Assembly (NCBI GenBank): GCA_017798145.1
Contig: CP059069.1
Span: forward strand, 519,226 to 543,225
Length of the DNA stretch: 24,000 nt
Source of the DNA: Akkermansiaceae bacterium
GTDB taxonomy: Bacteria > Verrucomicrobiota > Verrucomicrobiia > Verrucomicrobiales > Akkermansiaceae
Reading direction: 5' to 3'
This document shows, one piece after another, positions 1 through 24,000 of this stretch. Made by a program: the position numbers and the translations under genes. The notes below the pieces were generated by a model, which saw nothing but the letters and a program-made list of their open reading frames with translations, was not told the origin of the DNA and did not search any database. How positions within the stretch are numbered: the stretch's first letter is position 1; each line of letters begins with the position of its first letter.

Positions 1-1
1 T

Positions 2-751
2 CCGGAGCGCAACTTCCAACCCGTCCGCTCGCCCGGAGAAAACCGCTGGGCTGATGGCTCCGGAGCATGGGACCTGTTGCTGGGAGAGCGGATGGATCTG
101 GAATGGTTCGAGGAGGAACCGTTCGCCGATCTTGGACTGGGAGTGGTGCCTCGCTACCAGAGCTACTTCGAGGTGCCGAATCGGTCATTGTTAGGAATGA
201 TCATTGATCGAGCCCTTGAGCGCGGGGAGGATGACATCGACAAGCTATTCCCGGACGACATTTCCGATTTGGACACCATTGTCCGGCGTTCAAGGGTTCA
301 GCTGGTGAGGGAGGATAGCGATCTGCCCATGATGCCCTGCGATGTAGGAATCGGCGTATCACAGGCGCTACCAGTGGCGATCGGTGCCATGGCTCCCGGC
401 TACCGGATTCTCGCGGTTGAGCAACCCGAACTCCACATCCACCCGGCAATCCAGTGCAACCTTGGCGATTTGCTGGCGAAGCAAGTCATCAAGGACGAGG
501 GGCGAACCATGCTGCTGGAGACCCACAGCGAGCACCTGATCCTGAGGATGCTCCGCCGCATCCGGGAAAACACCGAGGGAACCCTCGATGACGACAAGCC
601 GGCATTGGTGCCGGAGCACCTTTCCGTCCTGTGGGTCGAGCAGCACGGGGGCGTTGTGGCCATCAAACCCATTCCTGTGAATCCCCAAGGCGACTTCGAT
701 GAAGAGTGGCCGAAGGGCTTTTTCGAAGAACGCTTCGACGAATACGAATGA
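2..751 (+). CDS. ABC/OLD-type AAA ATPase, C-terminal part (5' end outside the window)
   Basis: Frame 2 is open from the first base (PERNFQPVRSPGENRW...), so the track ORF starting at TTG 77 is probably the tail of a longer gene. It has a Walker-B-like LAVEQPELHIHP and an H-loop-like MLLETHSEHLILRMLRR, the signature pair of AAA_15/AAA_21/OLD-type ABC ATPases. The C-terminal tail resembles DUF3696 from memory. Confidence 0.75.
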   Translation, partial: PERNFQPVRSPGENRWADGSGAWDLLLGERMDLEWFEEEPFADLGLGVVPRYQSYFEVPNRSLLGMIIDRALERGEDDIDKLFPDDISDLDTIVRRSRVQLVREDSDLPMMPCDVGIGVSQALPVAIGAMAPGYRILAVEQPELHIHPAIQCNLGDLLAKQVIKDEGRTMLLETHSEHLILRMLRRIRENTEGTLDDDKPALVPEHLSVLWVEQHGGVVAIKPIPVNPQGDFDEEWPKGFFEERFDEYE

Positions 752-760
752 CCCGCGACC

Positions 761-1687
761 ATGATCAAAATCATCGCAGTACATCCGGACGTCATGTCCA
801 CCCCCGAGGGGATCCGTGAGTATCTCAAGGATTTCGGCACCGGCAAGGGACGTTGGATCCCGCTTGTCCCATCAAACTGGAAGTCTATCGTTTCTCAGGC
901 CATCAAGGGCAATCATTCGCTCGGGCCGATCAAAAGAAACACGCTTCGCGACAAGATAACGAATCCGAGTTTCTGCGACAAATACCTGAAGGTCGATCTG
1001 GTTGATGGTGACGGTAGGGAGTGGGGCCAGATCGTTAAGGAATTCTGTGATCTTGGCACATTTGATGCCGCCATCGTCAACGGAGAGTTGAACGCCGGAG
1101 AGAAGTCGCTCAAGGCCTATGAATTTGATCCGGACAGCGACCTGTATGCTGTCCGCATTTCCGGATTTGTTTCCCGTGACCCCGAGGAACTCGCAAGACA
1201 GGTGGCACCCGGCCTCCGCTTTGCGAAGGAATTGCACGTGATCGACGTCTATTGCAAGAGCCGGGGAACCAACTGCGCATCATACGGAAAATTCTTTCGC
1301 GGGTTGCTGGACACATGCAGACAGACCAACCCCGCGTTGACGTCAATCACCCTGCACATGAAAGAGCCGGATGACTTCGACCGGAGACGGGAGGAAGCAA
1401 ACTATAGGTCATGGGTGAGCCACTTCCTGCGATCTGGAGAGACATTGAAAATCCGCTACCTGAAGGAGCGCCAGGACGGTGAGAGGATGCACCTCCGCGC
1501 CGTTTTCACCGATAACCTGCTGATCACCGGCCATTACGGCTTCGGCTCCGGCTCAAGCGAATCCGAGACAACCGACCTCACCCTCAGGGAACACAGCGAC
1601 CTGATTGCGATCCGCAACCTCTACCTGAGTGATGACAAGATCGGATTTGACCTGATGGAACAGATCGAAATCGGCTCTAATTCCTGA
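761..1687 (+). CDS. hypothetical protein (308 aa), second gene of the ATPase-PLD operon
   Basis: ATG lies 9 nt after the ATPase stop. It is the longest ORF here and has protein-like composition. I recognise no family. Near the C-terminus there is an HKD-like string, MHLRAVFTDNLLITGHYGFGSG. Confidence 0.6.
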   Translation: MIKIIAVHPDVMSTPEGIREYLKDFGTGKGRWIPLVPSNWKSIVSQAIKGNHSLGPIKRNTLRDKITNPSFCDKYLKVDLVDGDGREWGQIVKEFCDLGTFDAAIVNGELNAGEKSLKAYEFDPDSDLYAVRISGFVSRDPEELARQVAPGLRFAKELHVIDVYCKSRGTNCASYGKFFRGLLDTCRQTNPALTSITLHMKEPDDFDRRREEANYRSWVSHFLRSGETLKIRYLKERQDGERMHLRAVFTDNLLITGHYGFGSGSSESETTDLTLREHSDLIAIRNLYLSDDKIGFDLMEQIEIGSNS

Positions 1688-1710
1688 AATCCAACCCATC
1701 ACCGCAGCCC

Positions 1711-3369
1711 ATGATCAAAAGCAAAAGCTTCCTCCCCCGATGGACCAAACGCGTCACAATGGAAGGCAGTGGCCGCGATCCTCTCGGCCTTACCCGCGTA
1801 TCGGATGAGTTCACGGGCTTCCTGCTTCCCTCCATCATAACCATCACGCCACGGGCTCGCTATTTCTCCTTTTACACTTGGGCGATCCGGGAATGCCGAC
1901 AGGCTTTCGAGGAGGGCGATTTGCGAACCTTCGACGAGCGCCTGCGCTGTATCGATACTGCCTTCGCGATCAGTTCCCGCTTTGGGCGGACGACGGATCT
2001 CACCATTACCGGGATCGACAAGGTGAACGCCAGGCTGCCTGATCCATCCTCGGAAGAACCTATCGACGTTCTCTTTCCCGTTCTACCCTCCAGTGAGCGG
2101 GGAGCCTTCGGCCAAGCCTATGGAAGCTCAATCGATCATCTCGGGCTCATTCAGTGGAGTGAGGAGGAAGATTGGAAACTGAGGCCCGGTAGGGGCGACA
2201 AACTGGCCGCCGCCTTCTCCGGAGCCATTAGCCGCACCCCCTACGTGCTGGATGGGCACACCGGCGGGCAATGGATCCCTCCCTCCGTCCTGAGAGACTC
2301 CGCCAAATCCTTCAGCCTCGATGCGATTCGCCAGCCCGGGGCAAAGGCCGAGCGTGAAATCCTCACCCGCATCTTTTTCGACCTCGACGACGAAGAGACC
2401 ACCAACTCTCGGAGTCACCGCCAGGCCACGCTCGGCCTGTTGCTCCATGTGCTGAGCGCTTATGACAAGATCGGTGCCCTGCCCAATCGCCGGGACGTCA
2501 ACAGCTCTTGCATCTTCTGGCCCCACTACTACGGCGGGCTCTATGTCGATGGCGCGCTTTCGGTTCCCTACCAGCCTCTTCCTTGCTTCGAGGAAACACG
2601 TGAATACTGGCGCCAGTTCTGCCTTCACCAGTTTTTCCTGTATGCGGCGGAACAATTTCTACAGGCCATGCTCGATGCCATGGCAACTCAACCCGATGGA
2701 GTGTCCAGGGACGGGATGCTGGAGGCTATGCTGCAGGCCGGCTTCGTTGAGGATCTTGAGCGGGTCATGGAGCGGAAAACCCCGGGGCCGAACGATCTGC
2801 TCGACTTTTTCAGAACTGGCGACGCCCCGGAATCCGTCCAGCAACAATTCTCGTGCGACCACCCCCTCAGCGAGGGCTGGATCCATTATCAGGATCCAAA
2901 CGCGGACAATCCTGAGGCTCCTGTAACCCGGCTCGGGCGTGCATTCGCAATCTGGGCTCAGCTTTATGCCAAGTGGCGAAACAGTGACGACCCCGCACTT
3001 CTTGATGTAGCCGAACGCGCCAGCCAGGAGTGGTGGGTCGGCACGCTTTTCGAGTGGGGGGATGAATGGCACGATGAAAACCCCGATTGGCCCACCACCC
3101 TGCGCCGATTGATCGATGTCTTTGTGTCGCGACATGAGCAGATTCGTTTCCACAAGGGCAAACTCGACGCCGCCTGGTTCGAGGTTCTAGGCGGGCGCTT
3201 CTCCCAGATCCAAGATCTTACGCTGGACTTCCGGGCATCCCGTCATCCACAAGTCGCCACTGTGTTCCAGGATCTCTGTCTACTGGAGGATGGGACTCTC
3301 AATGAGCCCCTGAAACCAACTGAATGGGCGCGCAAAATCCTGGATGAAGTAATCCGCTCACGGTCATGA
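1711..3369 (+). CDS. hypothetical protein (552 aa), third gene of the ATPase-PLD operon
   Basis: ATG lies 23 nt after the upstream stop, and its stop overlaps the next start (ATGA at 3366-3369). The N-terminal motif is GRDPLGLTRVSDEFTGFLLPSIITITPRARYFSFYTW. No family recognised. An alternative start at M17 (nt 1759) is possible. Confidence 0.65.
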   Translation: MIKSKSFLPRWTKRVTMEGSGRDPLGLTRVSDEFTGFLLPSIITITPRARYFSFYTWAIRECRQAFEEGDLRTFDERLRCIDTAFAISSRFGRTTDLTITGIDKVNARLPDPSSEEPIDVLFPVLPSSERGAFGQAYGSSIDHLGLIQWSEEEDWKLRPGRGDKLAAAFSGAISRTPYVLDGHTGGQWIPPSVLRDSAKSFSLDAIRQPGAKAEREILTRIFFDLDDEETTNSRSHRQATLGLLLHVLSAYDKIGALPNRRDVNSSCIFWPHYYGGLYVDGALSVPYQPLPCFEETREYWRQFCLHQFFLYAAEQFLQAMLDAMATQPDGVSRDGMLEAMLQAGFVEDLERVMERKTPGPNDLLDFFRTGDAPESVQQQFSCDHPLSEGWIHYQDPNADNPEAPVTRLGRAFAIWAQLYAKWRNSDDPALLDVAERASQEWWVGTLFEWGDEWHDENPDWPTTLRRLIDVFVSRHEQIRFHKGKLDAAWFEVLGGRFSQIQDLTLDFRASRHPQVATVFQDLCLLEDGTLNEPLKPTEWARKILDEVIRSRS

Positions 3370-5558
3370 AGGAAGAGGATAAAGACATCGATCTGCACAA
3401 GCGCTTCAAGCGCAATGTCTACGATCACGCACTGGTGGCCACCTTCACCTTCAGCCCTCGGTTTTTTGAGGAATACATGCTTGAGCGCTTCAAAGCCCTC
3501 CAAGGCAAAGGCGGCGTCACCGTATTTTTGGATCGCGGCCAGTATGAGGAAATCATCGAGGCAGCGTCCAGGGGTAACGGCTGGACGCCAAAGCTGGCGA
3601 ACCGACGCTACCTGCTGCATCCCATCTCGGTTCACGGGGTTTTTCACCCGAAAGTGTTCCTTCTCAGCTCAGCGAATCGCGGTCTTCTGGTCGTAGGTAG
3701 CGCGAACTTTTCGCAGGATGGACTCGGCGGCAATGCCGAGTTGGTCTCGGTCTTTGAGTTTGAGGCGGGGAAAAAGGAGGAAGCCCTTCCGCTTTTCCAA
3801 TCCGCCTTCCGCTTCTTCGAGGAGCTCTCCGGCCGCTGGCCGGGTAAGGAGGTGGCATCGAATGTCGATGAAGTCCGCAGGGATGCGCCGTGGCTTACCG
3901 AGACACCCGATTCTCCTGTCTCTGATTCGTTGCCCACCCTCCTGCACAACCTGGATCATGCGCTATGGCCACAGATCGTCGATGGCCTCGGCTCTGTCGA
4001 TGAAATCAGTTTGGTCTCCAGGTTCTTCGACAGCTCGCCCGCCATACTTGATTCAATCTGCAGGGGTCTGGGCACTCCGAAATTCAAAATCCACACCCAA
4101 CCAAAGCGAGGCACCCTCACACCGGATTGGCTAAGCCACCCTTTTGCCCGGGACGAGAGGCTCAGCATTCGCCTCTGCCAATACGGTGACGGCGAACACT
4201 ACCAACCACTCCACGCTAAAGGCTATGCGCTCACCAAAGGCAGCAAGACCACTCTGGCGATCGGTAGCGCGAACTTCAGCACGTCAGCCCTGCTCAGGCC
4301 TGCGGCATCGGGCAACGTCGAAGCCATGCTCCTCTATCCGCCGGTGACCAAGAGTTCGCTCGACGCGGACAAACTCTTCGATCCCCTGGGGTCTGCCAAG
4401 AAAGTCACCCATCCGGAACAACTCGCGGTTCCAGCGGACGCAGAGTTCGAACCGACACACACCGCGAGTTCGTTCTCAATCCTTCTCGAAGAGGCAAGGT
4501 TGGAAGAAAGCGTGCTAATCCTTTCAACGAAGGCGCAGGAACCGGGACTTTCCTGCCGCCTCTCACAGGCGAATGTGGCGTCCACGGTGCTCCCCGTGGG
4601 TGCAATTCGCCAGTTTGACACCCGACTCGAACCTCCAGCAAAGTGGATCCGAAGAATGTCCGAATCTCCTACGGTCGCCCAGCTTGTGCGCTACAAGGGA
4701 GATTCCTGGGAGGCCGTCAGCAATCCAGTCTTGGTTGCCGCCATCTTCGACCCCGAAACAGGCAAGGGAGCCCGCCAGAGTCGGCGACTCCGGGAGGCTG
4801 TGGAAAGTCCGCAACGCTTCATGGGTGTACTTCGCGAACTCTGTGAAGGCAATGATGAAGCTGCCCTGAAGAGCTTTCTGGCCAACTGCAACATTCCCAT
4901 TGATCTGAATCTACGCACCATCAGACCGGGCAAGCATAGAACTGCATCCACAGATGGCCCTCCAACTGGGTTTGGTGATCTGGGCGGACGCAATCTCCGA
5001 CACTTCGAACAGCTTCACGACGCAGCCATAGCTTTTGCCCGTCGCCACCGCACTCGCCTCTCACGGCATGTTGAGAACGGCACTGCCCGCAGCATCCCGA
5101 ACTTTCTCCACATTCTTGAAACCTTGATCTTGCTTCTGTTCAGTCAGATCGAGCGAGCCAAAGAAGGTTTGACTGCCGAGGCTCGGACAACGCTCAGCGC
5201 GGACGAATGGAAGGAGTTTCGTGAGCACCTGTCTGAATACTATCAGGAAATCGAGAAGCTCCTCGAACTGACCGTTAAGGATTACTTGCCAGGCTTACAC
5301 AAAAACGAGCGAAGAATAACTGTCCATGAGGCTTTCGGAGACGCTCCCGAAACCCTGCTCGGAATCTGCACCAAAGCCATCGCCGCCCGCCAAGAAATCG
5401 CAAAGGCGCTGGACACCAGCGTTTACGTTCAGGTCGACAACTACACCACCCAGAAGGCTCGCTTTTTCCACACCCTCCTCAGTGATGAGAAATGGAAACG
5501 CTATTTCTTCACCCTCAAGGATCTGGCCGAGGAATTGAGAAAAGGTGTCGCAGCATGA
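3366..5558 (+). CDS. PLD-superfamily (two-HKD) nuclease-like protein with a ~400-aa C-terminal domain of unknown function
   Basis: Two HxK...GSxN motifs: FHPKVFLLSSANRGLLVVGSANFS (H94 at nt 3645) and LHAKGYALTKGSKTTLAIGSANFS (H283 at nt 4212). The start overlaps the upstream stop by 4 nt. The C-terminal half looks helical and matches no motif I know. Confidence 0.85.
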   Translation: MKEEDKDIDLHKRFKRNVYDHALVATFTFSPRFFEEYMLERFKALQGKGGVTVFLDRGQYEEIIEAASRGNGWTPKLANRRYLLHPISVHGVFHPKVFLLSSANRGLLVVGSANFSQDGLGGNAELVSVFEFEAGKKEEALPLFQSAFRFFEELSGRWPGKEVASNVDEVRRDAPWLTETPDSPVSDSLPTLLHNLDHALWPQIVDGLGSVDEISLVSRFFDSSPAILDSICRGLGTPKFKIHTQPKRGTLTPDWLSHPFARDERLSIRLCQYGDGEHYQPLHAKGYALTKGSKTTLAIGSANFSTSALLRPAASGNVEAMLLYPPVTKSSLDADKLFDPLGSAKKVTHPEQLAVPADAEFEPTHTASSFSILLEEARLEESVLILSTKAQEPGLSCRLSQANVASTVLPVGAIRQFDTRLEPPAKWIRRMSESPTVAQLVRYKGDSWEAVSNPVLVAAIFDPETGKGARQSRRLREAVESPQRFMGVLRELCEGNDEAALKSFLANCNIPIDLNLRTIRPGKHRTASTDGPPTGFGDLGGRNLRHFEQLHDAAIAFARRHRTRLSRHVENGTARSIPNFLHILETLILLLFSQIERAKEGLTAEARTTLSADEWKEFREHLSEYYQEIEKLLELTVKDYLPGLHKNERRITVHEAFGDAPETLLGICTKAIAARQEIAKALDTSVYVQVDNYTTQKARFFHTLLSDEKWKRYFFTLKDLAEELRKGVAA

Positions 5559-5650
5559 CCTGCGCCGCCTGACGACTTAGGCAATCTGAATACTTTCAGT
5601 GTCATAATAATCTGACCAAGGCACCTGCCTGACCTCATCCAACCTCAAGA

Positions 5651-5688
5651 AGCCCGCCCGGCCTGTGCCGTGGCGGGCTTTTCGTTTC
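5651..5688 (+). terminator. intrinsic terminator after the PLD gene
   Basis: AGCCCGCC (5651-5658) pairs with GGCGGGCT (5672-5679), with extra inner pairs, followed by TTTTCGTTT. Confidence 0.6.
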
Positions 5689-5713
5689 AACAACCAACTA
5701 ACCAACATCCCAA

Positions 5714-5983
5714 ATGATTCCACATCTCCACAGACACATCCCCCATCCCTGCCAGCCCATGCTGCGCACCCATCGCCGTTTCCCAAATCGGAAATGGTTT
5801 CTGATCCCGCTCGCGGGGTTCGCCTTGGTGCTCGCGCTTGCATCCTGCTCGGAGCCTGCGCCCAAGCCGCCTCCGATCCCGGTTACAACAAATACTGAGC
5901 CCGTGGGCGAAGGCCTGAAGGTCATCGCATTCGCCATGCTTGGCGCGTCCGTCGTAGTCGTCCTCGGGAAGATGATCCGCTGA
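5714..5983 (+). CDS. small putative lipoprotein / membrane protein (89 aa, or 74 aa from ATG 5759)
   Basis: From M16 the sequence reads MLRTHRRFPNRKWFLIPLAGFALVLALASC: a basic n-region, a hydrophobic core and an LASC lipobox. A second hydrophobic segment, VIAFAMLGASVVVVLG, lies at the C-terminus. A CA-rich leader sits upstream. Confidence 0.45.
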   Translation: MIPHLHRHIPHPCQPMLRTHRRFPNRKWFLIPLAGFALVLALASCSEPAPKPPPIPVTTNTEPVGEGLKVIAFAMLGASVVVVLGKMIR

Positions 5984-5986
5984 ACC

Positions 5987-6130
5987 ATGACTCTTCACGG
6001 CTTCCTCCTCCAACTTGTCATCATCCTCCTGCTGACCTGGATCATCGGCTCCATCACCGAATCGGGCTGGTGTGGGCTCTACCTCGCGGTCGTGCCCTTC
6101 GCCTTTTACGAAATGTTGAGGACTCGCTGA
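5987..6130 (+). CDS. tiny hydrophobic protein (47 aa), not in the ORF track
   Basis: Hand translation gives MTLHGFLLQLVIILLLTWIIGSITESGWCGLYLAVVPFAFYEMLRTR, with two hydrophobic stretches. The ATG lies 3 nt after the previous stop. Confidence 0.35.
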   Translation: MTLHGFLLQLVIILLLTWIIGSITESGWCGLYLAVVPFAFYEMLRTR

Positions 6131-6158
6131 TCCGGGGCAGGACAACCCATTCCATCCA

Positions 6159-6299
6159 ATGAATAATCCGAACTTCCTGTTCCTGATCTTCGCATGGATC
6201 GCCATTACCGCCCTCTCGTTCTCGGTGCTGTCCAGCTTCTGGCTGCCGATGCTCGTGGGTGCGGTGACGATCATCCTTCTGATCAAATTCGCACGCTGA
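6159..6299 (+). CDS. tiny hydrophobic protein (46 aa), not in the ORF track
   Basis: Hand translation gives MNNPNFLFLIFAWIAITALSFSVLSSFWLPMLVGAVTIILLIKFAR, with two predicted TM-like stretches. It is followed by a small hairpin (6312-6329) and a terminator-like hairpin. Confidence 0.35.
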   Translation: MNNPNFLFLIFAWIAITALSFSVLSSFWLPMLVGAVTIILLIKFAR

Positions 6300-6345
6300 G
6301 CAAACAAGTATCTACGATAAACATCGTAGCAAACACCCGACCAAC

Positions 6346-6383
6346 AAGACCCGCCCCGGCAACGTCCGGAGCGGGTCTTTCCA
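6346..6383 (+). terminator. terminator-like hairpin after the small-membrane-protein cluster
   Basis: AAGACCCGC (6346-6354) pairs with GCGGGTCTT (6371-6379), with inner CCGG/CCGG pairing. The T-run is short (TTT). Confidence 0.5.
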
Positions 6384-6426
6384 TTCTCCTGAAACAAACA
6401 ACAACCCCAACAACCAGCCCAACATT

Positions 6427-6966
6427 ATGGCAATCAAACTAATAGCAAACTACTCGAAGCGCTTAGGCCTTCCTGGGTTCAGCAGTCACCAGTTCTCCGT
6501 CTCGGTGGAAACTGAGCTGAGTGCTGCCGACGACATCGCCGCCGAGTCCACGCGTCTCTATCACCTCCTCCAGTCCAACGTGGACGAGCAGATGCTCCGC
6601 ACGGGATTCGTCCCGCCGACCGACTACGGCATGGATCCGCCTGCGGATTCCGCCGCAACGCAACGCGGCGATTCCACACCGTCCAACGTCACCACGGTTG
6701 CCAACTGGCAGCGTGGTCCGGCTTGGAAATGTTCCGACAAACAGAAGGATCTGATCCTGAAACTTGTCGACGAGCACCAGCTCGACAAGGATGACGTCGA
6801 GGCACTCGCCAACGAGCGCTTCGGAAAAGGCGTCCGCCTGCTCAACAAGGTGGAGGCATCCGGGCTCATCGACGAGCTGCTCGACACGCATGGCTCCGGC
6901 CAGCGCCAGGGCAACCGCCGCAACGGCTCGGCCTACCGCCGATCCAACGGGAGGGACGCCGCATGA
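6427..6966 (+). CDS. hypothetical protein (179 aa), translationally coupled to the Cas4-like nuclease
   Basis: ATG is preceded by a CA-rich leader, and the stop overlaps the next ATG (ATGA 6963-6966). The C-terminal part, WKCSDKQKDLILKLVDEHQLDKDDVEALANERFGKGVRLLNKVEASGLIDELL, is followed by a basic tail. Family not recognised. Confidence 0.65.
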   Translation: MAIKLIANYSKRLGLPGFSSHQFSVSVETELSAADDIAAESTRLYHLLQSNVDEQMLRTGFVPPTDYGMDPPADSAATQRGDSTPSNVTTVANWQRGPAWKCSDKQKDLILKLVDEHQLDKDDVEALANERFGKGVRLLNKVEASGLIDELLDTHGSGQRQGNRRNGSAYRRSNGRDAA

Positions 6967-7823
6967 CCGCGACAGCTACCCCACCGGAAGCGCCGTTCAC
7001 AACCGGGCTGACACCCTGGGCACAGACGTTGCCCGGACACATCAGCCCGTCGGCGGCGAAAGCCTACCTCGGCTGCTCGCTCAAGTTCTACTACGAGCGG
7101 GTGGCCTGCATCCGCAAGGCGACCCCTGTCGCCCTACACCTCGGCAAGGCGGTGCATGCCGCCCTGCAGTCGTTCCACCTCGCCCGCTGGCGGGGTGGCG
7201 ACGATTCACCTGAGACCGTCGCCGCTGCCTACGAGCTGGCCTTCCAGCAACTCGAACGCGACGAAGGGCCGGTGAACTACAAGGACACGTCCGAGCGGGA
7301 GAAAGCCCGTCAGGACGGCCTGCGCGTGGTTGCCGCCTACCTCGACTCCCCGGAGGCGATGAAGGAGAAGCCGCGTGCGGTGGAAGTCCTGCTCAAGGAG
7401 GACATCCCTGGCCTGTCCGTCCCCCTCACCGGGGCAATGGATCTGGTCGAGGGCGACTTCACGGCAGTGGATTTCAAGTCCGCCGCCGCGAAGCCCGACC
7501 CGGCCAACGCGGCCTTCGATCATGAGATCCAACTTGTCAGCTACCAGCTGCTGATGGAGGCCGCCACCGGCGAAACCCCTCCATCCCTCGATCTGGTTTT
7601 CCTAGTGAAGACCAAGACCCCGCAGGTCATCCGGGTGAAATCCAGACCCGCCGATGAGCACCGAAAGCGCCGGGTCATAGCCTTGCTGGAGACTGCCGTC
7701 CAAGGCATCTCCGAAGACAGGTTCCACCCGCAGCCAGGCATGCACTGCTCGTGGTGCCAGTTCCGCAACGAGTGCGCCCAGTGGCTACCCGGCATGGACT
7801 GGCATGCGAAGAAAGCAGCGTAG
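6963..7823 (+). CDS. PD-(D/E)XK nuclease, RecB/Cas4-like with a 4-Cys (Fe-S) signature
   Basis: It has GAMDLVEGDFTAVDFKS (D...DxK core), a QLVSYQLL (QxxxY) motif, an N-terminal Cys (YLGCSLKFYY, C38) and C-terminal CSWCQFRNEC (C262-x2-C-x5-C, nt 7746 onward). This is the Cas4/AddB-type cysteine arrangement. Confidence 0.85.
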   Translation: MTATATPPEAPFTTGLTPWAQTLPGHISPSAAKAYLGCSLKFYYERVACIRKATPVALHLGKAVHAALQSFHLARWRGGDDSPETVAAAYELAFQQLERDEGPVNYKDTSEREKARQDGLRVVAAYLDSPEAMKEKPRAVEVLLKEDIPGLSVPLTGAMDLVEGDFTAVDFKSAAAKPDPANAAFDHEIQLVSYQLLMEAATGETPPSLDLVFLVKTKTPQVIRVKSRPADEHRKRRVIALLETAVQGISEDRFHPQPGMHCSWCQFRNECAQWLPGMDWHAKKAA

Positions 7824-7827
7824 CCTG

Positions 7828-7877
7828 AAACCAGCGCTCGCCGGATCCGCGTGATCCGGCGGGTAGCTGGTTTTTAT
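7828..7877 (+). terminator. intrinsic terminator after the Cas4-like nuclease gene
   Basis: A nested hairpin: AAACCAGC...GCTGGTTT outside and CGCCGGATC-CGCGT-GATCCGGCG inside, followed by TTTTTAT. Confidence 0.6.
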
Positions 7878-7949
7878 AGGTGTCCAATGCTTTCTTGGCA
7901 AAGATGCAAAGAACGCTACGCTCGCTATTAAATGAGGGCTGACCAAATC

Positions 7950-10900
7950 ATGAAGATACTCCCCGTCGCACCTGTCCTACTCTGTGCAATCATCTCTTTC
8001 CCGCTGTTTCCAACGGGCGCATTAGCTGCCGGAACGACACCTTCATGGCAGGAGATCGGGCCACTGAACATGCCCAGCTTTGAACCGAGCCAAGGGCGGG
8101 TCAATGCGGTTGCCTTTGACCCGGGCAACGCCAATCGCTTTTTCGTTGGAGCGGCCACCGGTGGCGTATGGCGCACCACCGATGGAGGGGCGAACTATAC
8201 GCCAGTCAGTGATAACCTACCCAATCCAGGAGTGAGTTCCCTTGTGGTGGACTACTCAAATGCCAATAGAATCTATCTCGCCACTGGCGACGCGGACGGT
8301 TCCGCTGTTTATAGCATTGGTGTGTGGAAATCGGACGACGGCGGCGGCACATGGGTTGCGACTGGGCTCACCTTTCCCGCCACGGGATTTACCAGAATTT
8401 ATAAACTCATCCAACATCCGACAGCCCCGAATACTCTCTTTGCGGCAACCAGCGCCGGCCTCTATACGACCGCCAATGGCGGCACCACCTGGACCAATTC
8501 GCTAAGCGCTTACAAGCTCTATGACCTCGAATTTAAGCCGGGAACTCCGAGCGTGTTCTACGCCTGTGGCTCCGACGCCGGGGGCGGGAGGTTTCTCCGC
8601 TCTACGGACACGGGAGCCACCTGGAGTGTCATCGCCACTGGTCTGCCTGCCTCAACGGGTGTGGGGCGTTGCGCGATCGCACCTACGTCAGCAGCCCCCG
8701 GCACCATTTATTTCCTGAGTTCCGGGACTTCAAGCTATTATGGCCTATGGCGCTCGCAGGATTCCGGACTTTCCTTCTCTCAGATGTCAGGCAGCGGTGC
8801 TTCCAATGTGTTTTCCGGAGTGTCTTCATACAAATGCACCCTCACTGTCGCGCCCGATGCCGCCGATGAGGTGTATGTGGCGGGTACGACTCCTTTCAAG
8901 TCTGAGGATGGTGGTTCGACTTGGACTGAAATCCGCAATGATGCCGCTTTTGCGATGGTCTGCCATGTTGATTTTCATGCTATGGAATGGCGGGGCGCTG
9001 ATCTCTATGTCGGTACGGATGGAGGGCTGCACAGAACTGCCAATCGAGGGATCAACTGGACCGATCTGAGCGCCCGGCTAGGCATTGCACAAATCTATGC
9101 TTTCGGTCAGACCGAAGCCACCGCAGCTCTCGTCTACACGGGACAGCAAGATGATGGGCTCAACCGCTGGAACGGTTCATCATGGGCGCATGTGCAGGTT
9201 GGCGACTGGGGGCGGAGTGTCATACATCCGTTTCAGGCGTCGATTGGATACGCCTTCGTTCAGTCCAGCCTGAGAAAGACCACCGATGGATGGAGTTCCA
9301 GTCAGGCCCTTACGATCACCTCGACTGAGTCCGGACCATTTGTGAATACCTCACTCGTCATGGATCCGCTTGTGCCTGAGACGCTCTATGCTGGCTTGCA
9401 GAATGTCTGGAAAACCACCGACGAAGGGGTCACCTGGAGCAAGGTCTCCACCTTCGGATCAGGTACGGTGTCCTCTCTTGCCGTGGCGTCTTCCAACCCG
9501 AAATATATTTACGCCAGCACCAGCACGGGTGACCTATGGGTCACACAAAACGGAGGTGTTAGCTGGACGAATACGCGTGCCCACGGACTCCCCTCCTCGG
9601 GAGGGCGTGCACTCAGACAAATCGCCATCAGCCCGGTTGACCCAAGCACAGCATACCTCTCAACCGACGGCTATGGCACAGGGCCGCGCATCTACCGCAC
9701 CACCAGCGCTGGGGGAACCTGGTCTGATTATTCCGGCTCCCTGCCCGCAGTTCCCGTGCGCAGTGTCGCAGCAGCGGATGGTAACAAAGCAGGGGTCTAT
9801 GCCGGCACCAGCCTCGGCGTCTATTACCGGAGTTCGTTACTTTCAGATTGGATTCCCTTCAACACAGGGATGCCAAACACCTTCATCTCCGATCTACAAA
9901 TTCACAGGGGCTCCCAAAAACTACGAGCCGGGACGTATGGTCGCGGTCTTTGGGAGTCGTCGATAGTCGAAGTCCCGCCCATAGTCACAACGGGGAACGT
10001 GATGTCTTTCATTGCTGCCGCATCAGAGAACTGCGATAGCTTGGCGAGCGTGACGGCAAGCGTTTCTGACGGATACAGCGTGGTGGACACGACGATCTTC
10101 GACAGTGCAACTGCCTCCTTCCATCTCGCCCATGCTTCCTACGCCCCGCAGTCGATTGCGTTGAATGCCGAGTATGTGCCGACTGCCACCTCCAACCTGC
10201 AGTTTCGCAGCCGCCTCGGGTTGGCGACCCCAACCCAGATAATTCATGTTCAGGCATCGACTGATGGCGGCGTCTCATGGACGGACATTTATACGCAAAG
10301 CGGCAGCGGGACATCGGGTGAGAGTTCATTCAATACGCGAAACGTATCGCTGGCGGCCTATGAAGGATCGGTCATCAGGTTGCGTTTCACATACAGCGTA
10401 TCCGGCAGCTACTATCCCCAAACCAGCAACGGGATCGGCTGGCATTTTGACTCTGTCAGTTTCACCGATACCTCTCAGATCACCGCAACCAACCCTTCTG
10501 CCACTGTCGTGAACGGTTCCGTCAATCCGAACGGAATGGCATCGACAGCATGGTTTGAATTTGGCACCACAAGATCTTATGACACACGGAGTGCCATACG
10601 GAATATAGGGAGTGCCGCCTCTGCCGCTCCGATCACGGAAACATTAACCGGTTTACTTCCTGACACGACCTACCATTACCGCGTTGTATCCGTTAATCCA
10701 GATGGCACCAGCCAAGGGCAGGACCGGACATTCGTCACGGGTGGCGCAACAGCCTTTTATGTGTGGGCAAGCGCTAATGGGGTATCTAACGATCCAAATG
10801 CAATCGGTGCCAATGGCATCAAGAACCTCCTCAACTTCGCTTTCGGAGTGGATCCGGTGAATGGCGATGGCGGCGGCCTGGAATACACCGGCACCTTTGC

Positions 10901-11174
10901 CGGAGGCGGGACGATCAAGGCTACCGGTCAACCTATAACGCTCTATGCGGGAGCCGACTTCCGCACCATCTTTGTCCGGCGCAAAGACTACAATGTGGCC
11001 GGACTGACTTACACCGTGCAGTTCAGCGCAAATTTGAGCATGTGGGAGGATGGTGGCGTGCCAACCGTGCTTGCAGATAACGGCATCTATGAAATCGTAA
11101 GCATTGGGTATCCGCCGCTCGTCGACGGTCTGCCACCCCACTTTTTCCGACTCAAGGTTAGCGTTACGCCGTGA
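7950..11174 (+). CDS. secreted Asp-box (BNR) repeat beta-propeller protein with C-terminal Ig/FN3-like modules
   Basis: At least 9 SxDxGxTW-type Asp-boxes are present (TTDGGANYT, KSDDGGGTWV, TANGGTTWT, STDTGATWS, SEDGGSTWT, TANRGINWT, TTDEGVTWS, TQNGGVSWT, TSAGGTWS). The in-frame ATG at 7950 gives the signal peptide MKILPVAPVLLCAIISFPLFPTGALAA and is preferred over the track start at 7932. Confidence 0.85.
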   Translation: MKILPVAPVLLCAIISFPLFPTGALAAGTTPSWQEIGPLNMPSFEPSQGRVNAVAFDPGNANRFFVGAATGGVWRTTDGGANYTPVSDNLPNPGVSSLVVDYSNANRIYLATGDADGSAVYSIGVWKSDDGGGTWVATGLTFPATGFTRIYKLIQHPTAPNTLFAATSAGLYTTANGGTTWTNSLSAYKLYDLEFKPGTPSVFYACGSDAGGGRFLRSTDTGATWSVIATGLPASTGVGRCAIAPTSAAPGTIYFLSSGTSSYYGLWRSQDSGLSFSQMSGSGASNVFSGVSSYKCTLTVAPDAADEVYVAGTTPFKSEDGGSTWTEIRNDAAFAMVCHVDFHAMEWRGADLYVGTDGGLHRTANRGINWTDLSARLGIAQIYAFGQTEATAALVYTGQQDDGLNRWNGSSWAHVQVGDWGRSVIHPFQASIGYAFVQSSLRKTTDGWSSSQALTITSTESGPFVNTSLVMDPLVPETLYAGLQNVWKTTDEGVTWSKVSTFGSGTVSSLAVASSNPKYIYASTSTGDLWVTQNGGVSWTNTRAHGLPSSGGRALRQIAISPVDPSTAYLSTDGYGTGPRIYRTTSAGGTWSDYSGSLPAVPVRSVAAADGNKAGVYAGTSLGVYYRSSLLSDWIPFNTGMPNTFISDLQIHRGSQKLRAGTYGRGLWESSIVEVPPIVTTGNVMSFIAAASENCDSLASVTASVSDGYSVVDTTIFDSATASFHLAHASYAPQSIALNAEYVPTATSNLQFRSRLGLATPTQIIHVQASTDGGVSWTDIYTQSGSGTSGESSFNTRNVSLAAYEGSVIRLRFTYSVSGSYYPQTSNGIGWHFDSVSFTDTSQITATNPSATVVNGSVNPNGMASTAWFEFGTTRSYDTRSAIRNIGSAASAAPITETLTGLLPDTTYHYRVVSVNPDGTSQGQDRTFVTGGATAFYVWASANGVSNDPNAIGANGIKNLLNFAFGVDPVNGDGGGLEYTGTFAGGGTIKATGQPITLYAGADFRTIFVRRKDYNVAGLTYTVQFSANLSMWEDGGVPTVLADNGIYEIVSIGYPPLVDGLPPHFFRLKVSVTP

Positions 11175-11492
11175 GAAGGAGGGCTTGAATTTCTTTTGTA
11201 GCAAATACGTATCACCGCACACTTTGGCAATCCCAGCTGGGATCTGAGTGAGACTCTGCCGAGGGAACAAGGGGGATGACCTCGTGTCGGCGAATGGCGT
11301 CGGTGTCGGTCATGGGCAGAAATGATTTGGGTGGGGGTCGTGCTGCGGCAAGCCGGGTGCGAACAATGAGAGAAGCAGGACAGTGGTGCCTGCTTCCAGG
11401 TTCGCCAACGGAATTACGTCCCGCTCCGCGTCATAATGAATTGAAAGGAACCGTGGGTTTCTTCCCTCAACACCAACCCCAATACTGACACT

Positions 11493-12515
11493 ATGAATCC
11501 AACACCACACACCAACCAAACCCTCCTCGAAGGCATCTGCCGACGCGGAGTCCTTGTCGCAACATCCGTCCGTTACTGGCGGGGTTGCAAGCGGCTCAAT
11601 CCCGAAGACCTCGGCCTTGATCCCGCGCACGTTTCCGACCGGCTCATCCAGCTCGGTCACAAACGCCTGATCCCCCGTGATGCGCTCTCGGCCTTCGCCC
11701 TGATCGAGTCCCGGACAAACGCCTCCGTGGAGTCTTCGAGCTTTCCCTTCCTGGGAGGCATCGGACGCTTCGTGCCGAACCCCCGGCTCGGCGACCTCAC
11801 CGACAAGCTCAACCAGCTCCGTGAGGAGTTCCGCGAGGCCACGCTCGACTTCGTCGCAGGTTACGCACCCCTGCGTGATGCCGCGATGGAGGAGTGGCGC
11901 GAAGCCGCCCAGCACCTCAACGGAAGTGCAGAGCGCCTGATCGCAACCATCGAGCAGTCGTTCCCGCCCGCCGGGGAGATCGCCAAGCGCTTCGCCTTCG
12001 AGACACGCTTGTTCCAGATTGCCGCCCCCGACCACATCCGCCTGGAAGTGGCCGACGGCATGGAGCGGCTTGAAGTCGCCGACGACCGCCGCCGCATTGC
12101 GGAGGAGGCATCGCGCCGCCTTCAGTCCGACCTCGACGGCTTCATCCGCGAGAGCGTCGCCTCGATGCGTGAGGAAACCGCCCGGCTCGCCGGAGAGGTT
12201 CTCGCCACCATCGACGGATCGGAGAACGGAGTCCACCAGCGCACGCTGAACAGGCTCACCACGTTCATCGACAGCTTCCGTTCGTTGAACTTCGCCGGAG
12301 ACCAGCAGCTGGAGCAAACGCTCGAACGCTTCCGCCGCGACCTGCTCACCCGCAGCGCGGAGGACTACCGCAACGACAGTGCGGCGATGGGCAGCCTCAC
12401 CCAAGGGCTCGCCCGCCTCCGCGAAAACGCCGTCCAGCTCGCCCGCAGCGACGCCCGCGAACTCGTCTCCCGCTTCGGACAGATGGGATCGCGCAGGCTC
12501 GCAGCGGTGAGCTGA
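11493..12515 (+). CDS. DUF3150-like protein (plasmid/ICE-associated family, function unknown)
   Basis: The N-terminus, VLVATSVRYWRGCKRLNPEDLGLDP...LIQLGHKRLIPRDALSAFALIESR...FPFLGGIGRFVPNPRL...LREEFREATLDFVAGY, matches the DUF3150 pattern as I remember it (W-G-x-K-x-L-x-x-EDLGL ... LG-x-K ... FL-G). It is chosen over the longer antisense ORF on composition and on its CA-rich leader. Confidence 0.65.
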   Translation: MNPTPHTNQTLLEGICRRGVLVATSVRYWRGCKRLNPEDLGLDPAHVSDRLIQLGHKRLIPRDALSAFALIESRTNASVESSSFPFLGGIGRFVPNPRLGDLTDKLNQLREEFREATLDFVAGYAPLRDAAMEEWREAAQHLNGSAERLIATIEQSFPPAGEIAKRFAFETRLFQIAAPDHIRLEVADGMERLEVADDRRRIAEEASRRLQSDLDGFIRESVASMREETARLAGEVLATIDGSENGVHQRTLNRLTTFIDSFRSLNFAGDQQLEQTLERFRRDLLTRSAEDYRNDSAAMGSLTQGLARLRENAVQLARSDARELVSRFGQMGSRRLAAVS

Positions 12516-12608
12516 GACTGGCACCACTACTGGCAGCCCGGTGGAAGTTTGATCTTCCGCCGGGTTGCCTCTACTTTCGATCCAACCCCAACATGGAGAC
12601 CACACCCC

Positions 12609-13178
12609 ATGCCCTACATCCGCAAAACATCCCGCAAACCCGGACGCCACTTCGTCACCCTGGACCGCCTCACAGAGGCCAACTGGCAGGTGACCGTGGA
12701 AATGGACAAGCTCGGTCTCTGGTGCGACGAACTCTATGAGATCGACGTATGGCTCGTGCCCGTTTCCTTCTGCTGCTACGGCTGGTTCCAACCGGAGGGC
12801 GACATCTACATCCCGGCTGTGACCGGAGCCAACCTATCCGATTTCATCACCAGCCATCACACACGCCTTACCGACGTCCTGCGCCACGAGTGGTCGCATG
12901 CGCTGGCCGACCGCCGGCCGGAGCTGGTCGATAGCAAACGCTTCGTCCGCACTTTCGGCGGCGACTACGATTCGCGCCACCCCGTCCGGGATCACGACCC
13001 GGATCACCACCTGACGCCCTATGCCGCCACAAGCCCTTGCGAGGACTTTGCGGAAACCTTCCACTACTACATCCGGCACAAGGGAAGGCTGCCGCTGCGC
13101 CTCGCCAACAAGACTAAGATCGCCCGCAAGTGGGAGTTCATCGAGTGGATGGCGGGTAGGATTTCTAAAGCAATCTGA
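12609..13178 (+). CDS. putative zinc metallopeptidase (HExxH)
   Basis: HEWSH lies at nt 12885-12899, with a downstream SPCEDFAETFHYYI segment typical of small zincin-like peptidases. ATG 12609 (MPYIRKTSRK) is preferred over the track's TTG 12549 because the leader word CAACCCCAACA sits 15 nt upstream, as at other starts. Confidence 0.7.
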   Translation: MPYIRKTSRKPGRHFVTLDRLTEANWQVTVEMDKLGLWCDELYEIDVWLVPVSFCCYGWFQPEGDIYIPAVTGANLSDFITSHHTRLTDVLRHEWSHALADRRPELVDSKRFVRTFGGDYDSRHPVRDHDPDHHLTPYAATSPCEDFAETFHYYIRHKGRLPLRLANKTKIARKWEFIEWMAGRISKAI

Positions 13179-13220
13179 TACTGTTCGCCCCGGCCGACAG
13201 GATCGCCCAAACTCCACATC

Positions 13221-13925
13221 ATGAAATGCCTCACTTGGAACCTCGAATGGACGAACCCGGCCAGCCGCCGGGCAAGTTTGATCAATGAACTCATCTCCGG
13301 GATCGATCCGGACGTCATCTGCTACACGGAGGTCAACAAGGACATGGTGCCAGCAGGGCACATCATCGAGGCCGATGCCGATTATGGCTATCCAATGAAA
13401 CCTGGTCGCAGAAAGGTTCTGCTCTGGAGCAAGTATCCCTGGACGCAACCCGATGCCTACGGGGATGACGAGTTGCCGAGCGGAAGGTTTGCCATGGGCG
13501 TGTGTAGAGGGATCCGCTTCGTCGGAGTCTGCATTCCTTGGCGTGATGCCCATGTGAAGACAGGGCGGCGCGACCGTGCCCCTTGGGAGGATCACATTTC
13601 CTATTGCGCAGGCCTCGGGCGCATCCTCCGGCAGCATGCCGCCGATGCGGAGCCGCTCTGCGTTTTGGGGGACTACAACCAACGAATCCCCAGGGTCAGC
13701 CAGCCGATAAATGTCGCCCAGGCTCTTGCCGAGGAGATTCCGGATGATTTTCGGATAGCTACAGCCGGTGCAACCGACCTCGAAGGCCTGAACCTCATCG
13801 ACCACATCACCGTATCAGCGGGACTTGAAATCTCGGTCACCGGATTTCTGCCGAGAACCTCCGAAGACGGAACCCACCTTTCCGACCATTCGGGAGTCGT
13901 GGCAGAACTCCAAGCCCTCGACTGA
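13221..13925 (+). CDS. endonuclease/exonuclease/phosphatase (EEP) family protein
   Basis: Motifs are in canonical EEP order: MKCLTWNLEW, DVICYTEV, VLGDYNQRI, IDHITVS and LSDHSGVVAEL. Confidence 0.85.
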   Translation: MKCLTWNLEWTNPASRRASLINELISGIDPDVICYTEVNKDMVPAGHIIEADADYGYPMKPGRRKVLLWSKYPWTQPDAYGDDELPSGRFAMGVCRGIRFVGVCIPWRDAHVKTGRRDRAPWEDHISYCAGLGRILRQHAADAEPLCVLGDYNQRIPRVSQPINVAQALAEEIPDDFRIATAGATDLEGLNLIDHITVSAGLEISVTGFLPRTSEDGTHLSDHSGVVAELQALD

Positions 13926-13974
13926 GCCATCGTCCAGCGGATCAAATCCGCGAGCCTCTACGGCCTCATTTCCG

Positions 13975-14007
13975 AGCCCGCCCGGTCACCAACCCGGCGG
14001 GCTTTTT
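13975..14007 (+). terminator. intrinsic terminator after the EEP gene
   Basis: AGCCCGCC(C)GG pairs with CCGGCGGGCT (one bulge), followed by TTTTT. Confidence 0.65.
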
Positions 14008-14030
14008 CGTGCCGTAGTTGCGGCATCTCC

Positions 14031-14180
14031 ATTTCCCCAGCCAGCCCACTACACCTCCCGTCACATTACTCCGCCCCAACCAGCCTGAATTTTAAACCAC
14101 CACCAATCCCACCACCAATCCCACCACCTCCAACGAAACCACCCGACCCAACCCCACTGCCAAAACACAACGACTCATCC
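14031..14180 (+). promoter_or_regulatory. G-depleted, C/A-rich untranslated tract (rut-like leader or ncRNA body)
   Basis: My hand count gives about 11 G in 150 nt. The tract lies between a terminator (13975-14007) and a second terminator-like hairpin (14186-14225). No plausible ORF is present. Confidence 0.35.
14097..14129 (+). repeat. 12-nt tandem repeat CCACCACCAATC, about 2.7 copies
   Basis: CCACCACCAATC occurs at 14097-14108 and 14109-14120, followed by the partial copy CCACCACCT. Confidence 0.8.
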
Positions 14181-14185
14181 GCACG

Positions 14186-14225
14186 AAGGGCGGCTCCATA
14201 CCGGGGCCGCCCTTTGTGCGTTTCC
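14186..14225 (+). terminator. terminator-like / attenuator hairpin in the leader of the DUF1257 operon
   Basis: AAGGGCGGCTCC pairs with GGGGCCGCCCTT (about 12 bp including one G-U), followed by TGTGCGTTTCC. It lies 36 nt upstream of ATG 14261 and downstream of an already complete terminator. Confidence 0.5.
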
Positions 14226-14260
14226 AGCAAAACAACAACCAACCAAATACGAACAACCAC

Positions 14261-14650
14261 ATGTCACACTTCACCACCATCCAGACCCAGATCCGGGATC
14301 TTGAAGCCTTGCGCGACGCATCCGTCGAACTCGGCCTCCAGCTCCTGGCTGATACCCAGTGCCGGGGCTACGCCGGCATTACCCGTCCCGCACCGCACGT
14401 CATCAAGCTCAAGGGCCCGTATGACATCGCTGTCGAGCCGGACAAGGAGAACCCCGGCTGCTACGGCCTCACCACCGACTGGTGGGATGGGCACGTCGCC
14501 AAGGAAGTCGGCACCGGCTACAGCCGCCTGCTGCAATCCTACGGCGTCCACAAGACCATGCGCGAGGCCGCCACACGCGGGCTGCGCCACACCCGCAGGA
14601 TCGAGGCCGACGGCACCGTCCTGCTCACCCTGGAAGGAGGTTCGCTATGA
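14261..14650 (+). CDS. DUF1257 (Ycf35-like) protein
   Basis: MSHFTTIQTQIRDLEALRDASVELGLQL... is the characteristic DUF1257 N-terminus as I remember it. ATG 14261 is preceded by the leader word CAACAACCAAC. The stop overlaps the next ATG. Confidence 0.8.
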   Translation: MSHFTTIQTQIRDLEALRDASVELGLQLLADTQCRGYAGITRPAPHVIKLKGPYDIAVEPDKENPGCYGLTTDWWDGHVAKEVGTGYSRLLQSYGVHKTMREAATRGLRHTRRIEADGTVLLTLEGGSL

Positions 14651-14847
14651 GCCGCAAGATCCTTGTCCGTGTTTCCCCAGCCGGGGAGATCAGCGTCGAG
14701 GCCGAGGGCTTCCAGGGAAAAGGCTGCGAGGCCGCCACCAAGGCGATCGAGGACGCACTCGGGAAACCCCAGGCGCGCACCCGCAAGCCGCAGTTCTGGC
14801 GACCCCAGTTCCTCCGCAACGAACAACAGCTAGGAGGCGAGGGATGA
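14647..14847 (+). CDS. DUF2997-like small protein (66 aa)
   Basis: MSRKILVRVSPAGEISVEAEGFQGKGCEAATKAIEDALGKPQARTRKPQF matches the remembered DUF2997 pattern (beta-hairpin, G-x-G-x-x-C, LG, basic tail). ATGA overlaps occur at both ends (14647-14650 and 14844-14847). Confidence 0.75.
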   Translation: MSRKILVRVSPAGEISVEAEGFQGKGCEAATKAIEDALGKPQARTRKPQFWRPQFLRNEQQLGGEG

Positions 14848-15140
14848 AATCCACCCTCCGCTTCAACCCCGGCGGTCACATCGACTGCCTCTACACCGAA
14901 GCGATCGATCTCCGTGCGCTCGGGCGACTTCATGTCGTCCGGGCCACGGACATCCGTTTCTGTGAAAAGACCCAACTGTGGAAAGTCCGCTGTGCCTCGT
15001 CCGGCCAGCTCCTCCACAGCGATCCCTCCCGCGAGGCATGCCTCGTCTGGGAACATGAAAACCTCGGCCCACCCAATCCGGAACCACCGAGACCCACCGG
15101 CACACTGCCAAACCTCAGACCGGTCACAGGCCGGCTCTGA
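14844..15140 (+). CDS. hypothetical small protein (98 aa)
   Basis: This is the C-terminal 98 codons of track ORF 14214-15140, starting at the ATG that overlaps the DUF2997 stop: MKSTLRFNPGGHIDCLYTEAIDLRALGRLHVVRATDIRF... It is wedged between two recognisable genes of the same operon. Confidence 0.55.
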   Translation: MKSTLRFNPGGHIDCLYTEAIDLRALGRLHVVRATDIRFCEKTQLWKVRCASSGQLLHSDPSREACLVWEHENLGPPNPEPPRPTGTLPNLRPVTGRL

Positions 15141-15163
15141 CAACCAAGAACCAATCCAAACTT

Positions 15164-16690
15164 ATGAACCTCACCACCTACCTCCGCGCCGGATACCCCG
15201 GCCTCGCCATCATCAGTTCCGAGGAAGCTCGTGCCGAAGCGGAAATCGCCAACGCATGCACTTCCCTGAAACGCAAACTCCTCGCCTGGTCCTCCACGGA
15301 GGGTCTTGCCGATGTTAAGGAAGGGCGCGTCACCCCGTGCCCCGACCCACTCGATGCCTTCCAGCTTCTGGACGGCGTCTTCGCCTCGGACAAGCCACGC
15401 CACGTCGTGCTGCTCCGGGATCTCCAACTCCACCTCGACCAGAGCGACCCCATGCTCGTGCGCCGCATCAAGGACGCACTGCGCATCGCCAAGGCCAACG
15501 GCCACACCATCGTCCTGCTCGGCTGCCGTTTGAAACTGCCCGCCGAACTCGAACACGAGATCACCCACGTTGATTTCGACCTGCCCGACCCGGCGGGGCT
15601 TCACACCGTGCTCGATGGCATCATCAAGTCGGCGAAGCTAAAGAATGTCCACGAGGTGATGCGGGAGGCAGCCGTCCAGGCAGCCCTCGGCCTCACCACC
15701 ACGGAAGCGGAGAACGCGTTCGCCCTGTCGGTCATAGAGACCAATGGGATCGACCACCGCATCATCTCCCGTGAAAAGGCGAACACGCTGAAACGAAACG
15801 GCCTCGTCGAGGTCGTCGGGAACGCCACCTCCCTGGAGGACATCGGCGGACTCGGCCTGCTCAAGGAATGGCTGCAACGCCGCTCCGGTGCATTCAGCGA
15901 ATCCGCGAAAGCCTACGGGCTGCCCGCACCGAAAGGATTACTCATCGTCGGCATCCCCGGCACCGGGAAATCGCTCACCGCGAAAGCCACCGCCGGAGCA
16001 TTCGGCCTGCCGTTGCTGCGCCTCGACATGGGGCGTGTGTTCGGTGGCATCGTCGGCCAGTCGGAAGCCAACCTCCGCTCCGTCATCCAGACCGCCGAGG
16101 CCATCGCCCCGTGCGTGCTGTGGATCGATGAAATAGAAAAAGGCTTCTCCGGAAGCTCTTCGAGCGGCAGCACCGATGGCGGCACCTCCTCCCGTGTCTT
16201 CGGCTCGTTTTTGAGTTGGATGCAGGAGAAGACCAAGGCGGTGTTCGTCGTGGCGACGGCGAATGATGTTTCCAAGCTCCCGCCCGAGTTCCTGCGCAAG
16301 GGAAGGTTCGACGAAATGTTCTTCGTAGATTTACCCGACGCCTTCGAGCGTGCGCAGATCTGGGACATCGTCATCGCCCGGCACAAGCGCAAGCCAACCG
16401 ACTTCGACACCGTCGTCCTCGCCCGCGCCTGCGAGCAGTTCACCGGGGCGGAGATCGAGGCCGTGTTCATCGACGCCATGCACGAGGCCTATGCCGAAGG
16501 CGAGGAACCCAAGCCCAAGCACATCCTCGAAGCCATCAACGGCACCGTCCCCCTGGCGCAGCTCATGGACGGCAAGATCGCCGCGTTGAGACATTGGGCG
16601 AAAGGCCGTGCCCGTGAGGCAGCGAGCCGGAGCAACACCACGTCGTCGGCATCCTACCGCCCCAACAGACGGATGTCCGGGATGAACTGA
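15164..16690 (+). CDS. Ycf46-like AAA+ ATPase
   Basis: Walker A is GIPGTGKS (nt 15950-15973; K269 at 15968) and Walker B is CVLWIDEIEKGF. The region GGTSSRVFGSFLSWMQEK...VFVVATANDVSKLPPEFLRKGRFDEMFFVDLP closely follows the Ycf46 family sequence as I remember it. The length (508 aa) and a non-AAA N-terminal domain also fit. Confidence 0.9.
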   Translation: MNLTTYLRAGYPGLAIISSEEARAEAEIANACTSLKRKLLAWSSTEGLADVKEGRVTPCPDPLDAFQLLDGVFASDKPRHVVLLRDLQLHLDQSDPMLVRRIKDALRIAKANGHTIVLLGCRLKLPAELEHEITHVDFDLPDPAGLHTVLDGIIKSAKLKNVHEVMREAAVQAALGLTTTEAENAFALSVIETNGIDHRIISREKANTLKRNGLVEVVGNATSLEDIGGLGLLKEWLQRRSGAFSESAKAYGLPAPKGLLIVGIPGTGKSLTAKATAGAFGLPLLRLDMGRVFGGIVGQSEANLRSVIQTAEAIAPCVLWIDEIEKGFSGSSSSGSTDGGTSSRVFGSFLSWMQEKTKAVFVVATANDVSKLPPEFLRKGRFDEMFFVDLPDAFERAQIWDIVIARHKRKPTDFDTVVLARACEQFTGAEIEAVFIDAMHEAYAEGEEPKPKHILEAINGTVPLAQLMDGKIAALRHWAKGRAREAASRSNTTSSASYRPNRRMSGMN

Positions 16691-16735
16691 CCCGCGCCGT
16701 AGCTGTGGCATCCTGCCGCATGCCCCATAATATCC

Positions 16736-16768
16736 CTGCCAGGGAGAGTTCCATCCTCTCTCTGGCAG
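16736..16768 (+). terminator. strong hairpin after the AAA+ gene (probable terminator, weak U-tract)
   Basis: CTGCCAGGGAGAG pairs with CTCTCTCTGGCAG (13 bp including one G-U, 7-nt loop). The tail is CATGCCTTTCCC. Confidence 0.45.
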
Positions 16769-17004
16769 CATGCCTTTCCCTCTCAAAACTCCCGCACCCA
16801 ACCCTTCCTAACTCCCCGCCACCCATCCCTCAAGAGCGCTCGGCAGCGCGGCTTACAAAGCCGTGATCCTCACCTCCCACCTCACTCGATACCTCCAGCG
16901 GTAGTCTGAACACAAGCGCCGTTGAACGAAACAGCTGGGGTGCACCCGAAAGGCCGCCCCAAGTCGCTTGTGCGGGGAAAGAAAAACGGTAAAAGAGCAA
17001 AAGG

Positions 17005-18027
17005 TTAAAGGGTAAAACGACGCCTTCTGGTCAGCAACGCGCTAGCTGACAATACCGTCAAAAGTAATGCCGACGGCTCGGGGACACTGGCGACGCGGAA
17101 CCCCACGTAGTCGAGCTCGTTCGGGGGCGTGTTGACGTTGCTTTTGGACGCGGGCAGGGAGTCGGAGTTGTTGGCCCACGAACCGCCCCGCATCCCGCGC
17201 GTCGAACCAAAGACCACCGCATCGTTCCATTCAAACACGTTCCCCGCTTGGTCGTTCGTTCCATACGCGCTCTCCGAATTCGGGCCATACGCACCGACAT
17301 CCGTCAGATAGTTCTGGCTGCTGCTGTAGCTACCGCTCTGCGTCACCGCAAAATCCGTGCTATCGAAGTAATTCGCCGCGCCTGCCGCGCCGACGGTGTT
17401 GCTGTTGATCGTATTGCTCTGCGTAGCCTGCGCCCAGTAGCCGCCCACTCCGGGACCGCCCTTGTTCGGATCATAATACGCCGCCTTATACCACTCGTTT
17501 TCCGAAGGGAGCCACACCGTGGCTCCCACGTTCTTCGAGGACCCCACGCCGCTGGTCGCGCCGTTGAGCGTGTAGGCTCCGTCTTCCGTGGTGGATGCGT
17601 TCTGCGCTCCCGTCGTCTGGCCGTTGTGCAGCCAGTTGGTGAAACGCGCCGCATCGAACCAGCTCACGTAGGTGATGGGGCGGTTCCCGCTGCCGAGCAC
17701 GGTGTAGGAATAATCTCCCGATGTGCCGATGCGCTGGATGCCCGAAATGTTCGCGTTCGTCTGCATGGAAGTGTTGTAAAGCGCGTAGGTGTCCGTTTTG
17801 GCCACGGCGTTGAGGAACGCGGCATACTGCGAGATGGTCGTCTCGTTCTTCGAAATCTTGTATTCATAGCCAACCGCGCCGTAAAGACCGCCGGTCGCCG
17901 CGTCGTTCGCGTTGTTGATGTCACCGACGGTGACGTAGTCTATGCTGACAACGGCGAAGGCCGGAGTTCCAAGGGCGATGCCAGCCAGAACGGCGAGCCT
18001 GCGGGAGGGAATAATAGGGAGTTTCAT
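17005..18027 (-). CDS. FGE/SUMF1-domain (formylglycine-generating-enzyme fold) protein with signal peptide and PEP-CTERM anchor
   Basis: The signal peptide is MKLPIIPSRRLAVLAGIALGTPAFA. FGE-fold motifs include RPITYVSWFDAARFTNWL, VFEWNDA, RGGSW and GFRVA. The C-terminal VPEPSALLLTVLSASALLTRRRR is a PEP-CTERM sorting signal. Confidence 0.85.
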   Translation of the reverse strand: MKLPIIPSRRLAVLAGIALGTPAFAVVSIDYVTVGDINNANDAATGGLYGAVGYEYKISKNETTISQYAAFLNAVAKTDTYALYNTSMQTNANISGIQRIGTSGDYSYTVLGSGNRPITYVSWFDAARFTNWLHNGQTTGAQNASTTEDGAYTLNGATSGVGSSKNVGATVWLPSENEWYKAAYYDPNKGGPGVGGYWAQATQSNTINSNTVGAAGAANYFDSTDFAVTQSGSYSSSQNYLTDVGAYGPNSESAYGTNDQAGNVFEWNDAVVFGSTRGMRGGSWANNSDSLPASKSNVNTPPNELDYVGFRVASVPEPSALLLTVLSASALLTRRRRFTL

Positions 18028-18204
18028 AAAGAAGGGCTACAAGTGACCCTCTAGAAAACAGAAAACGTGCCGGATCACAAGAGATTTAGAGGGGCGTTTT
18101 TGAGGCTGAAGGCCTGCCCACCGAAGACGGCACGATGCCCAATTTCCCCTGCATGACAGACCCGCCCCGCACGACGTGCACAAGCGCGGCGCGGGTCACG
18201 ACAA

Positions 18205-18256
18205 GGCCGCCACGGACTCCCTGGAGAAGGGAACCCGTGGCGGCCATTTCTTTTCC
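18205..18256 (+). promoter_or_regulatory. orphan terminator-like hairpin in the ligase leader
   Basis: GGCCGCCACGG (18205-18215) pairs perfectly with CCGTGGCGGCC (18235-18245), followed by ATTTCTTTTCC. There is no upstream + strand gene for it to terminate, because the neighbour is divergent. Confidence 0.5.
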
Positions 18257-18311
18257 AACCCCTCTCACCACGAGAACCAAACCAACAACCAACCCCAATC
18301 CATACCAAAAA

Positions 18312-19403
18312 ATGAACATCAGCATCACCAGCACGTCCCTCCATTTCCGCGAGGGCAACTCAGACAAGGAATACCACGTCGCCGTCGAGCCGGAGGGCGA
18401 GGGCTACATCGTCACCTACGCCTATGGCCGCAGGGGCTCAACCCTCACCACCGGTAGGAAGACCCAGCACATCGTCACGCTCACCGAAGCGAACAAAATC
18501 CACGACCAGCTCGTCCGCCAGAAGACCGCGAAAGGCTACCGCCCCGCCGGGGAGTCCCGCCAGCCCGACCGCACCAGCACAACCGACGGACAGGACAGCG
18601 GCATCCGCTGCCAGCTCCTCAACCCTGTTGACGAATCCGAACTCGACCGGCTCCTCGGCAGCGATGCCATCTGCCTCCAGGAAAAGTTCGACGGACGCCG
18701 CCTCATGGTTCGCAAACGCGGGGACGAGATCACCGGTATCAACCGCCGTGGACTCATCATCCCCATCCCGGAACCCATCCGCCACGCCTTGAAAGAACTC
18801 CCCGTGGATGTCCTCATCGACGGCGAGGCGGTCGGCGACACCCTCCACGCCTTCGACCTCCTTGAGGTGAAAGGCCACGACATCCGGGGCAACGCCTACC
18901 TGTCACGCTTCGCCGGGCTGCTCACCCTCCTCGATCCCGAACACAAGCACCTCCGCCCCGTGAACACCCACATGGAGGCTGAGGAGAAACGCGCCATGTT
19001 CGAGACCTTCCGCCGATGCGGCAGCGAGGGGGTCGTCTTTAAGGAGATCGACGCACCGTTCAGCCCCGGCCGCCCGAACTCCGGTGGTAGACACCTGAAG
19101 TTTAAGTTCGTCGAGAGCGCCTCGTTCATCGTCACCGGGCACAACGCCAAGCGCAGCGTCACCCTCGGCCTGCTCGCGGAGGACGGCGGAGGCATCGTCC
19201 CCGCAGGCAAGGTCACCATCCCACCGAACCACCGGATCCCGGCAGTCGGTGCCGTCGCGGATTGTCGCTTCCTCTACGCCTTCCGGGAAAGCGGCAGCAT
19301 CTACCAGCCTGTCTATCTTGGCGAACGGGAGGACATCCCCGCCGAGGACTGCACCACCGCTCAGCTGAAATACAAAGCCGAGCCAATGCAGGTAGCCGCC
19401 TGA
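18312..19403 (+). CDS. WGR-domain::ATP-dependent DNA ligase fusion
   Basis: The N-terminal WGR-like module is SDKEYHVAVEPEGEGYIVTYAYGRRGSTLTTGRK...KTAKGYRP. Ligase motif I is QEKFDGRR (K at nt 18684), III is VLIDGEAV, IIIa is LHAFDLLEV, IV is EGVVFKE and V is HLKFKF, followed by an OB-like tail. ATG 18312 is preceded by both leader words, so the track's upstream extension from 18135 is rejected. Confidence 0.85.
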   Translation: MNISITSTSLHFREGNSDKEYHVAVEPEGEGYIVTYAYGRRGSTLTTGRKTQHIVTLTEANKIHDQLVRQKTAKGYRPAGESRQPDRTSTTDGQDSGIRCQLLNPVDESELDRLLGSDAICLQEKFDGRRLMVRKRGDEITGINRRGLIIPIPEPIRHALKELPVDVLIDGEAVGDTLHAFDLLEVKGHDIRGNAYLSRFAGLLTLLDPEHKHLRPVNTHMEAEEKRAMFETFRRCGSEGVVFKEIDAPFSPGRPNSGGRHLKFKFVESASFIVTGHNAKRSVTLGLLAEDGGGIVPAGKVTIPPNHRIPAVGAVADCRFLYAFRESGSIYQPVYLGEREDIPAEDCTTAQLKYKAEPMQVAA

Positions 19404-19480
19404 TCCCAAACCTTCCGGCAAGGACCCACGAGGCAAGCCCGAGTCGCACGACATCATGTAGCGCGACCGGGGTAACACCG

Positions 19481-19531
19481 GCCGCCATGGAGAATCCTGA
19501 TGAAGGAAATGCTCCATGGCGGCTTCTTTTT
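19481..19531 (+). terminator. intrinsic terminator after the ligase gene
   Basis: GCCGCCATGGAG (19481-19492) pairs perfectly with CTCCATGGCGGC (19512-19523), followed by TTCTTTTT. Confidence 0.7.
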
Positions 19532-19609
19532 AGACCCGAGGTAGGCATGTGCCCTGCTTCTCGTATCAGTTCCATGAGGCGCTCACTACCAAAGGCGGCC
19601 CGGAAAGTA

Positions 19610-19644
19610 AGATTCTCGTCCGGTTATAATTATGGCAAGAATCT
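19610..19644. promoter_or_regulatory. 7-bp inverted repeat bracketing a TATAAT hexamer upstream of the sigma gene
   Basis: AGATTCT (19610-19616) and AGAATCT (19638-19644) flank TATAAT (19625-19630). I see no convincing -35 element. Confidence 0.3.
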
Positions 19645-19709
19645 CCAGCTTTGCTCAATGAATGATTGTGAATTGCGTGGTGCGCGGAAGTTTGCAAGCA
19701 TTCCTCCCG

Positions 19710-20453
19710 ATGTCCGATGACGAGTATTACTCCCCTACGCCTTCTTCGTCGAAAGGCCTTTTTCCGACGACACGGTGGACCATCGTCCGGAATCTTTCGG
19801 ATGGCGAACGGCGGATCAGATTTCCCGCTTGGGATGAGTTTGTCACCTCCTACCGCAAGCCGCTGGAATACTGGCTAGTCGCCCGCTGCCGGGATCCTCA
19901 CTTGTCGGAGGAATTGGTGCAGTCATTCCTGGCCAAGATGTCGAGCCATGAGCACGCTCTGAACTCGCTGGATCCATCCAAAGGGAGGCTCCGTTCCTGG
20001 TTGCTGGTCTGCCTCAAGCGCCATTGGCTGGATAACCTGCCGAAGTCTTTCGACGAACTGCCTGATGGATATGCGGATGCCGATGTGAAACCGGATGAGG
20101 ACTTCGACGGTGTGTGGGCAAGGAGCGTCGCGCAACGTGTCGTCCGGCAACTTCGGTCCGAGTATGCATCGCGTAAAAGAGTCGATCTTTTCGACGCACT
20201 GCTCGGCGTGATCGACGGGGCGGCGATTGAGGAACGCACCGCCCTCCATGTGCGTTTCGGAATGACGGCGAACACCTTCGACCAAGCCCTGGCACGCCTT
20301 CGCGAGCGCCTCGCGCTGCGCCTGAGGGAGGAAGTCGCCGCCACATTGGTTGACGGACAGGATAGCGATGTGGATGACGAACTTCGTCACCTGATCCTCG
20401 TCCTCGGCCGCAACGGAGGCTTTGCACCGGAGTCTGCTGGCGCGGAAACATGA
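19710..20453 (+). CDS. divergent ECF-type sigma-70 family factor (putative)
   Basis: The N-terminus, FPTTRWTIVRNL...AWDEFVTSYRKPLEYWLVARCRDPHLSEELVQSFLAKM, resembles the T-x-W-S/T-x-V opening and region 2 of planctomycete/verrucomicrobial ECF sigmas that pair with Ser/Thr kinases. An HTH-like TALHVRFGMTANTFDQALARLRERL lies near the C-terminus. A kinase gene lies directly downstream. Confidence 0.55.
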   Translation: MSDDEYYSPTPSSSKGLFPTTRWTIVRNLSDGERRIRFPAWDEFVTSYRKPLEYWLVARCRDPHLSEELVQSFLAKMSSHEHALNSLDPSKGRLRSWLLVCLKRHWLDNLPKSFDELPDGYADADVKPDEDFDGVWARSVAQRVVRQLRSEYASRKRVDLFDALLGVIDGAAIEERTALHVRFGMTANTFDQALARLRERLALRLREEVAATLVDGQDSDVDDELRHLILVLGRNGGFAPESAGAET

Positions 20454-20508
20454 ATAATCCCTGTCAGGTTTCTGCCGATTGAGCGTTCTTACCAGACAGG
20501 TCGCAACT

Positions 20509-21924
20509 ATGACCGGAGAACCCATACCAGAACTTTCAGAACAAACCCTCGCAGGATTCTTCCGCGAAGCTTTGCGTGCTGGTAACCGGGCACCTCGCCC
20601 CACGCCACCGGAATGGCTGCAGGACGACGACTTCCCCTACGTGGTCGGTCGTTTCGTCGGACGCGGCGGATCGGGTATGGTGTGGAAGGCCGAGGGGCGC
20701 GGGGGCGGCGGGACGGTCGCCCTGAAGCTGGTTTCTTTCCGTGGTGATCGCCGGATCAGGCTGCGCTGGGAGAACGAATGCGATGCGCTGTCCCGTGTTG
20801 ACCATCCGAACCTCGTGAAACTCATCGACTTCGGCCTGGCTCCCGATCTCGATGCCGGTTGGGTGACGCTGGAGTGGATCGAGGGCTCGGATCTCGCTAC
20901 CGTGCTCGGGGATAGAGGAAGCCTTCCCGTCGCGGAGGCAGTGGAATTTACCAAGCAGATCGTTGCGGCGCTTTCGGCACTCCATGGCGCGGGGCTATTG
21001 CACCGCGATATCAAGCCGGGGAACATCCTTTTTGAAGAATCCTCCAAACGCTGGGTTTTGGCGGATTTTGGCCTCGCTTATGACCTCGGTCAGGACGCCG
21101 AGGCAAGGGTCACCCGGACACTGGAAACGCCAGCCACACCCGGCTATGCCGCCCCCGAGAGGGATCAGCCAGGCGGACATTCCGATACCAGAGGCGATCA
21201 GTATTCGCTAGCCTTCACCATTTGGGAAATGCTCGCTGGCAGCCGCCCGGCGGGTTCGTTCCCCATGCTGCACACCCTATGCCGCTGTCCGGTGGGAGTG
21301 GATCATGTGCTCCGGAAAGCACTCTCAACCCATCCCAAAGATCGCTACAGTGATCTGCGTGGATTCGAGCGGGCATTCCTGAGAGCCGTCCGCCGTCCAC
21401 CTTGGATCAGACCGCTCCTTTTGGTCATCTCCTTGGCCGCTATAACGGCGATCCTGTATCTCGGACTTAGGCCCGAACCTTTCCCAAGGGAATTTCACAG
21501 CGGACCTCTCACCGTCACCGAAGGACGGGAGCACTACATGGAGATCGATCTGACTCTGGAGGAAAGCGGCGAATTTCTCGCCGTCGTCCACACAAGGAGC
21601 GGGGATCCGTTCTTCGGCTTCACCGGAAAAGCTCGCCTTATCTGGCGGGATGGTGATGGGAATGTCCTCAAAACGCAGGACAGCAATCCGCTTGGTGTGA
21701 ACGGCCGGTTCATCCCCGGCACACCCCATGAGCGCATTGATTATTGGAGCGACAGCCTCCCGCCGGAAATGGCTACCAAAGTCGAACGCGTCGATTTCCG
21801 CGCCAACCCCGGCGGAATCAGCAAGGAAGCCCGGGACAAGGCGAACATCGAAGGAGCCAAAAAGGATCTGCAAAAGGCGAAGGAAGGCTTGGGGAAAGCA
21901 TGGGAGAGTTTGAGGGCTGAGTGA
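20509..21924 (+). CDS. Hanks-type Ser/Thr protein kinase with one TM segment and an unknown extracytoplasmic domain
   Basis: It has GRGGSGMVWKA (G-loop), VALKLV, HRDIKPGNIL, DFGLA and GYAAPE, a TM segment PLLLVISLAAITAILYLGL, and about 150 aa outside the membrane. ATG 20509 is preferred over the track's TTG 20479. Confidence 0.9.
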   Translation: MTGEPIPELSEQTLAGFFREALRAGNRAPRPTPPEWLQDDDFPYVVGRFVGRGGSGMVWKAEGRGGGGTVALKLVSFRGDRRIRLRWENECDALSRVDHPNLVKLIDFGLAPDLDAGWVTLEWIEGSDLATVLGDRGSLPVAEAVEFTKQIVAALSALHGAGLLHRDIKPGNILFEESSKRWVLADFGLAYDLGQDAEARVTRTLETPATPGYAAPERDQPGGHSDTRGDQYSLAFTIWEMLAGSRPAGSFPMLHTLCRCPVGVDHVLRKALSTHPKDRYSDLRGFERAFLRAVRRPPWIRPLLLVISLAAITAILYLGLRPEPFPREFHSGPLTVTEGREHYMEIDLTLEESGEFLAVVHTRSGDPFFGFTGKARLIWRDGDGNVLKTQDSNPLGVNGRFIPGTPHERIDYWSDSLPPEMATKVERVDFRANPGGISKEARDKANIEGAKKDLQKAKEGLGKAWESLRAE

Positions 21925-22062
21925 ACATCCCAGTATCCCGTTGATTCGAAGTCTCGACGTTTTAGAGACTCTAGATTGCTCCGGAAATTTCAATGCAGAG
22001 ATATCGAGCAGAATTGGCTCTGCTGAATTTGGATGATCTTTTTTTAGACCTGCTGTCACGTT

Positions 22063-22098
22063 TTGGAATTTGGGTCGTTTCACCTGATGAAATTCCAA
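22063..22098. promoter_or_regulatory. 9-bp inverted repeat ending 1 nt before the start codon of the 148-aa gene
   Basis: TTGGAATTT (22063-22071) and AAATTCCAA (22090-22098) are separated by 18 nt. The ATG is at 22100. Confidence 0.3.
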
Positions 22099-22099
22099 A

Positions 22100-22546
22100 A
22101 TGAAAACACAAAAGATATCCATTGAACTGCCAGGGACTCCGAAGTTTGTGCCGCCTCTCATTGGTGGTGATGCCGAATTTAAGGGCCACGGGCCTGACGT
22201 TCATGTTTCAGCGCGGCTTCGCGTGCGGAATGGGAATGAGTTGTGGGCGACGATCACGATGCACGCCAAGGAAACGAAGAAAGACTACACGGAGGTCAGT
22301 GGTTCTGCCGACTATCTGATGTGGAAACAGGAGGGCGGAGCGATTCTCCGCATCGTCTCCGATTCGTTCTCCGAGTGCCGGTATAGAGACACGGATCATG
22401 ACGATGATGTTCTTGTAATGGGTGCGGGTGAGCTAGTCAGGGAGTTCCGTTGCGTCGGAGACACGAAGGGCAAGGAAGCAGGCTCCAGAACGGGCGTGAC
22501 CGTGACATTCAATCCAGTGGTGATCGATGTCGTATCGCCGGAGTGA
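22100..22546 (+). CDS. hypothetical protein (148 aa)
   Basis: It is the only sizeable ORF here and has protein-like composition (predicted beta-rich, acidic patch DTDHDDD). GC is lower than in flanking genes by eye. No family recognised. Confidence 0.55.
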   Translation: MKTQKISIELPGTPKFVPPLIGGDAEFKGHGPDVHVSARLRVRNGNELWATITMHAKETKKDYTEVSGSADYLMWKQEGGAILRIVSDSFSECRYRDTDHDDDVLVMGAGELVREFRCVGDTKGKEAGSRTGVTVTFNPVVIDVVSPE

Positions 22547-22567
22547 TTTTTTAAACCACATGGAATT

Positions 22568-23386
22568 ATGAGTAAGGATACGAGTAATCTAGCACAGGGC
22601 TACAATAACTTCGAGCACCATGAGATTGCGGAAAAAGCTTGGGCATTGGTGGTTAAGCGGGTGAGGTTCTTCTTGCTTCCCTCCGCGTTGATTCTTGCCT
22701 TTGCCGGATGGGGCACGTGGTCACTTCGGCAATCGACCGAGTCGATCAAGGGGATTGAGACTAACATCAAGAGCATCGAGGAAAACATTAAGAGTGCTGA
22801 AGAAGCGACAAGTGCTCAAGTCGTGCGAGTTAAGAAGCTGGCGGACGAGGCCGAAGCGCAAATGCCGGATGTTGCAGCTTTGAACGACGCCTCGGAAAGG
22901 CAGAAGAGTGAGTTTAACAGACTTCTGGACGCTCATAAGTCTTTAAATATGGCCTTGTTACAGCTCGCAGAGGTGTCGAACGATCCAGAGCTTCGAACTA
23001 GCCTCGAGGCTGCACAAGAGGCGATGGAGACCCTCCAGAAGGAGGTGAATCTATTTTTCTGCAAGCTCGGGAATGTGCACGAAGGCAAATCTGGCGACCT
23101 TTCGTGGACTGAAGAGCTTTTTGCAAGTGAGGGCGGATGGGACGATGTAGGGCCTCCGAAAGAAGGCGATATAATCCGTGCCAATACCGATGTCTATATT
23201 CGAGAGGGCTTTCCCGTCCGCCGGGACACGGGATTATATCTACGCCCTGTTAGAGGAGTCATCAAAGAGGGTAGCACCTTGGTCGTCCGATCCGTTAAGC
23301 CACATAAAGTCCGTGATGAGACTCATTATTGGATCTCATTTTCGCCCGACTCTCTAACCGAACCAGATCCGGAGACGCACGAATGA
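22568..23386 (+). CDS. membrane-anchored coiled-coil protein with a C-terminal SH3-like domain (272 aa)
   Basis: It has a TM segment FFLLPSALILAFAGWGTWSL, heptad-like IKGIETNIKSIEENIKSAEEA... and a C-terminal GDIIRANTDVYIREGFPV...GVIKEGSTLVVRSV...THYWISF (SH3b-like pattern). The stop overlaps the next ATG. Confidence 0.6.
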   Translation: MSKDTSNLAQGYNNFEHHEIAEKAWALVVKRVRFFLLPSALILAFAGWGTWSLRQSTESIKGIETNIKSIEENIKSAEEATSAQVVRVKKLADEAEAQMPDVAALNDASERQKSEFNRLLDAHKSLNMALLQLAEVSNDPELRTSLEAAQEAMETLQKEVNLFFCKLGNVHEGKSGDLSWTEELFASEGGWDDVGPPKEGDIIRANTDVYIREGFPVRRDTGLYLRPVRGVIKEGSTLVVRSVKPHKVRDETHYWISFSPDSLTEPDPETHE

Positions 23387-24000
23387 ACCCCATCATCTAC
23401 GTACGCGGCTATGCGGGAACCGGGTCGGCGGTGGAGCGGGCGGTGGAGTCGCCCTATTGCGGCTTCAATGACGGCAGCAGTAAGGTCCGGGTCGAGCCGG
23501 ACGGCTCGCCAGCGCTGCAGCTTTTCGAGAGTCCGCTGGTGCGATTGATGAAAGAACACGGCTACGAGGATTTCTTCGTCCGTGTGATCGGTGATCGGGT
23601 TGAGGTGCTGCGTGGGGGATCGAGATCGAAGGTCACGGAGCGGTCGCTCTGGGTTTTCCGATACTACGATGAAGCTTCCTCAGAGGTGGACTCTGGGAAC
23701 CGGAAGAGAATCGAGGATCTGGCGTCGGATCTTGGAAGGGTGGTCGAGTTTGTGCGTGATGAGACGGGAGCTGCGAAGGCGGATCTGGTAGCGCATTCGA
23801 TGGGCGGGCTGGTGGCCCGCAGTCTGATCCAGAGGAACTGGACGAAGACGGCGCATCAGAAAATCGGCAAGCTCTTCACCTACGGGACACCCCATGGCGG
23901 CATTCATTTCCGTGACGGGCTGGGTTTGTTGGAGCGTGTCCGTGATCTGGTGGGACCCAACGAGGCGGATAGCTTCGGGCCGAAACGGATGCGGGCGTTC
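23383..24000 (+). CDS. lipase-like alpha/beta hydrolase (class-2 lipase / PGAP1-like), 3' end outside the window
   Basis: The sequence MNPIIYVRGYAGTG...ADLVAHSMGGLVARSLI carries a GxSxG nucleophile elbow (HSMGG) in the same context as small Bacillus-type lipases, followed by YGTPHGG. The frame stays open to the last base of the window. An ATGA overlap with the upstream gene lies at 23383-23386. Confidence 0.8.
   Translation, partial: MNPIIYVRGYAGTGSAVERAVESPYCGFNDGSSKVRVEPDGSPALQLFESPLVRLMKEHGYEDFFVRVIGDRVEVLRGGSRSKVTERSLWVFRYYDEASSEVDSGNRKRIEDLASDLGRVVEFVRDETGAAKADLVAHSMGGLVARSLIQRNWTKTAHQKIGKLFTYGTPHGGIHFRDGLGLLERVRDLVGPNEADSFGPKRMRAF

What the first reader, a model, noticed from the sequence alone, without database searches (positions are those of the whole stretch)
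1..5688. ATPase + two unknowns + two-HKD PLD nuclease operon: candidate uncharacterised defence system
Four co-oriented genes are packed with gaps of 9 nt, 23 nt and a 4-nt ATGA overlap, and end at a clean terminator (5651-5688). Gene 1 is an ABC/OLD-type ATPase (Walker B EQPELHIHP, H-loop ETHSEHL), the class used by Septu PtuA, Gabija GajA and PARIS AriA. Gene 4 has two HxK...GSANFS motifs, marking it as a PLD nuclease, plus about 400 aa of unknown helical sequence. Genes 2 (308 aa) and 3 (552 aa) match nothing I recognise. As far as I recall, the combination does not fit the gene content of Septu (ATPase+HNH), Gabija (ATPase+UvrD), PARIS (ATPase+Toprim), Lamassu (SMC-type LmuB), DISARM (needs a DrmA/B helicase and a methylase) or Mokosh (helicase+PLD). 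An NTPase sensor/motor, adaptor proteins and a nuclease effector is the standard logic of abortive or degradative immunity. The operon is cut at the left edge, so more genes may lie upstream.
Basis: partly seen in the sequence, partly recalled or inferred. Interest (0 to 1): 0.78.

Follow-up and report, generated by a model that had tools for sequence, protein, structure and literature searches.

The report
Two adjacent two-gene anti-phage cassettes
The four tightly packed genes are most likely not one new defence system but two independent two-gene modules side by side: a Menshen/HEC-03-type ATPase with a hidden PLD-fold effector, and a widespread, unnamed relative of the Azaca PLD nuclease pair that has no helicase.

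Summary
There are four co-oriented ORFs (…-751, 761-1687, 1711-3369, 3366-5558) with gaps of 9 and 23 nt and a 4-nt overlap, two intact HKD motifs, and a terminator at 5651-5688.

The reading as a single four-gene system is not supported. Each half recurs elsewhere without the other.

Genes 1+2: gene 1 is an ABC ATPase with a DUF3696 tail (PADLOC PDC-M55A 1e-27, Menshen NsnB 7e-22, HEC-03 ATPase 4e-20). Its 308-aa partner has a predicted C-terminal PLD fold (NucT, MITD1 MIT_C) and an invariant H-x-R-x4-D motif. This matches the PB-PLD1 class of Menshen NsnC effectors. No ParB-DUF262 sensor (NsnA) lies upstream in any of the homologous loci examined.

Genes 3+4: these are distant relatives of Azaca ZacA and ZacB. 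The pair sits together in 67 of 78 species genomes found, across many phyla and on plasmids. It is often embedded in type I R-M or DISARM-like loci. It has no conserved helicase or other third gene.

The nearest relatives of each pair (83% and 90-94% identity) lack the other pair.

Verdict: a defence island holding two new variants of known kinds. The helicase-less Azaca-like pair is the part worth testing.

The parts
2..751 (+). Gene 1, the 3' part only (C-terminal 249 aa). NsnB-like ABC ATPase with signature motif, Walker B, H-loop and a DUF3696 helical tail. The N-terminal ~280 aa (Walker A) lie beyond the window edge.
   Evidence: AAA_15 8.7e-6, AAA_21 3e-5, DUF3696 1.4e-4. (PDC-M55A 1e-27, NsnB 6.8e-22, HEC-03B 3.6e-20, weaker GajA/AriA). 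The full-length 530-aa homologue in L001 is 72% identical and carries Walker A GANSAGKS.
761..1687 (+). Gene 2, 308 aa. Partner and putative effector of the ATPase. The N-terminal alpha/beta domain (~1-140) is modelled at lower confidence. The C-terminal PLD-fold domain (~140-308) has invariant E157, D162, H244, R246 and D251 (HLRAVFTD).
   Evidence: Family of only 26 proteins. Alignment A2. AF2 model with pLDDT 72 overall and 80-92 in the C-domain. Foldseek PDB hits: NucT 6ehi, MITD1 4a5z/2ymb, PLDs, PLD3/4. No Pfam hit in any of the 25 members.
1711..3369 (+). Gene 3, 552 aa. All-alpha partner of the PLD nuclease. Distant ZacA/DUF6361 relative through its N-terminal GRDPLGL…RARY(F/Y)SFY region. 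No NTPase motif.
   Evidence: ZacA 6.3e-6 and DUF6361 0.028. All 67 family members hit ZacA and essentially nothing else. AF2 pLDDT 89, pTM 0.89. No PDB fold match (best E 0.13). 2186 clusters at 50% identity with E<=1e-3.
3366..5558 (+). Gene 4, 730 aa. Two-HKD PLD-superfamily nuclease (aa ~20-330) plus a ~400-aa C-terminal extension. ZacB relative. Its start overlaps the stop of gene 3 by 4 nt.
   Evidence: PLDc_2 2.9e-9. ZacB 3.2e-17 over aa 277-497, PDC-M27B 1e-9, DrmC 8e-4. Catalytic H/K/G-S-x-N/N-x-E of both motifs is invariant in 61 homologues. No Walker A.
5651..5688 (+). Intrinsic terminator ending the co-oriented gene block.
   Evidence: 8-bp GC-rich stem AGCCCGCC/GGCGGGCT followed by TTTTCGTTT.

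Best explanation
Window 1-5688 is a piece of a defence island. It holds two independent two-gene cassettes that happen to be adjacent and are probably co-transcribed.

Cassette A (genes 1+2) is a Menshen/HEC-03-type system reduced to transducer plus effector.
- Shown: an NsnB-like ABC ATPase with a DUF3696 tail, followed after 9 nt by a 308-aa protein whose C-terminal domain has a PLD/MIT_C-like fold with an H-x-R-x4-D motif.
- Inferred by analogy with the predicted NsnB4-NsnC2 complex and with the solved Septu and PARIS complexes: the ATPase oligomer clamps the N-terminal domain of gene 2 between its DUF3696 tails and keeps the effector silent. A phage cue changes ATP binding or hydrolysis, and this releases or activates the PLD-fold phosphodiesterase against nucleic acid.

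Cassette B (genes 3+4) is a helicase-less relative of Azaca.
- Shown: a ZacA-like helical protein, translationally coupled by a 4-nt overlap to a ZacB-like nuclease with two intact HKD motifs. The pair is conserved as a unit in many phyla. It has no NTPase of its own and no conserved third gene.
- Inferred: the two proteins form a complex in which gene 3, together with the long C-terminal extension of gene 4, supplies target recognition. The HKD site cuts invading DNA through a phosphohistidine intermediate. The complex may work as an NTP-independent, possibly modification-dependent, restriction module. Where it is embedded in type I R-M or DISARM-like operons, it may cooperate with the neighbouring translocase.
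For: Independence of the two halves:
- The closest gene 2 homologue (83%, L001) has the ATPase and nothing like genes 3/4.
- The closest gene 3/4 homologues (90%/94%, L003) have no ATPase or gene 2.
- Five further cassette-A contexts lack genes 3/4.
- In 67 of 78 species-level genome loci, gene 3-like is immediately followed by gene 4-like. Seven more loci are cut by a contig end. Only one locus (L051) also has an NsnB-like ATPase pair, and there a 184-aa gene and an Mrr-like type IV enzyme separate the two pairs.

Cassette A identity:
- PADLOC hits for the window fragment are PDC-M55A 1e-27, NsnB 7e-22 and HEC-03 ATPase 4e-20. Full-length homologues score better, up to PDC-M55A 6e-49, NsnB 2e-42 and HEC-03 ATPase 2e-35.
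- DUF3696 tail.
- Gene 2 PLD fold, with NucT and MITD1 among the top Foldseek hits. The Menshen paper reports the same structures for the PB-PLD1 effector class, which has an HDR motif (PMC12065111). The L051 homologue reads HDR.
- HEC-03 (ABC ATPase + PIN protein) is an experimentally validated two-gene defence in which both genes are required (10.1101/2024.01.29.577857).

Cassette B identity:
- ZacA is the only consistent PADLOC hit for all 67 family members.
- ZacB 3e-17 and invariant HKD residues.
- Neighbourhoods include type I R-M in about 15 loci and SNF2/Eco57I-type methylase/DEAD-MZB genes in about 12.
- Plasmid copies exist.
- Azaca cleaves T4 DNA only when ZacA, ZacB and ZacC are all present (10.1101/2025.07.10.664194).
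Against: - In the window the two cassettes are only 23 nt apart, with no predicted terminator between them. They are probably one transcript, so cross-talk cannot be excluded.
- L051 shows a second co-occurrence of distant versions of both cassettes in one island.
- The window is cut inside gene 1, so an upstream NsnA cannot be excluded for this genome.
- The gene 3 to ZacA link rests on about 50 N-terminal residues and falls below Pfam's threshold.
- The N-terminal domain of gene 2 was not shown to be PIN-like. Its model there has pLDDT 42-76, mostly below 70.
- Gene 2 has H-x-R where PLD enzymes have H-x-K. Catalysis by MIT_C-like domains has not been demonstrated.
- Azaca needs its helicase in vitro, so a helicase-less pair might be inactive alone.
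- There is no experimental evidence of defence for either cassette.
Confidence: 0.7

Rival explanations
1. One integrated four-gene system. The gene 1 ABC ATPase replaces the missing ZacC helicase as the NTPase that licenses the ZacA/ZacB-like nuclease, and gene 2 acts as adaptor or second effector.
For: The genes are tightly packed and co-oriented, with one terminator after gene 4. Cassette B has no NTPase of its own, while Azaca requires one. A distant ATPase/gene 2-like pair and a gene 3/4-like pair share one island in L051.
Against: The nearest relatives of each pair lack the other. Of the 67 gene 3/4 genome loci, 66 have no such ATPase. Six other cassette-A contexts lack genes 3/4. In L051 the pairs are separated by two unrelated genes, one of them an Mrr-like enzyme.
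Confidence: 0.12
2. Cassette A is a canonical three-gene Menshen whose NsnA (ParB-DUF262 sensor) lies just upstream of the window edge. Cassette B is still a separate neighbour.
For: Menshen gene order is NsnA-NsnB-NsnC, and the window is cut inside the NsnB-like gene (PMC12065111). The ATPase matches NsnB, and the effector matches the PB-PLD1 class.
Against: None of the homologous loci has a DUF262 gene upstream of the ATPase. The upstream gene is a ~190-aa protein after DRT2 in L001 and L088/89, HsdR-like in L085-87, HsdS in L051, and small ORFs in L002 and L090. The only nearby DUF262 protein (L085) lies downstream and is a full-length HEC-05/BrxU-type match at 2.5e-48, against NsnA at 3e-9.
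Confidence: 0.12
3. The genes have non-defence roles, for example PLD proteins in lipid metabolism or a plasmid/ICE maintenance function.
For: PLD-superfamily members include lipid enzymes. MITD1's MIT_C domain binds membranes (established knowledge; cited in PMC12065111). The window downstream looks like mobile-element cargo.
Against: Neighbourhoods are overwhelmingly R-M and defence genes. Gene 4's closest profiles are the nucleases ZacB, DrmC and NgoFVII. No signal peptide or membrane segment was noticed by eye in any of the four proteins; no predictor was run. The ATPase belongs to the defence-specific NsnB/HEC-03 clade.
Confidence: 0.03

Closest known systems
Menshen (NsnA-NsnB-NsnC; Millman 2022; Li et al. 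NAR 2025, PMC12065111)
   Same: Gene 1 is an NsnB-type ABC ATPase with a DUF3696 helical tail. Gene 2 follows immediately, as NsnC does. Its C-terminal PLD/MIT_C-like domain carries an H-x-R motif and gives the same structural neighbours (NucT 6EHI, MITD1 2YMB) as the published PB-PLD1 effector class.
   Different: No ParB-DUF262/ParBDB sensor NsnA is seen upstream in any homologous locus. The window itself is cut there. Gene 2 hits no PADLOC NsnC model. Its N-terminal domain was not shown to be an inactive PIN.
HEC-03 and PDC-M55 (PADLOC candidates; Payne et al. bioRxiv 10.1101/2024.01.29.577857)
   Same: Two-gene logic of ABC ATPase plus effector, often embedded in R-M/Hma-type loci. The ATPase is homologous (HEC-03 model 4e-20, PDC-M55A 1e-27). 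HEC-03 is experimentally validated, and both genes are required.
   Different: The HEC-03 partner is a VapC-like PIN protein. Gene 2 does not hit that model and carries a PLD-fold domain. PDC-M55 also includes a DUF262 protein (M55C), which is absent here.
Azaca (ZacA DUF6361, ZacB PLD nuclease, ZacC SF2 helicase)
   Same: Gene 3 is a ZacA-like helical protein and gene 4 a ZacB-like two-HKD nuclease, in the same A-then-B order. ZacA and ZacB are the best PADLOC hits for the whole family.
   Different: There is no ZacC helicase in the window, and no conserved helicase across 67 loci. Gene 3 is 552 aa against the ~396-position ZacA profile and matches only its N-terminal ~50 residues. Gene 4 is 730-900 aa against ~586 and matches ZacB only partially. 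The scores lie far below those expected for true members.
DISARM DrmC and PLD-type restriction endonucleases (NgoFVII/BfiI)
   Same: HKD nuclease chemistry. The gene 3/4 pair often sits in SNF2 + Eco57I-type methylase + DEAD/MZB (DrmD/DrmMI/DrmA-B-like) loci, roughly where DrmC would be.
   Different: The matches are weak (DrmC 8e-4, NgoFVII 7e-4). Gene 4 is three to four times longer than DrmC and always comes with the gene 3 partner. No DISARM genes are present in this window.
Septu, PARIS and Gabija (ABC ATPase + nuclease)
   Same: The general architecture is an ABC ATPase oligomer controlling a bound nuclease. There are weak ATPase hits to AriA and GajA.
   Different: The effectors differ (HNH, Toprim), and the ATPases have a different C-terminal domain, not DUF3696.

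Membership tests
Menshen | NsnB: ABC ATPase followed by a DUF3696 alpha-helical tail | tested here: met
   Pfam AAA_15/AAA_21 plus DUF3696. PADLOC NsnB 6.8e-22 on the fragment and up to 1.6e-42 on full-length homologues.
Menshen | NsnA: ParB-DUF262 + ParBDB sensor gene directly upstream of NsnB | tested here: not met
   This cannot be read in the window, which is cut inside gene 1. In all seven homologous contexts (L001, L002, L051, L085-87, L088-89, L090) the upstream gene is not a DUF262 protein.
Menshen | NsnC: a gene immediately downstream of NsnB with a C-terminal nuclease/effector domain | tested here: met
   9-nt gap. The C-terminal PLD fold has NucT and MITD1 among the top Foldseek hits. 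The invariant H-x-R-x4-D motif corresponds to the published PB-PLD1 class.
Menshen | NsnC N-terminal inactive PIN-like (Rossmann-like) domain that docks between DUF3696 tails | tested here: inconclusive
HEC-03 | Two-gene system: ABC ATPase plus VapC-like PIN protein | tested here: not met
   The ATPase model hits at 3.6e-20. Gene 2 hits no PADLOC model at all, including the HEC-03 partner.
Azaca | ZacA (DUF6361) protein | tested here: inconclusive
   ZacA 6.3e-6 over aa 19-68 only. DUF6361 0.028, at 13.8 bits against a cut-off of 25. All 67 family members hit ZacA, best 9e-12. Gene 3 is a homologue of the N-terminal region, not a member by threshold.
Azaca | ZacB two-HKD PLD nuclease encoded after ZacA | tested here: met
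   ZacB 3.2e-17 (partial: profile positions 293-509). Both HKD motifs are invariant. Gene order with a 4-nt overlap.
Azaca | ZacC SF2 helicase in the operon, required for DNA cleavage | tested here: not met
   No helicase lies in the co-oriented gene block before the terminator at 5651-5688, and none appeared among the downstream window ORFs scanned against Pfam. There is no Walker A in genes 3 or 4. No conserved helicase neighbour was found across 78 loci. Where helicases are present they are HsdR, SNF2, DEAD-MZB or UvrD types from adjacent systems.
DISARM | DrmA helicase + DrmB (DUF1998/MZB) + DrmC PLD with a methylase | tested here: not met
   Only weak DrmC hits were found (7.7e-4 PADLOC; NCBIfam 18.7 bits against a cut-off of 133). 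No DrmA, DrmB or methylase appeared among the window ORFs examined.
Septu / Gabija / PARIS | ABC ATPase paired or fused with an HNH or Toprim nuclease | tested here: not met
   ATPase hits to GajA and AriA are weak (1e-6 to 1e-7) and limited to the Walker B region. No HNH or Toprim domain was found in genes 1-4.

The most novel reading that the evidence does not exclude
The gene 3+4 pair represents a large, unnamed, NTPase-free two-component PLD restriction module. It consists of a ZacA-like recognition subunit with no match in the PDB and a long two-HKD nuclease. It is spread across bacteria, at least one archaeon and plasmids. It is repeatedly embedded in type I R-M and DISARM-like operons. 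It is absent from Pfam and from PADLOC v2 as a system. It would work either alone, for example on modified DNA, or by borrowing the neighbouring translocase.
Probability: 0.5. Interest if true: 0.6.

Novelty: new variant of a known kind. Interest (0 to 1): 0.45.

Why it matters
Cassette B suggests that the Azaca nuclease core (ZacA-like + ZacB-like) exists far more often without a helicase than current models capture. The gene 3 profile finds 2186 clusters at 50% identity, 374 of them at E<=1e-30. Genome annotation calls both proteins 'hypothetical'. Testing it would show whether a PLD defence nuclease can be targeted without an NTPase, and what the ZacA-type subunit, which has no match in the PDB, actually does. 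Published work found ZacA essential for cleavage but could not explain why.

Cassette A shows that Menshen-type ATPase-effector pairs occur without the ParB-DUF262 sensor, so the ATPase itself may sense infection. It also adds an orphan family carrying the MIT_C-like PLD effector.

For genome-scan practice, the case shows that tight packing in a defence island does not make an operon-sized 'system'.

Tried and rejected
- Extending the contig failed. Exact look-ups of gene 2 and of P0001 found no record. The source genome was not among the GTDB representatives returned. The ATPase fragment search did not return the native full-length protein.
- A metagenome scan with the gene 2 alignment found nothing.
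- Gene 2 has no sequence-level link to any Pfam family in any of 25 members, nor to PDB sequences. Only the predicted fold and the motif identify it.
- Gene 3 has no PDB fold match.
- Gene 4 has no PDB sequence match.
- I considered DRT2 + ~190-aa + ATPase + gene 2 as one unit, because it is seen in L001 and L088/89. I rejected it as a requirement: L002, L051, L085 and L090 lack the RT, and L003 has DRT2 + 188 aa without the ATPase.
- I considered whether the DUF262 protein after gene 2 in L085 is a displaced NsnA. It matches HEC-05/BrxU full-length instead.
- The Rfam and tRNA scans of the window were empty.

Full report
**Observation**

The ORF scan and the translation from the left edge confirm four co-oriented genes on the + strand:
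- gene 1: an open frame from the left edge to 751, of which 249 C-terminal codons are present;
- gene 2: 761-1687, 308 aa;
- gene 3: 1711-3369, 552 aa;
- gene 4: 3366-5558, 730 aa.

The gaps are 9 nt and 23 nt, and genes 3 and 4 share a 4-nt ATGA overlap. A GC-rich hairpin followed by a T-run lies at 5651-5688. The quoted motifs are all present: EQPELHIHP and ETHSEHL in gene 1, and H94-x-K96…GSANFS and H283-x-K285…GSANFS in gene 4.

**Source and setting**

Gene 2 is 100% identical to a hypothetical protein (HZ994_02180) of an Akkermansiaceae bacterium on a 4.39-Mb contig.

Immediately downstream of the terminator lies an overlapping pair of genes: a 179-aa ORF with no Pfam family and a 286-aa PD-(D/E)XK nuclease. 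Further downstream are DUF3150, an EEP-family nuclease, an AAA ATPase, an ATP-dependent ligase with a WGR domain and a Ser/Thr kinase. This gene content suggests a variable, mobile-element-like region, although no mobility gene was identified there. The Rfam and tRNA scans found nothing in the window.

**Genes 1 and 2 form a unit of their own**

The gene 1 fragment carries AAA_15/AAA_21 and the DUF3696 tail. In PADLOC its best matches are PDC-M55A (1e-27), Menshen NsnB (6.8e-22) and the HEC-03 ATPase model (3.6e-20). GajA and AriA score only about 1e-6. Full-length homologues of 530-652 aa carry Walker A and score up to 6e-49 against the same three models.

Gene 2 belongs to a very small family: 26 clusters among 5.8 billion sequences. 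No member has a Pfam hit, and there is no PADLOC or NCBIfam hit. The alignment shows invariant E157, D162, H244, R246 and D251, so HLRAVFTD is an H-x-R-x4-D motif.

The AlphaFold model is confident in the C-terminal half. That half matches PLD-fold proteins in the PDB: NucT (6ehi), MITD1 MIT_C (4a5z, 2ymb), bacterial PLDs and PLD3/4. The Menshen domain survey (PMC12065111) describes NsnB as an ABC ATPase with a DUF3696 tail. It describes NsnC as an inactive-PIN N-domain plus a variable C-terminal effector. One effector class, PB-PLD1, resembles MIT_C (2YMB) and NucT (6EHI) and has an HDR motif. A distant gene 2 homologue in L051 reads HDR at the same place. Genes 1+2 therefore correspond to NsnB+NsnC.

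The defining sensor NsnA (ParB-DUF262) should lie upstream, where the window is cut. It is absent upstream of the ATPase in every homologous context I could read:
- L001 and L088/89: DRT2, then a ~190-aa gene, then ATPase and gene 2;
- L085-87: an HsdR-like helicase, then ATPase and gene 2;
- L051: HsdS, then ATPase and a gene 2-like protein;
- L002 and L090: small ORFs, then ATPase and gene 2.

The one nearby DUF262 protein (L085) lies downstream. It is a full-length HEC-05/BrxU-type match at 2.5e-48, against NsnA at 3e-9. A two-gene ABC ATPase + PIN system, HEC-03, has been shown experimentally to defend, with both genes required (10.1101/2024.01.29.577857).

**Genes 3 and 4 form a second, much more widespread unit**

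Gene 4 has PLDc_2, ZacB at 3.2e-17 and weaker PDC-M27B, PbeA and DrmC hits. Gene 3 hits only ZacA (6.3e-6, aa 19-68) and DUF6361 below threshold. All 67 aligned family members hit ZacA and essentially nothing else.

Zac proteins make up the Azaca system: ZacA (DUF6361), ZacB (PLD nuclease) and ZacC (SF2 helicase). In vitro, all three proteins and the helicase Walker A are needed to cleave T4 DNA (10.1101/2025.07.10.664194).

A scan of one genome per species returned 78 loci with a gene 3-like ORF. In 67 of them it is followed directly by a gene 4-like PLD protein of 700-960 aa. In seven more the contig ends there. The four exceptions include fragmentary or split copies. The hosts include Verrucomicrobiota, Acidobacteriota, Myxococcota, Chloroflexota, Bacteroidota, Pseudomonadota and an Archaeoglobaceae MAG. 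Copies also occur on plasmids, where RefSeq calls both proteins 'hypothetical'.

Both HKD motifs and their N-x-E partners are invariant in 61 gene 4 homologues. Neither protein has a Walker A. Clustering of all neighbours found no conserved third gene. The recurrent neighbours are type I R-M subunits (about 15 loci, with the pair often between hsdS and hsdR) and SNF2 + Eco57I-type methylase + DEAD/MZB genes (about 12 loci, DISARM-like).

The gene 3 model is confident (pLDDT 89, pTM 0.89) and all-alpha, but has no PDB fold match. The gene 3 profile finds 2186 clusters at 50% identity with E<=1e-3, 374 of them at E<=1e-30, and the listed hits are mostly ~550 aa. This is a large, unannotated family.

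**Are the two units one system?**

The closest relatives say no. L001 (gene 2 83%, ATPase 72%) ends after gene 2 and runs into housekeeping genes. L003 (gene 3 90%, gene 4 94%) has a methylase and unrelated ORFs upstream.

Only L051 (a Fibrobacterota SAG) carries distant versions of both pairs. There they are separated by a 184-aa gene and an Mrr-like type IV enzyme inside a type I R-M island. That is what modular shuffling in defence islands would produce. L051 was also found through gene 3, so it is not an independent sample of cassette A loci.

The 23-nt spacing and the absence of a terminator between genes 2 and 3 make co-transcription likely in this genome. I therefore leave 0.12 for a functionally integrated four-gene system in which the ABC ATPase stands in for the missing helicase.

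**Mechanism**

Cassette A:
- Shown: the domain identities and the gene coupling.
- Inferred by analogy with the predicted NsnB4-NsnC2 complex and with the Septu and PARIS structures: the ATPase oligomer holds the N-domain of gene 2 between DUF3696 tails, and it releases or activates the PLD-fold effector on infection.
- Open: whether the H-x-R site is catalytic. MIT_C-type domains have no demonstrated nuclease activity.

Cassette B:
- Shown: a strictly coupled helical partner plus an intact two-HKD nuclease, with no NTPase.
- Inferred: a g3-g4 complex cleaves foreign DNA through a phosphohistidine intermediate. Gene 3 and the ~400-aa C-terminal extension of gene 4 provide recognition. Azaca prefers glucosyl-hmC T4 DNA, and the pair is often embedded in R-M operons. 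A modification-dependent or translocase-assisted mode is therefore plausible but untested.

**Comparison and novelty**

Each half fails one defining test of its nearest named system. There is no NsnA for Menshen, at least in relatives. There is no ZacC for Azaca, either here or in 67 loci. The scores to ZacA and ZacB are far below member level. PADLOC v2, Pfam and NCBIfam do not recognise either pair as a system.

I class the locus as new variants of known kinds. It is not a categorically new four-gene system.

The most interesting element is the helicase-less Azaca-like pair, because it is abundant and unnamed, and because its recognition subunit has no match in the PDB.

Overall interest is 0.45. 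My confidence in the two-cassette explanation is 0.7.

Noticed in passing
L001:6371-8394; L088:4734-6688; L089:33-1987; L003:949-2903: A DRT2-type reverse transcriptase (PADLOC Drt2 4e-146 for L001) is always followed by a conserved ~185-200-aa ORF with no Pfam or PADLOC hit (35% identity between L001 and L003). In three loci this block sits directly upstream of the ATPase-gene 2 pair. In L003 it sits upstream of the genes preceding gene 3/4. DRT2 is usually described as a single-gene system, so the small ORF may be an unrecognised accessory.
   Followed up: partly
window 6427-7823: Just after the terminator there is another overlapping gene pair: a 179-aa ORF with no family (6427-6966) and a 286-aa PD-(D/E)XK nuclease (PDDEXK_1 8e-32, with a Cas4/RecB-like C-terminal Cys cluster). 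It could be a further defence or recombination module.
   Followed up: partly
window 11493-21924: The downstream genes look like mobile-element or stress cargo: DUF3150 (4.8e-25), a weak metallopeptidase-like ORF, an EEP-family nuclease, an AAA ATPase (1e-29), an ATP-dependent DNA ligase with a WGR domain, and a Ser/Thr protein kinase.
   Followed up: partly
L051:31-14162: A Fibrobacterota single-cell genome has one island holding type I R-M (HsdR/M/S), an NsnB-like ATPase, a distant gene 2-like protein (HDR motif), a 184-aa ORF, an Mrr-like type IV enzyme (PDC-S02 1e-48) and a gene 3/4-like pair. It is the only other place where both cassettes co-occur.
   Followed up: yes
L085:6776-8494 (also L086, L087): Here the gene after the gene 2 homologue is a 572-aa DUF262 protein matching HEC-05/BrxU at 2.5e-48 and PDC-M55C at 8.5e-29. 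This shows that PDC-M55 is a Menshen-like trio. It also shows that DUF262 enzymes do neighbour this ATPase family in some lineages.
   Followed up: partly
L002:10971-11729; L090:8496-9254: In the ~53%-identity branch of the gene 2 family, a conserved 252-aa ORF with no Pfam or PADLOC hit follows the gene 2 homologue in both loci. It may be a lineage-specific third component.
   Followed up: no
L040, L057, L081, L018, L022, L061 (neighbourhoods of the gene 3/4-like pair): In DISARM-like loci (SNF2 helicase, Eco57I/MmeI-type methylase, DEAD + MZB/DUF1998 helicase), the gene 3/4-like pair sits among these genes, roughly where a DrmC-type PLD gene would be expected. This suggests the pair may serve as an alternative nuclease module for such systems.
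   Followed up: partly
window 5714-5983: A small + strand ORF (89 aa) with a lipoprotein-like signal sequence (…LALASC…) lies in the gap between the terminator and the next gene pair. It is unverified as a gene.
   Followed up: no

Follow-up and report, generated by a model that had tools for sequence, protein, structure and literature searches.

C/A-rich and ACA stretches upstream of enterobacterial start codons have been proposed to act via ribosomal protein S1 or ribosome standby (PMC3879156; 10.1101/808485; PMC5934652). In Verrucomicrobiales, Shine-Dalgarno (SD) sites are reported to be absent globally (PMC10798248; PMC10783764), which makes this order the second large SD-ignoring group besides Bacteroidia, and one recognized only recently. 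The papers searched on SD-independent initiation in Bacteroidia and Verrucomicrobiales describe the absence of the SD, not a vocabulary of C/A words (PMC10798248; PMC7797042; PMC10783764). Of the SAS/ESAS sites of Cluster K mycobacteriophages, roughly half directly follow an inverted repeat (PMC3203893). Here, we describe a set of C/A-rich leaders in a mobile island and compare them with the start signals of their host and with these systems.

The window, the whole stretch of DNA analyzed, comprises 24,000 nt (contig CP059069.1, positions 519,226 to 543,225) of a genome that is a single contig of 4.39 Mb and 98.5% complete. The closest relatives of two island genes, those for the AAA+ ATPase and the ligase, are found in Luteolibacter, Haloferula, Oceaniferula, and other Akkermansiaceae, and the host appears from its sequence to be a Luteolibacter-like member of Verrucomicrobiales. 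Comparison with other loci indicates that the window is one copy of a multi-copy family of mosaic islands. The island backbone runs from a 179-aa gene and a Cas4-like nuclease gene to DUF3150, then to DUF1257-DUF2997-98aa-AAA+, and then to a WGR-ligase. C/A leaders head the first cistron of each island cassette in the window, and the genes that bear the words make up its conserved backbone cassettes. A sigma-70-family gene (19662) and a kinase gene lie near these cassettes. We ruled out a conjugative element, as there is no VirD4-type coupling protein. The tyrosine recombinase closest to the window is 13 kb beyond its edge.

The first-pass annotation had reported short C/A words shared by the leaders of several dispersed genes. 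We relocated all of these words in the window, and their coordinates and spacings were correct. The 11-mer CAACAACCAAC occurs on the plus strand at 5688, 14233, and 18283, with gaps of 15, 17, and 18 nt to the ATGs at 5714, 14261, and 18312, respectively. The first copy (5688-5698) lies in the C/A-rich, SD-free leader of a small lipoprotein-like ORF (5688..5713, plus strand, as are all features below), and the second (14233-14243) lies in the leader of the DUF1257-DUF2997-98aa-AAA module (14226..14260; C+A, 0.93). At the third site, in the C/A-rich leader of the WGR-DNA-ligase gene (18264..18311), the 17-mer CAACAACCAACCCCAAT spans 18283-18299. The leader of the 179-aa gene (ATG 6427; 6391..6426; C+A, 0.90) has two partial copies of the 11-mer, CAACAACC at 6399-6406 and CAACAACCA at 6408-6416. 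It also has CAACCCCAACA at 6402, a word found again at 12583 in the C/A-rich leader of a zincin-like peptidase gene (ATG 12609; 12580..12608). The word ACCAACCCCAAT is present at 11472, in the C/A-rich leader of the DUF3150 gene (ATG 11493; 11466..11492), and at 18288, and the genome holds no further copies. A looser variant is present before ATG 15164, in the short, intercistronic leader of the AAA+ ATPase gene (15141..15163; C+A, 0.73). The words lie 8 to 18 nt from the start codon and are SD-free; GGAGG is absent from all seven leaders, as had been stated. They are on the sense strand throughout, with spacing tied to the ATG, and show no palindrome or dyad symmetry. The BNR, FGE, sigma, kinase, and 22.1-kb genes do indeed lack the words, and their upstream composition is ordinary (C+A of 0.47 to 0.60 in the last 30 nt). 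A longer ORF (18135-19403) would make the ligase C/A tract coding. We ruled this out, as orthologue alignments start at ATG 18312, and a 4-nt indel relative to the sister copy marks the tract as noncoding. The gene caller used here misplaces some start codons.

The C/A tracts are unpaired in minimum free energy folds. The leader region from -35 to +25 folds at 0 to -5 kcal/mol (0.0 kcal/mol for the 5714 leader), compared with a genome mean of -10 and a value of -16 for internal coding sequence. Farther upstream there are five terminator-like hairpins (-24 to -39 kcal/mol), 40 to 65 nt before the ATGs. A GC hairpin with a T-rich tail lies directly 5' of the 5714 leader (5648..5682; -28 kcal/mol, z -5.7), and another lies 5' of the 6427 leader (6346..6379; -24 kcal/mol, z -4.7). 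The 12609 leader is preceded by a 16-bp GC hairpin (12532..12569; -36 kcal/mol, z -5.7), and the DUF1257 leader is preceded by an 18-bp GC hairpin (14180..14220; -38 kcal/mol, z -7.7) that is kept in other Verrucomicrobiales with compensatory changes. Ahead of the ligase leader stands a strong hairpin, again with a T-rich tail (18205..18245; -39 kcal/mol, z -5.9), and no co-directional gene lies upstream of it. There is no strong hairpin upstream of the 11493 leader. This hairpin-then-leader layout is found at 5 of the 7 window leaders but at only 3 of 141 (2%) host C/A leaders, which rules it out as a general host layout.

We found no sigma-70-type promoter between the hairpins and the ATGs. 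Promoter-like sites numbered 3 in 14.3 kb versus 3.7 expected, and none was beside a leader. The word-bearing genes had been described as otherwise separate transcription units. This is doubtful, because terminator-like hairpins stand 40 to 65 nt before five of the ATGs with no such promoter in between. Weak -10-like boxes were seen by eye at 5600-5608 and 11432-11437. There was no Rfam match at an E value of ≤1 across the whole window.

Tracts built only of C and A might share words by chance, and the sharing would then mean nothing beyond C/A richness. We found that word sharing among the seven leaders exceeds both low complexity and a generic host trait. The 11-mer has 3 copies in the window versus 0.01 expected, and none of 100 dinucleotide shuffles reached 3. 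A 9-mer is common to 11 of the 21 pairs of leaders, compared with 0.98 pairs for the pool of host C/A-rich leaders (n = 141) and 1.65 pairs for purity-matched host leaders. Under host-pool and first-order nulls, P is 0.0004 to 0.004 for three leaders with a common 11-mer and <0.0001 for the 9-mer sharing. The sole null to come close was a second-order Markov model that had these same seven leaders as its training set (P of about 0.03 to 0.05). This result, and the fact that the window is a post hoc pick from a very large set, speak for coincidence. The same excess was nonetheless seen again in independent islands: among non-homologous genes, words are shared in 38 of 74 cases within an island versus 23% between genomes, and in 23 of 53 versus 20% when the window's genome is left out. 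We therefore give almost no credence to coincidence.

The words are not private to the island. Nine copies of CAACAACCAAC are present genome-wide (3 in the window, 2 in the sister island, and 4 outside the islands), and 8 of the 9 sit 12 to 20 nt 5' of an ATG. Three of the four exact copies outside the islands precede ATGs, uxaE-like and sbtA-like genes among them. Masking the islands leaves the 11-mer only moderately frequent (4 copies; rank 54 among 462 same-composition words), and tracts of the form (C1-4 AA) repeated at least four times number just 10 in the genome, 4 of them in the two sister islands. Both figures count against a wholly generic host signal.

Across the host genome, C/A hexamers are enriched 4- to 9-fold in the region from -35 to -1, and between -14 and -1, G is depleted and A and C are enriched. 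C and A are about equal in host leaders (41%/42%). The 3' end of the 16S rRNA is GGATCACCTCCTTTCT, with the anti-SD CCUCC present, and SD hexamers before starts are below expectation genome-wide. We ruled out that the words pair with 16S rRNA in place of an SD; the longest complement is 6 nt, which 494 of 500 shuffles matched. AACCAA, CAACCA, and CAACAA peak at -30 to -10 of genes outside the islands, and the commonest 7-mers in the 141 host C/A leaders are CAACCAA (18) and AACCAAC (17). The leaders of eight Pfam-confirmed ribosomal-protein and chaperone genes, groES, rpsJ (S10), rplE (L5), rplA (L1), rplJ (L10), rplQ (L17), rpsF (S6), and rpsA (S1), carry CAACCAA, AACCAAC, CAACAAC, or AACAACC. 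The first-pass annotation had itself held that its one-unit proposal would fall if the words stood before a large fraction of unrelated genes. This is largely what we found, because the same vocabulary precedes unrelated host genes at the same distance.

Start codons that overlap the preceding gene behave differently. SD-like 5-mers are found at 18.0% of overlapping starts versus 8.3% in the control zone, compared with 3.3% in the SD zone of free-standing starts versus 4.6% in their control zone. The window has the same contrast: GGGAGGG (6949..6955) precedes the coupled start at 6963, and GGAGG stands 6 nt before the coupled starts at 14647 (14636..14640) and 14844 (14833..14837).

We consider it probable that the words are mainly the ordinary SD-free start-codon leaders of this lineage, unusually uniform in the island, with no dedicated operator shown. 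The words would be the cores of C/A-only, G-depleted, SD-free translation-initiation leaders, and such a leader would be how free-standing start codons are normally marked in the Luteolibacter-like host. Because C/A-only RNA cannot pair with itself, about 25 to 35 nt before the AUG should stay single-stranded. Such a tract, once transcribed, would allow 30S loading that needs no SD pairing and may boost translation, probably by serving as a standby site or by binding S1; the genome encodes a six-domain S1 protein. Later cistrons whose starts overlap the stop codon before them would use an SD-like GGAGG in its place. The island's surplus of identical words probably comes from paralogy with the sister island, from a restricted (C1-4 AA)n style, and perhaps from concerted evolution or recombination at cassette junctions, which might be why islands homogenize their leaders. 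The position, strand, composition, and predicted lack of structure of these leaders are observed features, as is their use across the genome and the lineage. The proposal of a common translational enhancer thus survives in part. Sense-strand words between -30 and -8, within leaders that lack an SD and are predicted to be unstructured, agree with it, but the signal is generic to the host and not island-private.

Comparison with relatives shows that leader sequence turns over while composition stays. The DUF1257 and AAA+ leaders of 15 Verrucomicrobial loci are all C/A-rich (0.57 to 0.97), but their sequences differ, and the DUF1257 leaders are not alignable. Myxococcota and Clostridia homologues have GGAGG in place of the C/A leader. 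The sister DUF3150 protein is 97% identical, and its leader is unrelated yet also C/A-rich. All three paralogues of the 6427 gene have a hairpin and a C/A leader of drifted sequence, and the paralogue of the 5714 gene at genome position 4,255,614 (83% amino acid identity) lacks the 11-mer. Orthologous and paralogous leaders usually keep their composition and mostly not their words. A lineage-wide fixed motif was ruled out, with 0 to 8 copies per genome in 20 relatives, not above the reversed control. The ligase leader is conserved in sequence, beyond composition, because ACCAACCC is present in the ligase leaders of 7 of 13 genomes (P = 0.002) and the 17-mer is identical before a 66%-identical ligase orthologue of another species. 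Like the close likeness of the seven leaders and their hairpin layout, this conservation tells against a purely generic reading.

The first-pass annotation had read the words as a possible operator linking five transcription units into one co-regulated unit. An operator is unsupported: orthologous and paralogous leaders usually drop the words, and we found no trans-acting factor or promoter behind it. What holds of the one-unit idea is that the word-bearing genes are island backbone cassettes and that word sharing recurs elsewhere, as cassette leaders in other genomes' islands of the same family share island-specific words of their own. These dialects differ between islands; AATAACAAATAAC, for example, is used in L125, L128, L004, L007, and L145.

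Such dialects, with word sharing within an island about twice that between genomes, would be expected if words and hairpins were island-specific start-associated sequences, mRNA recognition sites through which a trans-acting factor switches the cassettes together. An RNA-binding protein, encoded by the island or by the host, could play this part, as could a G/U-rich sRNA. The conserved word of the ligase leader, the lack of words at cargo genes (BNR and FGE), and the likeness to SAS/ESAS of Cluster K mycobacteriophages (PMC3203893) also point this way. Against this, the leaders of host housekeeping genes draw on the same vocabulary, the words are missing from most orthologous and paralogous leaders, and we found no Rfam match and no candidate binding protein. 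A C/A-only site would need an exact G/U complement in an sRNA, and wherever the genome has the reverse complement of the 11-mer, this is a leader on the opposite strand. Hfq (PF17209) likewise has no match in the genome. We regard joint switching by a trans-acting factor as unlikely. In Pseudomonas, catabolite repression acts through the Hfq/Crc CA motif (AAnAAnAA), which requires Hfq. The window leaders resemble this motif in their AAC-AAC-type repeats near the start codon; control of this type is ruled out in a host genome without an hfq gene.

The words could instead act at the DNA level, as operators or as parts of an unconventional promoter, for example for the sigma factor at 19662. The nearby sigma-70-family and kinase genes are in keeping with this, and an unrecognized promoter could overlap the tract because the stretches from hairpin to ATG lack a consensus sigma-70 promoter. 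The strictly sense orientation, the ATG-tied spacing, and the lack of any palindrome or dyad symmetry argue otherwise. Ribosomal-protein genes are preceded by the same words, and the rRNA promoter has an ordinary TTGACC -35 box. A DNA-level signal is therefore very improbable.

Homology between island copies begins at hairpins or leaders. Blocks start at 6347 (sister island, inside the hairpin at 6346-6379), at 11469 (sister DUF3150 copy), and at 18281 (ligase block against the G010 orthologue), and the hairpin at 6346-6379 falls where two different homology blocks overlap. Relative to the sister island, the hairpin, leader, peptidase, and EEP genes form an extra cassette inserted between DUF3150 and DUF1257, and across genomes the island family varies in backbone order and cargo. 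These features, with the PeSL elements of T4-type phages as a precedent (PMC2839356), suggest that hairpin plus C/A tract might be a module-exchange joint, at which the shared words, besides their leader role, are microhomology used or left by recombination. BLAST block edges at the leader would be expected anyway if just leader and gene were conserved, however, and the sigma-70-type promoters of PeSLs are absent here. The comparison covered a few junctions, no recombination product was observed, and a dedicated joint seems to us quite unlikely.

A bolder reading, which we rate as improbable, is that the islands, a multi-copy family widespread in Verrucomicrobiales, carry their own cassette for expression and shuffling, a GC hairpin followed by an island-specific C/A word and the AUG, in which a trans-acting factor recognizes the word or the hairpin is antiterminated. 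If this were true, the Cas4-like nuclease pair, DUF3150, DUF1257-AAA+, and the WGR-ligase would be one regulated program, the same joints would drive module exchange, and the whole would match mycobacteriophage SAS/ESAS and T4 PeSL in an SD-free form. Taken alone, the island pattern does not establish a new regulatory system. Finding a hairpin together with shared words at every cassette offers a clue to how mobile DNA fits its expression signals to an SD-free host.

If the words are mainly ordinary start-codon leaders, the genome offers a concrete candidate for what replaces the SD: an unstructured C/A-only tract with AACCAA- or CAAC-type words at -30 to -10. This candidate signal is strongest before ribosomal-protein and mobile-element genes, and SD-like motifs would be kept solely where ribosomes reinitiate at overlapping genes. 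In relatives of Akkermansia and Luteolibacter, it could help in practice to call genes, annotate start codons, and design expression.

Set beside known systems, the window words resemble SAS/ESAS (PMC3203893) as an asymmetric repeated word in one orientation before many non-homologous genes of a mobile element. However, the SAS is a 13-mer with an SD core 3 to 7 bp from the start, and the window words are SD-free and 8 to 18 nt away. The SAS is also virtually absent from the host genome, whereas the window words are the host's own leader vocabulary and so are not private to the element. PeSL (PMC2839356) is similar as a compact intergenic unit in which a terminator-like stem-loop stands right ahead of the start region of each small cassette, where shuffled modules meet, and recombination may act at the cassette joints of the window. 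PeSLs have a consensus sigma-70 promoter and an SD site, neither of which was found at the window cassettes.

The region fits the SD-less type of Verrucomicrobiales in its host order, in an anti-SD with SD motifs at or below chance before free-standing starts, and in the use of such leaders by housekeeping genes. Like other SD-less Bacteroidia and Verrucomicrobiales, the host has the anti-SD in its 16S rRNA, SD motifs at or below chance, and G-poor leaders. Unlike the A-rich, Kozak-like leaders of Bacteroidia, its leaders have as much C as A, with AACCAA-type words that peak at -30 to -10, and, as a further difference, SD-like motifs are enriched at its overlapping starts. With the C/A-rich and ACA enhancers and standby tails of enterobacteria (PMC3879156; 10.1101/808485; PMC5934652), the window leaders share an unstructured C/A-rich stretch upstream of the start. 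The enterobacterial tracts assist an SD and are targeted by G/U-rich sRNAs with Hfq, whereas the window leaders have no SD and the host has no Hfq. Strand and distance fit those of an enhancer, as does the predicted lack of structure around the start, and by this analogy the enterobacterial enhancers and standby tails would be the closest match for mechanism.

We confirmed that the 11-mer CAACAACCAAC occurs on the plus strand of the window at 5688, 14233, and 18283, three copies where shuffled sequence gives an expectation of 0.01, and that it lies 15, 17, and 18 nt upstream of the ATGs at 5714, 14261, and 18312, respectively. The partial copies at 6399-6416, the second word CAACCCCAACA at 6402 and 12583, the word ACCAACCCCAAT at 11472 and 18288 (found nowhere else in the genome), and a looser variant ahead of the ATG at 15164 were likewise found as the first-pass annotation had described them, and GGAGG is absent from these leaders. 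The words stand before a small lipoprotein-like ORF (5714), the coupled genes for a 179-aa protein and a Cas4-like PD-(D/E)XK nuclease (6427 and 6963), a DUF3150 gene (11493), a zincin-like peptidase gene (12609), the module DUF1257-DUF2997-98aa-AAA+ (14261-16690), and the gene for a DNA ligase with a WGR domain (18312). Upstream composition is ordinary at the BNR, FGE, sigma, kinase, and 22.1-kb genes, which had been set apart as lacking the words.

The words had been proposed to act as an enhancer or operator belonging to this element. The window covers 519,226-543,225 of a 4.39-Mb genome that forms one contig and has 61% G+C. In this genome we called 3,170 long ORFs, assigning start codons with our own simple caller, and used 1,397 near-unambiguous ATG starts for base composition. 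From -14 to -1, A and C are raised and G is lowered, with C reaching 52% at -1. Among hexamers in the -35 to -1 region, Shine-Dalgarno (SD) types fall below expectation, while AACCAA, AACAAA, CCAAAC, ACCAAC, CCAACC, and AACAAC are enriched 4- to 9-fold. With the islands (the mosaic family of which the window holds one copy) masked, AACCAA, CAACCA, and CAACAA are most frequent from -30 to -10, the zone that the window words occupy. Outside the islands, the top 7-mers of 141 C/A-rich host leaders are CAACCAA (18 leaders) and AACCAAC (17); one of CAACCAA, AACCAAC, CAACAAC, or AACAACC is present in 28 leaders, including those of the Pfam-confirmed genes groES, rpsJ, rplE, rplA, rplJ, rplQ, rpsF, and rpsA. 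Even CAACAACCAAC has nine genomic copies, eight of them 12 to 20 nt before an ATG, and uxaE-like and sbtA-like genes are among those it precedes. Thus, the vocabulary, strand, and spacing of the words are a generic host initiation context, found before unrelated housekeeping genes, and the words are not a signal restricted to the element; the first-pass annotation had itself named such genome-wide use as evidence against its proposal. The scarcity of SD motifs agrees with the global absence of SD published for Verrucomicrobiales, as for Bacteroidia (PMC10798248; also PMC10783764).

The 16S rRNA retains CCUCC at its end. SD-like 5-mers are enriched 2.2-fold at overlapping, translationally coupled starts (18.0%, compared with 8.3% in the control zone; n=289) and depleted at free-standing starts (3.3%, compared with 4.6%; n=1,502). 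The window has three overlapping starts coupled through ATGA, each preceded by GGAGG at a distance of 6 to 8 nt (6949-6955 for 6963, 14636-14640 for 14647, and 14833-14837 for 14844). This suggests two initiation modes in one genome, and the anti-SD may therefore act in re-initiation only.

We then compared leaders of related genes. The window's AAA+ ATPase and WGR-ligase genes have relatives in Luteolibacter, Haloferula, Oceaniferula, and other Akkermansiaceae (Verrucomicrobiales). The leaders of DUF1257 and AAA+ from 15 Verrucomicrobial loci have a C+A fraction of 0.57-0.97 over 30 nt and cannot be aligned; Myxococcota and Clostridia homologues carry GGAGG at the corresponding position. In the same genome, a sister DUF3150 gene encodes a 97% identical protein behind an unrelated leader that is also C/A-rich, CAACAACCAAC is missing ahead of an 83%-identical paralogue of the ORF at 5714, and all three paralogues of the 179-aa gene keep a hairpin and a C/A leader of drifted sequence. 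By these comparisons, composition rather than sequence is conserved. The -35 to +25 regions of the window leaders have predicted folding energies of 0 to -5 kcal/mol, compared with genome means of -10 around starts and -16 inside coding sequence. We found no complement of the words in 16S rRNA beyond chance, no Rfam match, and no Hfq gene in the genome. The words are probably the host lineage's SD-independent leader in a very pure (CnAA)n form. Placed before the leading cistron of every cassette in the island, they would keep the start region single-stranded, allowing the 30S subunit to load via S1 or standby binding. This mechanism is modeled on enterobacterial C/A enhancers (PMC3879156, PMC5934652, 10.1101/808485).

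A sister island lies on the opposite strand at genome positions 604,100-623,500, some 85-104 kb past the start of the window. Its backbone follows the same order (179-aa gene and Cas4-like nuclease, DUF3150, DUF1257 module and AAA+, WGR-ligase), and window segments 6347-7793, 11469-12508, 14036-16690, and 18148-19376 match it at 85-92% identity, with the backbone reaching 97%. Its cargo comprises three large secreted-looking proteins in place of the BNR protein, and it has no peptidase/EEP cassette. Weaker single-module copies lie near 4.2555 Mb and 2.709 Mb, and a further AAA+ copy is possible near 1.644 Mb, judging from a similar leader followed by an ORF of 508 aa. Homology blocks start at a hairpin or leader at 6347, at 11469, and, against an orthologue from another species of the genus, at 18281. 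All four genes of the DUF1257 module match PHROG families of unknown function, so the module circulates in phages too; its AAA+ gene (phrog_8638, E=7e-138) resembles IetA in PADLOC. The nearest tyrosine-recombinase gene (genome 556,433-556,975) is 13 kb past the window end, and the genome has no gene for a VirD4-type coupling protein.

A strong GC hairpin followed by a T-rich tail lies 5-40 nt ahead of five of the seven leaders (5648-5682, 6346-6379, 12532-12569, 14180-14220, and 18205-18245; predicted -24 to -39 kcal/mol, z -4.7 to -7.7), and only 3 of the 141 host C/A leaders have a comparable one. The 14180 hairpin shows compensatory changes and is conserved 5' of DUF1257 in other genera, and the 18205 hairpin has no co-directional gene upstream. 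We found no sigma-70-type promoter between the hairpins and the ATGs; the rRNA promoter has a normal TTGACC box. Therefore, the five separate transcription units that the words were said to link are doubtful, the alternatives being that transcription passes through the hairpins or that some unrecognised promoter is used. By eye, the promoter-like boxes near the leaders are limited to an extended -10-like TGTCATAAT at 5600-5608, at the very point from which the third copy (genome 4,255,502) is homologous, and a CATAAT at 11432-11437, 55 nt before ATG 11493; neither has a good -35 box. At 14031-14220, a 150-nt G-poor, C-rich tract with CCACCACCAATC repeats and then the conserved 18-bp hairpin of 14180 resemble in composition a Rho-utilisation site followed by an attenuator. 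In related genomes, DUF1257 is likewise preceded by a G-poor tract and then a hairpin. A perfect 7-bp inverted repeat at 6312-6329 (CTACGAT-N4-ATCGTAG), between the small-ORF operon and the 6346 hairpin, could be a protein-binding site.

Sharing among the seven leaders exceeds the generic trait. A 9-mer is common to 11 of their 21 pairs, compared with 0.98 from the host pool and 1.65 from purity-matched leaders, and the probability of an 11-mer common to three leaders is 0.0004-0.004. Of the nulls, only a second-order Markov model fitted to these same seven leaders came near the observed sharing (P ~0.03-0.05). The genome contains only 10 tracts of at least four (C1-4 AA) units, of which the window has three and the sister island one; with the islands masked, CAACAACCAAC keeps four copies and ranks 54th of 462 same-composition words. 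Among 78 C/A island leaders from ~30 loci, a 9-mer is common to 38 of 74 same-locus non-homologous pairs, compared with 23% between genomes (23 of 53 and 20% when this genome is left out). Because comparisons across genomes involve leaders of common ancestry, the P values are indicative only. The dialect differs in other islands, for example AATAACAAATAAC. At five loci of the family in other Verrucomicrobial genomes (L125, L128, L004, L007, and L145), AATAAC/AAATAAC-type repeats precede several consecutive non-homologous small genes. In 7 of 13 genomes, the ligase leader retains ACCAACCC as a specific word (P=0.002). Its 17-mer CAACAACCAACCCCAAT (18283-18299) is identical in an orthologue with 66% protein identity; unlike the ligase, DUF1257 and AAA+ have no orthologue-specific word in their leaders. 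The 17-mer is identical or nearly so at loci L083, L113, and L126, whose ligases have 61-66% protein identity, and nucleotide homology of the ligase orthologues starts exactly there.

The uniformity of leaders within an island is real. One candidate explanation is that concerted evolution or recombination at cassette joints would maintain it, as in PeSL (PMC2839356). The other candidate is a trans-acting factor that would recognise "start-associated sequences" particular to the island, in the manner put forward for SAS/ESAS (PMC3203893). Since it has no sigma-70 promoter and no SD, and its words are not private to the element, the island lies outside the definition of both families.

Follow-up and report, generated by a model that had tools for sequence, protein, structure and literature searches.

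The region described here spans positions 5688-19531 of a 24,000-nucleotide stretch of the Akkermansiaceae bacterium contig CP059069.1 (the window) and carries a dispersed set of genes arranged in four blocks that recur in relatives (Table 1): A (small membrane proteins, p179 and a Cas4-like nuclease), B (a DUF3150 protein, with or without a peptidase), C (DUF1257, DUF2997, a 98-aa protein and an AAA+ ATPase) and D (a WGR-ligase). Its gene inventory agrees with the original prediction, and all the domain calls made there were reproduced, namely the Cas4-like nuclease, DUF3150, the HExxH peptidase, the EEP protein, the DUF1257/DUF2997/98-aa/AAA+ group and the WGR::ligase fusion. The absences it had noted were equally borne out: a tRNA scan of the window was empty, and the window ORFs that were scanned contain no domain of integrase, replication-initiator, virion or conjugation type; Rfam families had no match in the window either.

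Table 1. Genes and sequence elements of the region, in window coordinates.
Feature	Position	Strand	Observations
Left edge of block A	5599..5713	+	GC-rich hairpin with T-run (5651-5682), then C/A-rich leader
Small membrane protein	5714..5983	+	LASC lipobox-like signal, C-terminal hydrophobic helix
47-aa hydrophobic protein	5987..6130	+	Homolog in few relatives; weak constraint, dN/dS 0.5-0.7
46-aa hydrophobic protein	6159..6299	+	dN/dS 0.2-0.4
p179, 179-aa partner protein	6427..6966	+	Two conserved domains, variable linker between (alignment A1)
Cas4-like PD-(D/E)XK exonuclease	6963..7823	+	PDDEXK_1, E 8e-32
BNR/sortilin secreted protein	7932..11174	+	Cargo, gap between A and B; GC 0.57 versus 0.60-0.66 in core
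DUF3150 protein	11493..12515	+	DUF3150 profile, E 5e-25
HExxH (HEWSH) zincin peptidase	12609..13178	+	Optional in block B
EEP nuclease/phosphatase	13221..13925	+	Occasional accessory gene; EEP E 9e-11
DUF1257 protein	14261..14650	+	DUF1257 E 5e-8; phrog_20456
DUF2997 protein	14647..14847	+	DUF2997 E 5e-14; phrog_23133
98-aa protein	14844..15140	+	Conserved between DUF2997 and AAA+; dN/dS 0.17-0.58
Classical-clade AAA+ ATPase, 508 aa	15164..16690	+	240-aa N-terminal domain; AAA E 1e-29
FGE-sulfatase-domain protein	17005..18027	-	Cargo, gap between C and D
Structured repeat R, copy 1	18140..18246	+	Two helices; directly 5' of ligase leader; model R1 38.3 bits, E 1.5e-8
WGR::ATP-dependent DNA ligase	18312..19403	+	KFDG motif; ORF opens at 18135, start corrected to 18312
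Structured repeat R, copy 2	19410..19525	+	Right edge of conserved core; model R1 97.9 bits

In block A, homology to three relatives (L001, L036 and L037) begins at 5599, and the hairpin of this left edge has a second occurrence at 13975-14006 (family D11). Three small hydrophobic ORFs occupy 5714-6299; the first of them, whose start is probably 5759, has homologs in about 20 loci with a dN/dS of 0.2-0.3, and many relatives carry an RHH-like 70-aa protein ahead of p179. The latter has no match in Pfam, NCBIfam or PHROG; it counts 2382 homologs (dN/dS 0.11-0.21), and its stop and the start of the Cas4-like gene overlap. The product of this gene bears one N-terminal cysteine and a C-terminal CxxC..C, making four cysteines for an Fe-S cluster, and matches Cas4 models at 6e-14 and 3e-12, under the equivalog cut-off, as well as PHROG exonuclease families.

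DUF3150 is the most conserved core gene (dN/dS 0.05-0.17), with 803 matches, the best 120 of which are 81-98% identical and all from Verrucomicrobiota. Foldseek against the PDB gave no match for it, profile searches of PDB sequences with DUF3150, p179 and the 98-aa protein were empty, and AlphaFold yielded weak models (pLDDT 65 and 61). With a dN/dS of 0.81, the 70-aa ORF at 11276-11488 is unlikely to be a gene. The peptidase start was corrected to near 12609 (189 aa); the protein matches Peptidase_Mx at 1e-4, under the Pfam cut-off; 13 loci contain it and 6 a second variant. Within block C, the 98-aa protein matched no family in domain searches, and the ATPase, assigned to phrog_8638 at 7e-138, has its closest solved structures in the Cdc48/p97 D2 domain (Cdc48 D2 3e-51). 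The corrected start of the ligase in block D yields 363 aa, the same as in relatives, the 59 codons upstream being C/A-rich leader. Its ligase domain has as nearest named relative that of LigD (TIGR02779 2.5e-19, under cut-off), and its other domain, WGR, is a DNA-break sensor in PARP-family proteins. Fuller relatives add a DnaN-like clamp gene beyond the ligase and the right core edge, and twelve loci carry the clamp on the right.

The original prediction had set the co-occurrence of these genes elsewhere as a check, and the dispersed genes do recur together and in one order. The comparison set comprised 164 related loci drawn from genomes and metagenomes of Verrucomicrobiae, and a further one from Lentisphaerales. 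Of 35 loci in which all seven marker genes are present, 34 show the same order. p179 and Cas4 are present in 44 of 56 loci with at least 3 kb of upstream sequence, DUF1257 and AAA in 43 of 49 with at least 4.5 kb downstream, and the ligase in 27 of 38 with at least 9 kb downstream; the block pattern was repeated in an independent metagenome set. In the closest relative, whose DUF3150 is 98% identical, nucleotide homology is restricted to the four blocks (5599-7875, 11267-13154, 14036-16642 and 18148-19496), separated by unrelated DNA, and the end points first proposed for the region fit these blocks. Since the core genes co-occur, and BNR and FGE are missing from other loci, neither outcome named beforehand as contrary to a common set (genes never found together elsewhere, or BNR and FGE conserved in the same island in all relatives) was observed. 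The suspicion that these scattered genes form a set, distinct from ordinary host genes, is correct.

By the same comparison, the BNR, EEP and FGE genes are swappable cargo in the gaps between core blocks. No other locus has a BNR homolog. At the tblastn threshold used, the FGE gene has no between-block homolog in other loci, a 30% match lying in the flank of L070, and unrelated FGE-domain proteins serve as cargo or flank genes in other loci. At that threshold a homolog of the EEP gene (59%) occurs only in L047; EEP domains are found in 3 cargo ORFs, including the window's own gene, and in 2 flank ORFs. Gap sizes are 74-5069, 43-7194 and 36-2614 nt, and a census of gap ORFs (Pfam and PADLOC) comprises AbiEii/AbiEi, EEP, FGE, NYN, PLD, methylase and DnaB_C. 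Cargo may likewise include the defence-type genes at 77-5558.

R is a new structured repeat of about 107 nt that brackets the ligase gene. Among the copies recovered with covariance model R1, 59 of 60 share the strand of the genes and all lie rightward of AAA; compensatory changes affect 19 of 24 base pairs. Of the p179, DUF3150, DUF1257, AAA and clamp genes, 32-83% have a C/A-rich leader, as do 19-30% of the ligase and first membrane-protein genes, compared with 2-3% of cargo and flank genes. As for the predicted terminator-bounded units, the number of terminator-like hairpins in the window does not exceed that of shuffles (19 found, 17.8 expected), but the hairpins at unit ends fall within the blocks that relatives conserve. 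The hairpin and C/A-rich leader before each unit, together with the R repeats, could be the island's own expression signals: long transcripts would be punctuated by an element that stabilises or terminates at the 3' side, and behind it by a leader that is unstructured and independent of Shine-Dalgarno pairing. The accessory nature of EEP, the several copies, the distribution across Verrucomicrobiae and the possession of its own cis-elements all went beyond what had been expected of this region.

Regarding mobility, single assemblies contain two to five copies, some on contigs of 100-440 kb, figures that come mostly from metagenome-assembled genomes, where binning can merge strains. Copies inside one genome are 67-100% identical, and some are nearer to copies of other genomes. 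Only 19 flank pairs among 154 flanks share at least 1.5 kb, mostly in the same organism or through shared cargo, and 10 of 44 loci have a tRNA no more than 10 kb away. The earlier proposal that mobility genes lie beyond the window is possible and unproven: a tyrosine integrase of one family does occur at the left, always on the same side and strand, but among the 61 loci whose left context suffices only 6 have it. Neither att repeats nor an excision junction nor a circular contig came to light, which counts against mobility. On balance, the set would be the intact conserved core of a previously undescribed multi-copy genomic-island family distributed across Verrucomicrobiae. We lean, by a modest measure, towards reading the region itself as one intact core copy of a lineage-specific integrated mobile-island family, whose movement we infer from distribution alone because no replication initiator, relaxase or packaging gene has been recognised in it. 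The original interpretation is sustained as regards a common set, but not as regards a decayed remnant, which is unsupported because all core ORFs are full length and under purifying selection (dN/dS 0.05-0.3).

As the comparison of loci shows, the core consists of four transcription units in one orientation and takes up about 8 kb in its compact form; fuller copies add the clamp beyond D and, at the far left, the tyrosine integrase. Cargo slots are formed by the gaps between units and by the stretch from integrase to A. Such a core would serve the island itself. Units A and D could process, join and seal island DNA ends or nicks by means of the exonuclease and its partner, the break-sensing ligase and the clamp, during establishment, inter-copy recombination or repair. 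Unit C and DUF3150 would form a protein-remodelling module that could keep the island at its site by an addiction-like effect, as with IetAS and SgiAT, which pair an AAA+ ATPase with a protease, or could counter host factors. Transfer between cells would need a helper or a route encoded elsewhere.

Against a mobile island counts the integrase, which appears in about 10% of the loci offering enough left context and is absent from the window; moreover, restriction to one class and housekeeping-level protein conservation would also fit long vertical residence. A domesticated, vertically inherited multi-operon system for DNA-break repair, defence or anti-defence, duplicated within genomes and placed in ordinary variable defence islands, has to be weighed. 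The strong purifying selection on all core genes would suit it, as would its confinement to a single class with identities of 70-98% across genera, the absence of an integrase from about 90% of loci, the near-identical copies within some assemblies, consistent with duplication or gene conversion, and the defence genes around many copies. However, we consider it rather unlikely: flanks are almost never homologous between genomes, one genome may hold divergent copies (67-85%) with their nearest relatives in other genomes, the integrase belongs to one family at a fixed place, cargo sits between the operons, inside the set, the leader and repeat signals are not common to neighbouring host genes, and core GC exceeds that of the surroundings. 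The multi-copy state likewise weakens this reading, which the original prediction had also offered.

Less probable still is that the core represents the early replication or recombination region of a larger prophage, ICE or integrated plasmid, with virion or transfer genes more than 10 kb away. A Cas4-like exonuclease, a ligase, a clamp, AAA+, regulators of RHH and XRE type and numerous small ORFs are what phage early regions or plasmid leading regions typically hold, the ATPase has homologs in Corndog-like phages and in RcTiptonus, where a DUF2997-like gene is close by, and the inspection of flanks reached only ±10 kb around each locus. Nevertheless, 2.9 million IMG/VR contigs contain no close relative of the DUF3150 gene; head, tail, terminase, relaxase and T4SS functions are absent from the 25 commonest Pfam and PHROG families of 243 flank ORFs, a ranking that might pass over uncommon structural genes; flank content is heterogeneous and lacks homology between loci; and in L089 an integrase-like gene, cargo, core and AddAB-like genes all fall within about 17 kb, the last, 1.4 kb from the ligase, being probably host genes by their Pfam domains. 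An integron-like platform with R as attC-type site capturing single-gene cassettes (AbiE, ligase, clamp) is very improbable, for although R is folded, oriented, adjoins cargo and brackets the ligase, it forms two separate helices rather than one long bulged hairpin, does not consistently bound cargo (the window FGE lies between AAA and R, the L014 cargo past R), is missing from the left half, where most cargo sits, and has no integron-type integrase adjacent to an array.

The putative mobile-island core has partial counterparts among known systems. The expected link of DUF3150 and WGR proteins to plasmids was verified: DUF3150 adjoins bet/exo, VWA and AAA genes in IncC plasmids and a WGR protein in a Geoalkalibacter plasmid, and full-length WGR-ligase fusions are found on many plasmids; a DUF1257-DUF2997-AAA group also lies on a Geminocystis plasmid. 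SXT/R391 ICEs have the same bet-exo/DUF3150/VWA/CobS-like AAA backbone region as IncC plasmids. In the IncC backbone as in the island, DUF3150 has as mobile-element neighbours an AAA+ ATPase and an exonuclease-based recombination pair. However, its DUF3150 is only about 25% identical to the island's over half its length, its exonuclease is of lambda-Exo type with Bet, not Cas4-like with p179, its ATPase is of CobS/MoxR type with VWA, whereas that of the island is Cdc48-like with DUF1257 and DUF2997 and without VWA, and its conjugation machinery is absent from the island.

SGI1/MGI-type islands and P4- or PICI-like satellites are similarly compact and integrated, some having a terminal tyrosine integrase, and have no virion or T4SS genes of their own, a conserved core, variable anti-phage slots and several copies per genome. 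In the present island, by contrast, no replication initiator or primase, packaging-redirection genes, oriT or relaxase were recognised, nor att sites found, and its core genes show no relation to those of any satellite or mobilizable-island family described so far. Bacterial NHEJ, also used by Corndog/Omega-type mycobacteriophages, relies on Ku and LigD. The ligase domain of the island is nearest to that of LigD, but its core has no Ku, WGR replaces the polymerase and phosphoesterase domains, and scores are far below equivalog cut-offs. The RNase III processing hairpins that separate stretches of early and late T7 transcripts resemble R and the hairpin-leader junctions in being conserved folded elements, in gene orientation, between cistrons of co-oriented units, a likeness that is one of analogy only, the sequences being unrelated. 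Finally, the ATPase domain matches models of IetA (3e-23) and IteA (1e-22), and SgiAT, of the same kind, stabilises an island (PMC10954446). Unlike in IetAS/SgiAT, there is no S8 protease partner; the island ATPase is larger, with its N-terminal domain of 240 aa, and its partners are DUF1257, DUF2997 and the 98-aa protein.

The genes of the window belong to one recurring architecture. Comparison with 80 loci from species-representative genomes, 80 from metagenomes and several obtained by exact look-up reveals four conserved blocks: A, comprising small membrane proteins, p179 (a 179-aa protein) and a Cas4-like nuclease, often with a 70-aa RHH-like protein; B, with DUF3150 and in some cases a zincin; C, formed by DUF1257, DUF2997, a 98-aa protein and an AAA+ ATPase; and D, the WGR-ligase. 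The order A-B-C-D is exact in 34 of the 35 loci that hold p179, the Cas4-like gene, DUF3150, DUF1257, DUF2997, AAA+ and ligase. The sole exception, locus L007 (4747-11017), presents the circular permutation C-D-A-B, with the ligase within about 60 nt of the p179 leader, and could be either a re-integrated circle or a simple rearrangement.

Where enough neighboring sequence exists, p179 and the Cas4-like gene are found in 44 of 56 loci upstream, and DUF1257 with AAA+ (43/49) and the ligase (27/38) downstream. The DUF3150 protein of the window has 803 database relatives, and p179 has 2382 homologs; the best 120 of those 803 share 81-98% identity, and all the named ones among them are Verrucomicrobiota (Luteolibacter, Akkermansiaceae). 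Farther away, one Lentisphaerales locus (50% identity) retains DUF3150, DUF1257, DUF2997 and the ligase. A divergent Verrucomicrobial lineage at about 70% identity (L071, L073, L138, L142, L163-L165, L170-L172 and L176) is devoid of p179 and the Cas4-like gene. It carries RadC/JAB-like and phosphoribosyltransferase-like genes upstream, recognized by motif only, and an extra 311-aa ATPase downstream. Since all that this lineage keeps is DUF3150 directly joined to block C, these constitute the invariant nucleus of the architecture. In three loci the DUF1257 gene is tandemly duplicated, in two or three copies (L148, 12440-13981; L146, 9901-10920; L086, 5433-6476).

Annotation of the window by ORF listing and by Pfam, NCBIfam, PHROG and PADLOC scans reproduced all the domain assignments of the original prediction, including DUF3150 (PF11348), which scores 88.8 bits, above the Pfam gathering threshold of 24.9. 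The absence of integrase, replication and virion domains that it had described holds among the window ORFs scanned with Pfam, NCBIfam and PHROG, and no tRNA is present; the window has no match to Rfam families either. A weakly conserved Arg-rich ORF of 70 aa before DUF3150 (11276-11488; dN/dS 0.81) is probably no gene but a non-coding leader. An exact protein look-up found neither the DUF3150 protein of the window nor P0203 in the record. Beside the right edge of the island lies a pair encoding a sigma-70-region-2 protein and a Ser/Thr kinase, for which no counterpart was found next to other island copies.

Features of the window and their coordinates
Feature	Coordinates	Strand	Remarks
Defence-type genes left of the core	77-5558		C-terminus of a PDC-M55A/NsnB/HEC-03-like ATPase with DUF3696; two no-family proteins; ZacB-like PLD nuclease
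C/A-rich leaders	5683-5713, 6377-6426, 14226-14260, 15141-15163, 18246-18311		Usually right after a GC hairpin with T-run
Three small hydrophobic ORFs	5714-6299	+	
p179	6427-6966	+	179 aa, no family; stop overlaps start of Cas4-like gene
Cas4-like PD-(D/E)XK nuclease	6963-7823	+	Four Cys
BNR/sortilin protein	7932-11174	+	
DUF3150	11493-12515	+	
HEWSH zincin	12609-13178	+	
EEP enzyme	13221-13925	+	
DUF1257, DUF2997, 98-aa protein	14261-15140	+	
AAA+ ATPase	15164-16690	+	508 aa, Cdc48/FtsH clade
FGE-domain gene	17005-18027	-	
Structured repeat R, first copy	18140-18246	+	38 bits
WGR::ATP-dependent ligase	start 18312, not 18135	+	Apparent N-terminal extension is C/A-rich leader
Structured repeat R, second copy	19410-19525	+	98 bits
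Sigma-70-region-2 protein, then Ser/Thr kinase	19662-21924		Directly right of island edge

The distinction between core and cargo, i.e., swappable genes between or beside the conserved blocks, emerges from the closest relative, L001, whose DUF3150 protein is 98% identical to that of the window. The two sequences align only at 5599-7875, 11267-13154, 14036-16642 and 18148-19496, with 77-93% nucleotide identity, and the intervening DNA is unrelated. Across loci, the spacing ranges from 74 to 5069 nt between the Cas4-like gene and DUF3150, from 43 to 7194 nt between DUF3150 and DUF1257, and from 36 to 2614 nt between AAA+ and the ligase. The compact island therefore measures about 8 kb, and the inserts in the window's copy are unusually large. 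No other locus has a counterpart of BNR or FGE between its blocks, and EEP has one, in locus L047 (59%). A census of 148 gap ORFs yielded AbiEii (9, with AbiEi), EEP (3), FGE (2) and DUF3368, together with single cases of DnaB_C, NYN, PLD, N6 methylase, ankyrin and peptidyl-prolyl isomerases, among others; PADLOC confirmed AbiE and PDC-S70. BNR, FGE and the EEP nuclease are thus cargo, and the two surface-protein genes formerly taken as host-type have to be reassigned. The defence-type genes to the left of the core may likewise be cargo, lying between an unseen integrase and block A.

The island carries its own cis-signals. Units start with a GC-rich hairpin and a T-run, directly followed by a G/T-poor, C/A-rich leader such as CAACAACCAAC. 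Scored as a 30-nt stretch with at most four G/T inside the 120 nt before the gene start, this leader precedes 83% of the clamp genes found beside some ligases, 68% of DUF3150, 67% of p179, 49% of DUF1257, 32% of AAA+, 30% of the first small membrane protein and 19% of ligase genes (whose start is placed imprecisely), vs. 3% of cargo and 2% of flank genes. This contrast confirms the leader words that the original prediction had seen to be shared by these genes as real, island-specific features, which might act as translation leaders independent of a Shine-Dalgarno sequence or as binding sites of the Hfq/S1 type. A 17-nt motif occurring twice in the window, GCCGTAGYTGYGGCATC, is absent from all 176 loci and was judged a chance occurrence.

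A second signal is R, a structured repeat of about 107 nt, two copies of which bracket the ligase in the window. It is also found in L001, L014, L016, L024, L028, L067 and other related loci, on the gene strand in 59 of 60 copies and in every case right of AAA+, immediately after that gene in 18 cases and after the ligase in 26. In its two helices 94% of the cells pair, vs. 30-53% with the partners slid; compensatory changes occur in 19 of 24 pairs, in an alignment that was fitted to the model. R has no match in Rfam or IMG/VR. As regards viral contigs, 38 of them in IMG/VR (L177-L214, many from sample 3300045988) contain the 18-nt core pattern GGCAAGCCCG-N1-4-GCACGACA and none matches the covariance model; their candidacy as R carriers was rejected, the pattern being probably due to chance or an unrelated conserved motif of one phage group. 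Altogether, the hairpin-leader junctions and R would punctuate co-oriented transcripts, combining a 3′ stabiliser or terminator with an unstructured translation leader.

Several observations indicate that this gene set acts as an integrated island provided with slots for cargo. Two to five copies are present in many assemblies, in some cases on contigs of 100-440 kb. Identity among the copies of one genome spans 67-100%, and for several of them the nearer copies lie in other genomes. Among 154 flanking segments, only 19 pairs share at least 1.5 kb, and these come mostly from repeated sampling of one organism, or from cargo or integrase in common. Differing genomic contexts, copy-number variation and cargo turnover, the marks of a mobile genomic island, are all observed. 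Mosaic copies exist as well: L047 and L048 are 97% identical over 3.3 kb only, and L053 and L055 are 99.5% identical in DUF3150 but 93% in block C. Furthermore, the GC content of the core (0.60-0.66) is higher than that of cargo and surroundings (0.55-0.58), and its coding strand (6001-8000 and 11001-19500 in the window) shows an excess of C over G and of A over T, the GC skew reaching -0.21 and the AT skew +0.29.

De novo ORF clustering revealed a tyrosine integrase of one family (464 aa) in 6 of the 61 loci with enough left context, always on the same strand, 0.2-6.4 kb to the left of block A, and none in the window; locus L089 has an additional probable integrase of that kind left of the core. 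A DnaN-like clamp gene is the neighbor of the ligase in 12 loci from genomes and several from metagenomes, and 14 loci have XRE repressor-like genes. Of 44 loci, 10 show a tRNA within 10 kb, in two of them directly beside block A. The search for att sites was negative, the tRNA 3′ ends being unrepeated in nine loci and no direct repeats flanking the integrase-bearing loci or the window's copy. On the negative side as regards mobility, moreover, most loci show no integrase, and neither terminal overlaps that would denote circular contigs, among genome or metagenome loci, nor excision junctions among the loci were found.

With respect to known element classes, the possibility of a decayed element, contemplated in the original prediction, is countered by purifying selection on all core genes (dN/dS 0.05-0.3); the window copy is therefore functional. 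Against an ICE or conjugative plasmid, relaxase, coupling protein and T4SS are absent from the window and from the 25 commonest flank families. A flank census of 243 ORFs with Pfam and PHROG identified integrase, AbiE, ImpB, SRAP, PLD, a methylase and proteases beside common genes of metabolism; in L089 the succession of integrase-like gene, cargo, core and AddAB-like genes, the last probably of the host, occupies about 17 kb. Against a prophage, there are no tailed-phage genes (capsid, portal, terminase, tail) in the window. None of these ranks among the 25 most frequent families of the flank ORFs, drawn from about 80 loci (+/-10 kb), and no close relative of the DUF3150 gene was found in IMG/VR. 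Satellites of the P4, PICI or PLE type are disfavored by core genes in which no replication initiator, primase or helper-hijacking (capsid or packaging) domain was detected; DnaB_C was seen once, as cargo. An integron-like reading of R was rejected because cargo is not consistently bounded by R, and no IntI is adjacent. Against a CRISPR adaptation module, the window contains neither cas genes nor CRISPR arrays, and the Cas4-like nuclease scores 46.6, with a Cas4 equivalog cut-off of 65. An NHEJ operon is discarded, the ligase giving 69.6 bits with the LigD model TIGR02779 (cut-off 227.75) and Ku being absent from core genes, with a single Ku-like gene in one distant flank. Finally, the ATPase domain resembles the IetA/SgiA antitoxin-type ATPases; unlike IetAS/SgiAT, here it has no protease partner (PMC10954446), no S8 protease being present in the window or among core families.

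The pedigree of the individual parts leads to plasmids and phages. In IncC plasmids DUF3150 is flanked by bet/exo and a VWA protein, with a CobS-like AAA gene close by, and a Geoalkalibacter plasmid shows the order AAA-WGR-DUF3150-VWA. Plasmids of mycobacteria, Variovorax and Pseudomonas carry full-length WGR-ligases, surrounded by small uncharacterized genes. On the cyanobacterial (Geminocystis) plasmid pGM3709_04 (L095, 6150-9509) the DUF1257-DUF2997-AAA+ trio is interrupted by a zeta-toxin cassette and lies beside OLD-type genes. In the Rhodobacter phage RcTiptonus (L091, genes 60-63) an AAA+ gene has a DUF2997-like and an unassigned 126-aa gene nearby, and AAA+ relatives at 34% identity are found in Corndog-type phages and a Streptococcus satellite. 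Other homologs of the AAA+, found on plasmids of enterobacteria and on one of Treponema, belong to unrelated systems (a VWA/kinase/phosphatase cluster and a contractile injection system), so they are uninformative on this module. When p179, DUF3150 and the 98-aa protein were compared with the PDB by profile or sequence, only noise came up (TniQ, E 0.2; DNA glycosylase, E 1.2), and structure prediction with fold search was of no help as to what the core proteins do.

From their domains, blocks A and D, together with the clamp, would resect, join and seal island DNA when the island establishes itself, is repaired or recombines with another copy, a role that the mosaic copies fit. Block C with DUF3150 could in turn remodel proteins, either for maintenance of the island or to counter host factors. 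A bolder proposal, which we consider unlikely, is that the island represents a compact mobile element of a new class, able to move or copy itself with no canonical recombinase, by its own resect-and-seal machinery (the Cas4-like nuclease with p179, the break-sensing WGR-ligase and the clamp). DUF3150 and DUF1257/DUF2997/AAA+ would be its essential functions and the C/A-rich leaders and R its cis-signals, the whole serving Verrucomicrobiae as a platform for gathering defence and surface-protein genes and passing them on. If the core did drive integrase-independent movement, a new mechanism of gene mobility would be added.

Verrucomicrobiae abound in lakes, soils and oceans, and the class includes the gut Akkermansia; to our knowledge, almost nothing is known about their mobile DNA. 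We rate the present set as a family of islands, widespread and lineage-specific, whose core is hitherto undescribed and which has leaders of its own as well as a new structured repeat. It is very common (2382 homologs of p179, more than 800 of DUF3150) and carries anti-phage cargo. It places five families of no known function (DUF3150, DUF1257, DUF2997, p179 and the 98-aa protein) in a defined, testable genetic context, and contributes a new RNA/DNA structural motif as well as a type of leader that is specific to the element and Shine-Dalgarno-free. Moreover, it is present in cultured strains amenable to study (Luteolibacter sp. Populi, Haloferula sp. BvORR071 and Luteolibacter marinus). Full-text searches of the literature yielded no description of the present gene set. 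The closest known systems are, in spirit, the mobilizable islands and satellites that carry defence genes and, in parts, the bet-exo/DUF3150 backbone region of IncC-type elements.

Follow-up and report, generated by a model that had tools for sequence, protein, structure and literature searches.

Two of the gene families considered here, ycf35 (DUF1257) and ycf46, have long been recognized as conserved open reading frames of cyanobacteria and plastids to which no mechanism has been assigned. Cyanobacterial ycf35 also neighbours a DUF2997 gene (PMC4284462) and in Synechocystis sits with the ferredoxin gene fed7, whereas ycf46 lies in a separate operon, of unknown function, with expression induced both by stress and by (p)ppGpp (bioRxiv 10.1101/2025.07.21.665879; PMC7496141). 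Other described systems that invite comparison are the Cdc48/p97/VAT motors; IetAS and SgiAT, in which an AAA+ ATPase is paired with an S8 protease; the type I Mokosh system (MkoA plus MkoB); and the IncC bet-exo-DUF3150-VWA/MoxR-like plasmid region, a conserved backbone that combines an exonuclease, DUF3150 and an AAA+ system, with variable cargo in hotspots. A region similar to the last is found in SXT/R391 elements.

In a 24,000-nucleotide stretch of an Akkermansiaceae genome (GCA_017798145.1, contig CP059069.1, positions 519,226 to 543,225; hereafter the window), genes for a DUF1257 protein, a DUF2997 protein, a 98-aa protein (p98) and an AAA+ ATPase constitute one operon of four genes (Table 1). 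The locus shares the Pfam families DUF1257 and DUF2997 with the cyanobacterial and plastid genes, their function being unknown in both settings, and a Geminocystis plasmid likewise has DUF1257 and DUF2997 beside its ATPase. Here, however, the genes form a single coupled operon with an extra member, p98, beside an exonuclease, DUF3150, a ligase and a clamp, and in place of a housekeeping setting they occupy the multi-copy mobile-element backbone of an Akkermansiaceae host that is, as an earlier note made from the sequence alone had supposed, non-photosynthetic. The description of the ATPase in that note as Ycf46-like is borne out only by its COG0464 name (JGI uses that label, 'SpoVK/Ycf46/Vps4') and by full-length similarity to a cyanobacterial-plasmid 'AAA family ATPase' (40.7% identity over 94%), the comparison having covered plasmid-encoded cyanobacterial genes. 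No mechanism for the module is described in the searchable literature.

Table 1. Features of the operon and of the element backbone, in window coordinates.
Feature	Position	Strand	Evidence
179-aa protein, backbone	6427-6966	+	no family match; overlaps exonuclease start
PD-(D/E)XK exonuclease, backbone	6963-7823	+	PDDEXK_1, 8.2e-32; phage exonuclease phrog_69, 7.8e-16
DUF3150 protein, backbone	11493-12515	+	Pfam PF11348, 4.8e-25
Hairpin with perfect 18-bp stem	14180-14220	+	RNA fold: -38.6 kcal/mol, z -6.9
DUF1257 (Ycf35-family) protein, 129 aa	14261-14650	+	Pfam PF06868, 33.4 bits
DUF2997 protein, 66 aa	14647-14847	+	Pfam PF11211, 52.4 bits
98-aa protein (p98)	14844-15140	+	phrog_38408, 2.2e-8
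AAA+ ATPase, 508 aa	15164-16690	+	Pfam AAA and AAA_lid_3
ATPase, putative degenerate AAA-like N-domain	residues 1-215		
ATPase, predicted active classic-clade AAA module	residues ~216-470		
Hairpin with 13-bp stem, 3' of ATPase stop	16736-16768	+	RNA fold of 16691-16800
WGR-domain ATP-dependent DNA ligase, backbone, 3' of module	18135-19403	+	Pfam DNA_ligase_A_M and WGR

The operon opens with an ATG at 14261 that can be read directly in the sequence, and its junctions are those described in the note: the DUF1257 stop overlaps the DUF2997 start in an ATGA at 14647-14650; the DUF2997 stop overlaps the p98 start in a second ATGA at 14844-14847; and a gap of 23 nt separates the TGA of p98 (15138-15140) from the ATG of the ATPase gene at 15164. 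GGAGG and AGGAGG motifs lie 7-9 nt 5' of the two internal starts. This arrangement goes beyond chance, because dozens of unrelated genomes have the same gene set and because 15 of 18 Verrucomicrobial loci retain the 4-nt overlap of DUF1257 and DUF2997; the earlier view of the four genes as one conserved, translationally coupled unit is supported. Upstream, the 18-bp-stem hairpin, which none of 200 shuffled sequences equalled in folding, makes a terminator-like boundary between the preceding cargo genes and the operon; a consensus promoter and terminator scan of the plus strand returned no match, the hairpin having been missed because its T-run is short. Downstream, the region 16691-16800 folds at -36.4 kcal/mol (z -4.8), and its hairpin is the likely 3' boundary of the transcription unit. 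The note had placed the end of the module at 16768, which agrees with the end of this hairpin, whereas the ATPase gene itself stops at 16690.

Both DUF assignments are borne out by Pfam, the match to DUF1257 (E 5.5e-8; cut-off 22.2 bits) spanning model positions 4-101 of 103 and that to DUF2997 (E 4.7e-14; cut-off 24.1 bits) positions 1-46 of 47. The DUF1257 protein, which starts with an invariant MSHF, is 54-95% identical across 20 Verrucomicrobial loci and 100% identical to one encoded on a 4.39-Mb Akkermansiaceae contig; exact-protein look-ups of the window genes and of this identical DUF1257 gave no match. DUF1257 and DUF2997 are an obligate pair: their genes usually adjoin, are translationally coupled, and in some genomes have been joined into one (24 Clostridial fusion proteins). 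The AlphaFold model of such a fusion is compact (pLDDT 82.7, pTM 0.75), and comparison of the fold with solved and viral structures gave no significant match, so that its role is not readable from structure. The third gene product, p98, is a member of a real, unnamed protein family with a conserved N-terminal domain of ~74 aa and a variable Pro-rich tail, for which 341 cluster representatives were retrieved at E<=1e-3 among 1.84 billion; it matches no family in Pfam and is unrelated to either DUF1257 or DUF2997. Homologues of p98 lie 3' of DUF2997 in 17 of 80 genomic loci and in two phages, RHph_I4 of Rhizobium (4e-24) and HJ05 of Aeromonas (3e-14). Several loci have 1-3 kb of unrelated coding sequence between p98 and the ATPase.

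The fourth protein is an AAA+ ATPase, as the note had it (Pfam 103.9 bits, 1.2e-29, residues 259-389, plus a match to AAA_lid_3), and matches phrog_8638 over its full length (7.4e-138). Its Walker A motif (G263-S270) contains the lysine that the note had singled out, K269; Walker B (D322/E323), sensor-1 (N367) and the Arg fingers (R378/R381) are also intact, and all of these motifs are conserved in the 117 relatives checked. The nearest solved relatives are the D2 modules of Cdc48/p97 (2.8e-51, residues 211-442 only). In hhalign, residues 99-192 of the N-domain align with the AAA module of the same protein (probability 77.6%, E 1.9e-5), with a beta-alpha pattern in the AF2 model at only 60-86 pLDDT, and the first module (D1) has no Walker A. 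A degenerate AAA copy in the N-terminal half would make the protein type-II-like, its D1 being dead and its D2 live and close to that of Cdc48. The AlphaFold model of the whole ATPase is poor (pLDDT 57), because the alignment took in only relatives of at least 81% identity, and could not serve as a structure-search query. A Ser/Thr kinase at 20479-21924, grouped with the ATPase by single-linkage clustering, was rejected as an artefact of that clustering, direct comparison finding no similarity.

With Cdc48/p97/VAT, motors that have adaptor cofactors, the ATPase shares the most similar AAA module and a putative tandem layout with a degenerate first module, and it is co-encoded with small accessory proteins. 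Unlike those motors, it has no double-psi-barrel N-domain, its D1 is without Walker A, no cofactor fold is known for its partners DUF1257 and DUF2997, and pore loop 1 is an aliphatic I-V-G (I296-V297-G298) instead of the aromatic-hydrophobic-Gly motif. The aromatic position is occupied by Leu in 62 of the 117 relatives, Ile in 30, Tyr in 10, Val in 6 and Phe in 4, which amounts to Leu or Ile in about 80%. With the canonical aromatic missing, threading-type unfolding is not assured, and the unfoldase half of the earlier label 'unfoldase/remodeller' is accordingly uncertain. The AAA domain also matches IetA of PADLOC and IteA of NCBIfam and, like IetAS and SgiAT, is borne on a mobile element; but the score against NCBIfam NF042959 is 80.4 bits where the cut-off is 510, the PADLOC IetA match is confined to residues 247-459, the N-domain and partners are not the same, and no S8 subtilase partner (Peptidase_S8) was found among the neighbouring ORFs of the window.

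Comparison of Verrucomicrobial loci assigns the module to the conserved backbone of a multi-copy mobile element integrated in the genome, as the mobile-element-like neighbourhood described in the note had suggested. Two copies of the element per genome are present in GCA_041686775.1 and in MAG ELA110 (L022 and L044), and the backbone includes phage-type genes for an exonuclease, a processivity factor (sliding clamp) and a ligase. Its order is 179-aa protein, PD-(D/E)XK exonuclease, DUF3150 protein, module, WGR-ligase and sliding clamp, and defence-like genes are variable cargo between these. The 179-aa protein, which is paired with the exonuclease as a single-strand annealing protein might be, has no match in Pfam, PHROG or PDB; it and the exonuclease are conserved and syntenic in eight related loci (L005, L006, L014, L019, L021, L023, L025 and L026). 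DUF3150 is found in most Verrucomicrobial and Planctomycete loci (16 of 21 tabulated) and lies directly 5' of the module in minimal layouts, two cargo genes intervening in the window; in L014 and L021 the PDDEXK_1 gene, DUF3150 and the module directly follow one another. DUF3150 adjoins a gene of this ATPase family at 16 of the 80 genomic loci and at 6 of the 38 viral ones. The ligase (phrog_114, 1.3e-16) follows the ATPase in nine other loci as well (L004, L005, L006, L014, L021, L067 and L132-L134), and the ATPase is the most conserved backbone protein, at 82-87% identity versus 58-65% for the ligase. Extra replication-type genes encode a DnaB-like helicase in L021 and a DNA-polymerase-like protein in L134. 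A PLD protein of the window, 9 kb from the module, is variable cargo that is absent from all related loci. A search for a tRNA and flanking repeats inside the window found neither.

The resemblance of this backbone to the IncC region lies in the association of exonuclease, DUF3150 and AAA+ system and in the hotspots of variable cargo. The components differ: the IncC ATPase is a MoxR/CobS-like protein of ~320 aa with a VWA partner, whereas the one described here is apparently a Cdc48-like tandem protein with DUF1257 and DUF2997; and the IncC exonuclease is a lambda-Exo with Bet, whereas this one is of PDDEXK_1 type with the 179-aa partner.

At least eight bacterial phyla and the archaea contain full-length relatives of the ATPase, which are also found on plasmids and in phages. 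Partner HMMs were built from domain envelopes, and divergent partners, including DUF1257-like proteins that are not recognized by Pfam alone, were recovered by profile-profile comparison. Both DUF1257(-like) and DUF2997 genes accompany the ATPase in 47 of 80 genomic loci, and are adjacent in 43 of these 47; among loci with full flanks, 32 of 51 have both. The association of small proteins with the ATPase proposed in the note thus extends across phyla, up to the fusion of two of them, and the neighbourhood survey found the small ORFs conserved with the ATPase and the gene set outside a housekeeping-only context. Presence of the partners tracks particular ATPase clades over bacteria, archaea, plasmids and phages. 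DUF1257 and DUF2997 are absent from the examined flanks of ATPase relatives in Corndog-like mycobacteriophages, on Klebsiella conjugative plasmids (in a VWA/CARF/PP2C/kinase context) and on a Treponema plasmid; therefore, the ATPase family is broader than the triad of ATPase, DUF1257 and DUF2997. Recurrent partners of the gene set are a radical-SAM protein of glycyl-radical-activase type, an HHH protein, DUF3150 and a Mokosh-like helicase.

In phages RHph_I4 and HJ05, the ATPase, DUF1257, DUF2997 and p98 genes lie directly 5' of a RepO-like gene (Pfam Phage_rep_O in HJ05), which in RHph_I4 is followed by annotated genes for a DnaB-like helicase and DNA polymerase I. The neighbours of the four-gene set in HJ05 are unannotated. 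The presence of all four genes beside replication genes in two phages, and of the triad in large viral contigs, favours a function for the element over classical host defence. We tentatively propose that the module is a mobile-element protein remodeller with DUF1257·DUF2997 as cofactor, acting on replication or recombination complexes. DUF1257·DUF2997, together with p98 in Verrucomicrobia, would bind the hexameric motor, either as its cofactor or as its substrate protein; the motor would use ATP to remodel or dismantle a protein-DNA assembly needed for replication, recombination or establishment of the element, the candidate targets being an initiator/helicase-loading complex or a recombination complex; and the surrounding defence-like genes would be independent cargo. 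Several observations count against this proposal: p98 and the ATPase are set apart by other genes in several loci, pore loop 1 is without its aromatic, the DUF1257-DUF2997 fold matches no solved or viral structure significantly, and two operon partners of the triad in other lineages, an MkoA-like helicase and a radical-SAM protein of glycyl-radical-activase type, have no obvious replication function.

The note had put the module forward as a candidate for either a conflict or a remodelling system, and we prefer the second: the module is part of the fixed backbone, not variable defence cargo. A conflict role, whether in defence or in anti-defence and host takeover, would have the motor sense or disable a foreign or host protein with DUF1257·DUF2997 as sensor or adaptor; we regard it as rather unlikely, and keep it in view since the operons of some relatives include a Mokosh-like helicase or a radical-SAM activase. 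The ATPase, DUF2997 and DUF1257-like genes of Bacteroidota, Clostridia, Phycisphaerales and methanogens share a conserved operon with an SF1 helicase that matches MkoA (1.2e-67) and is of the same length as the model, and a weak MkoB-like protein is present in some of these loci; the type I Mokosh system, however, has been described without the ATPase and DUF genes, and no helicase of MkoA (COG1112) type, with AAA_11/AAA_12, was found by Pfam among the large ORFs of the window. The patchy occurrence of the module over bacteria, archaea, plasmids and phages implies horizontal transfer, defence-type genes often lie nearby (AbiE, GmrSD, HEPN, RloB with an ATPase, zeta toxin, PLD and AAA_15), and related AAA+ proteins act in IetAS and SgiAT (PMC10954446). 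Against a conflict role, PADLOC lacks models for DUF1257, DUF2997 and p98 and recognizes only the AAA domain, as IetA; defence genes vary around a Verrucomicrobial module that is itself fixed and, unlike typical fast-turnover defence genes, is 81-96% identical in more than 100 clusters; phage genomes carry the module beside replication genes; and a search of all four proteins for an effector domain (nuclease, protease, TIR or pore) found none.

It is improbable, though suggested by a further recurrent neighbour, that the module is a radical-SAM system, in which an enzyme of glycyl-radical-activase type would act on DUF2997 or DUF1257, with their invariant Gly and Cys, the motor would load, unfold or recycle the product, and the Verrucomicrobial version would have lost its activase or would use that of the host. 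The operon includes a Fer4_12 radical-SAM gene of ~190 aa at 16 of the 80 genomic loci and at 10 of the 38 viral ones, and such a gene is also present on Paenibacillus, Bacillus and Treponema plasmids; the closest solved relative of its product is pyruvate formate-lyase activating enzyme (9.6e-10). A G-F-x-G-x-x-C motif (Cys27) is conserved in DUF2997, and the cyanobacterial DUF2997 and ycf35 genes cluster with fed7 (PMC4284462). Neither the window nor any Verrucomicrobial locus contains a radical-SAM gene, however, and the link is one of gene neighbourhood only. The known glycyl-radical motif is RVxG[FWY], from which that of DUF2997 differs. Finally, a host stress or proteostasis device that serves host physiology, like the stress- and (p)ppGpp-induced cyanobacterial ycf46 operon, and is carried only incidentally by mobile elements is very improbable: the families are those of ycf35 in cyanobacteria and plastids and, at COG level, of ycf46, but outside cyanobacteria the genes are found in phages, plasmids and multi-copy elements beside replication and recombination genes and in no housekeeping contexts, and at L132 housekeeping genes begin only past the element edge.

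DUF1257, DUF2997 and the matching AAA+ ATPase therefore have to be considered a mobile gene set of at least eight bacterial phyla, archaea, plasmids and cultured phages that points to DNA-linked rather than photosynthetic biology. The set is carried by tractable systems, among them phages of Rhizobium and Aeromonas and plasmids of Bacillus and Paenibacillus. For the Verrucomicrobia, the comparison defines a previously undescribed mobile-element backbone with inter-gene hotspots that collect defence genes. A bolder proposal than the protein remodeller preferred above, and a long shot, is that DUF1257·DUF2997 represents a new kind of protein cofactor or substrate, conserved in phages, in mobile elements of archaea and bacteria, in cyanobacteria and in plastids, that is handled by a dedicated tandem AAA+ motor and was ancestrally modified by a radical-SAM activase of glycyl-radical type, the whole depending on ATP and radicals and working on DNA or nucleoprotein complexes. 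If this reading of a radical-SAM-modified cofactor were true, ycf35 and ycf46 would be what is left, in domesticated form, of a mobile-element system.

The four genes of the module, which encode a DUF1257 protein, a DUF2997 protein, a 98-aa protein (p98) and an AAA+ ATPase, form a real, coupled operon bracketed by two strong hairpins (see table). The DNA itself shows the 23-nt gap and both ATGA overlaps of stop and start that the earlier note had described, together with GGAGG and AGGAGG motifs in the 3' ends of the preceding genes, just 5' of the two internal starts; the downstream hairpin explains why that note ended the module at 16768. Three of its domain assignments are borne out by Pfam (DUF1257, 33.4 bits against a cut-off of 22.2; DUF2997, 52.4 bits against 24.1; AAA with AAA_lid_3, 103.9 bits), and K269 is indeed the Walker A lysine. 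Among Verrucomicrobial loci, DUF1257 and DUF2997 overlap by 4 nt in 15 of 18, and DUF2997 and p98 are spaced by -4 to +6 nt wherever both starts can be placed, whereas the distance from p98 to the ATPase is looser, with -4 nt at one extreme and inserted genes totalling 3.2 kb at the other; thus, the three small genes are the tightest unit.

Coordinates of the module, backbone genes, inserts and hairpins in the window
Feature	Coordinates	Size	Strand or direction	Remarks
Putative cargo block	77-5558		co-directional	AAA_15/AAA_21 + DUF3696 ATPase; two ORFs (761-1687, 1711-3369); 730-aa PLD-family nuclease
179-aa protein	6427-6966	179 aa		backbone
PD-(D/E)XK exonuclease	6963-7823			backbone
BNR/sortilin protein	7932-11174			insert between backbone genes
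DUF3150 protein	11493-12515			backbone
Zn-peptidase-like + EEP nuclease pair	12549-13925			insert between backbone genes
Upstream hairpin	14180-14220			perfect 18-bp stem, -38.6 kcal/mol, z -6.9
DUF1257 gene	14261-14650	129 aa	co-directional with other module genes	module
DUF2997 gene	14647-14847	66 aa	co-directional	module
p98 gene	14844-15140	98 aa	co-directional	module
ATPase gene	15164-16690	508 aa	co-directional	module
Downstream hairpin	16736-16768			13-bp stem
FGE-sulfatase-domain protein	17005-18027		-	insert between backbone genes
WGR-ligase	18135-19403			backbone
Sigma-70-like gene + Ser/Thr protein kinase	19662-21924			downstream of ligase

When all genes of the window are compared with 21 related loci, the four module genes turn out to belong to a conserved backbone, common to Verrucomicrobial copies of an element, together with the 179-aa protein, the exonuclease, DUF3150 and the WGR-ligase. 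The seven backbone genes are contiguous in L014 and L021 (L numbers denote loci used for comparison), minimal layouts without the BNR/sortilin, Zn-peptidase-like plus EEP and FGE-sulfatase inserts. Further backbone genes of the related loci encode a phage-type sliding clamp (phrog_947 of the PHROGs phage protein families, 1.4e-39), a sigma-like protein, a polymerase-like protein (L134) and, in L021, a protein that clusters with one encoded in the DnaB position of Aeromonas phage HJ05. Two copies are present in each of two genomes, GCA_041686775.1 and the MAG ELA110 (L022 and L044). Backbone membership, contiguity and multiple copies show the module to be a conserved core part of a mobile element, one that is integrated and self-replicating. 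At L132 (8359-11524), an ATPase copy without DUF1257, DUF2997 or p98 lies beside an IS200-type Y1 transposase, with LpxD, OmpH, PanC and a Succ_DH/FAD-binding flavoprotein (possibly NadB) just upstream; these housekeeping genes probably mark an element edge. IncC plasmids offer a parallel: a MoxR-like AAA ATPase sits there beside a VWA protein, DUF3150, Bet and lambda-Exo; SXT/R391 elements possess a region resembling the IncC bet-exo-DUF3150 block.

Defence genes are cargo in hotspots of the element. The first block of the window, the ATPase of which may start before the window, is absent from all related loci and so looks like variable defence-type cargo. No counterparts of its AAA_15/DUF3696 fragment, two family-less ORFs and PLD nuclease, or of the BNR/sortilin protein, EEP nuclease, sigma-like protein and kinase, were found in the other 21 loci; the Zn-peptidase-like protein has its only relative in L004, and the FGE-sulfatase only a weak match of 30% identity in L014. 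In other loci, the cargo that fills the gaps between backbone genes includes AbiE, DUF4276 with a ResIII helicase, and a methyltransferase with GmrSD and HEPN. The sigma-like and kinase genes may be divergent backbone genes, since sigma-like and Pkinase genes are likewise present in L134 (15687-18886).

The gene set extends far beyond the Verrucomicrobia. With each species represented by a single genome, a scan yielded 80 loci with full-length ATPase relatives (39-88% identity) from Verrucomicrobiota, Planctomycetota, Myxococcota, Chloroflexota, Bacteroidota, Bacillota, Actinomycetota and Omnitrophota, and from the archaeal Hodarchaeota, Methanococcoides and Methanomethylophilaceae. Genomic hits in all number at least 593. 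Partners were called with locally built clean domain HMMs and profile-profile rescue of divergent partners, which recovered three divergent DUF1257-like groups at 99%, 96% and 80% probability. DUF1257 or a DUF1257-like protein is present in 52 of the 80 loci, DUF2997 in 49, both in 47 and both adjacently in 43 (DUF1257 first in 33, the reverse in 8, fused in 2). Where at least 3 kb is available on both sides of the ATPase (51 loci), 32 have both partners and 15 neither. Partner presence follows ATPase clades, and the pair is co-inherited with particular clades.

DUF1257 and DUF2997 are an obligate pair, and their fusion is real: in two Clostridial ORFs DUF1257 occupies residues 1-119 and DUF2997 residues 127-172, and 24 fused proteins are on record. 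The AlphaFold model of the fusion is compact (pLDDT 82.7, pTM 0.75) and has no significant match among solved or viral predicted structures (best E 0.02 and 0.004, TM-scores <0.35); the non-significant hints are RnlA-NTD-like, TBP-like or KA1-like. Searching the PDB by sequence returned nothing useful for DUF1257, DUF3150 or the 179-aa protein. The Met-Ser-His-Phe at the extreme N-terminus of DUF1257 (14261-14272) is unusually conserved, being invariant from Verrucomicrobia through the Clostridial fusions, and may be a functional site; a conserved G-F-x-G-x-x-C motif of DUF2997 may also be important. The 98-aa ORF is a genuine gene: p98 matches phrog_38408 and, in an exhaustive search, 341 cluster representatives at E<=1e-3, mostly of 75-120 aa and aligned over the first ~74 residues, and its homologues follow DUF2997 in two phages. 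It is unrelated to DUF1257 and DUF2997. Small ORFs accompany the ATPase across phyla; the earlier note had named their lack of conservation with it as grounds for rejecting its reading.

The two phages, Rhizobium phage RHph_I4 (108 kb) and Aeromonas phage HJ05 (79 kb), encode the ATPase, a ~210-aa protein, DUF1257, DUF2997 and the p98 homologue, directly followed by a RepO-like gene, which matches Phage_rep_O in HJ05 and, weakly, HTH_36 in RHph_I4. Next in RHph_I4 come genes annotated as a DnaB-like helicase and a DNA polymerase I; the HJ05 genes in equivalent positions lack annotation, one being the gene that clusters with that of L021. Among 38 IMG/VR contigs with an ATPase relative, several of 140-490 kb, 12 have both partners and 10 a radical-SAM gene within the cluster. 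Plasmids carry related sets: ATPase-DUF1257-DUF2997-radical-SAM on Paenibacillus polymyxa pPPM1a; radical-SAM, a 151-aa protein, HHH, ATPase and DUF2997 on a B. cereus megaplasmid; and the ATPase adjoined by DUF1257 and DUF2997 on a Geminocystis plasmid. Corndog-type mycobacteriophages, Klebsiella conjugative plasmids and a Treponema plasmid possess ATPase relatives without the DUF genes, so the ATPase family is wider than the triad it forms with them. On a Klebsiella IncF plasmid (L002, 2689-11431), a 715-aa relative, frequent among the conjugative plasmids of enterobacteria (465 Klebsiella records), lies in a different operon: VWA protein, uncharacterized protein, AAA, DUF1887/CARF protein, uncharacterized protein, PP2C phosphatase and kinase.

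We read the ATPase as a tandem AAA+ protein, of which D1 would be degenerate and D2 active. Its AAA module (about residues 211-445) is nearest among solved structures to Cdc48/p97 D2 (2.8e-51). Residues 1-200 match no solved protein; by profile-profile comparison, residues 99-192 align with the protein's own AAA module at its lid and sensor-1 strand (77.6% probability, E 1.9e-5), and a low-confidence AlphaFold model has a compatible beta-alpha-beta pattern. An alignment of 117 full-length bacterial, archaeal and viral relatives shows that Walker A (GxPGxGKS) and Walker B (WIDEIEKG) are kept, as are N367 as sensor-1 Asn, the Arg-finger residues R378 and R381 and several N-domain motifs; the normally aromatic pore-loop-1 position is Ile in the window ATPase and L in 62, I in 30, Y in 10, V in 6 and F in 4 of the family. 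The full-length protein matches phrog_8638 (7.4e-138). More than 100 cluster representatives are 81-96% identical, and those with named sources are from Akkermansiaceae, Luteolibacter and Haloferula; together with a 100% identical DUF1257 protein on a contig of an Akkermansiaceae bacterium, this identifies the host as a Verrucomicrobium, upholding the non-photosynthetic setting proposed earlier. A 227-aa "mini-AAA" downstream of the ligase in L133 (15604-16287) and L132 (17015-17698) is a paralogue of D2 (27% identity, E 3e-24) with Walker A and without the pore-loop segment.

Five kinds of gene recur beside the ATPase in addition to DUF1257 and DUF2997: a ~190-aa Fer4_12 radical-SAM protein (16/80 genomic loci), HHH_3 (9/80), DUF3150 (16/80 genomic and 6/38 viral loci), a ~1100-aa SF1 helicase (9/80) that matches MkoA of the Mokosh system (1.2e-67) and is followed in Bacteroidota by a weakly MkoB-like protein, and, in Myxococcota, an FHA protein. 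Methanogens, Clostridia, Bacteroidia and Phycisphaerales have in common a seven-gene cluster (L046, L055, L063, L066, L076 and L080, about 10000-19800 in each) of the ATPase, the MkoA-like helicase, two uncharacterized ~500-670-aa proteins, DUF2997, a DUF1257-like protein with a coiled-coil insert, and the radical-SAM protein. DUF3150 also adjoins the ATPase family in IMG/VR contigs without DUF1257 and DUF2997 (L095, L099, L107, L109, L112, L114) and occurs at L130 (6983-8260) and L131 (7004-8053); on a Geoalkalibacter plasmid, it comes after a free-standing WGR protein.

The module adjoins replication genes in phages and is itself part of the backbone in mobile elements. We tentatively favour a role in which the small proteins, as cofactor or client, would associate with the hexameric motor, which would remodel a protein-DNA assembly required for replication, recombination or establishment of the element. 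The main alternative, a conflict role in defence or anti-defence, gains from the operons linked to Mokosh and from a distribution that is patchy and spread horizontally; we judge it less likely, given that the module has a fixed position in the backbone, very high conservation, a phage replication-module context and no effector domain of any kind. The window ATPase matches the PADLOC and NCBIfam models of IetA/IteA, the AAA+ protein of the IetAS defence system, over the AAA domain only (NCBIfam 80 bits against a cut-off of 510), and PADLOC defence models do not match the three small proteins. The earlier note's interpretation holds in part: a conserved module on a mobile element stands, though it belongs to the core equipment of the element and is not demonstrable defence cargo.

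Chemistry centred on the radical-SAM protein is improbable. This partner is of the glycyl-radical-enzyme-activase type, its closest solved relative being pyruvate formate-lyase activating enzyme (PflA, 9.6e-10), and no obvious glycyl-radical enzyme lies near it in L007 (8597-9178), L129 (2951-3592) or L001 (4339-4947). About as improbable is a generic stress or proteostasis role like that of the cyanobacterial ycf46 operon, which is stress-induced and the function of which its authors call unknown (bioRxiv 10.1101/2025.07.21.665879; PMC7496141).

Full-text literature searches on DUF1257, DUF2997, DUF3150 and Ycf46 with phage turned up mentions of only that operon and the cyanobacterial DUF2997-ycf35-fed7 gene cluster (PMC4284462), and no account of the triad as a system was found for organisms other than cyanobacteria. 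The module is best described as an AAA+ motor with dedicated small partners; it reaches unusually far across organisms and is linked to ycf35 and ycf46, two genes that still lack an explanation.

Follow-up and report, generated by a model that had tools for sequence, protein, structure and literature searches.

The three genes at the right-hand end of the window, which is the whole 24,000-nucleotide stretch of DNA analysed here, are best read as the head of a rare accessory biosynthesis-and-export operon rather than as a defence or effector system made up of three genes only. The predicted operon comprises ten genes, A–J, located at genome positions 541,325–550,855, and opens with A, B, and C. 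We estimate a probability of roughly 0.6 that this island-borne operon directs the synthesis and export of a small molecule derived from lipid.

Organization of the operon

Gene A (22100..22546, + strand, 148 aa), gene B (22568..23386, + strand, 272 aa), and the 5′ 618 nt of the 1452-nt gene C (23383..24000, + strand, start ATG at 23383, open at the window end) follow one another with a 21-nt gap between A and B and an ATGA overlap between B and C. The first-pass annotation had described these three ORFs as tightly coupled and as cut off by the window edge, and the ORF calls and junction coordinates confirmed this description. Extension to the right yielded the whole of C, encoding 483 aa (L002 3609–5060) and ending at genome position 544,059, together with genes D–J. 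The stop codon of C overlaps the start of D, the alpha-oxoamine synthase gene, and all junctions from B to J overlap (six ATGA, one TGATG, and one 20-nt overlap). This overlapping stop/start chain, B-C-D-E-F-G-H-I-J, speaks against the stand-alone three-gene unit that had been proposed; because the window edge concealed D–J, the operon head looked like a three-gene system. Terminator-like sites above chance were not found in the operon by a sequence scan evaluated against shuffle expectation.

By family match, D was assigned as a PLP alpha-oxoamine synthase (AOS), F as a SAM methyltransferase, and G–J as a MacB/DevCAB-type ABC exporter with an HlyD adaptor and a NodT outer-membrane channel. 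In the exporter genes, the Pfam matches to MacB_PCD/FtsX, ABC_tran, HlyD, and OEP all exceeded the cut-offs. E was weakly assigned as a FeeM/OlsB-like (FeeM/GNAT-like) N-acyltransferase, with a Pfam match below the cut-off (E = 0.008) and 24% identity to the FeeM-like protein of L016. D ranked only third among the BioF-like genes of the genome, which marks it as a specialised paralogue, and it was not found in 60 family genomes or in 400 phylum genomes. No described cluster of the A–J composition was found in the searchable literature.

The best NCBIfam matches of D and F were bioF and BioC, respectively, and several C homologues are labelled 'pimeloyl-ACP methyl ester carboxylesterase' by JGI, as might be expected if C, D, and F were a BioH/BioF/BioC module (esterase, 8-amino-7-oxononanoate synthase, and malonyl-ACP methyltransferase) serving housekeeping biotin synthesis. 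However, the scores were far below the equivalog cut-offs (272 vs 426 bits for bioF and 49 vs 185 bits for BioC), the genome carries two better-scoring BioF-like genes at other positions as well as a bioB outside the operon, and the operon, which has an exporter at its end, is missing from relatives. In addition, the related locus L018 retains C, D, and the exporter but lacks the methyltransferase. The assignment of these genes to biotin synthesis is highly improbable and was rejected.

Upstream of the operon, on the + strand, lie an ECF-like sigma factor of 263 aa (19662..20453), a candidate operon regulator that was identified by its ORF call and 47% identity to a Sigma70_r2 protein of L013, and a membrane Ser/Thr kinase of 481 aa (20479..21924) with one TM helix at residues ~307–325 and a beta-rich C-terminal part. 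No orthologue of the kinase was found in 60 sampled family genomes. The kinase gene is separated from A by an AT-rich spacer of 175 nt (21925..22099, + strand), which is presumed to be the operon promoter/leader. Promoter-like sites above shuffle expectation were not found in this spacer, and the leader and the inverted repeat upstream of A were not conserved in L117, L115, and L015.

The GC contents of the spacer, A, B, and C were 41.7%, 54.6%, 51.2%, and 60.1–60.5%, respectively. The block at 21925–23386 had a GC content of 50.7% compared with the genome mean of 61.0%, corresponding to the 1.4th percentile (SD of 3.1% for genome windows of this size). The compositional dip that had been noticed by eye was thus reproduced, as was the return of C to host-like values, while the earlier figure of 45–50% for A and B was slightly low for A. 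The results support the view that A, B, and C sit in compositionally deviant, horizontally acquired DNA.

Integration at tRNA-Tyr

The whole window lies inside an element of ~59.5 kb flanked by exact 58-nt copies of the tRNA-Tyr 3′ end. In all, copies of 58–61 nt with 100% identity were found at 495,908–495,965, at 555,382–555,439, and within the intact tRNA at 625,415–625,499. A 409-aa ORF situated 80 nt from the distal repeat is tyrosine-recombinase-like, with matches to XerD (E = 6.7e-9) and Phage_integrase (E = 2e-4) that were both under the curated cut-offs. DNA matches from the same genus ended exactly at the break, and only the tRNA fragment matched, so genus-level DNA synteny is uninformative. 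The tRNA and Rfam scans of L002 found nothing because the tRNA is truncated there. Searches for C in one same-genus genome and for D and the kinase in five such genomes found no match. The rest of the family sample contained one stand-alone C homologue (39% identity, in G327) and otherwise no C, D, or kinase. The direct repeats and the absence from relatives agree in indicating that the A–J operon is cargo of a mobile island integrated at tRNA-Tyr.

Gene C encodes a predicted lipase-fold hydrolase

C had been described as a class-2-lipase/PGAP1-like serine hydrolase with an AHSMGG motif, and its Pfam matches, catalytic triad, and fold agree with this assignment. The scores for PGAP1 (27.2 bits; cut-off, 24.3), Lipase_2 (25.1; cut-off, 20.3), and DUF676 (21.0; cut-off, 20.3) were just over the cut-offs and the matches spanned only the nucleophile-elbow region, residues ~116–178; the score for DUF7379 (28.4) was under the cut-off of 33. 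The nucleophile elbow AHSMGG (GxSxG) is present, and Ser139, Asp255, and His277 were invariant across 34 homologues with 39–100% identity. The AF2 model of C had a pLDDT of 81.5 and a pTM of 0.87, and Foldseek matched it to DUF915 hydrolases and B. subtilis LipA at a probability of 1.00, with target TM-scores of 0.62–0.77, and also to the A. fulgidus lipase. C consists of an N-terminal hydrolase and a C-terminal beta domain, has no signal peptide, and belongs to a family of two-domain lipase-fold proteins with >3000 members. The family is sporadic, with one full-length homologue in 400 phylum genomes. Sequence and model together indicate that C is an alpha/beta-hydrolase lipase-fold protein with an intact Ser-Asp-His triad; it may have lipolytic, esterase, or acyltransferase activity.

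Neighbourhoods of C and the defence question

In the closest relatives of C (56–78% identity), desaturase-like, ACP-like, or AOS genes usually come next. In L018/L019, C, D, G, H, and I were 56%, 65%, 67%, 61%, and 36% identical to their counterparts, respectively, and their order is kept behind a sigma-like gene and a kinase, which in L018 occupy the equivalent place before the C-AOS-DevCAB genes. AOS follows C in L109/L110 (75–77% identity), a desaturase-like gene follows it in L116, and L115 has the order DUF8251, 127-aa protein, C, and ACP-like gene. An 8655-bp contig carries, in order, DUF8251, a 334-aa protein, C, desaturase, AOS, desaturase, FeeM, a 206-aa protein, and MTase, and C of L016 is located amid FeeM-like, haem-oxygenase-like, and MacB genes. 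The close homologues in L020 and L111 stand alone, as do those in ~70 distant loci, without a conserved neighbour; among 76 loci, no neighbour was conserved across C loci. A lipid-metabolism context of the homologues had been set beforehand as an observation that would speak against an effector function, and such a context was found in the close relatives in the form of lipid-tailoring and export partners, but as part of the accessory rather than the core gene set.

The first-pass annotation had proposed a possible membrane-targeting effector or conflict system that maps to no named system. The comparison with PADLOC-DB 2.0 gave no matching defence model: A had no match, B had only coiled-coil-type matches, the best of them LmuB (E = 1.5e-4), and the best match of C was LmuA (E = 0.003, insignificant). 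An effector system was supported neither by this result nor by the coupling of C to biosynthetic genes.

Alternatively, A, a variable gene (here B), and C might form a self-contained conflict module of the defence or toxin type, in which C would act as an effector that degrades membrane lipids, the variable protein would serve as a diversifying subunit for sensing or targeting, and A would be a conserved regulator or inhibitor, and which would lie next to a biosynthetic operon only by chance. The layout of a small unknown protein, a variable, often membrane, protein, and a lipase does recur in three diverged loci (G000, L115, and the 8655-bp contig). This conserved-hypervariable-conserved pattern with a low-GC middle gene is consistent with a conflict module, and so are the location on a mobile island, the sporadic distribution of the C family, and the occurrence of C homologues in variable regions: that of L069 adjoins an IS element and the candidate defence system PDC-M60, present there in complete form, that of L111 adjoins a STAND-like protein, and toxin-antitoxin genes are located nearby in L013, L018, and L113. 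However, these defence-island associations are single cases only, and A, B, and C lack PADLOC matches. C is translationally coupled to D, with the overlap chain continuing to J, and in close relatives C recurs together with lipid-tailoring and export genes. Moreover, A is missing from most C loci and C is missing from 31 other A loci, and none of the neighbours is conserved over the 76 C loci. We consider such a conflict module quite unlikely and favour the biosynthesis-and-export operon.

Gene A encodes a strongly constrained putative DUF8251 protein

A is a cytosolic, all-beta protein assigned to the DUF8251 family (PF26770). The PF26770 label on A and all 18 homologues came from precomputed Pfam assignments; the local Pfam copy, which does not contain that model, returned nothing. 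The AF2 model was all-beta (pLDDT of 87.7 and pTM of 0.83), in line with the beta-rich protein expected earlier. No fold match was found in the PDB or the viral library (TM <0.3), and no papers on DUF8251 were found.

The 85–94% identity of A, compared with 47–65% for its neighbours, could have reflected the recent transfer of A as a single gene. A and its L115 homologue were 94% identical at the protein level and 52% identical at four-fold sites. At four-fold degenerate sites, A shows almost as much divergence as C (0.52 and 0.41, respectively), so the high identity is attributable to constraint and not to transfer, and recent transfer was rejected. This substitution pattern indicates that A is under very strong purifying selection.

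A might instead work with the upstream sigma/kinase pair, for example as a partner or substrate of the kinase, and not with the lipase, in which case B would be an unrelated insertion and the biosynthetic operon would start at C. A Pkinase-FHA-TM protein of L138 carries DUF8251 as a fusion at its extracytoplasmic end, but this is the single fusion found, and its DUF8251 domain lies past the TM helix, whereas A has no signal peptide. Kinases are located near A homologues in G000, L013/L117, and L146, and the A homologue of L013/L117 is downstream of an orthologous sigma/kinase pair; this adjacency may be due to chance because Ser/Thr kinases are abundant in these phyla. The absence of C from most A-family loci fits an association of A with the kinase. 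On the other hand, the A homologue in the 8655-bp contig shares a 4-nt overlap with the variable gene, with C and lipid genes coming after, and in L115 A, the variable gene, and C are packed with ~100 nt of spacers. A functional link of A to the sigma/kinase pair and not to the lipase is unlikely, and we retain A as the first gene of the operon.

Gene B occupies a variable slot

B is membrane-anchored, with one N-terminal TM helix (residues ~34–50), a coiled-coil-like stretch (residues 53–169) with weak SMC, LmuB, and JetC-type matches, and a conserved C-terminal domain of ~100 aa that is SH3b-like at the motif level only. Neither B nor its residues 170–272 alone matched an SH3-type Pfam model, and the family profile had no PDB sequence match. 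Accordingly, of the TM/coiled-coil/SH3-like architecture described earlier, the TM helix and the coiled-coil-like stretch were retained, while the SH3 assignment was reduced to motif likeness.

A word-indexed search with B returned only itself, but an exhaustive HMMER search found 10 other proteins at E ≤ 0.001, eight of which were aligned (≤30% identity over the full length); B is therefore not a true orphan. No relatives of B were found in 400 phylum genomes or beside C homologues, and a metagenome scan with the B profile for the contexts of relatives found nothing. The sole B-profile match near a C homologue, in L069, shares the TM/coiled-coil part alone, and the IS element lies between the match and C. 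The B slot is low in GC and hypervariable, and other loci carry unrelated, mostly membrane proteins there. Co-conservation of the three genes, chosen beforehand as a test of their functional unity, was not observed: B is not kept, and A is unlinked to C outside the closest subgroup. B is probably a lineage-specific, periplasm-facing membrane protein.

Proposed pathway

Based on the family matches, D would catalyse the condensation of an amino acid and an acyl thioester, F would carry out a SAM-dependent methylation step, and G, H, I, and J would export the product via the ABC/HlyD/NodT machine. E might act as a FeeM/OlsB-like N-acyltransferase, as its weak match suggests. For the cytoplasmic hydrolase C, we infer purely from context a part in the pathway chemistry, in which it could supply, release, or transfer the acyl chain. 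The adjoining ECF-type sigma factor and Ser/Thr kinase may control operon expression. A would be a strongly constrained accessory protein of the operon in one lineage, and B would fill a slot taken by unrelated proteins in other lineages and be dispensable to the conserved chemistry.

An extended form of this model is possible, though rather doubtful. The operon would produce an undescribed family of exported N-acylated amino-ketones or aminolipids of Verrucomicrobia-like bacteria, switched on by the sigma/kinase pair and spread by the tRNA-Tyr element. A would then be a new, extremely constrained pathway component, e.g., a carrier that binds lipid or a protein regulating the lipase-fold enzyme, and the B-slot protein would tailor the site or the surface at which the pathway acts.

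If the biosynthesis-and-export interpretation is right, an Akkermansiaceae-type bacterium would possess a mobile and rare pathway for a lipid metabolite. Such bacteria attract interest for the part that their surface and secreted lipids may play in host and community interactions. The pathway would include DUF8251, whose confident fold lacks any structural relative, as well as a member of a two-domain family of cytoplasmic lipases. An appealing but unsupported view of the locus, namely that of a defence system with a lipase effector, is corrected here.

Comparison with known systems

C shares a minimal alpha/beta-hydrolase core with minimal lipases (B. subtilis LipA), DUF915 hydrolases (3DS8, 3FLE, and 3LP5), and the A. 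fulgidus lipase AFL (PDB 2ZYH, 2ZYR, and 2ZYI). In both AFL and C, a hydrolase at the N terminus precedes a beta domain at the C terminus within ~480 aa, but only this layout is comparable because the whole-chain TM-score to AFL was 0.25–0.27. The sequence identity of C to the AFL, LipA, and DUF915 structures was just 13–17%, and C differs from them in lacking a signal peptide.

Lipase and phospholipase effectors occur in conflict systems such as T6SS Tle/Tli pairs, CBASS with the patatin CapV, and Lamassu with the lipase-type LmuA. C resembles these effectors as a lipase-type serine hydrolase on mobile, variable DNA beside small unknown genes. Unlike them, it is coupled to biosynthetic genes, and no sensor/cyclase, VgrG/PAAR, or immunity-lipoprotein partner of C was seen among the genes scanned.

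DevBCA-TolC (HgdD) is the glycolipid exporter of heterocystous cyanobacteria. The best or near-best specific matches of G, H, and I were the DevC, DevA, and DevB models (TIGR01185, TIGR02982, and TIGR02971), and these three genes are followed by one for an outer-membrane factor. The NCBIfam scores were 103.7 vs 290, 187.6 vs 296, and 109.6 vs 129 bits for DevC, DevA, and DevB, respectively, and because all three were under the curated cut-offs, G, H, and I are regarded as relatives, not equivalogs, of these proteins. The likeness lies in a lipid-export type tripartite ABC machine adjoining cargo-making genes.

Stieleriacine clusters of Planctomycetota are of the N-acyl amino acid synthase (FeeM/NasY) type (PMC12479983). 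They resemble A–J in their PVC-group hosts, in a FeeM-type N-acyltransferase near a methyltransferase (the FeeM assignment of E being weak), and in an amphiphilic product. They differ in having ThiF and nitroreductase genes and in lacking an alpha-oxoamine synthase, a lipase, and an ABC exporter (PMC12479983).

Alaremycin-type small clusters contain the alpha-oxoamine synthase homologue AlmA, the N-acetyltransferase AlmB, and an exporter (PMC12006855). Compared by gene content, A–J likewise combines in a compact operon an alpha-oxoamine synthase and an N-acyl/acetyltransferase with an exporter of its own, which gives the logic of an N-acylated alpha-amino-ketone. A–J differs in its lipase-fold hydrolase, its methyltransferase, and the tripartite ABC/HlyD/NodT build of its exporter, and its relatives carry desaturase-like and ACP genes. 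These differences suggest that the product of A–J is a lipid with a long chain rather than a C6 acid.

Gene organization at the right end of the window

The window (G000:C1:519,226-543,225) lies within a single-contig genome of 4.39 Mb. At its right end, gene A (window 22100-22546, 148 aa) and gene B (22568-23386, 272 aa) are separated by 21 nt, and the stop codon of B shares an ATGA with the start codon of gene C, which begins at 23383 and continues past the window end to a full length of 483 aa. These three ORFs and their junctions were as described in the first-pass annotation, and the GC drop that it had noted by eye was confirmed by computation. The GC content was 41.7% in the 175-nt spacer between the upstream membrane Ser/Thr kinase gene and A, 54.6% in A, 51.2% in B, and about 60% in C. 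The block 21925-23386 had a GC content of 50.7%, compared with the genome mean of 61.0% (SD 3.1%, windows of the same size), and ranked at the 1.4th percentile among same-size genome windows. A 9-bp inverted repeat before the start codon of A (22063-22098) was not kept upstream of close A homologues in the L117/L014 and L115 loci.

In the stretch extending the window rightwards (L002), C is followed by seven co-directional genes, D to J. Pfam and NCBIfam matches supported the assignment of D to PLP-dependent alpha-oxoamine synthases (AOS), F to SAM methyltransferases, G to MacB/FtsX permeases (DevC-like), H to ABC ATPases (DevA-like), I to HlyD/DevB-like adaptors, and J to NodT-type outer-membrane factors. 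A weak sub-threshold GNAT match (Acetyltransf_5, OlsB/FeeM-type family) tentatively pointed to an acyltransferase-type protein for E (205 aa). D was about equally distant from KBL, BioF, serine palmitoyltransferase, and cysteate acyltransferase; a biotin module, as its likeness to BioF might suggest, was rejected. All junctions from B to J overlap (six ATGA, one TGATG, and one of 20 nt), and the terminator scan yielded no more terminator-like sites than expected from shuffled sequence. On this evidence, A, B, and C are predicted to be the head of a ten-gene string of approximately 9.5 kb. The genes of the string are single-copy in the genome, except for generic paralogues of D, H, and J.

Protein C and its neighborhoods in relatives

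More than 3000 homologues of C, about 480-520 aa long, were found in Actinomycetota, Cyanobacteria, Pseudomonadota, Planctomycetota, and other phyla, annotated as 'esterase/lipase family protein' and nothing more. Ser139 (in AHSMGG), Asp255, and His277 were invariant across the aligned homologues. The AF2 model (pLDDT 81.5) predicted two parts. The N-terminal one is a minimal alpha/beta-hydrolase similar to DUF915 hydrolases and to LipA of B. subtilis, and the C-terminal one is an all-beta domain. The A. fulgidus lipase has the same layout, but its whole-chain TM-score to C was low. The first beta strand of the model starts at residue 4, and thus no signal peptide is predicted.

No neighbor was conserved around C across 76 loci, but the closest relatives gave a different picture. 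In L018/L019 (C, 56% identity), the order was sigma-like gene, kinase, two unknowns, C, desaturase-like gene, AOS (65% to D), PIN toxin-antitoxin pair, DevC (67%), DevA (61%), and HlyD (36%). An 8655-bp contig (C, 57%), read from its gene table, carried DUF8251, a 334-aa protein, C, desaturase, AOS, desaturase, FeeM, a 206-aa protein, and methyltransferase genes. L109/L110 (C, 75-77%) contained an unknown, C, and AOS; L116 (78%), an 87-aa protein, C, and a desaturase-like gene; and L115 (65%), DUF8251, a 127-aa protein, C, and an ACP-like gene. C lay amid FeeM-like, haem-oxygenase-like, thiol-cytolysin-like, and MacB genes in L016 (60%), and stood alone in L020 and L111 (60-61%). In this sub-lineage, C thus habitually comes first among the conserved genes of a lipid-tailoring/export cluster.

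Several of these loci had further peculiarities. The AOS past the C homologue of L109 (2736-4407) was just 43% identical to D and was followed by a 119-aa ORF 75% identical to the D C-terminus, which looks like a gene-replacement scar. On the metagenomic contig L016 (3115-13985), FeeM-like acyltransferases and haem-oxygenase-like (HDO) proteins, two of each, were encoded around the C homologue together with a member of the thiol-activated-cytolysin family, a weakly NPP1-like protein, and a MacB permease, an unusual combination for a PVC-type bacterium. Toxin-antitoxin pairs interrupted otherwise syntenic sigma-kinase-cargo arrangements in L013/L117 (Xre/RES, 4816-5682) and L018 (PIN and a small partner, 13908-14563). 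In L069, from a Caballeronia genome, a stand-alone C homologue was flanked on one side, at a distance of about 1 kb, by a complete candidate defence system of the PDC-M60 A/B/C type (minus strand, 12601-17734; histidine-kinase-like protein, receiver protein, and receiver plus nucleoside-phosphorylase effector) and on the other by an IS element.

Proteins A and B

Protein A carries the label PF26770 (DUF8251) in precomputed Pfam matches. Its AF2 model was confident (pLDDT 87.7, pTM 0.83) and all-beta, and fold searches of the PDB and the viral library returned nothing meaningful. A was found upstream of C in this genome, L115, and the 8655-bp contig, where it was 94% (L115; C, 65%) and at least 85% (contig; C, 57%) identical; among 31 other metagenomic loci encoding A homologues (29-85% identity), none contained C. 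Between this genome and L115, the identity at four-fold degenerate sites was 52% for A and 41% for C, values near saturation, so recent transfer of A was ruled out and its high identity is attributed to constraint. DUF8251 occurred as single or tandem cytosolic proteins, as the C-terminal domain of predicted lipoproteins, and in one Pkinase-FHA-TM fusion. This fusion (L138 4559-7756, 1065 aa), the sole kinase fusion of the family among those found, joins Pkinase and FHA domains through a TM helix to DUF8251 at the C-terminal, extracytoplasmic end. Together with the position of A directly after the kinase gene here, it hints weakly at a link between A and the kinase; the alternative that A is part of a kinase pathway draws on this single fusion.

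For B, a word-indexed search retrieved only B itself, and exhaustive HMMER retrieved 10 other proteins at E<=0.001. Eight aligned relatives (227-336 aa, at most 30% full-length identity) had the same layout as B: a short N-terminal tail leads into a single TM helix, followed by a variable coiled-coil-like stretch and a conserved C-terminal domain of ~100 aa. This domain had a motif like that of bacterial SH3 domains, a likeness at motif level with no supporting Pfam or PDB match. The charges flanking the TM helix suggest an N-in, C-out topology. B relatives were found neither in 400 phylum genomes nor adjoining any C homologue. The slot just upstream of C was instead occupied by unrelated proteins: a family of secreted proteins with a C-terminal anchor in L018 and L109 (41% mutual identity), a three-TM protein in L016, an 87-aa two-TM protein in L116, a 127-aa helical protein in L115 (GC also low, 45.6%), and the 334-aa unknown of the 8655-bp contig. 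We consider this slot hypervariable, with mostly membrane proteins predicted.

A mobile island at tRNA-Tyr

The only DNA of L002 conserved within the genus was a stretch of ~80 nt ending abruptly at L002 16440, which corresponds to a tRNA 3' half encoded on the minus strand. An intact tRNA-Tyr is located at genome 625,415-625,499, and exact copies of its 3' end (58-61 nt) are located at 555,382-555,439 (L002 16384-16440) and 495,908-495,965. Such an arrangement is the signature of a tandem integration of two elements at tRNA-Tyr. Both the entire window and genes A-J fall within the distal element (495,966-555,381, about 59.5 kb), and the proximal element (~70 kb) lies to its right. At the outer end of the distal element, a native GH2 gene was followed first by the repeat and then by a diverged ORF similar to tyrosine recombinases and a gene resembling family-A polymerases.

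In the stretch at the island left end (L148), the recombinase was XerD-like (3047-4276; genome about 496,046-497,275), and beyond the polymerase-like gene lay a gene for an RtcR-like sigma-54 activator with a CARF-type sensor domain (9532-11070; genome about 502,531-504,069). Just past gene J, a 463-aa PcfJ-like protein was encoded on the minus strand (L002 12291-13682; genome about 551,290-552,681). The PcfJ family is known from conjugative plasmids, and this gene is in keeping with a mobile-element backbone.

C was not found in the one same-genus genome sampled, nor D and the kinase in five. A C homologue occurred in 1 of 400 phylum genomes (39% identity), and D was absent from the 60 family and 400 phylum genomes sampled. 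These absences fit a mobile island.

Interpretation and comparison with known systems

The best-supported reading is that A-J form one accessory operon on an integrative element, predicted to make and export a lipid-derived small molecule. C would act as an acyl-chain hydrolase or transferase of the pathway, and the adjacent ECF-type sigma factor and kinase, arranged likewise in L018, may control the operon; any roles for A and B in it would be inferential. The first-pass annotation had instead proposed A, B, and C as a possible membrane-targeting effector system. The conserved-variable-conserved gene pattern, the setting on mobile DNA, and isolated instances of defence neighbors, such as the PDC-M60 system of L069, leave a conflict module some weight. 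However, A, B, and C matched no PADLOC defence model, their components were not co-conserved, and they head a longer string, so the defence reading was not supported.

We regard A-J as an uncharacterised lipid-metabolite cluster, predicted from its gene families; no published cluster of this composition was found in the searchable literature. Its parts include two uncharacterised families, DUF8251 and the two-domain lipases, and a hypervariable slot. The constraint pattern of DUF8251 and the rarity of the operon make the locus worth bench study. Its logic is similar to that of small clusters pairing an AOS with an N-acyltransferase and an exporter, such as the alaremycin cluster (PMC12006855). 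N-acyl-amino-acid clusters from PVC bacteria (PMC12479983) and lipid exporters of the DevBCA type are likewise similar.
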